From positions 495,381-559,380 of the forward strand of contig KV454016.1 in the NCBI GenBank assembly GCA_001661245.1: a stretch of DNA of 64,000 bases, in the 5' to 3' direction. Below are positions 1 to 64,000 of the stretch, piece by piece (the stretch's first letter is position 1; each line of letters starts with the position of its first letter). Source of the stretch: Pachysolen tannophilus NRRL Y-2460 (lineage: Eukaryota). A program made the translations under genes and the position numbers. The notes under the pieces are model-generated. The model made no database searches, was not told where the DNA came from, and was given only the letters and a program-made list of their open reading frames with translations.

Positions 1-1332
1 AACAACAAAAATATAGTCTAATAATCCTCTCCATGCATGAGCCCAATTACTGAAAATAGGTTCACCTTTATTATTATCTGTATTTTCTCCATGAACATAC
101 TTATATGCAACTGAATAGAGAGATATGACTCTCATATCCAAAGAATTGTGTAAATTCGTAACATCTTGAACCATTTGCTGTTGTTCAGGAGTAGCTTTAA
201 AACTCTCAGGAACTGGATCTTTTGGTTGATTTTCTCCAACTAATTCAATATTTTCCTCTTTTTCTTCATCAATCCCAGTACCTCTCAATTGTGAAAATTG
301 AAACGCAGTAGAACAAGATATCACGGTCCTGCACCTACTATCATACGATACAGGTTTTTCCGTTATCGACAAGTATGGAGCATCATACGGCTGTGAATTG
401 AAATCTCCTGCTGCAAACTTGAACCAACATTCGTCTGTGGTCTGATGCAAAACGTTGACTCTATGAATAAATTCTTTATATTTCTTTAACATAATATAAG
501 TCTGTAATGTTCTTGTGAATGTTCCAAAAGGATGCCAAAACAAATGAGTAGTGAAAACCATACATCCTTTCTTTGTGGACTTGGGAAACTGTCTTTTAAT
601 TGAATCTTGAAATTCCAATGCCAATATCAATCCAACGTTTGTTGATAAGGTAACTTGCTCAACATTTCCAGTACTTTCTTTATCATAATCTATGTGACAA
701 ATATCAATGCACTTGAACAAATCTGATCTATAAAAAATTGCAATTCCATGATTCTTCACTCCACTTCTATAATATTGATTGTCATAACCCAAATTTTTCA
801 TTCTTTCTTTCCAAAAAGAATTATATTGCGTAAAATCAACTTCTTGAAGACATAGTATATCGCAATTATAGTACTTTAACTCATTCAATAAAACTTGGGA
901 TCTTCTAGACCATTTCAACGCATTCCCATTTGTCGGGAATAACGTCCGACGAATTAAAGCTTGAGCTAATAAATTGTATGTCATGATTTTAACATTCAAA
1001 TTCTCAATGCCCTTTTCATCATCATCTTTTCCACGGTTCGGATGAGGAATTGGTAAAACATTCCTTGTGATAAATCGTAAATAATCAGGAGTATCTATCT
1101 GAGAAATATCAATACCTTTGGCAACCATCTCAGCCAATTTTTTTTCCTTGGCAGCATTCCGAAGAGCTCTCTGTTGCTCTATGTATTCCGGTGTCAAAGT
1201 TTCTGGTCTTCTTTTACCATTTTTCTTTTGTTTCTGCTTGTCTTTTTTATTACCCTTTTGAACCGCTACAACTTCATTATCAATTGATGAATCCTGCAGA
1301 GCATCAGCAATTCCATTCACACCTTGGTTCAT
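1..1332 (-). CDS. NGL2: Ngl-family (Ccr4-like EEP) RNA nuclease, 3' end runs off the window
   Basis: Not in the ORF track because it is truncated. ATG at 1332 (MNQGVNG...). The frame contains MTYNLLAQALIRRTLFPTNGNALKW, LCLQEVD and FSNWAHAWRGLLDYIF. NGL2 versus NGL3 cannot be resolved. Confidence 0.85.
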   Translation of the reverse strand, partial: MNQGVNGIADALQDSSIDNEVVAVQKGNKKDKQKQKKNGKRRPETLTPEYIEQQRALRNAAKEKKLAEMVAKGIDISQIDTPDYLRFITRNVLPIPHPNRGKDDDEKGIENLNVKIMTYNLLAQALIRRTLFPTNGNALKWSRRSQVLLNELKYYNCDILCLQEVDFTQYNSFWKERMKNLGYDNQYYRSGVKNHGIAIFYRSDLFKCIDICHIDYDKESTGNVEQVTLSTNVGLILALEFQDSIKRQFPKSTKKGCMVFTTHLFWHPFGTFTRTLQTYIMLKKYKEFIHRVNVLHQTTDECWFKFAAGDFNSQPYDAPYLSITEKPVSYDSRCRTVISCSTAFQFSQLRGTGIDEEKEENIELVGENQPKDPVPESFKATPEQQQMVQDVTNLHNSLDMRVISLYSVAYKYVHGENTDNNKGEPIFSNWAHAWRGLLDYIFVV

Positions 1333-1680
1333 TCCTGAATTCTAGTAACTCTACTGTAGAAATATGAAAAGAAAATAAATTATAATACAATAAAATTACA
1401 ACGTCTTTTTAAACTATGTGAAAAAAAATGAAAAAAAAAAAAAAAAATGATAAAGAGAAAAATTGCATCTTAAAATCACATCTTTTAACCAATCGATAAG
1501 TTTTCAAAGGTTTAAAAAAATGCTTACAATCATCATCTACCGCTTTTATCTATTGGGATAGGGGAAGAGACATGACATATTTATATTAGAGAAGATCATT
1601 GAACAGAAATTACAAAAAAGAATTATGCAAAGTATTTGCATAAAATGATATAAAACAAAAGAAAATAAACCATAAGTTCG

Positions 1681-3996
1681 CTAGCTATTTTTCTGTAGCC
1701 TTGCTAAGGCTTCTAGCAAGTTAGCAGTATTAGCTTGTCCTCCCTGTTGACGATTCCTACTGTTTTGAGGTTGTTGTGGAAGAGGAGGTTGCTGCTGGTA
1801 GCCACCATACAGCTGATTTTGTGGAGGAGGAGGAGTAGGTTGCTGGTAACCACTGTATTGTTGAGGAGCTTGCAGTTGTTGATAACCACCATATTGCTGT
1901 TGTGGAGGTTGCGGCAGCAGCTGGTTATAGCCGCCAAAATTCTGTTGCGGATGACCTTGAGGAGGAGATTGCTGAGACTGTAATAAAGATAAGACACTCT
2001 GTAAAGTATTAGGATCAATATTTTGTAATTGTGATAAAACATTAGGATCAACTTGTGGTTGCAGAGGTGGTTGCAGTTGCTGTTGAACAGGAGTGTAAGA
2101 AGAAGATGGTTGATAAAATTGAGAGTTAGGAGGTTGATATTGGTTACTCTGATGAGGATTAAAATTACCTCTGCCTCTTGTTGTAGTTCTTCCTCTAACA
2201 GTTCTACCTCTGTTATTATTATTATTATTGATATTATTACCTCTCCCGTTGTAATGGTCTCTTTGTTCATAGGATTGATATTGATTTTGCAGAGTAGAAA
2301 TTGGGCCTCTTTTAGCTCTTGCGGCAGCTAAAATGTTCATTGCTTCTTCAATAGTTATATTGGCATATTCGTCAAATCTTATTCCTCCGTCTGCAGTTTT
2401 TTCAAACGTTTTAACATTTAAATCGTTATCGTTAATGACCAAGACAGCCATTACACCAGCATAGGCGGCATCATTACCTGCACTTTCAACATCTTGAACA
2501 TGGTCAACTTTATAAACGATATTTTCATTTTTCAAAGTCTTCATAACTTTCCTTATAAATAATGGAGGTACATTAGGTAGGGGGAAAACTTGACATTCAG
2601 GAAAAGAATTTGTAGATGATGAAGTTACTGAGGAAGCTGAGGCATCAACATTAAAGTTTCTATATGGAGACCTGGATCTCTTGACCCCAGCATGATCTCT
2701 AGAACGGGCTGGAGATCTAGATCTATCTCTTCTAGAATAAGGTTGATCATCATAGTTGATATCGCCACTAGATCTCTTCCTTCTTTCTTGATATTCTCTT
2801 GCTTGTTTGATTTGAGTTTTAGAGACTTCTAGGTGTAACATTTTACCATGTAAAGGAACATTAGTTTCACCTTCTAAAGCATCATTACAAGCTTCAGCGG
2901 TGGCAAACTGAACAAACCCGTACCCAGGTTTAATACTAATTTGGATAACCTTACCATAAACACTGAATAATCTGTAAACATCTTCTTTAGAGATTGTATT
3001 AACAGGTAAATTACCTATGAATAATCTTGATCCAGCAGGAAGAGTTTCAACTTTACCAGTTCTCAGCCATTTAGTTTCTTCTGTTATAAAATTATTATAT
3101 TCTTGTTGAAATTGATAAGTCTTAGGAGCTGTTATATCGGGTCTTTTACAAAATGGATTAATAGGAACCAATGGGAAAGCAGTTTCATTTTTTTTCATAA
3201 TTTCCTTGTTGAAAGAAGTAGTTGCATGAAAATTAATTGGATGTATAATATTAGTTCCATTTTTTTTATTATATTCGGTAAGAACCACAATATTTTTTTG
3301 ATCAGGTGTTAATGTTTGAAATTGAGGATCATTCATCAAAGGACTAGTCATGAAAAATGTGATAATTTCATTAAATTGTTTAATTTTTTCTTCTTTCGAA
3401 ATAGGATTAGGGTTCCTAGAAATAGATTCTTCTTCTTCATCTTGTTGTTCTTTTTGGGAATCTAATGGAAGTTCCTGTTCTTGAACTTCTTCATGGTTAG
3501 GCGAAGCAGCAGTATTAGTAGAAGTATTAGTAATATTAGTAGTATTAGTAGTAGTACTAGTAGTATTCAGAGTAGGAGTAGCACCCGATGATTCATTTAA
3601 GCCGTTTTCGGGATCGTAGTCTTCCTCTTGTACCTGCGGTACAGAAGCAGCAGCTGTAGTATTAGTATCAGAATCGACTGGTAATGATGACGAATTCTCT
3701 TTAGGTGATTCAGGGTTATAGTCACTTTCTTCTTCTTCTTCTTCTTCTTCTTTTTCTTCTTCTTCTTCCTTTGTTTCTTTAGTTTCTTCTTCTTTTTCTT
3801 CTTCACTTTCCTGTTCTTCACTATCTGCATCAGAGTTAGAGGATTTATCAGTCAGGACTGTTTCGGATTCATTTTCATTAGTATGGTCATCATGGGCAAT
3901 GGTGGCAGTTTCAGTTTCAGCAGGAGTCGCATCAGAGACATCACTTGCATCATGCCCGAGATCATGTTGATTACTAATAGATTCTTCTTCTGACAT
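1681..3996 (-). CDS. NAB3: RNA-binding termination factor Nab3 (acidic N-terminus, single RRM, Q/P-rich tail)
   Basis: RRM SRLFIGNLP...GYGFVQF; C-terminal LLEALARLQK resembles the Nab3 terminal helix. First ATG is at 3996; the track start at 4035 is a TTG. Confidence 0.88.
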   Translation of the reverse strand: MSEEESISNQHDLGHDASDVSDATPAETETATIAHDDHTNENESETVLTDKSSNSDADSEEQESEEEKEEETKETKEEEEEKEEEEEEEESDYNPESPKENSSSLPVDSDTNTTAAASVPQVQEEDYDPENGLNESSGATPTLNTTSTTTNTTNITNTSTNTAASPNHEEVQEQELPLDSQKEQQDEEEESISRNPNPISKEEKIKQFNEIITFFMTSPLMNDPQFQTLTPDQKNIVVLTEYNKKNGTNIIHPINFHATTSFNKEIMKKNETAFPLVPINPFCKRPDITAPKTYQFQQEYNNFITEETKWLRTGKVETLPAGSRLFIGNLPVNTISKEDVYRLFSVYGKVIQISIKPGYGFVQFATAEACNDALEGETNVPLHGKMLHLEVSKTQIKQAREYQERRKRSSGDINYDDQPYSRRDRSRSPARSRDHAGVKRSRSPYRNFNVDASASSVTSSSTNSFPECQVFPLPNVPPLFIRKVMKTLKNENIVYKVDHVQDVESAGNDAAYAGVMAVLVINDNDLNVKTFEKTADGGIRFDEYANITIEEAMNILAAARAKRGPISTLQNQYQSYEQRDHYNGRGNNINNNNNNRGRTVRGRTTTRGRGNFNPHQSNQYQPPNSQFYQPSSSYTPVQQQLQPPLQPQVDPNVLSQLQNIDPNTLQSVLSLLQSQQSPPQGHPQQNFGGYNQLLPQPPQQQYGGYQQLQAPQQYSGYQQPTPPPPQNQLYGGYQQQPPLPQQPQNSRNRQQGGQANTANLLEALARLQKNS

Positions 3997-4439
3997 TTTC
4001 CCAGGTTTCTTTTTCTTTTTTTTTTTCTTCTTCAATCAATATAAAAATTTAACAAAAGAAAAAAAAACAATCTGAAATTTAAAAAAAAAAAAAAAAAATA
4101 GAAAAATTAATAGAAAAGTTTCTTTTAAAATACAGTAATAGCTCAATTGTCTTTCCAATTTAATGGATTATAAGCTAATTTCTAATTTATTCAATTCTAA
4201 TTAGATGGATTAATTAATTTTTAATTTAGTAATTAATTAATTAATAAATTAATTAAAAACAATTTATTATTACAATTTATATATTATATAACAGAATACT
4301 TTTTTTCGACAGCAGTTTTTTTTTCTTTGTTTAAAAATTTTCGTCCTTTGTGGCGGATTTCCTCAAACGGATTTTGAGCCCGTGTTGCACTACGTTTTAT
4401 TTTTCACTTTTCTATCTATAATGTTGACCAACTTATTGA

Positions 4440-6245
4440 TCAGTTGACCAATTGGTTGATCTTGTCTGTTCCTTTCATTCTTCCGGTACCTATTTCCATC
4501 TTTGCACTTTTTGCTCCAAACTGGATAGCTCTCTTTGCCTCGTCTCGGACCCATTCCATACCCAAATGAGATGCTAATTCTCTTAATAAATACTTTCTAA
4601 TGATTTCACCTGTTTGGAAATTGTAATTCAACTTCAATGACAATGGGATACATTTTGTAACGAGAGAGATTACGTTCACGTCTAGAAATGGGTATCTCAT
4701 CTCTTTGGACCATGAAGACACTATTCTGTCATCTCTTGCCAAATTGCGTGTATCGAGGTTTGTTATATCTAGTTGTAATTCCAGTTGTAAATTGTTGAAT
4801 AAGAGGGAATTGGAAATATCTGTGGGTACTTCTTGTTTTTTCTTTTTCAAGTTGCTTATAGGTGTGAATATCCTCTCGTGTCTTGTGTAACCTCCAAATA
4901 GTTCATCTGCTCCAAGTCCGCTTAATAAGACTTTACAAGTACTTAAATAGTCAACTCTATCTGCATTATTAATTTCATCTAATGATAAACCTTGATGATA
5001 ACATATTTTGCGTCCAGATCCTCTAGAAGCAAAATAAAATGCAATTGCTATTGATAAATCCATTTCTGTATCATTTGGGTATATCAATTGAATAACTCTA
5101 GGTTTATGTTGCAAATATTCTTCATATGGAATATCAATTTCAATTAATTGAAAATTGATTTTTTCATTATAAAATATTTTAGATAAATTTAACCAATTCT
5201 TTAAAGATAATTTTCTATCTGGTGTTTCAGAAGGTTTTAAATTCGTTCTTGGATTGAAAAATGAAACATTTAAAAGATCAATCGCAGTTCCAGGTTTAGA
5301 TATTTTTGCTGCTAAATATGCTAATATAGTACAATCTAATCCACCACTAAATAAAATTGCAAAATTAGATGATGATCCATGTAGGGGGAAAATATTCTTA
5401 ATTCTTGATTCTACTGAAATATTCAATTCATCATTCAATAACGATAATAATTTCTTGGTTTCTTCTTCTGATGCAAAATGAGTACCATTGACCACAAAAT
5501 CATTTGGTAAATACTCAGAATCATTGTAACTAATTTTTTTCAATTGCTTATTGTCAATATGAAAAATGTAAACACTGGCATTTTCACACTCTTGGAAAAT
5601 CAACTTACAATCGCAAACAGGGAAACAACTTGATATATATAATTGCAGTGTTTTTTCACAAATTGAATAACTTAACGATTTTTTACCCAATATATCTTTA
5701 CCAAAATAAATTTTTTTACTCAATTTATCATATATACAGTAAGCAAATTCACCTTCTAAAATCCCAATTACTTGTAAAATTCCATTCGTTATATCATTTT
5801 CATCTCCATCCATGGATAATGAGTTTAACTTGTTAAATATGAACTCAGTATCATTCTTATGATTATCACCATTGATCTGTTCATTATATAACTCTCCATT
5901 AAACTGTACTATAAAACGAGATGTCTCACTGGTCAAAGGTTGCTTTGTGAACGGTGAACGTAATGACAACACCGATGAAAACATTTCCAATTGTCCTCCA
6001 TCATCATTATCTATATCGAATTTATCATAACCAGCAAAATCTGAACCCCTTGATAAAATCTTTGGCACTAACGATTCGAAAATGTGATTGCAAGATTTAA
6101 ATTGTTCATGAGATTGATCATCTCCTAAACTTGAAAGACTTGCTGAAAAATCTTCTTCCAAAACCTTTTTAATATCTATATTGTTATAATCAACATCATA
6201 ATCAACGATTCTTTCCAGTGAATAATGTAATAGTATACCGCACAT
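4440..6245 (-). CDS. Asparagine synthetase domain-containing protein (YML096W/ASNSD1-like)
   Basis: MCGI N-terminus (Ntn hydrolase), FNGELYN, LFSGGLDC, LSGLGADELFGGY, KRAIQFG. Confidence 0.88.
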   Translation of the reverse strand: MCGILLHYSLERIVDYDVDYNNIDIKKVLEEDFSASLSSLGDDQSHEQFKSCNHIFESLVPKILSRGSDFAGYDKFDIDNDDGGQLEMFSSVLSLRSPFTKQPLTSETSRFIVQFNGELYNEQINGDNHKNDTEFIFNKLNSLSMDGDENDITNGILQVIGILEGEFAYCIYDKLSKKIYFGKDILGKKSLSYSICEKTLQLYISSCFPVCDCKLIFQECENASVYIFHIDNKQLKKISYNDSEYLPNDFVVNGTHFASEEETKKLLSLLNDELNISVESRIKNIFPLHGSSSNFAILFSGGLDCTILAYLAAKISKPGTAIDLLNVSFFNPRTNLKPSETPDRKLSLKNWLNLSKIFYNEKINFQLIEIDIPYEEYLQHKPRVIQLIYPNDTEMDLSIAIAFYFASRGSGRKICYHQGLSLDEINNADRVDYLSTCKVLLSGLGADELFGGYTRHERIFTPISNLKKKKQEVPTDISNSLLFNNLQLELQLDITNLDTRNLARDDRIVSSWSKEMRYPFLDVNVISLVTKCIPLSLKLNYNFQTGEIIRKYLLRELASHLGMEWVRDEAKRAIQFGAKSAKMEIGTGRMKGTDKINQLVN

Positions 6246-6358
6246 GATATTGTCATGATATTATCATGGAATCATCACATCAAATTATCTTTGATTTTTC
6301 ATAATATATCTGAAAAAAAAAAATAAAAAAATAAAATTTTTTTTTTTTGTTTTCTTTT

Positions 6359-6386
6359 AAATTTTTCATTTAAAGAACGAGATGAG
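6359..6386. promoter_or_regulatory. RRPE (AAATTTTTCA) plus PAC (GAGATGAG) motif pair upstream of the ASNSD1-like gene
   Basis: Both motifs lie 115-140 bp upstream of ATG 6245; motif match only. Confidence 0.45.
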
Positions 6387-6486
6387 ATGGATTAAAAAGA
6401 GAAGAATAAGTTTATAAATTTTTATATTCATCTATATTTAAAAGTATACAAATGGAAAGATGTTGTTGATTTAATAGCAGGTTTGT

Positions 6487-7890
6487 TCATAATCCATTAT
6501 TTTTGTTTAAAGATCTGTTGATTTTGGCGTAAAAGTTACTCAAATTTGAATATGGGAAAGTTAAATTATCCAAAAGATATTCTGGTAGTACTTTATGTAA
6601 TTTTGCCAAATTCTCTTTAAAATCTTCTTCATCTTCTTCTTCATCTATTTCTGGATTATAATCACCACTTACTAAAGGAATGTAGATGATTTCATTGATA
6701 TCTTTATTTTTCAACCTGTTTATAATTAATTTATAATTTATATGAATTGTACTTTCGGTATCACTTTGTTTCATTATAAATATGAGTTGTTCTTCATTTT
6801 CAAGAAAATCTAAACAAGTCAAGTTTGTTAATAATTCTATAAAATCAAATATAACTCTAACTTGAGAATTTTGTTGCAGATTTTCTTGTTTCAATTGAAG
6901 TATCAATTCCAAATCTTCATTTTTAGAAGGGCCTGAAGATTGTATAGATCCATTTTGAGTTTTCAACTGTCTTTGTAAATCAGTAACTTGTCTTGTTAAT
7001 GATTCTATTAAATTATCAGCTTTTGCTAGTGTTTCCTCTACTTGATTTTTATAATCGTTAAATAATTGATCAATTTTCTGTTGTGAAGTAAGATCTTGCA
7101 TTAAATTTAACAACCCTTTTAAATCTTTACCCAAATAAGCTTGATTTAATGAAGATTCATAAGGAAGAACATTAGTTTCAAAATTATTTCCTGTGGATTT
7201 TTGTGCAACTGGTGATCTAAATGGACTTTGTGCTCTAGAAGGTCTCGATGGTGAAAATAACGGTATCCTTGAAGGTTTCGGTAATGTAGTTGATGCAGTT
7301 TTCTTTAAAGACAGCTTAGAATTATTAATATTTTTTGCTACCTTGAGTGGTTCTGCTTTTATCACTCCATTTCCATTTTTATTATCTTTTGTAGATTTTA
7401 ATTCTGAAGCTTGTTGTGATTTTTTCTTAGTGCCAATTTCAAAATTTTCATCAGCATCATCTAAAATTTGATTTGTCCTTTTAGCATCATTAAACAATTT
7501 TTTATTCAGCTTTTTACCATCATCAATAGAAGAATCTCTCGACTTGGTACGCCGCCTAGAACTTTTCTTGTTTCCATATCGTTGAACTTCTTCTTCTTCT
7601 TCTTCTTCTTCATCATCATCATCTTTTTCTTCTCCTTGCATGCTAGTATCAATCACAGATAACTGATCAACTAAACTCAACTCTGGAGAAGCATTCACCT
7701 TACTAGCAGTATTCTTAGACCGAGTTCTCCTAGCTGGCGATGAAACATCTTCTTGGTCAACAGAAGCTTTAGTAATTTTCTTCTTCTTCTTCAGTTGTGA
7801 CAACGATTCTATTTTCGATTGCGATTGCGATTGCGACTCCAATTTAGAAGGTGAGCCAATACTCGAAGTTGTCTTTCTCTTTGGCAGCAT
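6487..7890 (-). CDS. CSM1: Monopolin subunit Csm1/Pcs1 with long basic N-terminal extension
   Basis: Coiled coil followed by C-terminal LPEYLLDNLTFPYSNLSNFYAKINRSL, resembling the Csm1 RWD-domain end. Confidence 0.75.
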   Translation of the reverse strand: MLPKRKTTSSIGSPSKLESQSQSQSKIESLSQLKKKKKITKASVDQEDVSSPARRTRSKNTASKVNASPELSLVDQLSVIDTSMQGEEKDDDDEEEEEEEEVQRYGNKKSSRRRTKSRDSSIDDGKKLNKKLFNDAKRTNQILDDADENFEIGTKKKSQQASELKSTKDNKNGNGVIKAEPLKVAKNINNSKLSLKKTASTTLPKPSRIPLFSPSRPSRAQSPFRSPVAQKSTGNNFETNVLPYESSLNQAYLGKDLKGLLNLMQDLTSQQKIDQLFNDYKNQVEETLAKADNLIESLTRQVTDLQRQLKTQNGSIQSSGPSKNEDLELILQLKQENLQQNSQVRVIFDFIELLTNLTCLDFLENEEQLIFIMKQSDTESTIHINYKLIINRLKNKDINEIIYIPLVSGDYNPEIDEEEDEEDFKENLAKLHKVLPEYLLDNLTFPYSNLSNFYAKINRSLNKNNGL

Positions 7891-7918
7891 ATCAATTCAA
7901 GAACTCAAACAATCCTAA

Positions 7919-7924
7919 ACGCGT
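7919..7924. promoter_or_regulatory. MCB element (ACGCGT) in the CSM1/FIG4 divergent promoter
   Basis: Exact ACGCGT in a 205-bp AT-rich spacer; it is very close to the CSM1 ATG. Confidence 0.35.
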
Positions 7925-8095
7925 TCTATTAAAGGTATTAAACCTCTTAAAAGATTTAATTTCTTTTCGTCTTTGTTTACCTTATTAAAAAGATGAATAA
8001 AAAAATATAAAAAAAATAAATAAAAAAATAAAAGAAAAATTATATGGTGTGCAAAACAGTTATAGTTGATATTAATATGGTATGGGCGGTACAAG

Positions 8096-11000
8096 ATGGA
8101 TCAGGTTAGAGAGGAAAGTAGCCATATGGCAGAGCTCGGTGATGATGCTAATGATGATCTTCATCAGCAGCAGCAACAACAACAACAGCAACAGCAGCAG
8201 CAGCAGCGTCATCATAAACAGGTGACTTATAACAAACCTCGTAAATTGATGCTTACTAAATTTACAATATATGTCACCAATCAGAGGATGTACGTGGTTG
8301 GTAGTAATAACAGAGAGACGATGTTTAGGATTTTGGAGATTGAATTGACTCAGCCGAATGATCAAAGGAAAGAATTGTCAATCATTGAGGATAACGTTTT
8401 TTTCACAAGAAATGAAATTATGGGTGTATTAAGTGGATTAGAAGAAAGTAGTGAAGGTGGATTGACCAAGAAATTAACTGCTGATGGTTTGTTGGGGTTT
8501 ATCAGGTTTACTCTGAATTGGTATTTATGTGTTATTACAAAGAGAAGTATTGTTGCGATATTGGGTGGGCATTATCTTTATCATATTGACGATACAGAAT
8601 TAATACCTGTGTGTAATAATTATAAAAAACCGGATAAATATAGTGAAGAAGCTAGATATTTATTAACTTTCCAAAGTTTAGATTTAAGCAAGACTTTTTA
8701 TTATAGTTATACTTATGATTTAACAAATACTTTACAAAAAAATTTCTTGAGAAATAAAGAACAATCATTAAGTGAAAAGGAAAATATTAATTTTGAATTC
8801 AACGAAATGTATGTTTGGAATTCATCATTATTGAAACCTGTATTGGCTTCATTTGATAGAACTTATGATTGGTTTCGACCAATTGTTCATGGATTTATTG
8901 ATCAGGCTAATGTCTCGATTTTTGATGGTCAAATATATATAACTTTAATAGCAAGAAGATCTCATCATTTTGCGGGTGCTCGTTTTTTGAAAAGAGGTGT
9001 CAATGATCAGGGAAATGTTGCTAATGAAGTTGAAACAGAACAAATTGTAAGTGATATGTTAATTAGTTCTTTCCATGATCCAAGAGGTGGATTTTATAAT
9101 AATCCAAGATATACTTCTTATGTCCAGCACCGTGGCTCGATCCCATTATTTTGGTCTCAAGAAACTGGTTCAAATATCAAATTACCTACAAAACCTCCAA
9201 TAAATATCAATGTTGTTGATCCTTTCTATAGCGCTGCAGCATTGCATTTTGATGATTTATTCAAAAGATATGGTTCGCCTGTTTTAATTTTAAACTTGAT
9301 AAAACAAAGAGAAAGAACTCCAAGAGAAACAAAATTGTTAAAAAATTTTGAAGAATGTATCAATTATTTGAATCTTTTCTTACCAAATGAGAAAAAATTA
9401 AATTATACCGCATGGGATATGTCAAGAGCATCTAAAAGTCATGGTCAAGACGTTATTGAATATTTGGAAAATTATGCAGATGAAACGTTGAATACTACAA
9501 AATTTTTCCACAATGGATTATCTCTTGCTACAACAAAATTACAACAAGGTATTTGTCGTACCAATTGCATTGACTGTTTGGATCGTACAAATGCAGCACA
9601 GTTCATTATAGGTAAAAGAGCTTTAGGATACCAGTTGTACTCTTTGGGAATCATTGATGATGTTTATCTTGAATATGATTGTGATGTTGTCAATATATTA
9701 ACAGAAATGTTTCATGATCATGGTGATACAATAGCTTTACAATATGGTGGTTCACACTTAGTCAACACAATGGAAACTTATAGAAAAATAAATCAATGGT
9801 CTTCTCATTCAAGAGATATGATTGAAACTATTAAAAGATTTTATTCAAATTCATTTGTTGATGCTCAGAGACAAGAGGCCATTAATTTATTTCTAGGTAA
9901 TTATGTTTGGGAAAAAGGTTTACCAATGTTATGGGATTTAAACACTGATTATTATTTGCACAATGATTTTGTTGGAGCTAATTTGAAATATAAACCAAGT
10001 TATACTCACTGGTATACTGATTATAATTTAGTAGATTTTGATAAGAAAATTGATAAATTTTTACAAAAAAGGACAGAGCAAGAAAATAAAAAGAAAATTA
10101 TCAAAATTGATAAGGAAAATGAAACTATAATTAAGAAAATTGAACCTTATCAAGGGTTTTTCGATAATTATTTTAATGAATTATATATCCCAAGGACTTT
10201 GACAAGTTTAAAAGAAGTATTTGAATACAATATGAATTCCACTTTGAGATATATTCTGAGAGAAGGCAATAATAATTCACCTTCAAGTCCTTCTAGAAAA
10301 GAAGATTTTTATTTTGATAACAAAAAAAGAGACAAGTCTAGTAGAAGAAATAGTTTGTTAAACTATTATGATCTTACTTCACCTTTTGAGACAAGGAAAC
10401 CTCAGTTAATAAATCACAAATTGAAACATCAAAGGAAGGAAAAATTTATGAATAAAGATGAAAATGAAAAATTTGAAAAAGTTTTGCAAAATCATTTCAT
10501 TGATGATGATGATGAACTTGAAATATTAATAAAACATGCAAGTTGTTTATTTGATAATTCTGAAAATAAATATATTTATAATCGATTGAATTTGGAAAAA
10601 ATTTTGAATGATATAATTCGGAGTTTGAAAAAGGATAGTAAAATAAGTAATGATAAAAATGAATTACCAGTATTTGACTACCTGAAGAATATTAGATCAA
10701 ATAATAATTTTAATACAAATGGGTTCTACAATTTTGATGTAATCCCTGGTAAACTTGCTAATGACAATAAACTCAACAAGTTTTCAGATTACAAAAAATC
10801 AAAACTGGAGAATATTGATGATAATGAGGCACTTGATAAAATATATCAATTTCAAAGATTGTATACTTATCAACATTTAAATGAAGGTGTATTAAATGTC
10901 AACCTGGATGATGAATCTATATATAGTAGTACATTTGAGTTTCTTGACAATATTCCAATTGTTGATGAAACTTTAAAGGAAAGACATAAGAATGGGAACG

Positions 11001-11674
11001 ATAATATTGATATGGATTATGATTTTTATGAAAAATATGAAGTTTCAAATTTGAAAACATTAAACAATTTTATATCACCAAGTGATACAAGCATGGGAGA
11101 TTATGGTGATATGATGGATAGCACATCTTATTTGAATGATAATTATTTTGGGTATGGAGATGATTCCAAAAATTCTATAGGTAACGATTATCTATATAAA
11201 AACAGAGGCAATGGATTACTTCACTCAAATGAAGTCTTGATGAACAGTACTAACGTTGAAGATGAAGAAAAAATAAATTATATTGGTGGTTTATCTCCAA
11301 GAGGTGCTTATAAAGATACTGCAAATTCTGTTATCACTTCTTTGAAATTTTATGATCAATTCCCAGCTCCTGAAGAAGAAGAAAAAAGCGGTAGTAATTG
11401 GATTACAGATAATATATTGAGTGAATTGCATAATAATAGTGGTGGGAACACAGAAGTTTCTGGGGATATAACAACCGATATTAACGATGATGGAAATGTT
11501 GATGATACAGTTGTTTTTAAAAGTTCTGAAACCAAGCATAGTTCAAACGAAAACAGTAATGGTAATAATAATAATAATAATAATAATGATAATAATAATC
11601 AGGGTAACGAAGAAAATACAGCTGGCAAAGATTGGGTCAATAAGGAAGGTAAAATTGATGTTTTAGTTGATTGA
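8096..11674 (+). CDS. FIG4: PI(3,5)P2 5-phosphatase Fig4 (Sac domain)
   Basis: [28 protein letters not shown], catalytic [12 protein letters not shown]; first in-frame ATG at 8096. Confidence 0.93.
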
Positions 11675-11834
11675 ATGATGGCGTTAGATATAAATATATA
11701 CATTAGTAAAAATGGAAAAAGAAAACCCCCTATAAAAATACACCATAAGTAGAAAAAAAAAAAAAACATTCATCCCCATAACAAATATAAACTTAAAAAC
11801 TATGCTAAAAAATGGAAATAAATTTTTCTTGAAA

Positions 11835-12203
11835 TTACCATACATTTTCATCTTCTTCCTTTAATCTTGGAACTCTTTTTTGTTCCCAATCTTCATTCTC
11901 TTCAGCTAGACCTTGTAATCTATAATATTCCTCTTTCAAATTAACCTTCCTCTTATTAATCGTGGCAAGTTTCAAAGAATCAGATTCATCCAACTCCTTA
12001 ACCTTGGCATCTCTTTGTTCATATCTAATAGCAGTAAAATTAGTTAATAATATCGATCCAAGCACAACTGATCCAACCATTGGAATACCCAAATAAAGAA
12101 AATGGTTTCTCTTTATCGCCTGTTCATACCAGCCAAAAAAAGTTTTCTGGAATTCCTGCTGCTGTCTTGCAGATCTAAACTTTTTAGATTGAAAAGCTAC
12201 CAT
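11835..12203 (-). CDS. COX16: Cytochrome c oxidase assembly protein Cox16
   Basis: Single TM segment, FTAIRYE, LKEEYYRLQ, DWEQKRVPR, terminal ENVW. Confidence 0.88.
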   Translation of the reverse strand: MVAFQSKKFRSARQQQEFQKTFFGWYEQAIKRNHFLYLGIPMVGSVVLGSILLTNFTAIRYEQRDAKVKELDESDSLKLATINKRKVNLKEEYYRLQGLAEENEDWEQKRVPRLKEEDENVW

Positions 12204-12703
12204 CTCCCGAAAAAAGTATATATCGAATCAATAGATTTATATCTATCTATCTATCTATTTATCTATCTATAGTATACTATTTAAAAGAGTGAAAAATTGT
12301 ATAGTACCACATATTCTCATCTTCCACTGTTATGTCTAAAATAGTGTTTTGCTACTCACAAACACGACTTTTTATTTATGTCCCGAAAAAAACAAAAATC
12401 AAAAGTCGTCTCTCAAATATCAATTATCATTTTATAAAACTTTTTTTCTCTTTTTCTTTTTTTAACCGGCCCGTTTTTGCTGTGTTTTTTATGACAAATT
12501 TTGCTGATTTTATTGGTTTAGTGAACCTTCTAGTTCCGGTTGATATACGGTTTTAGTTTAAGTCCCGGTTAGTACTTTTGTCACATGAATTTTCACCCTC
12601 GAAATACCTGTTTTATGATGCAAAAAAAAAAAAAGAAAAAAAAAGTGCCCATTTTTCAATCAGTCATCATAGTGAGTATTATTACTGTTACTGTCAAGTT
12701 TTT

Positions 12704-12752
12704 CACTTCTCACTTCTCTCTTGTCAGTTCTCAGTTCTCACTTCTCAATTCT
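12704..12752 (+). repeat. Degenerate 7-bp tandem repeat (CA[C/G/A]TTCT), about 7 units, upstream of ILV3
   Basis: cacttct cacttct ctcttgt cagttct cagttct cacttct caattct. Confidence 0.6.
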
Positions 12753-12857
12753 GACTAGCATTAAATTAGTAGTAAACAAATTAGAAAAAATTGTTTCTCT
12801 TCTTTTTAAGATTACTTATCTCTATTTGATACTGATTTTTTTGTGAAAAAGCAGACA

Positions 12858-14642
12858 ATGAGTTTTTTCAGTAAGCTGAGCAAGTCTAGTAGCATTCAAA
12901 ATGCTACTAGATCATTTGCTTCTTCATCGAGGGCTTCAGAGAAAATATTGAATAAATATTCATCAATCATTACTCAACCAAAAGATCAAGGTGCTTCACA
13001 GGCCATGTTATATGCTGCCGGTTTTACTGAAGAAGATATGAATAAAGCACAAGTTGGTGTTGGATCAGTATGGTGGTCAGGTAATCCATGTAATATGCAT
13101 TTATTGGATTTAAATTTTAGAGTTACACAATCTGTTAATAGGGCTGGTTTAAAAGGAATGCAGTTTAATACTATTGGTGTTTCTGATGGTATTTCAATGG
13201 GTACTAAAGGTATGAGATATTCTTTACAATCAAGAGAAATTATAGCGGATTCTTTTGAAACTATTATGATGGCTCAACATTATGATGCCAATATCGGTAT
13301 TCCTTCGTGCGATAAAAATATGCCTGGTGTTATGATAGCTTTTGCAAGACATAATAGACCTTCTATAATGGTCTATGGTGGTACCATTATGCCGGGACAT
13401 CCAACTTGTGGTTCGGCAAATGTATCAGAGAAAATTGATGTTGTTTCTGCTTTCCAAAGTTATGGTCAATATATTTCTAAAGCTATCACCGAAACTGAAC
13501 GTCTTGATATTGTCAAACATGCTTGCCCTGGAGCTGGGTCATGTGGTGGTATGTACACGGCAAATACCATGGCTTCCGCTTCCGAAGTAATGGGTCTCTC
13601 GTTACCAAATTCTTCTTCTTCACCAGCTACTTCAAAGGCAAAATTGGATGAATGTGATAATGTTGGTTACGCAATAAAACATTTGATAGAAACTGGTATT
13701 CGTCCAAAGGATATCATGACTCGTACTGCGTTTGAAAATGCTATAACCTATATCATTGCTACTGGTGGTTCAACAAATGCTGTCTTGCATTTAATTGCAA
13801 TTGCTTATAGTGCAGGTGTTGAATTAACGATTGATGATTTCCAAAAAATTAGTGATAGAACACCATTGCTTGCTAATTTCAAACCTTCAGGTAAATACGT
13901 TATGGCAGATTTACTGCAATATGGAGGAACTCAAGCAGTTTTGAAATATTTGCTTAAAAATGGTATGATTGATGGAAATTGTATAACTGTAACTGGTAAA
14001 ACCATTGCTGAAAATGTTGAAAACATTCCAGATTTACCTATAGAACAGGATATCATTCATCCATTATCAAATCCAATAAAGAAAAATGGACATTTACAAG
14101 TCTTAAAAGGTACATTGGCTCCAGGAGGTGCTATTGGTAAAATCACAGGTAAAGAAGGTACTTATTTCAAAGGTACTGCCAAAGTCTTTGAAGATGAAGA
14201 TTCTTTTATTAAAGCTTTGGAAGATGGCAAAATTAAGAAAGGTGAAAAAACCGTTGTCATTATCAGATATGAAGGTCCAAAAGGTGGACCAGGTATGCCA
14301 GAAATGTTGAAACCATCATCCGCATTGATGGGTTACGGTTTAGGTAAAGATGTCGCATTGTTAACAGATGGTAGATTCTCTGGTGGATCCCACGGTTTCC
14401 TTATCGGTCACATTGTTCCAGAAGCTGCTGAAGGAGGTCCTATTGGTTTAGTAGAAAATGGAGATGAGATCATTATTGATGCTGATGAGAATAAAATAGA
14501 TTTGTTAGTTGACGAAGCTGTATTAGCTGAAAGAAGAAAGAAATGGGTCAAACCTTCTCCAAGATACACCAGAGGTACTTTATCAAAGTACTCTAAATTA
14601 GTTTCAGATGCTTCTCATGGCTGTGTCTTAGATACAGATTAA
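12858..14642 (+). CDS. ILV3: Dihydroxy-acid dehydratase, mitochondrial
   Basis: [37 protein letters not shown]-rich presequence from ATG 12858. Confidence 0.97.
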
Positions 14643-14962
14643 ATCATCTCACAGTAGAAAAAAAGAAGTCTTCAAATTTTCATGATGAACTTTTTTTTTT
14701 ATTATTTTTTTTTTTAAAAGAATATTATTTTGTTGCTATATCTTGTTAAGAAATTTCATAGGGAATGAAAGATTAATGGGATTGAATAGATTGTTTTGTT
14801 GTGATTTTCTTTTTATTTCACAATTACTTTATGGGAGTTTTCACAAAAATTTATTTATAATATCCTTGAATGGATTCATAATTTATTACTGTAATAAATC
14901 AAAAGAAAAAAAAATACATGTATTGAAAGATGTAGAGTTTGATTTCTATTAATCTGAAACAT

Positions 14963-17113
14963 TTAAATCCCAGTAGCTCCAGTAGTTTCCAGCAGGCCTA
15001 TCCACTTTCCATTTTCCAAACTTGAATTGTGATCACGATTTTGCTCGCTGATAAAAAGTAATTTATGATTCCAAAAAGACCCAAACCCGAAGCATACAGC
15101 GCCTCCTCCAACGCAGCACACATCGTTGTTCTTAAATTTGACAATATCAAATCCGACTAACATCGGTCCTTCTAACCAAAGTGAATCATTAAAAGGGATT
15201 GATCTTATTTTAAATGAAGATAGATCTAACTCTATTACCGTAGTAAATTTATCAAATGCAAAAAAAGTTGAAACTCCGCCAATAATAATCAAGCTGTTAT
15301 TTATATGTGATAACTTCAATCCGTACCGACCTATCAACTCGTGGGTGAAAATCTCTGTTATTCTTAAAGTAGTCAGACTACTATCGTAGATTATTTCATA
15401 TAATGAGTTATCAATATTATCATCGTTATTCAAACCTCCAAGTAAATAACCTTTTTGGTTAGATATGTCGAAAGTCATAGATGCCGATCTTTTATTAGGA
15501 AATTTTTTGTAAACTTGCCCATGGAATGAGTAGGTAATATTAACGTCTTCCCATAAGTTCTTTAATGAGTTATATTTGATAAAACTATTTGTCTCGTCAT
15601 CAAGTGAATTCAACCCACCAAAACATAATATTTCGTGATCACTGATAGCCACTGCCACATGTCTTGATCTAGCAGTAGGCAAATCTGAAATAGGTGACCA
15701 TCTATAATTCTCATTCTTGGTTTGAGTTAATCTCCAACAGTCTTTCAATAATTTTTGTGGTGCGCTTCTTCCACCAATTAATATGAATTCATTGGTACCT
15801 AGAGAAGTTAAACTATGACACATTCTTTCCGGTAAATCATGGTTTTCAATTACAAATTCCTTAAAATCTTCTTTATTTTTCGTAATTAAAAGTGAGGAAT
15901 TTAAACGTATAGTTGATAAACCTTCAGTGACTATAATATTTTCCTTATCGTTCAATGCTATTGCCAGAAATTTTCTTTCTAATAAGCTTGGATCATTTAT
16001 TTCCTCAAACCTGACTTTAAAATTTTCGGATTTTTCCAAATGATTACTTTCAAGAATTTTAGTTTCATTTTTAAAACAACATTTCATTGAATTTGAAGCA
16101 TGGACAACAATATAATGCTGTGTATAATTAATTAATTCTTCAAACTCATCAAAGGGTTCAATTTTTTTCACTAAACTCTTAAGATCTTGGTCAAACAACT
16201 CTTCCCAACATCCAAGTAAATCTCTTGCTTCCACTATTGGAAACCCTAGTTGTTGAAATCTTTGTAATTGATGAGAAATAGTACTATAAGATTCCACACA
16301 TTTTAACGGAGTAGATAATCTTTTAAAATGGTGCAACATTGTTCTTCCAAAAGGATGGTAGTTATCAGCAGTAGGTAATAGCTGTTCCAATACTACAAAA
16401 TGTGACTTTGGAAATTTTGAAGTCTCTTGTATAATTGGATTACAATGTTCTGGTAACATATATGCCAATGAAACTTCTGCAATAAAAATCGAAGTGGTAT
16501 TTAACTCGTATAGTCCCAATAAAGTCAACTGTTCCTGAAACAACCCTATATCACGTAGGTTACAACCAACGGCTGCATAATTATCAGTTTTCAATTGGAC
16601 CCCAGGTATCTTGCACGAATGATCGATTTCTCCTACTATTTCCATTAACTCTGCAGAATCTTTAATCATCTTGACCTTGTTTTCAATTAACTCTGGATAA
16701 TCTATATCAATGCATAAAAACTTCATTCCTGGTTTACCATTGCGCAAAAATTTGAATTTATTATCCAATATTTGGAAAGGAAGAGGGTCATAACCACATC
16801 CTAAATTTATAATAGTGTTTATCAGAGCATTCTCATTCTTTATTATGCTATCGATACAGTTCTTAATGGAGTTCATTCTTATCCAATACCCTCTATTGAT
16901 AGCAGGAGATCTTCTTTGTTCCTTGGAGACAAAATGATGGAAATATTCACCATTGACTGGTTCTGCTTCATTCAATGCAGGAAAATACAATTTCTCAACT
17001 GACCTCTTAGAAACTATGGAAAAATCATTTGTACCTTGAACCAACAAATCCGCTCTGATCAGACTTCCTTTATCTTTCAGAATCTTCTTCTGTCCTCTAT
17101 CTATGTTGCTCAT
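14963..17113 (-). CDS. PPM2: tRNA wybutosine-synthesizing protein 4 (LCM methyltransferase plus Kelch repeats)
   Basis: VQGTND, RRSPAINRGYWIR, NLGCGYDPLPF, AEVSLAYM, Kelch GG motifs, GGGAVCFGFGSFWN. Confidence 0.9.
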   Translation of the reverse strand: MSNIDRGQKKILKDKGSLIRADLLVQGTNDFSIVSKRSVEKLYFPALNEAEPVNGEYFHHFVSKEQRRSPAINRGYWIRMNSIKNCIDSIIKNENALINTIINLGCGYDPLPFQILDNKFKFLRNGKPGMKFLCIDIDYPELIENKVKMIKDSAELMEIVGEIDHSCKIPGVQLKTDNYAAVGCNLRDIGLFQEQLTLLGLYELNTTSIFIAEVSLAYMLPEHCNPIIQETSKFPKSHFVVLEQLLPTADNYHPFGRTMLHHFKRLSTPLKCVESYSTISHQLQRFQQLGFPIVEARDLLGCWEELFDQDLKSLVKKIEPFDEFEELINYTQHYIVVHASNSMKCCFKNETKILESNHLEKSENFKVRFEEINDPSLLERKFLAIALNDKENIIVTEGLSTIRLNSSLLITKNKEDFKEFVIENHDLPERMCHSLTSLGTNEFILIGGRSAPQKLLKDCWRLTQTKNENYRWSPISDLPTARSRHVAVAISDHEILCFGGLNSLDDETNSFIKYNSLKNLWEDVNITYSFHGQVYKKFPNKRSASMTFDISNQKGYLLGGLNNDDNIDNSLYEIIYDSSLTTLRITEIFTHELIGRYGLKLSHINNSLIIIGGVSTFFAFDKFTTVIELDLSSFKIRSIPFNDSLWLEGPMLVGFDIVKFKNNDVCCVGGGAVCFGFGSFWNHKLLFISEQNRDHNSSLENGKWIGLLETTGATGI

Positions 17114-17259
17114 GGCGTTGGTTCTGCTCAGCTCATATATAATACTATTCCTAGAGGTATTAAAGATCTAATCGAGTATCAAATCGATGCCTTCCCTATT
17201 CCCCAGAATGAAAAATCTTGAAAAATTTTGAGAAAATGCGGACAAAAAGAAAAAAAGTG

Positions 17260-17291
<32 letters not shown>

Positions 17292-17294
17292 ATG

Positions 17295-17388
17295 CTTCCC
17301 CACCAGGAGTCGAACCTGGAATCTTCTGGTTCCAGAAGTGACTAACGCAAATCGTAGCCAGACGCCGTGACCATTGGGCCATGAGGAA
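17295..17388 (-). tRNA. tRNA-Arg(ACG) with 21-nt intron (17331-17351)
   Basis: Minus strand reads TTCCTCATGGCCCAATGGTCACGGCGTCTGGCT-ACG-A[TTTGCGTTAGTCACTTCTGGA]ACCAGAAGATTCCAGGTTCGACTCCTGGTGGGGAAG. The mature form is 73 nt with A and B boxes, and T-runs follow downstream. Confidence 0.95.
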
Positions 17389-18314
17389 CGAAGCACAAGT
17401 ACCATAGCAAGAAAGAGCACTAGTTAACGAGCCAATGTTTTCTGGGGTATTGGGGGTAAAGGTATAGTTTGTCTATCTGAGGAAGAATAAACTTAAACAT
17501 ACTCTTGTAGTCATAATTTCAACTTATTTTGCTCTTGGATTAAATTCATTTGCCCTAGGTTTTTGTAGAAATTATATTTTTTTATCTTGGGCTTTCCTTA
17601 AAACTTTATTAAAACGTAAAAATACTGGTATTTGCCGTGACTTTGAAAAAAAAAAGATTGGTCATTGGTTAAACGTATATCTTAAAACTACATCTTACTT
17701 TTACCGCATATCGCAAGGACAGAATATTTGCTGAGTACTTGTTCTTACAAAGCTGAATTAAAAAGTCACAAAGTATCTTGTAATCTGTTGGGTTATCGTA
17801 GCTGGATAACATCTTATACTTACTTGAAAATTTTAAGTTTTTTCTTTTTTTAATCACATCTCAATAGTGCATGCAGTATGATTCCAACTTGTACACCACA
17901 ATTTTGTTTCTCATATGATAAAAAGTAAAAAAAAAAAAACGGCAAAACCTTTTTTTTGAGTTGCTATCAGTGATAAAGAGTTAAACTCCTCTTCTTGTTG
18001 GTTTTAGTAGATTATCAATAGTGAAAAGCGGATACAGTTTACTTCAAATCGCTCTATTTTTCAAACGACTACATTGATTGTATTACCCCTTTTTTTTCTA
18101 TGAGCATAAAAAATATGCATGATAAAATGGCATATAACTTTTTGAATTAGATAGTTTTTTTATTTTTTTTATTTTATGCTCTTCAACATAATTTTGTTGA
18201 AGAGGGACTCTGCCAAACCCTCTGCCCTTATTTGGGAAATATATATATTGCTATCTATTTGCTTTTTAAAGAAGTTTTAATTCTTCATGGCCTCTCGTTT
18301 GAAGTAAATTCGAA

Positions 18315-19931
18315 ATGGAGGGAAACGGTAAGAAACAGTTACACAAAGACAATCAGATTCAACTTACTCTTAATGAAGATCAAGATAACCATCATTTCCC
18401 AAATATTGAGCATCAGTACCATAATAGCAGTTGCGCCAAAGACGATGAATCTTTTAATTTAGATAAGTTTTTCTCTGAGCTTAGTTCTCATGGTAATAGT
18501 TTAGGTGATGAAAGCGAAATTTCCACTAGTAATGATTATCGTCAAAATTTAGAAATTTCAAACAATCAAGATACTATTAATAATGACAATAATAATTCCA
18601 CTTATCAAAGTGAAGATTTTATAAGCTCCAATAACTATACGTATCAACCTTATATTAATGGTCATAATTTGAAAGAGGCATCATCAGCTATTTTTGAAAC
18701 TATTTTTGGTTGTCCACAGCAAAGTCATAATAATAATAATAATAATATTGATCAAAATGATGACAAGACTATAACTGAAAATTTTGCTTCGCCGAGAGAA
18801 CCAAATTTTAATCTTGAGGATAACTTGAAAAAAATAACAGAAACTTATAGTGGTAACCCAGAAGACTTTGCACCTCCAAATAATAGTATTCCACTGGAAT
18901 TAACTACAACTGGTACATATAGCGATACCAATGCCAACATTGTCACCAACATCAATACCAATTCTAATTCTAATTCTAATTCCAATAACAACTCTAATCC
19001 TTTAAACAAAATTTATAACTACCACGATAATGTACTAGATTTCTTGGAGCCAGATGCAATTCAATTTTTAACGGAAGCATCGTTACAAACTCAGCAGCAA
19101 ACTCAAAATCAAAACCAAAATTGCCTGCTGAATTTTGTTTCAAATACTGAAGGAATTTTGAACCCTAAAACCAAAATTCCACAAAAAATTTGTTGGGATG
19201 AAATTTCACCTTTAACAGATAAAACCACTGAGGTTCCATCAAGACAATCAAGTATTGGGAGCATACCGAAAGTAAATTTGGTTAGTCCTCAACAGAGATA
19301 TATCTCAAAAATGAAATTAGAAGAAGATGGTAAAAGTAACAGCGAAGAAGGTTTCAAAATTCCACCTGCACCCTTAACTACAATTAATATAGAGAAAAAA
19401 ATTGATAATTTTAATAAACAAGAAAGAAATCGATTTGATTTCCAAACTGGGCCAATTTTGATCGAGGCTTCAAAATGTGGAACAGAGTATGGAGATATGT
19501 TACCTTTCGAAAAAGCTTGTTTTATAAATTTACCTTTAGAGTATTGGGGGTCAAAAAAGGTTAGCGAAGAAACAAGAAGCTGGGTACTTTCCGAATTATC
19601 TTGGTTTGATGAAAAACAAACTGGTTCTAACAAGAGTAGCTTATGTGATGAAGATATCAAACTACTGGAAAAAGATACATATAATCAGATGCTCAAGGAA
19701 ACAGAGGAAAATGTAATTAAGGTGAGAAAAAAACAAGTTAAACGCAACATGAATCCTATTCCGGCTTTTTTTAGACCCGTCAGTTACCTCAACGTAACAG
19801 GATATACTAAAAAATATATAAGAAAATCACCAGAATCTGTTTGCGGTTCATTAAATTTTAGAGTTGCAGGTGCTTGGAGCAGAAGGAGTGGCGAAGAAGA
19901 AAGACCAAATGTTAAAAGAAGAAGAAAGTAG
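18315..19931 (+). CDS. Uncharacterised 538-aa protein: N/S-rich acidic N-terminus, probably folded C-terminal part, terminal basic patch KRRRK
   Basis: 1.6-kb ATG-initiated ORF in AT-rich DNA; no family recognised. Confidence 0.75.
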   Translation: MEGNGKKQLHKDNQIQLTLNEDQDNHHFPNIEHQYHNSSCAKDDESFNLDKFFSELSSHGNSLGDESEISTSNDYRQNLEISNNQDTINNDNNNSTYQSEDFISSNNYTYQPYINGHNLKEASSAIFETIFGCPQQSHNNNNNNIDQNDDKTITENFASPREPNFNLEDNLKKITETYSGNPEDFAPPNNSIPLELTTTGTYSDTNANIVTNINTNSNSNSNSNNNSNPLNKIYNYHDNVLDFLEPDAIQFLTEASLQTQQQTQNQNQNCLLNFVSNTEGILNPKTKIPQKICWDEISPLTDKTTEVPSRQSSIGSIPKVNLVSPQQRYISKMKLEEDGKSNSEEGFKIPPAPLTTINIEKKIDNFNKQERNRFDFQTGPILIEASKCGTEYGDMLPFEKACFINLPLEYWGSKKVSEETRSWVLSELSWFDEKQTGSNKSSLCDEDIKLLEKDTYNQMLKETEENVIKVRKKQVKRNMNPIPAFFRPVSYLNVTGYTKKYIRKSPESVCGSLNFRVAGAWSRRSGEEERPNVKRRRK

Positions 19932-21289
19932 TTTTTGCTGATTAATTTTTAATGATTGTAATGAGATTTTATTATTGCTGATTTTTGTTATTTACTTGTT
20001 TAGCTTCCAAACCATGCTGAATATTTTTCTTTTTATTTTTTTTTTTTTGCTTCTTTCCTTTCTTTTCTTTTAATTTAATCTAATCTAGCTAAATAATATT
20101 TCGATTTCTGTCTTTAATCCTATTCTAAAGTATCTTTCTTGACTAGTTTATATTGAAGAAGGAATAATACATGCTGAAATGCATGTTTCTGCATAAATGT
20201 TTTTCTTTTAAAGACGATGTGCATAATTTCTTTCTTCAAACTACAAGATAATTGAATGGACTTAGGTTTTAATTGACTAAGATTGACGGTAATCATATCA
20301 GATTCACCTCTGAAGTCTATCAAGTGCTACATCAGAAATGCTTTCTTTTTTCCTTTTGTTTTGTTTGAGAGTTTACTTCTGATCGAGGTGAATCGAAACT
20401 CACCCAAGAATTTGCTTCTACAAAAACCACTTCCGAAATTATCTATATATATATTAGTTTCTCTCACTATGAGTTCAATACTGAGAAGTTGTAACAGTGC
20501 TTGTCATTATTCAAGAACTGAGTGACTGCCCATTAAATGGTGCAATTAGTAAAGAAATTATCATTAGGTTGTTCTAAAATATAACGAGAAATAGTCTGTC
20601 ATTTTTAGCATAACTATATCAATGGAAAAGTTTACTCATAGTAGTAGAGCACAGAATCATATTCAAAAAAATTACCTCTTTTATGATCTTCACAAAGCAG
20701 TTACGAATTTGTCAGTACAAAAAAATAACTCAAATGAGATGATTTTGTTACATATTCCAAAAATTTGACAACAGAAATGGTCTATGATCTTTTAAGTTAT
20801 GTACCGATAATTCGTAAACATCACTTGTACATCAGATTTCAGATCAAAAGTTTTCCTATATTTTTTTAAAAATAATTACTTCGTTTTCATCTCAGAAACT
20901 ATCTTGTGCTTTTTAATTTACTAAGATAGACTGGTTAAATTATTTTTTTTTATTTCTGCTGATGAACTTTAGATTATATCTTTATCTAATGCGCACTATA
21001 TTGATATAGTTTAATAGTATATATCTCTACATTAGAGCAAGATCTCTTCTTTTTCTTTAAAGATTACCGGGATTTGAAGATCTATATCACAAAGACACTT
21101 AATAAGAGCCATATCCACTTGAAAGACAGAAAGATAATATGATTTACAACTCTCTACTAGAAAACCTTCAAAAGACTTATTCTTGTTATCAAAAAGAAAT
21201 ATCATTTTAAAATAAATTGTATGAAAAGGGAAAGAAAATTTTTTTTTTTTTTTTTTTTTTTCAAATTTTTCATTGATATCATATAAAAT

Positions 21290-21327
21290 TGAAAATTTTT
21301 TATATTGATCATAATTATATACTCATC
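21290..21327. promoter_or_regulatory. RRPE (TGAAAATTTTT) plus PAC-like (CTCATC) motifs upstream of the LYAR-type gene
   Basis: Motif match; consistent with a nucleolar gene. Confidence 0.4.
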
Positions 21328-21350
21328 TTTATACCATTAGACTGTTGAAG

Positions 21351-21836
21351 ATGGTTTCATTTTCGTGTGAGGTGTGTAATGATACAGTAATCAAGAAGAA
21401 GTTAGATCAACATAAGAGACAGTGTCGTGGTGCTTATTTTACATGTATTGATTGTTCAACTACTTTCCAAGGTAATGATTATCAAAAACATACTCAGTGT
21501 ATATCTGAAGCTGAAAAATACGAAAAAGGTTTATATAAGGGAAATAAGAAATCCAAGGAGGTAAGCATCAAGAACCAGAAGAACGGAAAAATTACTGGTG
21601 CTAAGCTGGAACCACAAAAGGTAGAAGTATCTGAGATTAAAGTTACTGTTGATAACGATAAAAACACTAAGAAAGATGGATCTGTTTTAGAAATTTCTAA
21701 ATATCTTAATAAGAAAGATAACTCATTATATAAAATCGTCAAGAAGATTTCGAAAGATAATAAAAAATCAACAAAGGATATTTTGAAAAATTTGAAGATT
21801 GTTGAAAGAAATGGAGAGTTTCTTTTAAAATTATAA
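21351..21836 (+). CDS. LYAR-type C2HC zinc-finger protein (YCR087C-A-like)
   Basis: MVSFSCEVCNDTVIKKKLDQH...FTCIDCSTTF...HTQCISEAEKYE; ATG at 21351. Confidence 0.9.
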   Translation: MVSFSCEVCNDTVIKKKLDQHKRQCRGAYFTCIDCSTTFQGNDYQKHTQCISEAEKYEKGLYKGNKKSKEVSIKNQKNGKITGAKLEPQKVEVSEIKVTVDNDKNTKKDGSVLEISKYLNKKDNSLYKIVKKISKDNKKSTKDILKNLKIVERNGEFLLKL

Positions 21837-21950
21837 GATGTATAATATAGATTTAGATTAACGAAGAAAAAAAATATATATATATAAACCCAAAGATCTA
21901 TAACTTTTCAATTCTCTGTAATATAATAGCAAAAAAAAAAGAAAAAGAAC

Positions 21951-23126
21951 TTATTTTTTAGGTAGACCAGTTTCCAAATCAATTAAACATTCTTCAGTTT
22001 CCATAGGACCATCTCCTATTTGAGTTAAAATGATTCTAGAAACACCTTTATAAATCTCGTCAAAAGTTTCTAATTCAGCAATATTATCAAAATTTGATAA
22101 TTTATTTAAATTTTTGTAATTTTCCCAACCTATTTTAACTTTATTGAAGATTTTATAAAGTAAACCTAAAACTTCAGATTCATGTTCTTCCAAATAATAG
22201 ATGACAGCATTTGGACCAGCATCAAAAGTATAAGCTGCAATAAGTTTACCATTTTTTTCATTCAAATAATTGATTAATTTAATAATCATTTTTGATGTAT
22301 CATTTAAATAAAAAATTGGTGGATAAGAATCTAAACAAACTGAATGGAAAGAATTTGAATCTTTTATTGTTAATTCAGCAAATTTTTCAAAATTTTTTTC
22401 AATAATAGAATTTTTCATTTCAATAAATCTATTTGGAACAACTTGTTTAATTCTATATTGAAATAAATCAGATGTATTTACAGTTAATTGCATTCCACTA
22501 GTTGAAGGAACATCTTTTTTATGATCACTAACAACCAATATACAAGCCTTCATTTCTGGCCAATGTGATTTAGGTGCAACTTCAACAGCTTTTGAATCTT
22601 CTCCATTATCCAATTCACCCATTTCCCATGCAACATACCCTCCAAATAAAGATCTACATGCAGAACCAGATCCTTTTCTTGCAATTTTAGATAATTCAGA
22701 CAGAGATTGAGGTAATTGATATAATTTTGAAATCGATGATATTAAAGCAGCAAAACCAGCAGCAGATGATGCTAACCCAGCAGCAGTTGGAAAATTATTT
22801 TCACTAACAATATGAAGTTTCCAAGTTGAAATCTTTGGTAACAAAGGATCATTATCTTCAAGTCTTTTCCGTAACATTCTTAAATCATTTAAACACATAA
22901 TAGTTCTTTCAGATGTTAAAGAATGAATCTCACCATTCAACCAAAGTTGATCATTTTCAAATAAATCACTAGTAGAAGCAGTAGTTAAAGTTCTTAAATC
23001 ATCTTGACAAAGTGTAACACTAATTGATGAATTTGTAGGTAAATTTAAAATCTTGTCTCTTTTCCCCCAATACTTTAAAGTAGCAATATTAACAGGCGCT
23101 GTCGAAGATGCAACATAAACAACCAT
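21951..23126 (-). CDS. MVD1: Diphosphomevalonate decarboxylase
   Basis: APVNIATLKYWGKRD, PTAAGLASSAAG, GSGSACRS, YTFDAGPNAV; ATG at 23126. Confidence 0.96.
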   Translation of the reverse strand: MVVYVASSTAPVNIATLKYWGKRDKILNLPTNSSISVTLCQDDLRTLTTASTSDLFENDQLWLNGEIHSLTSERTIMCLNDLRMLRKRLEDNDPLLPKISTWKLHIVSENNFPTAAGLASSAAGFAALISSISKLYQLPQSLSELSKIARKGSGSACRSLFGGYVAWEMGELDNGEDSKAVEVAPKSHWPEMKACILVVSDHKKDVPSTSGMQLTVNTSDLFQYRIKQVVPNRFIEMKNSIIEKNFEKFAELTIKDSNSFHSVCLDSYPPIFYLNDTSKMIIKLINYLNEKNGKLIAAYTFDAGPNAVIYYLEEHESEVLGLLYKIFNKVKIGWENYKNLNKLSNFDNIAELETFDEIYKGVSRIILTQIGDGPMETEECLIDLETGLPKK

Positions 23127-23427
23127 TTCCTTAACTTCAAATGATAAATCCAAAGATCAACAACTAAAATTGAATTCAATTATCCCCTTTGTTCAAAGAT
23201 TTTGTTCAAGTTTTTGTTCAAATTTTTTTTACTTTTTTTTTTTCATGTTATTTTTTAATTTATTTATACATTTTTTTGTTTACGAGAAGAAAAATAAAAA
23301 GAAATTGGTCTACACCACCAGAATTCCGACTGGAGTTCAATTATTAAAAACGATGTTGATGCTATTTAGAATGGGGAATGGGGAATGTGATTAGAAGAAT
23401 GATTAGAAGAGTGATTGGGTTATTCGG

Positions 23428-23970
23428 TTATGGCTGGCTGAAAGATTTGATCAAGTCTGTTAATTTCAAATCAAACAAGTCACACCGGATTGGCATTTCC
23501 AAGCTATAAAATGGATTTTTCATCACATAATCACTATACAATGCGTAAATCTTCCTTAATATCGATTCTGTTTCATTGATGTTTCTATTGATACTTATAT
23601 CGCTGCTTGAAAAGCTATCTGGGTTTGAAGTATTGATATTTTCTGGTTCTTTGGAAATTGGGTTATTTGAAGTGATTAAAACAAATTTAATACCGGTTAA
23701 TGATTGAAATATAAACATCTTAAAGAAATCAGTCTCAATTGATTTTAAGCCCGACTTGTTTGTATTTGTAAAAGATGGATTGTTATATATAGTTGAAGGA
23801 ATAGCAGAAGGTGGTGAAATGTTGGATGCAATAGCATGAACACCATGAAGTATACCGGATAAAATTAAATAGTCATTAGTAGTTATTTTCTTTAAACCTT
23901 TATTAAAATCTTTTTGATAAATTAAACCCCCGGCCCTATTAAGAATATAAAGTGAATAAATCATAATCAT
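23428..23970 (-). CDS. TRS23: TRAPP subunit Trs23 (sybindin family)
   Basis: SLYILNRAGGLIY, LHGVHAI, QSLTGIKF, YSDYVMKNPFYSLEMPIRCDLFD. Confidence 0.9.
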   Translation of the reverse strand: MIMIYSLYILNRAGGLIYQKDFNKGLKKITTNDYLILSGILHGVHAIASNISPPSAIPSTIYNNPSFTNTNKSGLKSIETDFFKMFIFQSLTGIKFVLITSNNPISKEPENINTSNPDSFSSSDISINRNINETESILRKIYALYSDYVMKNPFYSLEMPIRCDLFDLKLTDLIKSFSQP

Positions 23971-24197
23971 ATATGATTAAATATATATTATATTGAGTTG
24001 TTATAATAATAAATTATTTCAATTAATATTTCAATTAATATTGAAAAGTGTTATTTTTATAAAAAATGTTAAATTATAAAATTAACAGTATTTTTTTTTA
24101 CCTTTTTTTAAATTTAATATCAATTTTTTTAATAATCTTTATCAAATGGATGATTGAAGGTTTGAATCAAAAGAGAGGCAAAGAGAGAGATAGATAG

Positions 24198-24869
24198 ATG
24201 ACAAATATACAGTTGGATTATAGATTTGCTAATGTATCCAAGAATGTGGGGAATTTATTATTTAAACCAGATCAATTATCTCAATTAGCTTCAAAAGCAT
24301 CAAAATATCAATTTAATCCATCTATATATGTTAATCCAAGTTATACAAATTTACCAAATGATACATTATTTCAAATTTTATATTTTGAAGATGTCACCCG
24401 TTCAAAATTAAACATTTTAGCAAATCTTCAAGAGCTCAATGACCCTTTGAATTCAATAAGTGATAAATTAAAGAAAAATAATAGAATACAACAAGTAATT
24501 TCTAATCATGTTGAATTAAATGATAATGTTGAAATTACAAATAATAATTCATCATCTTCAACAATAAAGGAAAATAATAATGTGATTTATAAACTATTAC
24601 TTCAAGATTGTTTTGGAAATTTAAGTTATGCTATTCCTCTTGAAAATTTAGAAATGCTTTCTTCAAATAAAGGATTATTGTTTCCTCAAAAGATAGGTTC
24701 TAAGATAATAATTAAAAAAAATTGTCAAATTTTAAATGGTTGTATATTATTAACTAGTAAAGATTTTATATTTCTTGGAGGAGAAATCCCAGGACTGCAA
24801 AATAATGAAACATGGATCAAATCAGAAATTGCAAAATTAGAAAATGAGCTTTCAAATCTTAAAAAATGA
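24198..24869 (+). CDS. RMI1: RecQ-mediated genome instability protein Rmi1 (OB fold)
   Basis: LFQIL..EDVTRSKL, YKLLLQD..G, GSKIII, FLGG resemble yeast Rmi1; position next to MET12-RAD1 matches S. cerevisiae. Confidence 0.75.
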   Translation: MTNIQLDYRFANVSKNVGNLLFKPDQLSQLASKASKYQFNPSIYVNPSYTNLPNDTLFQILYFEDVTRSKLNILANLQELNDPLNSISDKLKKNNRIQQVISNHVELNDNVEITNNNSSSSTIKENNNVIYKLLLQDCFGNLSYAIPLENLEMLSSNKGLLFPQKIGSKIIIKKNCQILNGCILLTSKDFIFLGGEIPGLQNNETWIKSEIAKLENELSNLKK

Positions 24870-25089
24870 CTAAATAAAATTTATTACTATTGAACTAACC
24901 TATGAAAAATAATAACATCTGTATTATTAATAAAAAATTAACAAAAACTATCTTATGAAAACATTAAAAAACAAATGGAGAATACCGTCTTTTTCTTAAC
25001 TTATTTATTTATCTATTTATTTAGCTTTTTCAAACAACAAAACTCCCTCACACAAATATTGTTCAATAAACAAAAAAAAAAAAGTCAAG

Positions 25090-27060
<1,971 letters not shown>

Positions 27061-27241
27061 CTATTTATTCTGTTAAAATCATCAATTAATTAAACAAACT
27101 TTTCAACTTTTCAAACTTTTTAGTCATTTAATAAACCAAGAAACAAATTGATTAAATTTGGACTACTGTTGAAAATTAGTAGTTTGCTAAATTGTATATC
27201 ATTAAAATAGTGTTATCGATGGTTTAATTGGTGATCTAAGG

Positions 27242-30200
27242 ATGGGTGATGAAAGCTCCAAGTCGTTGTTTGTATCTGAGGAGGGTGATAATGTTGATAA
27301 TGAGTTGCAAAGTATGCTTTTACAGGACGATGGGGTTATATTGTCTGGAAGGTCGAAGTTAGAAGAACAAAAGCAAGAAGGTGATGATGATGATAATCGT
27401 GATGATCATGATGATGATAGAGTAGATACGAGGTCAGCGCCAATTGATGTTAACTTATCCTTGCCTTTGAAATTTCAACAGAAAATAATTCAAGATTTGA
27501 TTCAAAATGATGGGTTATTAGTTTTAGGTAAAGGATTAGGATTAGAGACAATTACCGCTAATTTGTTACATGTATTGGGTGCTCCTACGACTTTGATAAA
27601 TACTAAGAGGAATAATAAAAATAGTAAGAGAAGTCTTGTAATATTGCTAAATGCATATGAATCAGAGAATGAGAAAATTTCACAGGAGTTATTGGAATTA
27701 TCCTGGTTAGATTCTTTTGAAGATTTGAATTTAAATGAATCAAATTCAACTAAAAATCCTTTTGTTGTTGTTGGAGGTGAAAATGTTACAGTGGATAAAC
27801 GTGGTAAAATTTATCAAAAAGGTGGTATAATATCAGTTAGATCAAGAGTATTCGTTGTAGATCTATTATCAGGTATAATTGATCCAAATTTAATAACGGG
27901 TATTGTATTATTACACGCAGAGAGAATTTCAGAAACTTCTAATGAATCTTTTATATTAACGTTGTATCGTGAAAATAATGGATGGGGTTTTATAAAAGCT
28001 TTATCAGATCAACCAGAATCCTTTAATATAGGATTTCAACCTTTGTATAACAAGCTTAAAGATTTGAAATTGAATAAAGTTTTCTTGTGGCCTCGGTTTC
28101 ATATAGATGTGACATCTTCTTTATTACCAAAAACTCAAAATAATAAAGTCAGTAAAAAAGATACTAGAAATATTGTGATTGAAATTAATGTAAAAATGAC
28201 AGAATCAATGAAACAAATTCAGATTGCCATATTAGCTTGTATAGATGCTTGTATTTCGGAAATTCGTCGTCATAATCCTACTTTATCAACGGAATACTGG
28301 ACAAGTGAAAATGCATTAGATGATGAATTTGTAAGAGTGATAAGGGGATCATTAGATCCAGTTTGGCATAGAGTCTCATGGACAACAAAACAATTGGTTT
28401 ACGATTTAACTACTTTAAAAGATTTGTTATTTAAATTATTGTCATTGGATTCTATTAAATTTTATGAATTTATATTTCAAATTGTCGAATCTAATAAGCC
28501 CTCAGTTAATGTTAGCAAATTAAATCAATCCCCTTGGTTGATGTTGGATGAAGCAACAACTATTATTACATATGCAAAGCAAAGAGTATTCCAAGTAATT
28601 AAAGAAAAACAAAAAGAAACTGATAAAATCGAATCCACTTATTTATTGGAAGAACAACCAAAATGGGAACAATTAGCTCTTTTATTGGATGATATTAATC
28701 AAGAAAGGCAACTCATAGATAATTTAGAACTTGGTCCAGTATTAATTATGTGTTCATCAAATACTGTATGCAGACAATTGAGAACATATTTAACGAAAAT
28801 GAAAGAAAATATTTCAGATGATGGTCATGGAAACAAGTCATATAGTGGAAGAAAAATGATGATACAAAGAATTAAAGAATATTTAGATTGGAAAAGAGCA
28901 GTAAGTAAGATAAATAAAAGTGTTCACCAACAGACGATTATAAATCAGCAAAGACAACAAAATAAAAAAGAAGAGGAATTAATAACCTCAAAAACTTTTA
29001 CCAGAGGAAAAGCACCTCCAGGTAAAAGAAGAAGAACAAGAGGAAATGCGGCAGTTGCATCAGTTAATAGACTTCATAGAGCAGATTTAGCTAAAGAGAA
29101 TGAAGATATAGATTTGGTCCTTCTAGACCGTTTAGACGGTGAAATAAGTGAACCAGAGGACAAAACTGATATGAATGAAGAAGTTAACGAAAAAATTCTG
29201 GACGAAATAGTAGAGGTTGACTTTGATAAAAGCCAACATGAAACAGAAGATTATGATGATATAGTGGTTACTGGCTCAAAAGTTACAACTTGGGACTATG
29301 ATTACATTGATAGAAAAGATCAAATAATAATAGAAGCATTCAATAACAATACAGATGACATTTTGTTACAAGAGATAATGCCATCATATATAATTATGTA
29401 TGAGCCGGATTTATCTTTTATTAGAAGGGTTGAAGTTTATCAAGCAGTGAATAAAGATAGACCAGCTAAGACATTTTTCATGTATTATGGAAATTCTGTT
29501 GAAGAACAAAAACATTTAAATAATATTAGAAAAGAAAAAGAGAGTTTCACAAAATTGATTAGAGAGAAGGGAAAATTGGCAAATACATTTTCAGCAGAAG
29601 AGGATAATAAGAAGTTTCAAAATATAAGAAAAGATCAAGTTTATAATACAAGAATCGCTGGTGGCTCCACCTTCAAAGACCCAAATAAAGAAACCAGGGT
29701 TATTGTTGATATGAGAGAATTTAGTGGCTCATCATTACCGAATCTTTTACATAGAATAGGTATCAGGGTTTTTCCGTGTATGTTAACTGTGGGAGACTAT
29801 ATTATTTCACCCAAAATTTGTATTGAAAGAAAATCCATTCCAGATTTGATATCGTCTTTTAAATCTGGTAGACTCTACCAGCAATGTGAACAAATGTTTA
29901 GGCATTATGAGCTTCCTACTTTGTTAATAGAATTTGAGGAAAATAAATCGTTTTCCTTGGACCCTTTTTCTGAGCTAAGAACTAGGCTTACAAATAATTT
30001 CTCTGGAAAAGGTACTTCTGATCCCATTACATCGAAGCTATTGCAACAAGATATTCAGTCGAAATTAATAATGCTATTACTTGCATTTCCTAAACTAAAG
30101 ATTATATGGTCGTCATCACCCTATCAGACTGCACAGATCATATTGGAACTCAAAGCAAAACAGGACGAGCCAGATCCCTCTATAGCTGTCAGTGTTGGTT

Positions 30201-30433
30201 TGGATGATCATGATGATGCAGTTGATGGCCCACCTCAATATAACGATGCTGCTATTGATCTTATTCAAAATATTCCTGGAATCAATAATGTAAACTATCA
30301 TTTAATCATCAGAAAAATTAGAAATATAAGAGAATTAGTCAACATGCCAGAAGAAGAATTAGGTGAGATTATCGGTAAGGAACTGGCAAGGAAAGCTACT
30401 AATTTTTTTGTAAAAAATTGTTTAAAAGATTGA
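27242..30433 (+). CDS. RAD1: XPF-family structure-specific endonuclease Rad1
   Basis: LWPRFH, LEEQPKW, IRRVEVY, VIVDMREF, GDYI..ERKS (ERCC4 motif), C-terminal HhH region. Confidence 0.95.
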   Translation: MGDESSKSLFVSEEGDNVDNELQSMLLQDDGVILSGRSKLEEQKQEGDDDDNRDDHDDDRVDTRSAPIDVNLSLPLKFQQKIIQDLIQNDGLLVLGKGLGLETITANLLHVLGAPTTLINTKRNNKNSKRSLVILLNAYESENEKISQELLELSWLDSFEDLNLNESNSTKNPFVVVGGENVTVDKRGKIYQKGGIISVRSRVFVVDLLSGIIDPNLITGIVLLHAERISETSNESFILTLYRENNGWGFIKALSDQPESFNIGFQPLYNKLKDLKLNKVFLWPRFHIDVTSSLLPKTQNNKVSKKDTRNIVIEINVKMTESMKQIQIAILACIDACISEIRRHNPTLSTEYWTSENALDDEFVRVIRGSLDPVWHRVSWTTKQLVYDLTTLKDLLFKLLSLDSIKFYEFIFQIVESNKPSVNVSKLNQSPWLMLDEATTIITYAKQRVFQVIKEKQKETDKIESTYLLEEQPKWEQLALLLDDINQERQLIDNLELGPVLIMCSSNTVCRQLRTYLTKMKENISDDGHGNKSYSGRKMMIQRIKEYLDWKRAVSKINKSVHQQTIINQQRQQNKKEEELITSKTFTRGKAPPGKRRRTRGNAAVASVNRLHRADLAKENEDIDLVLLDRLDGEISEPEDKTDMNEEVNEKILDEIVEVDFDKSQHETEDYDDIVVTGSKVTTWDYDYIDRKDQIIIEAFNNNTDDILLQEIMPSYIIMYEPDLSFIRRVEVYQAVNKDRPAKTFFMYYGNSVEEQKHLNNIRKEKESFTKLIREKGKLANTFSAEEDNKKFQNIRKDQVYNTRIAGGSTFKDPNKETRVIVDMREFSGSSLPNLLHRIGIRVFPCMLTVGDYIISPKICIERKSIPDLISSFKSGRLYQQCEQMFRHYELPTLLIEFEENKSFSLDPFSELRTRLTNNFSGKGTSDPITSKLLQQDIQSKLIMLLLAFPKLKIIWSSSPYQTAQIILELKAKQDEPDPSIAVSVGLDDHDDAVDGPPQYNDAAIDLIQNIPGINNVNYHLIIRKIRNIRELVNMPEEELGEIIGKELARKATNFFVKNCLKD

Positions 30434-30540
30434 AGGTGAATATCTGCTTCTGAACATGAAATGAAATTTCTGTATATAAATAATAGTTTTACAATTAGGT
30501 AAATTATAAAATGTATTTAATTATTAAGAAAATAATACTC

Positions 30541-32679
30541 TTATTTAGCACCATACCTGTTAATTGATTTTCCGTCAGGAATGGTAAAGAAAACATAAGG
30601 TTTATCGTTATTACCAATAGCATCCAATCTAAAGTAACCTTTTCTTTCAAACTGAATGACATCACCAACCTTCATTTTTCTGATGTTCAAATCACCAAAG
30701 GCAGATGTGTGAAATTCAGTGTTTGGAGTAAGGAAATCTTCAAAATTATCACCTTCATCCAATTTGTCCTTTGTGATTAAGTGATCAAAGTCAACCAAAT
30801 CAAGTTTGACTTTATCAGGGGTATCAGCCAACCATGTTAATTTTTTGGAAGTTTTCTTGAAATCACCTTCTAGATTCAATCTTCCAGTAACTGACTTGAC
30901 AACATCACCTTCTTTTTCAATCTTTTCAACAATGGCATTACCCCAGTCCATAAGTGTAAGTTCTTCTCCTTCTTCTAATGCATCTGCATCTGCCTGTTCA
31001 AGAATAATATCTTTATAGTAAATTACGTCTTTCAAACCAAGATCCAGATTTTTCTTATGTTTAGGCTTTTGTTCAACAACTGGAGTAGTTGGTCCATCTA
31101 CTAAATGGAATTTAACAACATTTTTATCCTCAACAGCAACGTGTCTTGGAGCAATGGGATCAATAATTTTCTTATTAGTTGCCCAAATAACATTCCAATC
31201 AAGATTGATGATATTCTTTGAAGGACCTTGAGCAATGACAAAATTCCACAAGCCTTCAACAGACATACCACGTCTTCTAACTCCTCTAACAGTTGGAAAA
31301 CGAGGGTCATCCCAGTTACCGACGTAACCTTTATCGACAAACCATTGCAATTTTCTTTTAGATAAAAGGGTTCTGACAAAGTTGACTCTAGCAAAATCCC
31401 AAATATGGACTTTTCTTAAATGTAAAGCATCCAACATCCAATCGTATTGAGCATTACGGTCACGATATTCAATTGTTCTCAAAGCATGAGTAACACCTTC
31501 TAAAGAATCGACAATTGGGACACAGAAATCATAAGTTGGATACATCTTCCAGCTTGTTCCAGTTCTGTGATGTGGAGTTAGATTACACCTGTAAATGACA
31601 GGATCACGTAAAGTCTTATTTAAAGCTGTATAATCAATTTTGGCTCTAAGACAGTTTTTCAAACCTTCTTCAGTACCGTTCTTCATTTCTTGAGTGAAAA
31701 TTTTTAAATTCTCCTCAATTGATCTATCTCTTCTTTCTGATTTAAGGCCATCCATTCTTTCAGCTCTCATTTTTTCCAACGGAGTATCATCACAGTAAGC
31801 TTTTCCTTCTTTGATTAACTTAACTGCCAAGTCGTACATTTGCTCAAAGTAATCAGATGAATAGGTAATCCTATCACCTTTGATACCCAATAATTGTAAA
31901 TCTTCAAGAATCGAGTCCTGGAATTCGACATTTTCTTTGGAAGGATTAGTATCATCAAATCTTATAATCAATTTACCGTGGTACAAATCAGCAAAGTATT
32001 TGTTCAAGATAGCTGCTTTAGCATGTCCAATATGTAAATATCCAGAAGGTTCCGGAGGAAATCTAGTAACGACCTCACCATCTTTAGCATCTTGCAAATT
32101 GATGTCGAAGTTAGCCTTATGTGTCTTCTTTTCACCTGAAGCAGAACTAGCAGCTTTACGAATTTCAACAATAGATTTATTCATGAGTTCCACCATTCCA
32201 CCAAATCTTTTATCACTGTCCAAAAACAAGTACCATCTTGAAACATTGATATAAGCTGAAGATTTGATAACAGATCCCATAACAGGATTAGCTCTTAAAA
32301 CACCCCAGACAGCAATATCGGAAGCTGATACCTTGTGACCAACAATAAAAGACCTGAAGTTCAAGTGTGAGTCAAGTTTTTCTAATTCAACAGATAAAAG
32401 CTTAAAATCTTTAGTAGTCAACTTTGATGAAAATTCAATCCATTCAGATAAATTATCAGTAGAAATTTTTGATAATCCAACTAAATGATTGAAAACAGAG
32501 TTATTATCGGTAGCGATGACCTTGTCACCTTGGGAAAGTTTAACTTCTGGAGCTTTTTCATCTACAAATGAAACATTAATAGAAGTGTCAGATTTCTCTG
32601 TATTAATAAAAGCAGCAGCTATCAAACTAGCATAAGCTACAATCGGAGCTTTAGCAGCTAATACCAACGAAGTAGACAT
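30541..32679 (-). CDS. GUS1: Cytosolic glutamyl-tRNA synthetase
   Basis: GST-like N-domain, RFPPEPSGYLHIGH, LLSKR, QFERKGY; ATG at 32679. Confidence 0.96.
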   Translation of the reverse strand: MSTSLVLAAKAPIVAYASLIAAAFINTEKSDTSINVSFVDEKAPEVKLSQGDKVIATDNNSVFNHLVGLSKISTDNLSEWIEFSSKLTTKDFKLLSVELEKLDSHLNFRSFIVGHKVSASDIAVWGVLRANPVMGSVIKSSAYINVSRWYLFLDSDKRFGGMVELMNKSIVEIRKAASSASGEKKTHKANFDINLQDAKDGEVVTRFPPEPSGYLHIGHAKAAILNKYFADLYHGKLIIRFDDTNPSKENVEFQDSILEDLQLLGIKGDRITYSSDYFEQMYDLAVKLIKEGKAYCDDTPLEKMRAERMDGLKSERRDRSIEENLKIFTQEMKNGTEEGLKNCLRAKIDYTALNKTLRDPVIYRCNLTPHHRTGTSWKMYPTYDFCVPIVDSLEGVTHALRTIEYRDRNAQYDWMLDALHLRKVHIWDFARVNFVRTLLSKRKLQWFVDKGYVGNWDDPRFPTVRGVRRRGMSVEGLWNFVIAQGPSKNIINLDWNVIWATNKKIIDPIAPRHVAVEDKNVVKFHLVDGPTTPVVEQKPKHKKNLDLGLKDVIYYKDIILEQADADALEEGEELTLMDWGNAIVEKIEKEGDVVKSVTGRLNLEGDFKKTSKKLTWLADTPDKVKLDLVDFDHLITKDKLDEGDNFEDFLTPNTEFHTSAFGDLNIRKMKVGDVIQFERKGYFRLDAIGNNDKPYVFFTIPDGKSINRYGAK

Positions 32680-32831
32680 AATCAATGAATTAATTATCAA
32701 TAGCAATTAATTTAGAATTGAGTTGTTATTATATATTCTTTGCTTTACTTTAAAAACTTCACTTTTTTTGACGGAAGTTCAAAAAAGTGAAAATTTTGAA
32801 AAATTCTTGTGCGGCTCACACCGAAGAACAA

Positions 32832-32918
32832 AACGACAATGACAACGACAACGACGACGATGACGACAACGATGACGACAACGATGACGACAACGATGAC
32901 GACAACGATGATGATAAT
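32832..32918 (+). repeat. Intergenic GAC/AAC/GAT repeat with four perfect copies of GATGACGACAAC (32859-32906)
   Basis: Read directly from the sequence. Confidence 0.9.
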
Positions 32919-33029
32919 TACAAAAGATTTATATCAGTAAGTAATAATAATACAATTAGCATCTATAGAGACGTATAAAATATATAAAATATCAAAACAG
33001 AAAAAAGAAAAGTGTATAAGTAGACAGAC

Positions 33030-36000
33030 TTATTTTGAAAAAATTTCCATATATTTTTTCAATTCGTCGGAATATTTGGATAATTCCATCAATTCAGCTA
33101 GAATATTATTATCAACAAAAGGAGATATGCTTGCTGTACTGACGATATCATCTCTTGGGAATACGTTTGGCAATTTTAGTAATTTCATTAATTCCGGGTT
33201 TACCAGCTCATTACTACTCTCGTTAGCATCAGAATCTACCTTATTATTTTCAGAGATTTTGATAAAGTCAAGACTCTTGGAAACCAACAAATTCAAAATC
33301 TTGAGGCATCTATATGAGATTAAAGCCAATTCAGGAGAAGCAGGTTGATTGACGTTGACTAAAGCAATACCTATCTTGCTTAGTGTTGACCCAATTAGTT
33401 CTGACTTGGTCAACCAGCCTAAAGCTAAATTTTCTTCAAAATTTTCTGGATTTAGCATTTCCAACACCAATATACATGAAAGTAACGATTGGGATATAAC
33501 AATTTTTCTTTCCTCTAATACTGACAGTAAAGAATTCATTGTGTGTATAGGTAAAACAGACAACAAAAAGGAAAATAATTTTTTCAAAAAGATACCGCTT
33601 GAGGGATCTTTCCCGTTCAAATACAACTTTGATAACCTTAAAACTTCACCAATAGTTTCTTCCTCATTCAGTTCATTTACAATTGAGAAATTACCGGTTA
33701 TTACAGCTCTCAATAAACTTTTATTTGGTGGATCTCTAACCAAAATTTTGGTTAACAGATCAATTGAATAAGGTTGGTATTTCTGTAATGCAGGCCTGTA
33801 TTTCGGAATAAATAAATCATTACTTTCCAACTTTTCTAATTCCTCCTCAAGATTAGAATAATTTGTCTCAATTCCATCATCCAACTTACCGCTGAAAGAT
33901 AAAGTAAGCATTAGTATCAATAATGCTTCTTCAAATGACCTTAATTGCAATAGCAATGCAATGTTGGACAATAATATAGTAGAGTCTTTAATAAATGTCA
34001 ACACTTTTCTGGCAAAGATAAATTTCTTTGGGTAAGAAGCAATACAATAAAGCAATTTGAAAAAAAAATCTTTGAAAACTTCGTTAAATGCAATAACCTC
34101 ATGATTATTTCCAATAAAAGAAAGATTTCTTAAAATTATAGATACTGTCGATAATCTTTCAACTAACATTAATTGATGATTTACTGACGACCTCAACATT
34201 ACTGGAGCATCTGGTTTTTGAATTTCATCACGACATTGAATCAATAAATCTGAATACAACAGAATTCTAAAGCTTTCTGGCCTGTCGTTAACTGAATTTG
34301 TTGTTGCATTAGAATTAATCGTTGTGTTAGCAAATGTATCTGGTGTAATTGGCTCTGCTGAATTATCTTCAACATCACTGTCTTGATCTATAGAATTATC
34401 ATCAACATCAACTTCCTCACCAGTGAAAGAATCAATGTTAACAGTTACAGATTCTTTCCTCTTACTTGACTGATTGCGCTCATTATTCTCTTTGATAAAA
34501 CTATTAAAAACATCATCAATACGATCTTTACTAGAAATTAAATCAGCAATATTTTCCAGTTTCTGATACGACCCATCACCGTAAACTAACTCATTTAATA
34601 CATCAATACCCAACTGGCATAGACTATCTAATAATTCCGGACATTCTCTTAATAACAATATCAAATTATTATCTGAAGCAGTAACCAATAAAGTGTTTAA
34701 AGCATTATTAACCTGTGAATTACTGCTACTATTTAATGACATTGTTAGAGCTAGCAAATCAATATTACCTAATTCAGGAGCAAATAAGTAAAAAGGTTTA
34801 GTTGCATCTAAATTCTGTCCCAATGTCATCAAATTATTAATATCATAACCAGCAATGAATTCTAGAGCTCTCTGCGGTGGGGTATAATTTCGAATAACTG
34901 CAGGAATTTCCTCTTTGACACGAGGTCCTAAAGCATCACTAAAAGTTTCGCCATGAATACCAGATGCTGATTGTGGGGTACTTGCAGCAGAAAATGATTG
35001 CTGCTGCTGTTGTCTTGGTTGAGCACCTGATGTGGGAGGAACAAAACCTCCTATTCCAGAAATAGAAGCTTCTCTAGAATTAGAAGAAGCAGGGGAATCT
35101 ACTCTTTGCAAAGGTTGTTGTTGTTGATGTAATTGTTGGATCATCATTGGAGATGAGGTCAGTTGAGAAATAGAAGATGGTGAATTTTTGCTTTTGCTTT
35201 TTGGAAGATTCTTTGCTCTTCCTCTCTTTTTAGTTTGCGAAGCTTGCTGCTGCTGTTGCTGAAATTGTTGTGGCTGGAATTGTTGTTGTTGAAATTGCTG
35301 CTGTTGTGGAGCTCGAGGAATATTTTGCTGTTGCTGAGGCATCATTGGCTGCTGTTGTTGAAATTGTTGATGCGGTTGTTGTTGTGGTTGTTGTTGTTGT
35401 TGCAGTTGCAGTTGCTGTGGCGCTAAATGTGGCATAGCCGCTTTTGGAACTGGACTTTGTTGTTGTTGCAGTTGTTGTTGTTGTTGTTGTTGCTGCTGCT
35501 GCTGCTGCTGCGCTAAAAGCTGCTGCTGCATTTGTTTTTGTAGGTTAATTTTAATGTTTTGGACTTCACGTTGCCCATCAGGAGTTGAGGAATATTGTTC
35601 AAAAGGTAGTAAGTACTGAGCATAAACTGTAGCTATATCTCTTGCATAGTTTGGATTGCTTTCAATTGGTAGATTGAATTTTGATGCAATAAATCCCCAT
35701 TGATTATTTTTGGAAATATTATTTGTTCCTCCCATCTTATTGACTAACACATATAAAAAAAATAAATGAATTTTCCTTCCATCAATAACGGGATTTTGAT
35801 TCAATGGAGTTCCTCTACGTCTCATAAATTCTCGTAATGTTTTCATGAATAATTCTATCTGTAAATGGCTCATTTGTAGCTGCCTTCTTTGTTGTTGCAG
35901 CAGCTGCAGCTGTTGTAATTGAGGAGAAATTTTCTGTTGATCTTGTGCCAGCTGCTGTTGTTGCTGTTGCTGTTGCTGTTGTTGAGGTTGAGGCTGAGAT

Positions 36001-36601
36001 TGAGGTTGAGGAAGAGGAGGAACCATAGGACTTCCATTCGAAGAACCTTGGGAATTATTATTGTTCGCTTGCAAGTTTGCTTGTTGTTGCTGCATCTGCT
36101 GCATTCTTTGTTGTTGCAATTGCTGGAAAAGCTGTTGCTGCTGCGTTTGCATCTGGTTCCTATTATTATTGTTAGTGTTGCTATTGTTATTGTTACCGTA
36201 ATTAGGAGGACTTGCTACATTCTGCTGCTGTTGCTGTTGTTGTTGTTGTTGCTGCTGTTGCTGCTGGTGGTGTTGCAATATTTGGTTCTGTAAAAGTTGC
36301 TGCTGTTGCAATTTCTTGAATTGGTTCTGTTTCTGTTGTTGATCAATCATAAACTGCTGCTGTTGTTTTTGTCTCAAAGCAGCCATCATTGCACTTTTAT
36401 CCAAGAGGCTACCATTGAAATTGGCGTTATTTCCTGGAGGACCATTGTTACTGAATTGCCCAATATTATTATTATTATTATTATTGTTATTATTATTGAT
36501 ATCTGCAAAATTCAAAAACGAGGACATTTCAGTATCGTCCGTGTTCATATTACCATTGTTATTACTATTACCATTATTATTATTATTATTATTATTATCA
36601 A

Positions 36602-36651
<50 letters not shown>

Positions 36652-36704
36652 GTATTGGTATTATTATTACCAAACTGTTCATTCATCCAAAATTGGTCCG
36701 ACAT
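33030..36704 (-). CDS. SWI1: SWI/SNF subunit Swi1 (N/Q-rich N-terminus, ARID domain, ARM-like C-terminus)
   Basis: ARID motif IHLFFLYVLVNKMGG...W...YAQYLLPFE; APELGNIDL, ALNTLLVTAS, ILRNLSF. Confidence 0.88.
36464..36669. repeat. Coding (ATT/AAT)n microsatellites encoding Swi1 poly-Asn
   Basis: Long tta/att runs read directly. Confidence 0.9.
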
Positions 36705-37128
36705 TTTCAGGTTTATATCTTCAGCAACGAAGATAAAGATGACTAACAGCGGTTAAATATATTATCTTCCAATATATTTTCATATTATATTATATAATAT
36801 TATATATATTTCTGAATTTTGTCTATTTTTTTTTTTTTTTGACTTTTTTTTGATAATTATCGTCAAGCTCTTTTTTGAGACGAAATTACACGACAAAAAA
36901 CTTACGATTACTATTACTACAAACGATGGAACCAACAAGATGATTATGATGATGATAATGGAATGACAAAATGAAGCTTAAGGATATCTAATGATGGATG
37001 ATGGTATATAAAAGTTGAAAGGGGAGTAGAACAGATGATGAAAAAGAGAGAGAAAAAAAAAAAAAAGAAAAAAAGAGAAAGAAAAAAGAAAACGAAAAGA
37101 AATAAAAAAAGTAAAACCAAGCCTGTTG

Positions 37129-38241
37129 TTACTTCCAGAATTTAAACCATGGACGCGAATGAAGTTTTTTACTAACTCCTTTAAAGTGTTCCATTTCGCT
37201 CCAACAATCTCTTCCATATTCGCACCCAGCCATATTTATGACGAAATCTCTATCATGTTCACTATAGAAATATCTTGGATCTTCTGCGTATTCGTAGCAC
37301 GCTCCTGTTGGGAAAGAATTTATCAGTCTTAATGGTAAGAAAGCTGTTCTTTCTCTAACCCAACTTCCATTTGAGTATAAACATTCCAATGCGTCTTGTT
37401 CTTTGTGTTCCCATTGCATATGTCTTTGTTCGTATAATACAGGATCCCACCACGCGTCTAATAAACATTCTGTCCACAGAGATCTTCTTATGAAAAAAGA
37501 ACCAAGATTGAAACCACCACAATCTTGAGTCACTATAAGGTCAATTGGTTGTGTATAATCAACATATGGGATATCAATTTTTAAATTCAAAGGGTTAAAT
37601 TCTTCAAGAGATCTATAAGTTACATTATCCAAATGATTAAAAACATGATCTTCTAATGAAATTTGAGGTTCCATAATATATGTATGTAAATCTAACCACC
37701 AAAACCATTCTGCATTTGGGTATTGTCTCATTGTTTGTTTGATGATATCTACTTTTTCCCAACCTTCTCTCCATTCATGACTATATCTTCTTTTTAAAGT
37801 CATATCTTTTATTGTAAGTCCATATCCATGTTTTTCAGCATAATGCCTTTTATTTATAATTGATGATCTTTCAACTGACCATTCTTGAGCACCTTTCCAT
37901 TTCAAAACACCACCTCCTTCATTTGCTGCCAATATTATAACAACATTTGGATCTGTTATTGTAAATTTTGGAATATCAAAAGGTAAAGGTAATGATGTGA
38001 AATTTAAAACTAACATCAATAATAGTAATAACAGAGTAATTTTTTTATAATTATCTATAACATCTCTGACAAATTCTTTTAATGTCCTAGTTATATAATT
38101 CCCACCATTGATTGAGGTATATTCTTGGAAACTATTAACAGCAATATCATCATCATCATCACTTTTGAATTTTTTCTTTGTAGTTGATATAAACGGTAAT
38201 CTCCAACTCCTTAGCAGTCTACCACCACCAAAACCTAACAT
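37129..38241 (-). CDS. MNN10: Golgi alpha-1,6-mannosyltransferase Mnn10 (GT34)
   Basis: Type II TM anchor, VIILAANEGGGVLKWK, EWFWWLD, QDCGGFNLGSF, WEHKEQDALE. Confidence 0.92.
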   Translation of the reverse strand: MLGFGGGRLLRSWRLPFISTTKKKFKSDDDDDIAVNSFQEYTSINGGNYITRTLKEFVRDVIDNYKKITLLLLLLMLVLNFTSLPLPFDIPKFTITDPNVVIILAANEGGGVLKWKGAQEWSVERSSIINKRHYAEKHGYGLTIKDMTLKRRYSHEWREGWEKVDIIKQTMRQYPNAEWFWWLDLHTYIMEPQISLEDHVFNHLDNVTYRSLEEFNPLNLKIDIPYVDYTQPIDLIVTQDCGGFNLGSFFIRRSLWTECLLDAWWDPVLYEQRHMQWEHKEQDALECLYSNGSWVRERTAFLPLRLINSFPTGACYEYAEDPRYFYSEHDRDFVINMAGCEYGRDCWSEMEHFKGVSKKLHSRPWFKFWK

Positions 38242-38705
38242 ATTCCTCTTGTTTTATTCTATTCTATTCTATTTTAATGAGAAAAAAATATTTTTCTTTT
38301 AAGGTTCTTCCTCTATAATGATAAATGTGTTGAAATAAATTTTAAATATCAATCTCTATATTTTTTAACTTTGATTTTGTTTTTGTTAGTTTATAAAATG
38401 GAAAAATTGATTTCCACGTCTCTATTACCCTACAGCAAAATACAAGCACTAACAACAACAAAATCTAATAGTATTTTGCTAAAATAAAAGAAGAAGAAAG
38501 AAAAAAAAAGAAAGGTAAACCAAATAACTATGAATTAGTGTTTGTGCTTATTAATTTCGTCTTTAAAGAATTTTATAATTTGGTACGGTAATTGGTGCCT
38601 GGAATAAATTAATTGTAAATAGCAGTGTTGATGTCATATTAATTGAACACTTTGTTTTTTTGTCTTTTTGTATTTTTGTATTTTAAAGAAAGAAAGAAAA
38701 AAAAC

Positions 38706-38888
38706 TGTCACATCTTTGTGTCATATTATGTGTGTCACAAAGATGTGTCACAACAGTGACGCATTTTTTGATTTTTTTTTTTTTGTCACACCTGAGTGTC
38801 ACAAAAGTGTGACATAATTGTGTCACATTTGTGCCGCTCTTGTCACAGTGTCACAATACTAATGCGTCACTTACAGAAACGTCACGTG
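38706..38888. promoter_or_regulatory. Dense GTCAC/TGTCACA motif array with nested inverted repeats; includes an MSE/Sum1-like site (AGTGTCACAAAAG) and an E-box (GTCACGTG)
   Basis: 12 GTCAC/GTGAC copies in ~180 bp in the MNN10/kinase divergent spacer; regulatory role is inferred. Confidence 0.6.
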
Positions 38889-39424
38889 GTAGCATATTTC
38901 CTTATTTAGAAATTTGTGTACCACAAACACTTCTTTTTGAACGTCTTTCTGTTTTTTTTTTTGCTTTTTAGGTACACCACACCATAATAATATCTTCTTT
39001 TTTACAGTATACATAATATATAAAATTGTAATATAATAAATATATCAAGGTAAGAAGGTAGTAGTAGGTAAGGTAAGGTAAATTTAAAATAATCACAAGT
39101 TTTTTTTTTTTTTTTTTTTAATTAATTTCTTTCTTTTCTGGTTTAAATTTTGTTTGATTGAATATCATTGAGTTAGTCAGTGAGTTAGTGGTTGAGTGAG
39201 TGAGTGAGAGTGTGAGACAGAGAAAGTGTGTTATTTTGTTTTAATTTTTTTTTTTTTTTTAAAAAAATTTATTGACTCCTTCTTGTAAGCGTTTCATACT
39301 ATTTTCCTGTTAAAAAAAAAAATTAATTGAAAAAAAAAAAAAAATTTGGAAGGAAAGGAAAGGAGAAGGAAAAGGAAAAGGAAAAGGAAAAGAAGGGAAA
39401 AAAAAAGAAGAGGGTATATGAAAT

Positions 39425-42400
39425 ATGAATCGTATGAATCGGTGTTATATAGATAATAGAAATGCAAAAGCACTGTTGGCTGAAAGTTATACAAAGCTTT
39501 CTGAAAGATTTTCAAGTTTTACAAATATAACAGAAGTTGGAAATTATTGTATATTAGAACAAATTGGTGAAGGATCATTTGGGAAAGTTTTCTTGGCAAT
39601 ACATAAATTTTTACATACAAAAGTTGTATTAAAACAAGGTCATAAAAATGATCCAAATGTTGTTCGTGAAGTTTATTATCAAAAAGAATTTAATCATCCA
39701 AATATTACTAAATTATATGAAGTGATTGTATCTGATAATTTTATCTATACAGTATTAGAATATTGTCCTGAAAAAGATTTATATGATTATTTAGTATCAT
39801 CAAAGAGAATTTCAGTATCAAAAGTTAAAAAATTATTTGCACAACTTTGTAGTAGTGTTTATTATATTCATCAATTAAATTCATGTCATAGAGATTTAAA
39901 ATTAGAAAATATATTGTTGGATAAAAAGAAAAATATTAAACTTTCAGATTTTGGATTTACAAGAGAATTACCATTTAGTAATTTTAGTAATGCAAATTTA
40001 AATTTAGAATCCAATAATAGAAGTAATGGAAGTAGTATTAATGTTACAGGATCTTCTATAAATAATGGGTTTTTAGAAACTATATGTGGTACAACTCAAT
40101 ATATGGCTCCTGAATTAATTGAAAAAAATCCTTATTCAGGTACACAAATTGATATTTGGGCATTAGGAATCATATTATATACAATGTTATATGGTCATAT
40201 GCCATTTGATGAAGATGATGATGATGATTTAAAGACAAAATATAAAATAATAAATGAAGAACCTTATTATAAAGATGATATTCCATCAAGTGCAATTGAA
40301 TTGATTAAAATATTATTACAAAAAGATACTTCAAAAAGACCATGCTCATTAGTTTCAATTTTACAACATCCTTTTTTACAACCTTATGGTTCAAAACAAT
40401 TTGAATTAACAAATCAATTAATTAAAGATTTAAATCAATGTAAACCATTCCAAACTAAGATTGAAAGAAATTTATTGAAAAAACTTTCAAGACTTTATAT
40501 AGATATTAATTCTCTTGCTGAAAGTGTTATATTGAAAAAATGTGATCCATTAATGGGGTTTTGGGAATTGTTATTGGAAAAGGAAAAAACCAGATATTTG
40601 AAAAGTAAAAGAAGAAAGATACGAAGTAGTAGCAGAAGTAGTAGAGGAAAAAGTGTTTTGAAATTAACTTCTGGAAATTCAGCGAATTCAACAGCAGTTA
40701 CAAATACAAATACAAATACAAATATAAATAATAATAATACTTCATCGGGATTAAATTTCCCAATATTTTCAAATGGTTCAAGAAGAAGTAGTTTTGGTAA
40801 CGGTAAGGATACATTATCCCTGATAATTTCAACTAATACAGGTGGTGCGAATAATTCCGAAACTAATAATCAAATTACTAATTTCAATGCTGAATCATCA
40901 CCATTAATAAGGAAACCACAATTACTTAATAATTTTAATAAAACTAATACTCTGAACAATTCCGCTTCTTCATCTCCAACAAAATCAACAAATACAGCAA
41001 CAACAAAAGTGGATACTTTACAAACACTGTGTTCAAACTCTTCAACCGCATTTGCAAAAAATAGCAATAATAGTAATAATAGCAATAATAATCAAAATAA
41101 TAACAACAACAACAACAACAATAATAATAATAGACAGAGATCAATGTCTCTTAATTCCTTGAATCAGAGTAAAAATGCGGTTAACAACATTTTACTGAAA
41201 TTATCTGTAAAATTTTGGGTTGGTAAAGTTAAAAAGGGAAACAATAAAAACAATGGTGATAATTACGATAAGAATAATTTGAGCGCAGACAGAATAAATA
41301 GTAATAATTCGTCACTAGAGAAAGGAAGTAATAACTCAATTAATTCTGGGCCCGGATTGGATAATGATAGGAATATAGTTGACGGCAGCCACAACCGAGA
41401 TACTACAATTGTATCTGGTGAAAAGAACAATGGTAATATTAGAAATAATGATCACGGTGAAAAGTACAGCAATAATGCAGTGGTATTCCACAAAAAACTG
41501 ATCAGTATTGAATTACCTGGTTATCGAAACAGCGAGAGCTCAACTCCAACTCCTGCTTCACCTAGAGAAGGTCCACCATTAACGCCTCTGTCTACTAGTA
41601 ATGCTTCATTTTCTGGAAGTAATAATAATATCAATGGCAACAACAATAACAACAACAACAACAATAGTAATAATAATAATATTAATAATAATAATAACAA
41701 TAATAATAATAATAATAATGCTGGTAATGCTTTAAGACAAAGATTGAGTACCGGCAGTAGCAATAGAATTAAATTAAGACCGGCTTCTGTGGTTTCTAAT
41801 TTTTCTTCGTTTTCACAATTAACTACAATGTCAGAAACTTCATTAGGTTCAGGTTATAATACATCTTACTCAACTGAGAATAACAATACAGTTATCAATA
41901 ATAGTAATAGTACTTTTAACGGTGGTAACAGACCACCGTACCATAGAGCAAAATCCAGTGATTTTTCTGTGAATTCAAGACAGACAAATGGTGGGTTTAA
42001 TAGTAAGAATTCGGATTTTTTCTACAATTGTGATAATAACATTGATTCTTCGAATTCTTCTACAACCAATATCACAAGAACTAATTCAATAGAAAGTTCA
42101 TCACGTCCGAATTCCATTAAGATTATTCGTGGTAGATCAAAATCGAGGAATTCTTTGAATAGAAAGAAGCAACATGTTCCCGGTCATGGTCATGGTCATG
42201 GCCATAATAAAAGTAGCAATGGATTTTTGAAAAGGGGTAAATCACCTTTAGGTTATTCTAAATTTCCAATGATGAATAGTAATATGTATAGAAAAAAATT
42301 TAGTTTCAACTATGGTTCTAATGGTGATAAGAGACCTAAATCATCGATCATGGAAGGGGATAGTCTCGACAGCAGTTCAACAAGTTTACCCAATTTGATT

Positions 42401-42865
42401 AATGAGAATGTTGAAGATGGTATTGATCTTAAGAGTTCTAGTCCTCCTGATGAAACTATCTCAATGGCAGTCAAGCATTCTTTAAAACCAAACAGTTCAA
42501 ATCCAATAATTTTAGCTGATATTATTGAGGATAACAATAATTCAAATATCATTGGCAGTAAAAATTTAGAATTTGAAGATCTCGGCGATGAAACTGCTGA
42601 AGATGATCTATTAGAAGAAAGAGAAGAACTTTCCACTGGGGAACCAGATGATTATTTCCATGATAATGAGAAAAATAATGGCAATAATGAAAATAATAAT
42701 TACATTGCAAATAATACAACTGCGTCTCCAATTGACAGGACCCATGTTCCAAAAAGCATGCATGGTTTAGGAATAGGTAACCATGATAAAAGCATGAAAG
42801 GTACAGCTGATGCTGTTAATGATTTGAAAGATGTTGATATCGACATCAAAAAGCAATTCGAATGA
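39425..42865 (+). CDS. Ser/Thr protein kinase, CAMK group, YPL150W-like, with long N/S-rich tail
   Basis: IGEGSFGKV, HRDLKLEN, DFG, APE; N-terminal TEVGNY and KNDPNVVREV resemble Ypl150w. Confidence 0.88.
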   Translation: MNRMNRCYIDNRNAKALLAESYTKLSERFSSFTNITEVGNYCILEQIGEGSFGKVFLAIHKFLHTKVVLKQGHKNDPNVVREVYYQKEFNHPNITKLYEVIVSDNFIYTVLEYCPEKDLYDYLVSSKRISVSKVKKLFAQLCSSVYYIHQLNSCHRDLKLENILLDKKKNIKLSDFGFTRELPFSNFSNANLNLESNNRSNGSSINVTGSSINNGFLETICGTTQYMAPELIEKNPYSGTQIDIWALGIILYTMLYGHMPFDEDDDDDLKTKYKIINEEPYYKDDIPSSAIELIKILLQKDTSKRPCSLVSILQHPFLQPYGSKQFELTNQLIKDLNQCKPFQTKIERNLLKKLSRLYIDINSLAESVILKKCDPLMGFWELLLEKEKTRYLKSKRRKIRSSSRSSRGKSVLKLTSGNSANSTAVTNTNTNTNINNNNTSSGLNFPIFSNGSRRSSFGNGKDTLSLIISTNTGGANNSETNNQITNFNAESSPLIRKPQLLNNFNKTNTLNNSASSSPTKSTNTATTKVDTLQTLCSNSSTAFAKNSNNSNNSNNNQNNNNNNNNNNNNRQRSMSLNSLNQSKNAVNNILLKLSVKFWVGKVKKGNNKNNGDNYDKNNLSADRINSNNSSLEKGSNNSINSGPGLDNDRNIVDGSHNRDTTIVSGEKNNGNIRNNDHGEKYSNNAVVFHKKLISIELPGYRNSESSTPTPASPREGPPLTPLSTSNASFSGSNNNINGNNNNNNNNNSNNNNINNNNNNNNNNNNAGNALRQRLSTGSSNRIKLRPASVVSNFSSFSQLTTMSETSLGSGYNTSYSTENNNTVINNSNSTFNGGNRPPYHRAKSSDFSVNSRQTNGGFNSKNSDFFYNCDNNIDSSNSSTTNITRTNSIESSSRPNSIKIIRGRSKSRNSLNRKKQHVPGHGHGHGHNKSSNGFLKRGKSPLGYSKFPMMNSNMYRKKFSFNYGSNGDKRPKSSIMEGDSLDSSSTSLPNLINENVEDGIDLKSSSPPDETISMAVKHSLKPNSSNPIILADIIEDNNNSNIIGSKNLEFEDLGDETAEDDLLEEREELSTGEPDDYFHDNEKNNGNNENNNYIANNTTASPIDRTHVPKSMHGLGIGNHDKSMKGTADAVNDLKDVDIDIKKQFE

Positions 42866-43231
42866 ATAAATTTAAAACAACAAAGCAAAAAAGTTGGAAA
42901 AAGGAAAACCCCTCGAAACTAATTCAAGTTGGCCAAGTTAGCTTTCTTTTCCATTATTCATTTAATAGATTTTTACATTTTTTTTAAAACATTTTTTAAA
43001 ATGTATGTATGCATTTCGTATATCGGACTTATTAAAACTAATTTTTACAAATAAAAAAAAAAAGGTTTATTTATTCTTAGAGATAAACAACTTCCTTCTT
43101 CATAGCTAAGATGCTGTTACCAATTCGATGCGAATGGCTAAAGCATCTGACGAACTTATCGGAAGATGATGATTCATGTGACTACTGAAATTAAACCACC
43201 TCTCAAAGTTAAAAGAAATCGCAGAGCAAAA

Positions 43232-43740
43232 ACGCGAAAAAAGCGCGTAAACGAAAAGATCTCGTGATCAGATCTTCCAAATGCGGAAGGAAGTAAACAA
43301 GCAAGGGCAAGCCAGAGACAATGTTATTTGCCACACAATGATTTGAATCTGATCACCCAATATCATAAAACCAAAGAAAAAAGAAAAAGAAAAAAGGTTC
43401 TAAACGATATTAAACTTCAACTGAAAATCATTAACCGCCACTACTATGAGAATCAATGATCAGTTGTATGGATTGACACTTGTAAAGTTTGCGTGTTTGC
43501 GTGTTTGCGTAGTAGTTCTCGGAGTGAGCAGAGGGGCAAATTACAACTTCTCGAAAGGGCAAATAAAACACGTAAAATTTTTTTTTTTTTTCTTTTTCTT
43601 TTTTGCTCTTTATTACCTCTCGTAAAGAAGAAAAGAACTAGTAATAAAGAAGTAATATAATAGTAAATAAGTAGGTATTTAATATAGAAATAAATCATTT
43701 GTTTATATCTCATCTTTTGATGTTTGACGCGTTTTGTGAC
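43232..43740. promoter_or_regulatory. RNR2 promoter with MCB/SCB-like CGCG elements
   Basis: ACGCGAAA at 43232, GCGCGT near 43243, (GTTTGCGT)x3 at 43487-43510, ACGCGT at 43727. Confidence 0.55.
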
Positions 43741-43945
43741 CTTTTCAATTTCCAATTTTTTTATATATAAGTTGTGATATTTCCATTTTTAAAGATCAAG
43801 GTATTTATTTGGATTTTATTTTTTAAAAATTTAATTTTTATTCATTCATTCATTCATTCATTTATTTTTTTACTTTGGTTGAGTTAATTGCTTTTACCAT
43901 TTATAAAAATATAATAACAATTATAAATATAAATATAAGTATATA

Positions 43946-45229
43946 ATGTCTATTCAGGAAACACCTTCAAAAGCGGCTGCTAATATGTTGTCGAACTTGG
44001 ATTTGGACGTTTCAAAGAAAGATTTGACTGAACAATTATCAAAGGCTGCTGCTAGAAAAGAAGCTTTAGCTGGTGCTAAAGAAGCTGGACAAGGAGCCGA
44101 TGGTGAAAATGGATTAGATTCCAACAACAAGACTGGTGCTGATGCTGCTAATGCAGCTGTTGCTCCTGCAGCTGTGGATGAATCACATATTGATTTTTTA
44201 AATCAACATAAAGTCCATCGTCATAAGTTGAAAGAATTGGAAAAAGATGAACCATTATTATCAGAAAATAAACGTCGGTTTGTCTTATTTCCAATTAAAT
44301 ATCATGAAATTTGGCAAATGTATAAGAAGGCTGAAGCTTCATTCTGGACCGCTGAAGAAATTGATTTGGGTAAAGATATGCATGATTGGAATAATAAGAT
44401 GACTGAAAATGAAAGATATTTTATTTCAAGAGTTTTAGCCTTTTTCGCTGCTTCAGATGGTATTGTTAATGAAAATTTAGTTGAAAATTTTAGTGCTGAG
44501 GTTCAAGTTCCAGAAGCAAAATGTTTTTATGGATTTCAAATCATGATGGAAAATATTCATTCAGAAACTTATTCATTATTGATTGATACTTATGTTAAAG
44601 ATCCAAAAGAAGCCGAATTTTTGTTTAATGCTATTGAAACAATTCCATGTATCCAAGAAAAAGCTGATTGGGCTTTAAGATGGATCAATGCTGATGAGAA
44701 ATTATTTGGTGAAAGATTAGTTGCCTTTGCCGCTGTTGAAGGTATTTTCTTTTCAGGTTCATTTGCATCAATCTTTTGGTTAAAGAAAAGAGGTTTAATG
44801 CCTGGTTTAACTTTTTCTAATGAATTAATTTGTAGAGATGAAGGTTTACATACAGATTTTGCATGCTTATTATTTGCTCATTTAAGTAATAAACCAAATG
44901 AAGCTATTGTTGAAAAAATTATTACTGAAGCTGTTGAAATTGAAAAAAGATATTTTACTGATGCTTTACCAGTTTCATTATTAGGTATGAATGCCAAATT
45001 AATGTGTCAATACGTTGAATTTGTTGCAGACAGATTATTAATTGCATTAGGTAACAAAAAAGTCTTTAACGTTTCAAATCCATTTGACTTTATGGAAAAT
45101 ATTTCCTTAGCAGGTAAGACGAATTTTTTCGAAAAAAGAGTTTCTGACTATCAGAAAGCAGGTGTTATGGCCAAATCTAAAAAAGATGAAAAGCCACAAG
45201 ACTCATTCGCCTTTGATGAAGATTTCTAA
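43946..45229 (+). CDS. RNR2: Ribonucleotide reductase small subunit, catalytically intact type
   Basis: [21 protein letters not shown] (radical Tyr), EGIFF, RDEGLH iron ligands, terminal FDEDF. Confidence 0.96.
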
Positions 45230-45793
45230 TCTAACTATATCTAAAGGTTTATGTTATGTTTCTTGTTCGGTGTCCATTTATTGAATTTCTATTTTCTACT
45301 AGGTTTCTAATTTTGTTTCGGTTCTAATGATTTTTTTTCTTGTTCTCTTTTTTTTTTCACGATATCCATAAAAAATCACTTGGCTTCATCTAATAGGTTG
45401 ATCCAGATAGCCACAGCTAACCTTTTGTATATTAATTAATATAGTTTTATATCATATGGTCTAAGTATACTTTGTACTTTTATACTATCATTATTAATTG
45501 GGTCACAACACGACCCAATTTGGTCACTAAAAAATTTTTTTTGTTTTTTCATTTTCATTTTAACATAACTGAAAAGAAATAAATACACAATTAACAACTA
45601 TTCAACTTGAAATCAAATCAAATGATTAATAACTAAATTCTGAACAAGCAGAAAATAAAAAAAAAAAAAAAAAAAAAAAAAATGAATTAAATAAATATAA
45701 TTAGTAGCGCTTAATTGGTGGATTTTTGATTTTTATAGCTGCTAGTTTTTTTTTTTTTTTTTTTTTTTTTTTTGTTGCTGTTTTGATACCTTG

Positions 45794-47423
45794 ATGAGTT
45801 TGGAGTCTGGTGAAAATTTGGATTTTAAAAGTCAACGATCAGATATGCGTTTACGCACTTATTCAGTATGTTATTTTCTTAAAAATGAAAGAAAATAGAT
45901 GAATGATTTTAAAAAATTTCCTTTTCTTTTTTTTCTTTATTAAAATTTCTTGGATGATTGATTCAAACTAACAAATTTCAATTTTATAATAGGATGCTGT
46001 AAAAGCTTTAAATACGCTTCAATCAAATTTTGCTACAGTGGAAGCAATACGGAAATCAGGTAATAGGAAAAATGTTAAGACACTATTAGAAATGTATGAA
46101 TGGACAAGGAGAATGGGGTATAAGGAAGAAGAATTTGATAAATTGAATATAATTCATGTTACTGGAACGAAGGGGAAAGGATCTACTTGTTCTTTTGTTG
46201 AATCTATTATTTCTCAATATAAAGATGGTAAAAGAATAAGTAAGATTGGATTATATACATCTCCTCATTTAAAATCAGTTAGAGAAAGAATTGTAATTAA
46301 TGGGAAATCAATAAGTGAAGAATTATTTACAAAATATTTTTTTGAAGTATGGGATAGATTATCAACAACAGAAAGTGATTTAAATGAATTTCCAGAATTA
46401 GGAACTGGTGTTAAACCTTTATATTTTAAATATTTGACCTTGTTAAGTTTCCATATCTTTATGAAAGAAGGTGTAAATACCGCTATTTATGAAGTTGGTG
46501 TTGGTGGTGAATTAGATTCAACAAATATTATTCATTGTCCAACTGCATGTGGAATTTCATCTTTAGGTATCGATCATACTTTTATGCTTGGAAATACTAT
46601 AGAAGAAATTGCTTGGAATAAAGCTGGAATTTTTAAAAAAGGAACTTCTGCATTTACAGTTCCACAAGTTCCAGAAGCAATAAAAGTTATAATAGATAGA
46701 GCTAAAGAGAAAGAAGTTAAATCTTTCCAAATAATTGAACCAAGATCAGATTTAAAAGAAATCAAATTAGGTATTCCTGGTATTTTCCAAATTGGTAATG
46801 CTTCTTTAGCTTGTGCTTTAGCTTCTGCCCATTTAACAAAATTAGGCTTTGAAAATGTAGATATATCAACTACATTACCTGCTGAATTTATCAAAGGTTT
46901 AGAAGAAACAACCTTGATGGGGAGATGTCAATTGATAAAAGAAGGTGATAACATTAATTGGTATATAGATGGTGCACATACAAAGGAAAGTGTTAAAGTT
47001 TCTGCAAATTGGTTCAAATCAGTCTCCAAGAGAAACAAGAGAGTGTTGATGTTCAACCAACAAACAAGAGATTATGAGACATTGATCAAAATTTTATATA
47101 ACAACGTCTATCCCGATATAACATTTGATCACGTTATATTCACTACAAATGTTACTTGGTCATCGGGAGATTATTCTGCTGATTTGGTATCAATGAATAC
47201 AAATAAAGATTCAGTTGATAAATTGGAAGTACAGAAAAACTTGGCTGAAATCTGGAATGAATTAGATAAAAACAGTAGGAAACATATCTTTCATGATATT
47301 CAAACTTCTGTAAATTTTACAAGATCTTTGGAAGGACCAATCGATGTGTTTGTATGTGGCTCTTTGCATTTAGTTGGTGGTTTCTTGGTGGTATTAGACG
47401 GAGACAACAAACTACAAGCATGA
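45794..47423 (+). CDS. MET7: Folylpolyglutamate synthase; exon 1 45794 (or 45845)-45865, intron 45866-45992, exon 2 45993-47423
   Basis: GTATGT donor, AACTAAC branch, TAG acceptor. Splicing restores RTYSDAVKALNTLQSN. Motifs HVTGTKGKGS, YTSPHL, EVGVGG, DGAHT, GSLHLVGG. Confidence 0.9.
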
Positions 47424-47673
47424 GATAATACAATACTTCAAACAAACTCGACATTTATAGATTTATAATCAATTATTTAACTCCTTTATCAATCAATTTA
47501 ACCAACCAATCTTTCTCTGTTTTGGTTCTAAACCAAATAATTTGGTCGTGTAAGAGGAAAAACATCCATTTGTAAAGCAACGTCTAATAAATTGAAAATA
47601 TGAAACCGAATTGTTAAATAAAATCTATATAATATCTATAAAGATATATGAATAACTCTTCAATAATTGAGCT

Positions 47674-49248
47674 ATGATGACAGAGAGAAACAAGGAAATG
47701 AAGGAGGTTGAAGTTGATAAGAAGAAGGTTGTGGAAACCATTGCACCTAAAAAGGATGAGAAGGAGACTGCAATGCTGGAACCGGAAAAAACAACAGATG
47801 AGTTGAAACTGACGAAAACACAAGAGTCTGATACAATTGATACGTCACGGCGTAAAAGAGGCCGAGAAGAAGATGAAAATGAAGATGAAAATGAAGGTGA
47901 AGAGAAAGAGAAAGATACGAAAAGAGAAGGCAAGGATGCATTGGATAGCGAGAAGACAAAACCAATTGATGCTTCAGAAGAAGATTCACGTACCAAGCGT
48001 CCAAGGACAAATGATTCTAGTTCTACTGAGATAAAAATTACGAAAATTACCAATGGTAATACTAAAGACTCATCAACAGAGGTGGAAAAAGCAACAAAGG
48101 ATGAAGAAGAAGATAAAGAAGAAATTAGAGAAGACAAGGATATATTGGTTAATGAGAAGACAAAACCAATTGATGCTTTAAAAGAAAATTCAAATTCCAA
48201 ATGTCCAAATACAAGTGATTCTAGTTCTATTGAGACAAAAGTTACTAATGGTGATACTAATCACTCGTTAAAGGAGCTGGAAAAAGAAACAAAAAAGGAT
48301 GATGAAAAAAATGAAAGTAAGGATATTTCTACCAATGGAACTAACAGTGCTTCTGTTAGTGCTTCTGAAGAGAAGCCAAAGTTTGTATTTGGTTCATCAA
48401 CACCTTTTGGATCAACACCTGCTTTTTCCATGTTTAACAAGAAAAATATTTTTGATTCATCTGTGTCTGATGGGAAAGTTAAGGAAGCAGAAACAGATTC
48501 ACTGTCGTCATCATCGTTTTTGTCAGCAGGAGGAGCGTCCGCAGAAGCAGGTGCTAAAAATTCAGTTTTTGGTTCTGTATCACCATCGGCTATTAAAGGA
48601 ACATCTCTGTTTGGTGCCAATTCGAAATTTGGAAATGCATTTCAAGCAGCAATAAACAAAAAATCGATATTTGATAAGGAGGTTAAAACGGAGTCCAATG
48701 AAAAGGAAGCAGAGACGGGACAAGAACAGAAAAAAGATGAAGATGAAGAAGAAGATGAAGGTGCCGACAATGATAAAGATGAAGATGAAGACAATAACAA
48801 AGATAAATCAACTAAATCAACTTTATACCAAAAGGTACATTTAGAAAAAAAACAAATTAGTACTGGGGAAGAAGAAGACGAATCTCTTTTCTCAACAAAA
48901 CTGAAATTGTACTCTTTGGATTTGACAAACGTTCTGGAAGGATGGAAAGAAAGAGGTATTGGTATACTAAGGGTTAACAAGTTGAAAAATACTACTGAAA
49001 ACATCAATTACAAGGCAAGAATTATCATGAGAGCAGACGTAATTTTGAAAGTTATACTAAATGTACCAATTACTAAAAAATTTGAAATTTTTGAAGGAAT
49101 GGAAAGTTCTTTAGCAAGTGAAAAATTCATTAGAATATCATCTATAGATGAAAATAAGAAACCTGTCCAATATGCCATTAAAACCGCTAATGCTAACAAT
49201 ACGAAGGCATTATATAATTCCATCAAAAGTTTGATTCCAAAAGATTAG
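47674..49248 (+). CDS. YRB2: Ran-binding domain protein Yrb2 (charged N-terminus, FG motifs, RanBD)
   Basis: FVFG/PFG/VFG/LFG/KFG motifs, TGEEEDE, WKERGIG, RIIMR; adjacent to EFM4 as in S. cerevisiae. Confidence 0.85.
   Translation: MMTERNKEMKEVEVDKKKVVETIAPKKDEKETAMLEPEKTTDELKLTKTQESDTIDTSRRKRGREEDENEDENEGEEKEKDTKREGKDALDSEKTKPIDASEEDSRTKRPRTNDSSSTEIKITKITNGNTKDSSTEVEKATKDEEEDKEEIREDKDILVNEKTKPIDALKENSNSKCPNTSDSSSIETKVTNGDTNHSLKELEKETKKDDEKNESKDISTNGTNSASVSASEEKPKFVFGSSTPFGSTPAFSMFNKKNIFDSSVSDGKVKEAETDSLSSSSFLSAGGASAEAGAKNSVFGSVSPSAIKGTSLFGANSKFGNAFQAAINKKSIFDKEVKTESNEKEAETGQEQKKDEDEEEDEGADNDKDEDEDNNKDKSTKSTLYQKVHLEKKQISTGEEEDESLFSTKLKLYSLDLTNVLEGWKERGIGILRVNKLKNTTENINYKARIIMRADVILKVILNVPITKKFEIFEGMESSLASEKFIRISSIDENKKPVQYAIKTANANNTKALYNSIKSLIPKD
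47921..48327 (+). repeat. Diverged intragenic tandem duplication with 204-bp period in YRB2
   Basis: GAGAAGACAAAACCAATTGATGCTT is exact at 47950 and 48154; GATTCTAGTTCTA and later blocks also recur; outer limits approximate. Confidence 0.85.
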
Positions 49249-49385
49249 TTGAAGAAAAAAAAAAGAAAAACGAGAAGTTTACGTGTAGTTTTTTTATTTT
49301 CTTGTCTTGCTTTCTTGATTTATATATCTTCATTCCTGTAGTATTAAATATATTTTAATTTCCTTTACTTGTTATATATATCTTT

Positions 49386-50205
49386 TTATACAATAGTTTT
49401 TTTAAATGCAATGGTACAAATAGTTTGTCCCTTTACACCACCAAATTCGAAAGATGGATATTCAACACATTTCCATTTCTTGAATTCTTGTTCAGACTCA
49501 ATAATTTTAACTAATTCATTTTCAGTAAAATTACAAGAACTGATAAGTAATATACCATCCTTGCGTAAAAGTCTTTTCACGTTGCTTGGATATAATTCTA
49601 CGCCTAGCTTATCATCCTTATATCTTGAGTCGCTTAACGCAATAGCATCTAAAGTTCCTTTATCTAGCACAACATCAAACTTATCTTCATCTTTTCCCAT
49701 TTCAAAAATCAGCTCATCATCGTTCAATATGTCACATTTTTCGAAAACCATTTTATCATCACCATCATGCTGCTCTTTTAAAATTTCTTTACAAAAAGCA
49801 ACTGAATTTTCACTATAATCTAAACCAACTAACTTTCCTTTAAAACCTTCCTCTCTAAGTGTGAAAATCAAATGACCATTTCCTGTGCCCAAATCACAAA
49901 TTTTGATATCCCCATTTTGCTTTCCCAACGAGTCCATATTATCAAATAAAAAATCAACCATTTTCAACTCGGCATCAGAGTCTGAAAACCAACATTCCCC
50001 AGTATCTTCTGGGTTCTCTTCAAAATTGGATTTTTCTAAAGCATAAAAGTCTTCCCAACTGTTATGATAATTATATCAGTATTAGTATATTGAGTTAAAA
50101 TAGACCAACAAAAAAAAAAAAAAAAAAAGCAAAAGTGAAAAGTTCTTACTATTTCTTCGTCCCCAACTTTGAAGGGTTCAATCTAGTCGTGTCATCCTCA
50201 CTCAT
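49386..50205 (-). CDS. EFM4: eEF1A lysine methyltransferase Efm4/See1; exon 1 50205-50150, intron 50149-50059, exon 2 50058-49386
   Basis: GTAAGA donor, TACTAAT branch, CAG acceptor. Splicing restores SKLGTKKYWEDFY...DTGECWF. Motifs DLGTGNG, DKGTLDAI, SCNFT. Confidence 0.92.
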
Positions 50206-50457
50206 GGCCAATAGAAGCAGCTCAGTCGATAATATTGTAGACTTTATCGAGTTTATCTGTGTATATTTGAAGAGAGAAAGACTTTGTAAGATTTGAAAAT
50301 TTTACTTTTTACGTTGAAAAAAAATTATATATATAAAGAAAAATATTTAGGTGATAGTAATTAAGAGATGGTGATAATGATAAATTATATTTATATTTTT
50401 ATATATCAAAGAGAAGTGTTTTAAATAAAAGAGAAAAGACTGGAATTCAAAAAGTTT

Positions 50458-53058
<2,601 letters not shown>

Positions 53059-53358
53059 TCAAAAAAACAGCACAAAATAAAAAAGAAAAGAAGAAAAAAA
53101 ATAGAATTAAAATATTTACTTTTGAAAAGAAAAAGCAAAAAATATAGAAAAAATCAAAGTATTAATTATGACCAATAAATTAAAAAATTGAAATTGAAAA
53201 TGAAAAAAAAAAAAAAAAATTTTTACACTGATTTTTATTATCAGTTAGTTAACTCGAAATGTTTAGTACCAATATCGAAATGTGGGTGAAAAATGAAAAA
53301 AATGAAAAGAAACTCGTTAGATTAAGCAGGTTTAAAAAGAATGGAATACAACTAGCAC

Positions 53359-53412
53359 GTATATATATATATAGATATATAGATATATAGATATATGTAT
53401 ATATATATATAC
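53359..53412. repeat. (TA)n / TAGATATA microsatellite
   Basis: Read directly from the sequence. Confidence 0.8.
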
Positions 53413-53942
53413 AAGTAGACAAACCTTTTCTTACAATATATCTATATATGAATATTTATTCTTTGTAATCTAGTTTCATAGCTTCAAGGAAAGAATATCT
53501 TATGAATAGTACCGCTGTGTGTCATTGATAGCGTCGGCAACTGTTAAAAAGATACAAACGCGGTGTTGGAACTTGCCTATTTCGAGCAATTTAATTTCTT
53601 AATGCACGACTATATTAATGTCCGCATTAAATTTTTTTGTCTCCAAAAAAAAGGGCGGTGGAGAACATTATTTTTTTTTGATTAAAACTACAACCGCCCC
53701 TATAATAAGGGCTGTATTTTAAAAAAGTGCTGTTCAAGGGCGGTTTTATGAGAGAAGACAAGAAGCTTAAAAGAAATAAATTTTAAAACCCTATGTGCGC
53801 TTGCTTTCATTTTTTTTTTTGTACCTATTAATTCTTTTGATCCAACTTATAATTGTTAATTTATTCAACTGCAATTAATCAATAGATAAATCGATATTTA
53901 TATATATCGATAGTAGTAGTAGACTGGATTAAGATTTATAAA

Positions 53943-54683
53943 ATGGCAAAGTTGAGCTATTTACCAGGTAAGATGAAATTTCCTACTTTTTTATTCTTTT
54001 TTATTATTACTATTTGAGTTTTGAATTTTGAATAATTGCTAACATGTTTTTTTTTACTTTATTGTTTTAGCACTTGAGGATGCCAATGCGTAAGTTATTC
54101 AATTTTTTTTTCTTTTTTTTTTTCATAAAAAAAAGTTTATGGCTTTGCTAATATAAAACTTTAGTCCGCTTTCAGATAAGCAATTGGAAATACTAGAAGA
54201 ACAAGTTGAATCTGAGATGCCAAATCCTTCTATTCAATCTCAATTCAATTATGCTTGGGGATTAATCAAATGTTCAAGTAAAAAACAAAATAAGAAAGGT
54301 ATTGATTTATTGGTGGATATTTTCAAAAATTGTCCTCAAAGAAGAAGAGAATGTTTATACTATTTAAGTGTTGGATGCTTGAAAATAAATGATTTAAGTG
54401 AAGCCAAACGGTATATCGATGCATTGGTCAACCATGAGCCTGATAACTTACAAGCCGCACAATTGCAGAGAGTAGTTGAAGATAAAATCGCTAAAGGTAA
54501 GTACCAAATTTGTTCAAAATACATATATGATCTTGGAATATAACTAACCATAACTTTTTTAAAAAAAATTTTTTTATTTTTTATTTTTTTACAGATGGAA
54601 TGGTAGGAGTCGCTGTAGTAAGTGGAGTGGTTGGTGTTGGAGCTGCTGCTCTAGCATTTTTCTTGAGGAATAAAAAACGTTAA
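53943..54683 (+). CDS. FIS1: Mitochondrial fission protein Fis1, 4 exons: 53943-53967, 54071-54089, 54165-54496, 54595-54683 (154 aa)
   Basis: Three GT..AG introns with branch sites. The joined frame is 465 nt: MAKLSYLPALEDANAPLSDKQLEIL...FNYAWGLIK...RRRECLYYL...TM-RNKKR. Confidence 0.92.
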
Positions 54684-55014
54684 AAAAAAAAAAAAAAAAT
54701 AAAACAATATATATATATATACATCATTATCATTATTATCATTAATATTATTAGTATATAAGGTAGTTCCATAAATATCAAATCTTAGGTTTAATCGTCT
54801 TGCGTTTTATCACGAAACAAACAAAAGAAGAATAGTATAGTAGTATGTTTTTACCCCGTGTTGTATGTGTGATAAGATGGAACAATTTTTCAGCGGCTCA
54901 TAGTTTTAATAGTAGTTTCCGGCTTCAGAAAAGTATCATCCGGCAACAAAACGCTTGGTTAAATTAGTATTTCTTTATTCGTTGGTGGCTTTAACACTAC
55001 ATTATAAAACGCAG

Positions 55015-55090
55015 CAGAAGTACCAGAAGTACCAGAAGTACCGTTCTACTGTACCGTGCTACTGCACTTCGGCTGCCGGAAGTACCAGAA
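55015..55090 (+). repeat. Compound minisatellite: (CAGAAGTAC)x3, (GTACCGT[T/G]CTACT)x2, then another GAAGTACCAGAA
   Basis: Read directly from the sequence. Confidence 0.8.
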
Positions 55091-55406
55091 ACGAGGGGGA
55101 GGGGAAAATAAAATAAAAGAAATCGCGATATAATAATAATAAGAAGAAGAAGAGGAAGCAGTAGGAAAGAAAATAAATATTTCGGAACTATCTATACTGG
55201 ATGATGCTAATATTCTATGAATTTTAATTCTATTTCCTATTCCTATTCCTTTTTTTTATTTTAATTATAATTTCTCTTTGCACGCTCTTACCGTTCTTTT
55301 CTCGGTTTTGTTTTAATTTGACCTACTAAGCTTCTTTCTTTTGCCTCTTTTATTGATTTAAAAATCTAGAATTAATTTTTAGTGCGAAAAGCACGCGAAA
55401 AAAAAC

Positions 55407-55445
<39 letters not shown>

Positions 55446-55985
55446 TGGTAAAAAGAAAGAAAAAAAAAAAGAAAACGAGAATTTCTATTTTCTATTTCCA
55501 TCAGCGGTTAATATATATAAAACTATAATTTACTATTAATATTTGTATTTATCATTCTTTTAAAATAAATAAAATATACATCATTAATTTTTAATAATCA
55601 AACCAATAGATTCATTCGTTTTTGAAAATAATATACCCTGTGTTTGCTGAATTCATTCATTTTTTTTTCCTATTTTTTTTCCCTTCTTTTTTGTTTTATA
55701 ATTTTTCTTTTTCTTTGTTGAAAAATTAGATAAATTAAAAAGAAAATTTGTTATTATCTATTAATCTATTAATCTGGTGTTTTTGGGTTTTATTTTATTC
55801 GGGTTGTTACAGTTGAGCCTTTTATAATTTTCTTGTTTGTTTTTCTTTTGACTTTTTTTTTTTCAATAGTTTAACTTGTTATTGGATTTATATTATGTGC
55901 CTATAATTAAGTTTGGTGTTTTACAAAGAGAAATAAATATATTACAACAAAAATCAAAAAATACAAAAAAAAACGAAAAAGAAGA

Positions 55986-57050
55986 ATGCGTCCTATAATT
56001 TATTGTGAAGTTAAGATAATACTAATTGCGGCGATAGCGTCTTTTTTAATTGTTAGAGTTAATGGAGAAACATCATTGGGTTGTTTTTCTTCTATAAGTT
56101 CATCAGCTGTATCAAAGGGTTCATATACATATCAATCTTCATTATATTGTTCTGAAGAATGTTCATCATATAGTTATTTTGCATTGTTCAACGGAAGTTA
56201 TTGTTATTGTTTAAGTTCAAGTCCCGATAGTTCGGATACTTCAAATGATTGTGATGTAAGTTGTGTTGGATACCCAGATGAGACCTGTGGTGGAACTGAT
56301 AGTTATGACGTTTATTCAACGGGTTCGAGTAGTTCGTCTTCTGATGATTCATCAAGTTCTTCCACATCGCTGTCTTCAAGTTCTTCATCTACATCAAGTA
56401 CATCAACCTCATCTACATCATCATCATCTTCTTCTTCTTCATCAAGTTCAAGTTCAAGTTCAAGTTCGAGTTCAAGTTCAAGTACAACACTGGCACTGGC
56501 ACTGGCTTCTTCCTCATCATCACAATCTTCATCAACAATAACACTGGCTACAACTTCAGCTACTTCAGATTCAAATTATGTATTAACAACACAAACAGGA
56601 GATGGAGCTTCTTCAGTGGTCACCATAACAGAAACCCCATCATCAACTTCGTCGCTGGATAGTTCTTCTAAATCGAGTTCAAGTTCTTCATCATCAGGCA
56701 CAAGCAAAGGTGCAATAATAGGTGGTGCTGTTGGTGGTGTTGTTGGTGGAGCAATATTAGTTGGTCTCTTCATTTTCTTTATATTATGGAGAAGACGTAG
56801 TACTGTTGATGAAGATGACTTTTCTCAGGAAGACAAGATGTTTGTTGATGATGCTATGTACGATGAAGCGATAAAAAGAAATAAGCCTGTGAATCCTTTT
56901 GAAAGTTCTGCAGATTTTAATATGAATATGGATCAACGGTTAAACCCAATAGAGTTGGGAAGGAGAAGGTTAAGTGAGGGATCATTGGCAGACAATGCGG
57001 ATTATAGCAGGAAAATATTAAGAGTAGCAAACCCTGATGATAATATCTGA
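55986..57050 (+). CDS. WSC-family cell wall integrity sensor (signal peptide, Cys-rich WSC domain, Ser/Thr linker, TM, RVANPD tail)
   Basis: Eight-Cys WSC pattern, GAIIGGAVGGVVG TM, NPF motif, LRVANPD; paralog (Wsc1/2/3) not resolved. Confidence 0.9.
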   Translation: MRPIIYCEVKIILIAAIASFLIVRVNGETSLGCFSSISSSAVSKGSYTYQSSLYCSEECSSYSYFALFNGSYCYCLSSSPDSSDTSNDCDVSCVGYPDETCGGTDSYDVYSTGSSSSSSDDSSSSSTSLSSSSSSTSSTSTSSTSSSSSSSSSSSSSSSSSSSSSSTTLALALASSSSSQSSSTITLATTSATSDSNYVLTTQTGDGASSVVTITETPSSTSSLDSSSKSSSSSSSSGTSKGAIIGGAVGGVVGGAILVGLFIFFILWRRRSTVDEDDFSQEDKMFVDDAMYDEAIKRNKPVNPFESSADFNMNMDQRLNPIELGRRRLSEGSLADNADYSRKILRVANPDDNI

Positions 57051-57830
57051 ACAACGAAAAAGAAGAAAATCAAAGAAAAAAAGAAAAAAAAAAGAAAAAT
57101 TGAAATAAATATATATATATATATATATAAGGTATATAACAGAAAAGTAAAAGGTATAAATTTAAAAAAAAAATAATAGTTTATTATATTATTTTTCTTG
57201 TTCTGTTTTAAGGAAAAAAAAAAATAATTAAAGATAAAATAAAAAAAACACAACCCATTTTTGTAAATTATAGAAACAATTGTTGTGTTGTGTTGTGTTG
57301 TTTTCTTAGTTTTTCATTTTGTACTTACTTATTATTTATCGATGATGTTATTTTTCATTTTTTTTTACTTTTTCAGTTTTTAAAAAAATTGTTTTTTAAA
57401 ATCCGTTTCCGTTGCCTATTTAGGAAAACTGTAGAATAACTTCCTCATTCGGTACTTTTTTTATAACCTTTCCGTTTTTGGCCATTTTTATTTTGTTTTT
57501 TGTTTTTTTAAAAATGCTTTTTAATATTGCTTTTAAAAACGCATACGATTTTGTATTTAATATACAATTGTCGTAAGATAGCATACAATTCTATATATAT
57601 TATTATTATTATTATTATTATTAATATTAATATTATTATTTATCAAATATTATTGCTATTATTAAAGAATTATTTTTCAATCATTATAGCTATTTATTTA
57701 TTTATTGTTTTTAATTATTATTCTTATTAATAGTTTGATAATTTTGAATGGTTAATAGCTCGAGTAATTTGAATTACTTACTTGAATACAATTTTATTAA
57801 TAATATTTTATTAAATATATATATTTAATT

Positions 57831-59567
57831 ATGTCTCATGCAATTACGGTTCCGGAAGACGAAAAAGAATTTTATACACAATTATCAGAAATTAGAAATT
57901 ATCTTTCTATTTTGAAAAAAGATCATAAAAATTTTTTAAAATCTTCTGTTATTTCAGAAATTTATAATAAAGTTATAAGAATTGTTAAAAAATTGGATAA
58001 TCAAAGACTTTCAAAATTTCCAACAGAAACTGTTAGACAACCACCTCAACCGAATAGTTTAGATTATCTTATAGATGATATTTTCCAATTATTATCATTA
58101 TGTTTTATGGCTGTTGGTTTGACAAAGACAGCTCCAGCAACTTATGCTTCATTATCAACGGTTCAAAGATTATTGGAACATTTGGATGAAAGTGGTGTTT
58201 ATACAAATTTAGAACTTAATCCTATTCGTGAAAGGTTACAAGAAATTAGAAATATTATTAATATGGATTATGCAGAATTGGAAGATACAGAACAAGATTT
58301 ACAAGGTGTAAGACATGAAGATAATGGATTTGATGATGATGAAGTATTTGTAGCTCAACAACAAAAAGATGGAACAGAAATTGTATTGGCTAAAAAAGAT
58401 GAAAATAAATTATTAAGAAATAAATTAACTAAATGTGAAAGAAAACTTGATCTGTTAGTTAATAAAATTAATTCAATCCCAGAAAATTTACAACATATTT
58501 TAACTGAATTAATTACAATTAGAAGAACTTTAATGAATTTAATTACAAGAGCAGAAAATTTTGATCCTAAAGATTTAGAAAATTTAAGAAAAGAATTATC
58601 TAAAATTGAAAATTCAAAAGAATTGATTGATTATATTAGTAGTAGTACTTCTGAAACTTCTGAAGGGGGTTCAACAAAAAATCAAGTTTTAATTAATGGA
58701 TTATTAGATGATTGTCATAATTTAATAAGTGATTTATTAGCAAATAATGTTGAAAAAGTTGATGCTTCTTTAAAACCATTATATAATCAACTAATAGAAT
58801 TAAAGACAAATTTAGAAAATTTATTTGTTACTTGGCGTTGGACTTTAAGAGCAACTGATTTATTTTCATATCAAAAAACACTTCAAGATATTGATAATCG
58901 TAGGAAAAATGGATTTTTCGTTAATCCAGAAGGTGAATGTCCTGCAAAAGGTCAAGATATCTTGCTTTATTTACTTCGAAGATGTTATGCAATCATTTAT
59001 AAATTATTGGAAAGTTCAGAACCTGTTTCTGAAGCCCTTCAACCAATTCATAATCAATTATCTACTGTGAGAAGATGTCTCTTGGATGTAAAACGTATGG
59101 GTGGTATATCATCAATTAGAGAATTATATCCATATCAGATGAAATTGGCTAGTGTTGATAATTTAAGAGAAGATGGGAAATTTATGGTTGATGAACAAAT
59201 CCCTGAAGGCCAAGGAACTTTAAATGCATTATTAGCTGAATGTTTTGATATTGTACATGAGTTGAAAATAGAATATTATGAAAATGAAGAAAATAAAAAA
59301 GGTGAAGATGAGGATGATATTGCCGCTGAAGATGACAACTATGTGATAGAAACTACAAAATCTGGATCTCTGGATCGTCAAAATGACGATGATGATGACG
59401 ACGATGACGAAAACGATGCTGTAAATGACGTCGAAGGTGACGGCGATGGCGATGGAAACTATTACAGGGACTTTACGGACGACGGTTATGACTCTAACTT
59501 ACCTAGCTACGCTGCTAGTGTTAATGAAAGTGAGATTCCTACTGATGTAGAAAGATCAAAAAAATAA
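57831..59567 (+). CDS. Conserved fungal helical protein, DUF2408 / YPL260W (Cub1)-like
   Basis: APATYASLSTVQRLLEHL, RWTLRATDL, SSEPVSEALQPIHNQL, RELYPYQMKL; family recalled from memory. Confidence 0.75.
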   Translation: MSHAITVPEDEKEFYTQLSEIRNYLSILKKDHKNFLKSSVISEIYNKVIRIVKKLDNQRLSKFPTETVRQPPQPNSLDYLIDDIFQLLSLCFMAVGLTKTAPATYASLSTVQRLLEHLDESGVYTNLELNPIRERLQEIRNIINMDYAELEDTEQDLQGVRHEDNGFDDDEVFVAQQQKDGTEIVLAKKDENKLLRNKLTKCERKLDLLVNKINSIPENLQHILTELITIRRTLMNLITRAENFDPKDLENLRKELSKIENSKELIDYISSSTSETSEGGSTKNQVLINGLLDDCHNLISDLLANNVEKVDASLKPLYNQLIELKTNLENLFVTWRWTLRATDLFSYQKTLQDIDNRRKNGFFVNPEGECPAKGQDILLYLLRRCYAIIYKLLESSEPVSEALQPIHNQLSTVRRCLLDVKRMGGISSIRELYPYQMKLASVDNLREDGKFMVDEQIPEGQGTLNALLAECFDIVHELKIEYYENEENKKGEDEDDIAAEDDNYVIETTKSGSLDRQNDDDDDDDDENDAVNDVEGDGDGDGNYYRDFTDDGYDSNLPSYAASVNESEIPTDVERSKK

Positions 59568-60319
59568 CCAAAAAAAAAAAAAAAAAAAAAAAAAAACTGC
59601 AGCTAATAAAAAATTTAATAATATTCAACAATTAATTTTTTTCTTTTATTCTTTTATTCTTTTATTTTACAATTTTGTTATTTGAGATGGAACTTCAATT
59701 ATTTTTTTTCTTTTTCTTCTTTTTTTCTTTTGGTAATGTTTATTTGAAGTAGAGATATGTATCTGGTTTGTGTGATTTGTGATTTATTTCCCTCCTTTTT
59801 TTTTAAAAAAAAAAAAATACTTTTTTCATTTAATTGTTTTGCATTGTTTTTATGTCCATTATGATTATGATTTCTTTTTTGTTTGTTTTAAGATTAACAT
59901 ACAGAATATTTTATATATGACGATTTTATTGTAGTTGTAGTCTGTCTGTCTAGTCAATAGTTGAAGCCACTAATGTACACGGCAGCCGCACAACTCCTAC
60001 TAATTAAGACATAAATATATATGTATATATATATATGTCAAGATAAGGAAGCGGAAACCCCCCGAAATCGCCACCTAAACTCTATATTATATCTTGAAAT
60101 ACACGGTTTCAATAGATAGAAGAAAAATCATGAAAGAATTTGAATCAGAAAACTTGTATTTTTTAGTATGATAAATAAATGATTATCTTTGTTTCTTCAC
60201 ATGCATTTGTATATATATATGTATGCATGCATAATTCTTTTTTTCCATTGCCTACCTTTTAAATTTGTCGGTTTTAAAGAATTGTTCACAAAAATTTTGC
60301 CGATAATCTAGATGGCTTA

Positions 60320-60326
60320 TTACTAA
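60320..60326 (+). promoter_or_regulatory. Possible Yap1-type response element TTACTAA upstream of the ABCC transporter
   Basis: Single motif ~490 bp upstream of ATG; AT-rich 7-mers arise easily by chance. Confidence 0.2.
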
Positions 60327-60810
60327 TAAAACCGTTGTAGTTGATCCTTTGATCCTCCTCCTACTGATTATTAGAGCTAAAATGTTTAAAAAAAAAAGTA
60401 GACTACACATAAAAGAGGAAGGCAAATAAATGAGGGTCGCCGCGTCCATGAGTTCATATTGAAGTTTTTCCAACCTAAATAACTATTGTTGGTGAAAACC
60501 TACGGCTTTCTAAAAATCCTGGAAATCATCTTATAATGATTAATAATAAGAGAACGATATTATAACTAATGAGGCTCAGATTTATCTTCAAGCGAATTTT
60601 CTTATCGTTAAAAGTTAAAGTTGTAAGTTTAACGTGAATAATACCGCATTTTAAAATTTCCCTTTTAGGCCCAGAAAGATTTCCAGGACATAAAACTAAA
60701 TACAATTGGAGATAAGAAGTCTTGAATTAAATTTACTTGTTGATATTTTATTTATTTTAAAGAAATAGAACTTGCTAATTTTTTTTTTTTTTTTTTTATA
60801 GACCATCAGG

Positions 60811-63800
60811 ATGCAGTCCATACTAAAGAGTGTACTATCTGGGGATGGTGATATTGAAGTATCATGGCTTCAGGATTCCAGGGCTTCATTTAACAACTCT
60901 TGTGCATCGATTTGGACACCGTTGGCTTCACCAGTTGAGAACTCTATTAACCCATGTTTTATTGGTTTGGTACTATTAGGATTAACACTTGTATTCAACC
61001 TAATAGTGATATGTCAGTTATTTCAAAAATTGGTTTCTAAGAAATATGGTTCTTTTTTGAAATTAAAGAGTTGTGGAATAAATCACTGGATCAGAATAAA
61101 TTTGGTAGTATTAGCAAGTTGTTTATATTTGATACTTTCTTTTGAAATTTTCCAAAATGTTGAAAATTTTAAAGATGTTCGGTTTTTGGGGACTTTGGTA
61201 ACAGGATTATCAATAATGTTTTTGTATTTGCCCTTACATACCATAGAAACTTCAAGATCAATTATTGCTAGTGGCTCTTTACTATATTTTTGGCCTTCTT
61301 GCTTTATTATTAACTTGATTATTGTCATTCAAGAATTTTGTAATGGTTATAGTTTTATTAATACAACTGACCAAGCTCTTGTAAAGACGATTGAACTACT
61401 TTTGTTGATTGTTAATATTCTGGTAATCATTTTAGAAGATTTTTACTATTCTTCAACAAGAGAATTGATTGAATATTACATGTTAAATGAGTTGGATATA
61501 CATACTCCAAATGCTATTTCTAGGATTACATTCACTTATATGGACCATTTGATTAAACATGGTTATAAGACAAAAAAAGTGACCGAGGATGATTTACCTG
61601 ATCCTCCAACATTCATCACTTCCCGACCATCATTTCTGAAGTTGAATAAATCATGGAATAATCAGAAATTGAAAAATCCTAAAAATCCTTCTTTAACCAT
61701 GGTTTTAGTTTCTTGCTTTGGTGTTCCAATTTTTTTCACTTTTGTTTTAGAATTGATACAAAACATTTTAAGTTTTGCTGAACCTCAACTTTTGAAATTA
61801 TTCATTGAATTTTTCAATGCAAAGGATAAACCTTTAATCATTGGTTTTTTCATCAGTGTGACAATGTTTGTTGTTTCAGTATTGGATACAATCATTTTCA
61901 ATGTCTTTTTCCTCAAATTATTGATGACGTCGTTATCTGCTAAATCTGGTTTAATGAGATTAATATACGATAAGGCTTTGCTTTTATCTCCAGAAGCCAA
62001 GAAAGAAAGAACTACAGGTGATATTGTGAACTTATTATCTGTGGATGTTGGTATAATTCAAACAATGCTTGAAGATATGCAATTTTTTGTGATTGCTCCA
62101 ATTAAATTTATTTTATGTTTAATCTCAATTTATTATTTATTAGGAAATGCTGTCTGGGGAGGTGTTTTAGCATTATTCATCATAATGCCTATAAACACTT
62201 ACTTAACCAATAAAATACGTATATATGAAACGCTACAAATGGATTTCAGAGATAAAAGAACAGGAATTGTGAATGAGATTTTATCTTCGATGAAAAGTAT
62301 CAAATTGTATGCTTGGGAGAAACCAATGTTGAAAAAATTAAATGATGTTAGAAATGGTCAGGAATTAAAGAATTTGAAGAAAATAAGCATTTTAAATGCA
62401 TTGATGCAGTTTACTTGGCATAGTATTACACTCTTGGTTAGTTGTTCCACTTTTCTAATATATGTCAAGGTTTTGAAAAAACCATTGACCCCAGATGTTG
62501 CTTTCCCAGCATTATCTTTATTTAGCTTGTTAAAAGATCCAATTTATGCATTACCAGCTTGTATTAAGCAGTTCATTGAATTTCGTATATCTTTGGGTAG
62601 AGTCTCGAGCTATTTAACTGCAGAAGAAATTAACGATGAAACAGTGAAGAAGTTATCAAAAGTTGTTCATTTAGGTGATCAGAGCATCACAATTTCAAAT
62701 GCTACATTTTTGTGGAACAATGTGAAAACTGATGACGGAGGTGAAGAACAAGATTTTTCTTTAAACAGTGTTGCTTTGAAAAACATTGAATATGATGCTA
62801 AAAAGGGTGAGCTTTCTTGTATTGTTGGTAAGGTCGGAGCTGGAAAGTCTACTTTTTTGAAATCTTTATTAGGAGAACTACCAATGGTACATGGTTCTGA
62901 TAAGTTTAAACCACCAATTCTAGAAGTTCATGGATCTATTGCTTATTGTCCTCAGGTAGCATGGATAATGAATGCTTCTATTAGGGAGAATATTTTATTT
63001 GGCCATAAATTTGAAGAAGATTTTTATGAATTAGCATTAGATGCATGTGATTTGAAGGAAGATTTAAAATCTTTACCAGATGGTGACGAAACAATGGTTG
63101 GTGAAAAGGGAATTGCGCTTTCTGGAGGACAAAAGGCAAGAATATCATTGTGCCGTGCCTTATATTCAAGAGCAGATATTTATATCTTGGATGATATCTT
63201 ATCTGCTGTTGATGCCCACGTAGGAGCAAAGATCACAAGAAAAGTACTAAGTAAAGATGGTTTACTAGCTTCCAAAACGAGAATTCTAGCGACTAACTCT
63301 GTTACTGTATTAAGTGGATCCGATAATATTGTATTGTTAGAAGGTGGTGAAATTATTGAAAGAGGTAGCTATCAGGAAGTTGTTGGAAATTCTGGTAGCA
63401 AATTATCTGGATTAATTAAAGAGTATGGTGCCAATGAGCAAGAGAAAATAAATTTACCTGAAAAGGAAAGTGATTTTTCAGTTGGCTCCAAAACTACATC
63501 GACAGATGGGTCTGAAGTAATTGCGGTTGATGAAATCGACGAAACTGATGATATTGAAATGTTAGCTGACAATTTAGGAACTCATCCGTTTAACTCAGGA
63601 AACCCCAATTCTATTGGTGGCTCACCTTTGGAAAGAATTGCAACTCATCAAACATTAAGGAGGGCTAGTGTAGTTACTTTATCAAAAGAAGTATCTCAAA
63701 AAAATAATAAAAAGAATATCATTACTGCTCAGAAGGAAGAGACAGCAGCAGCTGGGAAAGTCAAATTGGCAGTGTACATGTCATATGCAAAAGCATGCAA

Positions 63801-64000
63801 TATTGCTGGTGTTATTTGTTATCTCTCGATATTGTTAATAACTGGCTTTTCATCAATTTTAGAAAGCTTTTGGTTAAAATATTGGGCTGAAAATAATAGT
63901 CAAACTGGGGAAAACTCTAATAGTACATTTTTCCTTAGTATTTACCTGCTGTTAGGTATTACGACGGGTGTATTAACTGCTATCCACACTGCTATTATGT
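60811..64000 (+). CDS. ABCC/MRP vacuolar-type transporter (Bpt1/Ycf1/Mlt1-like), 3' truncated by the window
   Basis: Not in the ORF track. ATG at 60811; NPCF in TMD0, IKLYAWE, Walker A GKVGAGKS, LSGGQKARI, ILDDILSAVDAHVG, linker LRRAS. Confidence 0.9.
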   Translation, partial: MQSILKSVLSGDGDIEVSWLQDSRASFNNSCASIWTPLASPVENSINPCFIGLVLLGLTLVFNLIVICQLFQKLVSKKYGSFLKLKSCGINHWIRINLVVLASCLYLILSFEIFQNVENFKDVRFLGTLVTGLSIMFLYLPLHTIETSRSIIASGSLLYFWPSCFIINLIIVIQEFCNGYSFINTTDQALVKTIELLLLIVNILVIILEDFYYSSTRELIEYYMLNELDIHTPNAISRITFTYMDHLIKHGYKTKKVTEDDLPDPPTFITSRPSFLKLNKSWNNQKLKNPKNPSLTMVLVSCFGVPIFFTFVLELIQNILSFAEPQLLKLFIEFFNAKDKPLIIGFFISVTMFVVSVLDTIIFNVFFLKLLMTSLSAKSGLMRLIYDKALLLSPEAKKERTTGDIVNLLSVDVGIIQTMLEDMQFFVIAPIKFILCLISIYYLLGNAVWGGVLALFIIMPINTYLTNKIRIYETLQMDFRDKRTGIVNEILSSMKSIKLYAWEKPMLKKLNDVRNGQELKNLKKISILNALMQFTWHSITLLVSCSTFLIYVKVLKKPLTPDVAFPALSLFSLLKDPIYALPACIKQFIEFRISLGRVSSYLTAEEINDETVKKLSKVVHLGDQSITISNATFLWNNVKTDDGGEEQDFSLNSVALKNIEYDAKKGELSCIVGKVGAGKSTFLKSLLGELPMVHGSDKFKPPILEVHGSIAYCPQVAWIMNASIRENILFGHKFEEDFYELALDACDLKEDLKSLPDGDETMVGEKGIALSGGQKARISLCRALYSRADIYILDDILSAVDAHVGAKITRKVLSKDGLLASKTRILATNSVTVLSGSDNIVLLEGGEIIERGSYQEVVGNSGSKLSGLIKEYGANEQEKINLPEKESDFSVGSKTTSTDGSEVIAVDEIDETDDIEMLADNLGTHPFNSGNPNSIGGSPLERIATHQTLRRASVVTLSKEVSQKNNKKNIITAQKEETAAAGKVKLAVYMSYAKACNIAGVICYLSILLITGFSSILESFWLKYWAENNSQTGENSNSTFFLSIYLLLGITTGVLTAIHTAIM

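Follow-up and report, generated by a model that had tools for sequence, protein, structure and literature searches.

The analysed window, a 64-kb stretch of DNA, very probably comes from a member of the CUG-Ala clade of budding yeasts, in which nuclear CUG codons are read as alanine. This clade corresponds to the order Alaninales with the family Pachysolenaceae (Pachysolen, Nakazawaea, and Peterozyma), for which translation is described by NCBI table 26. Judged from the sequence, the usage of CTG in the predicted genes is unlike that of a leucine codon, and Ala is the residue that fits best. The first-pass annotation had already favoured Ala as the probable reading of CUG, and this reading is supported by alignment column scores, the position of the query in phylogenetic trees, and the public protein translations according to table 26. 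Its caveat that the reassignment is known for this clade holds as well: the CUG-Ala reassignment seen here is already described, and the window contains nothing beyond the published feature.

In the 26 open reading frames (ORFs) of at least 150 amino acids in this window of an AT-rich genome (G + C content approximately 30%), 91 in-frame CTG codons were counted among 15,899 codons (5.7 per 1000), and 23 of these ORFs contained one or more. Close values have been published for Pachysolen tannophilus, both in the frequency of CTG and in the proportion of genes that carry it: the available part of the source gives 16,824 CUG codons in 5288 genes, with 80% of the genes affected (PMC4937558). The initial impression that CTG is scarce in conserved domains was borne out by counting: the best Pfam stretches contained 15 of the 91 CTG codons (16%), compared to 48% of the other Leu codons (682/1421; Fisher p = 1.6e-9), 42% of the Ala codons (306/720; p = 7e-7 against CTG), and 34% of the Ser codons (490/1439). 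The residues neighbouring CTG were the most hydrophilic of all codon classes (p = 3.6e-6 versus Leu) and differed in hydropathy also from the contexts of Ser and Ala codons, partly because approximately 11 CTG codons lie within poly-Q tracts (CTG is one step away from CAG). Neighbour hydropathy is useful in speaking against Leu but does not separate Ser from Ala. The window stretch is present in five sequencing runs, among which no RNA run is listed.

All ten CTG codons named in the first-pass annotation were recovered in frame and at the given coordinates in the ORF codon listing, and the contexts K[X]KLY, RY[X]GE, IY[X][X]LG, and KN[X]DLG (X, residue encoded by CTG) were all seen around them. 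Together with further sites that were compared with homologs, they are located in the following genes:

47674-49248, plus strand: Yrb2-like RanBD protein, CTG at residue 410 (48901..48903, K[X]KLY) and a second CTG at 48934 (in-frame codon listing)
60811-63999, plus strand: ABCC/MRP transporter continuing past the window end, adjacent CTG codons at residues 1046 and 1047 (63946..63951, IY[X][X]LG)
50458-53028, minus strand: Arg5,6, CTG at residue 778 (50695..50697, RY[X]GE)
30541-32679, minus strand: Gus1 glutamyl-tRNA synthetase, CTG at residue 545 (31045..31047, KN[X]DLG)
55986-57050, plus strand: WSC-domain protein, six CTG codons in a Ser/Thr-rich linker (56370, 56490, 56496, 56502, 56544, 56655)
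27242-30433, plus strand: Rad1/XPF, CTG at residue 1048 in the C-terminal HhH region (30383..30385)
33030-36704, minus strand: Swi1-like ARID protein, CTG at residue 983 (33756..33758; alignment of six homologs)
8096-11674, plus strand: FIG4, CTG at residue 140 in the Sac domain (8513..8515)
14963-17113, minus strand: Ppm2/Tyw4, CTG at residue 383 (15965..15967; alignment of 120 homologs)
21951-23126, minus strand: Mvd1, CTG at residue 142 (22701..22703, LPQS[X]SE)
12858-14642, plus strand: Ilv3, CTG at residue 353 (13914..13916; homolog comparison)

The column corresponding to Yrb2 residue 410 was occupied by A in seven of ten aligned RanBDs, as the first-pass annotation gives for this site, by V in two and C in one, and by L or S in none (human RanBP2 and Xenopus Nup358, A, V, A, A each; Saccharomyces cerevisiae Yrb2, 3wyf, A; RanBP3, C). 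With regard to the motif Y(A/G)ALG, likewise given there for MRP transporters, 150 ABCC representatives had A55 G40 F16 L9 V7 M5 S5 at position 1046 and A44 L27 G22 V14 I12 S8 at position 1047. The equivalent of Rad1/XPF residue 1048 is A in human XPF and V in FAAP24. The Swi1 column 983 contained M, C, A, S, G, and A between conserved flanks in the six homologs that were the only matches of a search dominated by low-complexity words. The few conserved CTG columns (RanBD, ABCC, XPF, and Swi1) are thus occupied by Ala or further small residues in the homologs.

The equivalents of Arg5,6 residue 778 were A, G, K, and E in bacterial and plant reductases, the PDB containing no fungal ones, and those of Gus1 residue 545 were A in 7wrs, K in 7wai, and P in GlnRS of E. 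coli. Mvd1 residue 142 corresponded to T in the S. cerevisiae structure 1fi4 and to P in both 6xr5 and the Arabidopsis protein, and Ilv3 residue 353 to Y and H. In the alignments of 120 homologs each, the FIG4 column 140 was composed of K34 S19 D17 E15 T9 A9 G7 Q3, with L absent, and the Ppm2 column 383 of P51 A19 H19 G15 S6 L4. For the protein with CTG sites 255 and 306 and a GT34 (Mnn10-like) domain, a PDB search with this domain returned no matches. The CTG sites left out of the PDB comparison fall within unconserved segments. In the WSC linker, a tandem CTGGCA/CTGGCA/CTGGCT holds three CTG codons and reads TTAAAAAASS according to table 26; this context does not discriminate between Ser and Ala.

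A Codetta-like test was applied to 2186 aligned sites in three deep alignments (Ppm2, FIG4, and ABCC), with codons judged if at least five usable sites were available. The standard amino acid was recovered for all of these codons with CTG as the sole exception. The CTG scores (in nats, n = 10) were -0.9 for A, -4.8 for L, -6.8 for G, -6.9 for I, -8.0 for V, -8.9 for T, and -9.0 for S. Ten random sites with other Leu codons had a Leu score of 10.8 +/- 3.6, placing CTG four standard deviations below the expectation for Leu codons (P(<= -4.8) = 1e-4), and in this respect CTG columns differed from the columns of the remaining Leu codons. Within these alignments, other rare codons had normal scores (CTA, n = 15, L +17.3; GCG, n = 6, A +6.7; TCG, n = 11, S +9.3; CCG, n = 5, P +13.4). 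The Ala score of CTG was non-positive and far lower than the value for ordinary Ala codons (13.9 +/- 4.1 per ten sites; P = 6e-4), so that the preference for Ala is carried by approximately six sites. A second, shallow set of ten CTG sites yielded BLOSUM62 sums of +2.5 for A, -2.2 for S, and about -19.7 for L, and none of its sites was Leu-like. Ala was therefore the best-fitting residue in both independent site sets. The tabulation of CTG columns against homologs that the first-pass annotation had proposed could be carried out for the 20 of 91 CTG sites with usable homolog columns, and it placed neither Leu nor Ser on top.

Phylogenetic placement, also proposed earlier, was performed with two single-gene trees, which were calculated from the sequences of a quick search in which named Alaninales and Ascoideales were absent, and which positioned the query beside the Pichiales and outside the Serinales. 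In the FIG4 tree, the query and one relative (SH-aLRT 99) were sister to Komagataella, Kuraishia, Ogataea, Pichia, and Brettanomyces, and this grouping of the query with the Pichiales was located inside a clade of 18 sequences (support 99). In the Ppm2 tree, the query fell outside a CUG-Ser1 clade of eight sequences (100) and grouped with the Pichiaceae (84). According to the available part of PMC5951914, a deep branch sister to the Pichiales (Leu2 clade) and outside the Serinales is the position of the Ala clade, and the placement of the query in these gene trees matches it. Counting L at Ala-conserved columns as a sign of CTG = Ala in the nearest relatives (P0009, P0129, and P0130) gave no signal, and the columns were too few. 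Three ABCC representatives carry five to seven L across 22 Ser-conserved columns; from this pattern, they are probably mistranslated proteins of CUG-Ser yeasts.

Exact look-ups in NCBI, UniRef, and nr matched the table 26 translation (CTG = Ala) letter for letter for five of ten CTG-containing ORFs, namely Mvd1, Gus1, Met13, Arg5,6, and Ilv3. The same look-up found none of six table 1 translations (Arg5,6, Gus1, and Mvd1 among them) and none of three table 12 translations (Gus1 and Mvd1 among them). The table 26 translations of Yrb2, the WSC-domain protein, FIG4, Ppm2, and Rad1 had no exact match in these collections, which is attributed to differing gene models as a candidate cause; of three CTG-free controls, Rnr2 and Trs23 were matched exactly and the third ORF was not. 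The presence of table 26 translations in the databases indicates that the public annotation of this genome already uses CUG = Ala. Such a match reflects the assumption of the annotators and not decoding by the ribosome.

The literature on the Ala clade suggests a route by which this code may have arisen. The ancestral tRNA-Leu(CAG) would have been lost, and a duplicated tRNA-Ala would then have gained the anticodon CAG while G3:U70, A73, and a short variable arm, which serve as identity elements for AlaRS, were retained; in consequence, each CTG in these ORFs would be decoded as Ala. ARAGORN detected no tRNA in the 64-kb window, and Rfam a single one, an intron-containing tRNA-Arg(ACG) on the minus strand (17295-17388) that is irrelevant to CUG. 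Former Leu-CTG codons may have been purged and new CTG codons may have arisen mainly at tolerant, weakly conserved positions; this purge and re-entry would lead to the observed scarcity of CTG in domains. For cytoskeletal and motor proteins, the available part of PMC4937558 states that CUG occurs mainly at conserved alanine positions, whereas CTG in the window is mostly found at poorly conserved ones. Since the gene sets differ, this contrast is no contradiction. No difference from the Pachysolen code was seen, and the window shares with it Ala as the best residue at CTG, a lineage beside the Pichiales, and public proteins that equal the table 26 translation.

The observations that CTG is scarcer in domains than even Ala codons are, and that its Ala score lies well under the one for ordinary Ala codons, could also be explained by mixed decoding, in which Ala predominates and Leu or another residue is inserted less often, in kind like the dual decoding reported for Ascoidea asiatica, since an ambiguous codon is expected to shun critical positions. 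An equal pattern is, however, expected of a recently reassigned codon that re-enters at tolerant sites only, and in the available part of PMC4937558, mass spectrometry of P. tannophilus found Ala at 97.2% of fully supported CUG positions, which makes mixed decoding very unlikely. An unfinished reassignment, in which an ambiguity that is residual or depends on conditions (Ala and some Leu) could underlie both the strong domain exclusion and the few CTG columns with I, L, and V, is regarded as very unlikely.

Decoding of CUG as serine, as in the Serinales (table 12) or the Ascoideales, would agree with the enrichment of CTG in Ser/Thr-rich linkers, including the WSC linker with its six CTG codons, and with a Ser fraction among CTG neighbours (0.146) that is nearer to Ser contexts (0.155) than to Ala contexts (0.092). 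The T at the Mvd1 site in S. cerevisiae and the S (19) and T (9) among the 120 homologs in the FIG4 column 140 would fit as well. This reading is nevertheless highly improbable: Ser had the poorest deep-set score among the three candidates and was outscored by Ala in the shallow set as well, was absent from the ten RanBDs, and accounted for only 5/150 and 8/150 residues in the two ABCC columns, and table 26 translations were publicly present where those of table 12 were not. The window resembles the CUG-Ser1 code (table 12, Serinales, e.g., Candida albicans) in that CTG is withdrawn from Leu and purged from conserved Leu positions, but the residue here is Ala, the CTG columns are not dominated by Ser, and the lineage falls outside the Ser1 clade and the Serinales. 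With the CUG-Ser2 code and with Ascoidea asiatica (Ascoideales), in which CUG is decoded as both Ser and Leu, it has in common an AT-rich genome and the avoidance of CTG at conserved positions; it differs by the poor fit of Ser at conserved CTG columns and by the grouping of the query with the Pichiales in the FIG4 tree, which lacked Ascoideales sequences.

The standard code, with CTG as a rare Leu codon at weakly constrained places of an AT-rich genome, would be consistent with the low G + C content and with a few hydrophobic CTG columns compatible with Leu (Ppm2 580, I45 L30 V27; ABCC 204, L23 V21 A14 I13 S12; FIG4 937, L33), but it is extremely improbable given the normal scores of other rare codons, the low Leu score and Pfam occupancy of CTG, the lack of Leu-like sites in the shallow set, and the absence of table 1 translations from the public records.

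With CUG read as Ala, the standard code mistranslates 91 positions, which are spread over 23 of the 26 ORFs, and table 26 is needed for downstream annotation. The window also illustrates a reassigned CTG codon that resides mostly at unconstrained positions, in agreement with the published model of codon reassignment driven by tRNA loss.

The window is AT-rich, compact budding-yeast DNA with a G + C content of 27–35% (4-kb bins) and contains 26 ORFs of at least 150 amino acids, nearly all of which matched ordinary yeast families. These include FIG4, Ilv3, Ppm2/Tyw4, Mvd1, Met13, Rad1, Gus1, Rnr2, and Arg5,6, as well as a Swi1-like ARID protein, a Yrb2-like RanBD protein, a WSC protein, and an ABCC transporter. 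CTG occurs in frame 91 times among the 15,899 codons of the 26 ORFs (5.7 per 1000), alongside 26 CTC, 73 CTA, 154 CTT, 419 TTG, and 749 TTA codons. CTG is present in 23 of the 26 ORFs, compared with the 80% of genes (16,824 CUG positions in 5288 genes) given for P. tannophilus in PMC4937558. All CTG codons named in the first-pass annotation, which had proposed that CTG is probably read as Ala and not as Leu, proved to be in frame, with positions and contexts borne out by the codon listing. The following features are referred to below:

1681–3996 (-), RRM protein, 10 CTG
8096–11674 (+), FIG4
14963–17113 (-), Ppm2/Tyw4
33030–36704 (-), Swi1-like ARID protein, 14 CTG
55986–57050 (+), WSC protein
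56488–56505 (+), tandem hexamer CTGGCA CTGGCA CTGGCT within the Ser-rich WSC linker
60811–63999 (+), ABCC transporter, running off the window

The Swi1-like and RRM proteins account for a quarter of all CTG codons, many of them in poly-Q tracts; approximately 11 CTG codons lie inside such tracts, one substitution from CAG, and are uninformative on decoding. In the WSC gene, a GCN Ala codon directly follows four of the six CTG codons.

Homologue columns were examined for 20 of the 91 CTG sites. Deep alignments of Ppm2 (120 homologues), FIG4 (120 homologues), and ABCC (150 representatives) were used to score each codon by amino-acid log-odds summed over aligned columns (2186 columns, occupancy at least 70%). 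For every codon with at least five sites except CTG, the standard residue came out on top with a score clearly above zero, including the rare codons CTA (n = 15, Leu +17.3), GCG (n = 6, Ala +6.7), TCG (n = 11, Ser +9.3), and CCG (n = 5, Pro +13.4). In agreement with the first-pass annotation, Ala ranked top at the ten CTG sites of this deep set (-0.9), followed by Leu (-4.8), Gly (-6.8), Ile (-6.9), Val (-8.0), Thr (-8.9), and Ser (-9.0). Ten randomly drawn sites of other Leu codons had a Leu score of 10.8 ± 3.6, which was -4.8 or lower in 1e-4 of 20,000 draws. The usage of CTG is unlike that of leucine. However, the Ala score of CTG stayed below zero and was much lower than ordinary Ala codons reach (13.9 ± 4.1, P = 6e-4), so that approximately six sites carry the case for Ala.

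The rarity of CTG in conserved domains, noted in the first-pass annotation as an impression, held on counting: 15 of 91 CTG codons (16%) fell within the best Pfam stretches, compared with 682 of 1421 other Leu codons (48%; Fisher p = 1.6e-9), 306 of 720 Ala codons (42%; p = 7e-7), and 490 of 1439 Ser codons (34%; p = 3e-4). The residues flanking CTG were the most hydrophilic among the codon classes. Their difference from the neighbors of other Leu codons (p = 3.6e-6) persisted on removal of Q-rich contexts (p = 0.001) and in comparison with CTT, CTC, and CTA alone (p = 0.009). The neighbors of CTG are rich in Ser and Thr (Ser fraction 0.146, compared with 0.155 for Ser codons and 0.092 for Ala codons), which resembles Ser-codon contexts and points away from Ala, but this stems largely from the WSC linker with its six CTG codons, among them the three of a single tandem CTGGCA repeat.

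Residues found in homologues at CTG-encoded positions (X)
RanBD K[X]KLY: A in 7 of 10 aligned domains, V 2, C 1; S. cerevisiae Yrb2 has A
ABCC 1046 (150 representatives): A55 G40 F16 L9 V7 M5 S5
ABCC 1047 (150 representatives): A44 L27 G22 V14 I12 S8
Rad1 1048: A in human XPF, V in FAAP24
Swi1 983: M, C, A, S, G, A
Ppm2 383 (120 homologues): P51 A19 H19 G15 S6 L4
Gus1 545: A, K, P
Arg5,6 778: A, G, K, E
FIG4 140 (120 homologues; variable, polar): K34 S19 D17 E15 T9 A9 G7, no L
Mvd1 142 (variable, polar): T, P, P
Ilv3 353 (variable, polar): Y, H
Yrb2 421 (variable, polar): K
Ppm2 580 (hydrophobic): I45 L30 V27
ABCC 204 (hydrophobic): L23 V21 A14 I13 S12, 39 gaps
FIG4 937 (hydrophobic): L33

The last three columns would suit Leu and lie in poorly aligned stretches. 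At the ten sites with few homologues (shallow set, BLOSUM62), Ala scored +2.5, Ser -2.2, and Leu approximately -19.7. Ala is thus the best residue in both site sets. The choice between Ala and Ser turns on the conserved columns, which Ser does not fit. Three ABCC representatives (P0273, P0281, P0299) carry Leu at 5–7 of 22 Ser-conserved columns. They probably stem from CUG-Ser yeasts whose genes were called under the standard code, and would hence be mistranslated in the public collection.

ORF translations under NCBI tables 1, 12, and 26 (CTG as Leu, Ser, and Ala, respectively) were looked up as exact sequences in NCBI/UniRef/nr. The CTG-free Rnr2 and Trs23 had exact matches in NCBI/UniRef; a third CTG-free ORF had none in the same look-up. 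For Mvd1, Gus1, and Met13 the table 26 translation was found and those of tables 1 and 12 were absent; Arg5,6 and Ilv3 matched exactly under table 26 in a second batch. No exact match was obtained for the table 26 translations of Yrb2, WSC, FIG4, Ppm2, and Rad1, presumably because the public gene models differ from the first-ATG, intron-free ORFs used here, or for the table 1 translations of Yrb2, Arg5,6, and WSC. The overall tally of exact matches was 5 of 10 ORFs under table 26, 0 of 6 under table 1, and 0 of 3 under table 12. The public annotation of this genome thus already uses CTG = Ala; such matches reflect the annotators' assumption and are not independent proof of decoding, but they settle the question of novelty. 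Together with the ranking of Ala in both site sets, these results support the proposed reading of CUG as Ala in the window, and neither as Leu nor as Ser.

The best named relatives of FIG4 were Wickerhamomyces, Kuraishia, Ogataea, Brettanomyces, and Komagataella (65–72% identity), and those of Ppm2 Candida boidinii, Komagataella, and Wickerhamomyces (41–43%, compared with 35–36% for Saccharomycetaceae). In the FIG4 tree (41 rows), the query and one relative (SH-aLRT 99) were sister to Komagataella, Kuraishia, Ogataea, Pichia, and Brettanomyces within an 18-row clade (99) separate from Phaffomycetales and Saccharomycetales. The Ppm2 tree (30 rows) placed the query with the Pichiaceae (84) and outside a clade of eight CUG-Ser1 species (100). 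PMC5951914 gives this placement for the CUG-Ala clade. Neither tree included a named row of Ascoideales or of Alaninales, the order that now comprises the CUG-Ala clade with Pachysolen, Nakazawaea, and Peterozyma according to PMC11182611 and the NCBI lineage. The genome's own Ppm2 and FIG4 were not among the homologue matches, the best of which were 53% (Ppm2) and 70% (FIG4) identical, although the collection does contain other proteins from this genome. FIG4 (+) and PPM2/TYW4 (-) are neighbors in the window (8096–17113), and locus tags of the matches suggest the same arrangement in Eremothecium (ADL195C/AaceriADL194W), Torulaspora globosa (HG537_0E00350/0E00360), and Wickerhamomyces mucosus (WICMUC_002466/002467), which would be conserved synteny across orders.

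In P. tannophilus, AlaRS charges a CAG-anticodon tRNA-Ala derivative in which G3:U70 and A73 are retained, and mass spectrometry gave Ala at 97.2% of fully supported CUG positions (PMC4937558). The CTG codons of the window would be decoded by a tRNA of this kind. The sole tRNA in the window (17295–17388, -; Rfam 48.8 bits, missed by ARAGORN) has, on manual reading, the anticodon loop CTACGA followed by an insertion of approximately 21 nt, and would be an intron-containing tRNA-Arg(ACG). Since the reassignment is the one already known and applied in public records, it is ordinary for the clade; its use beyond that lies in the correct annotation of the ORFs.
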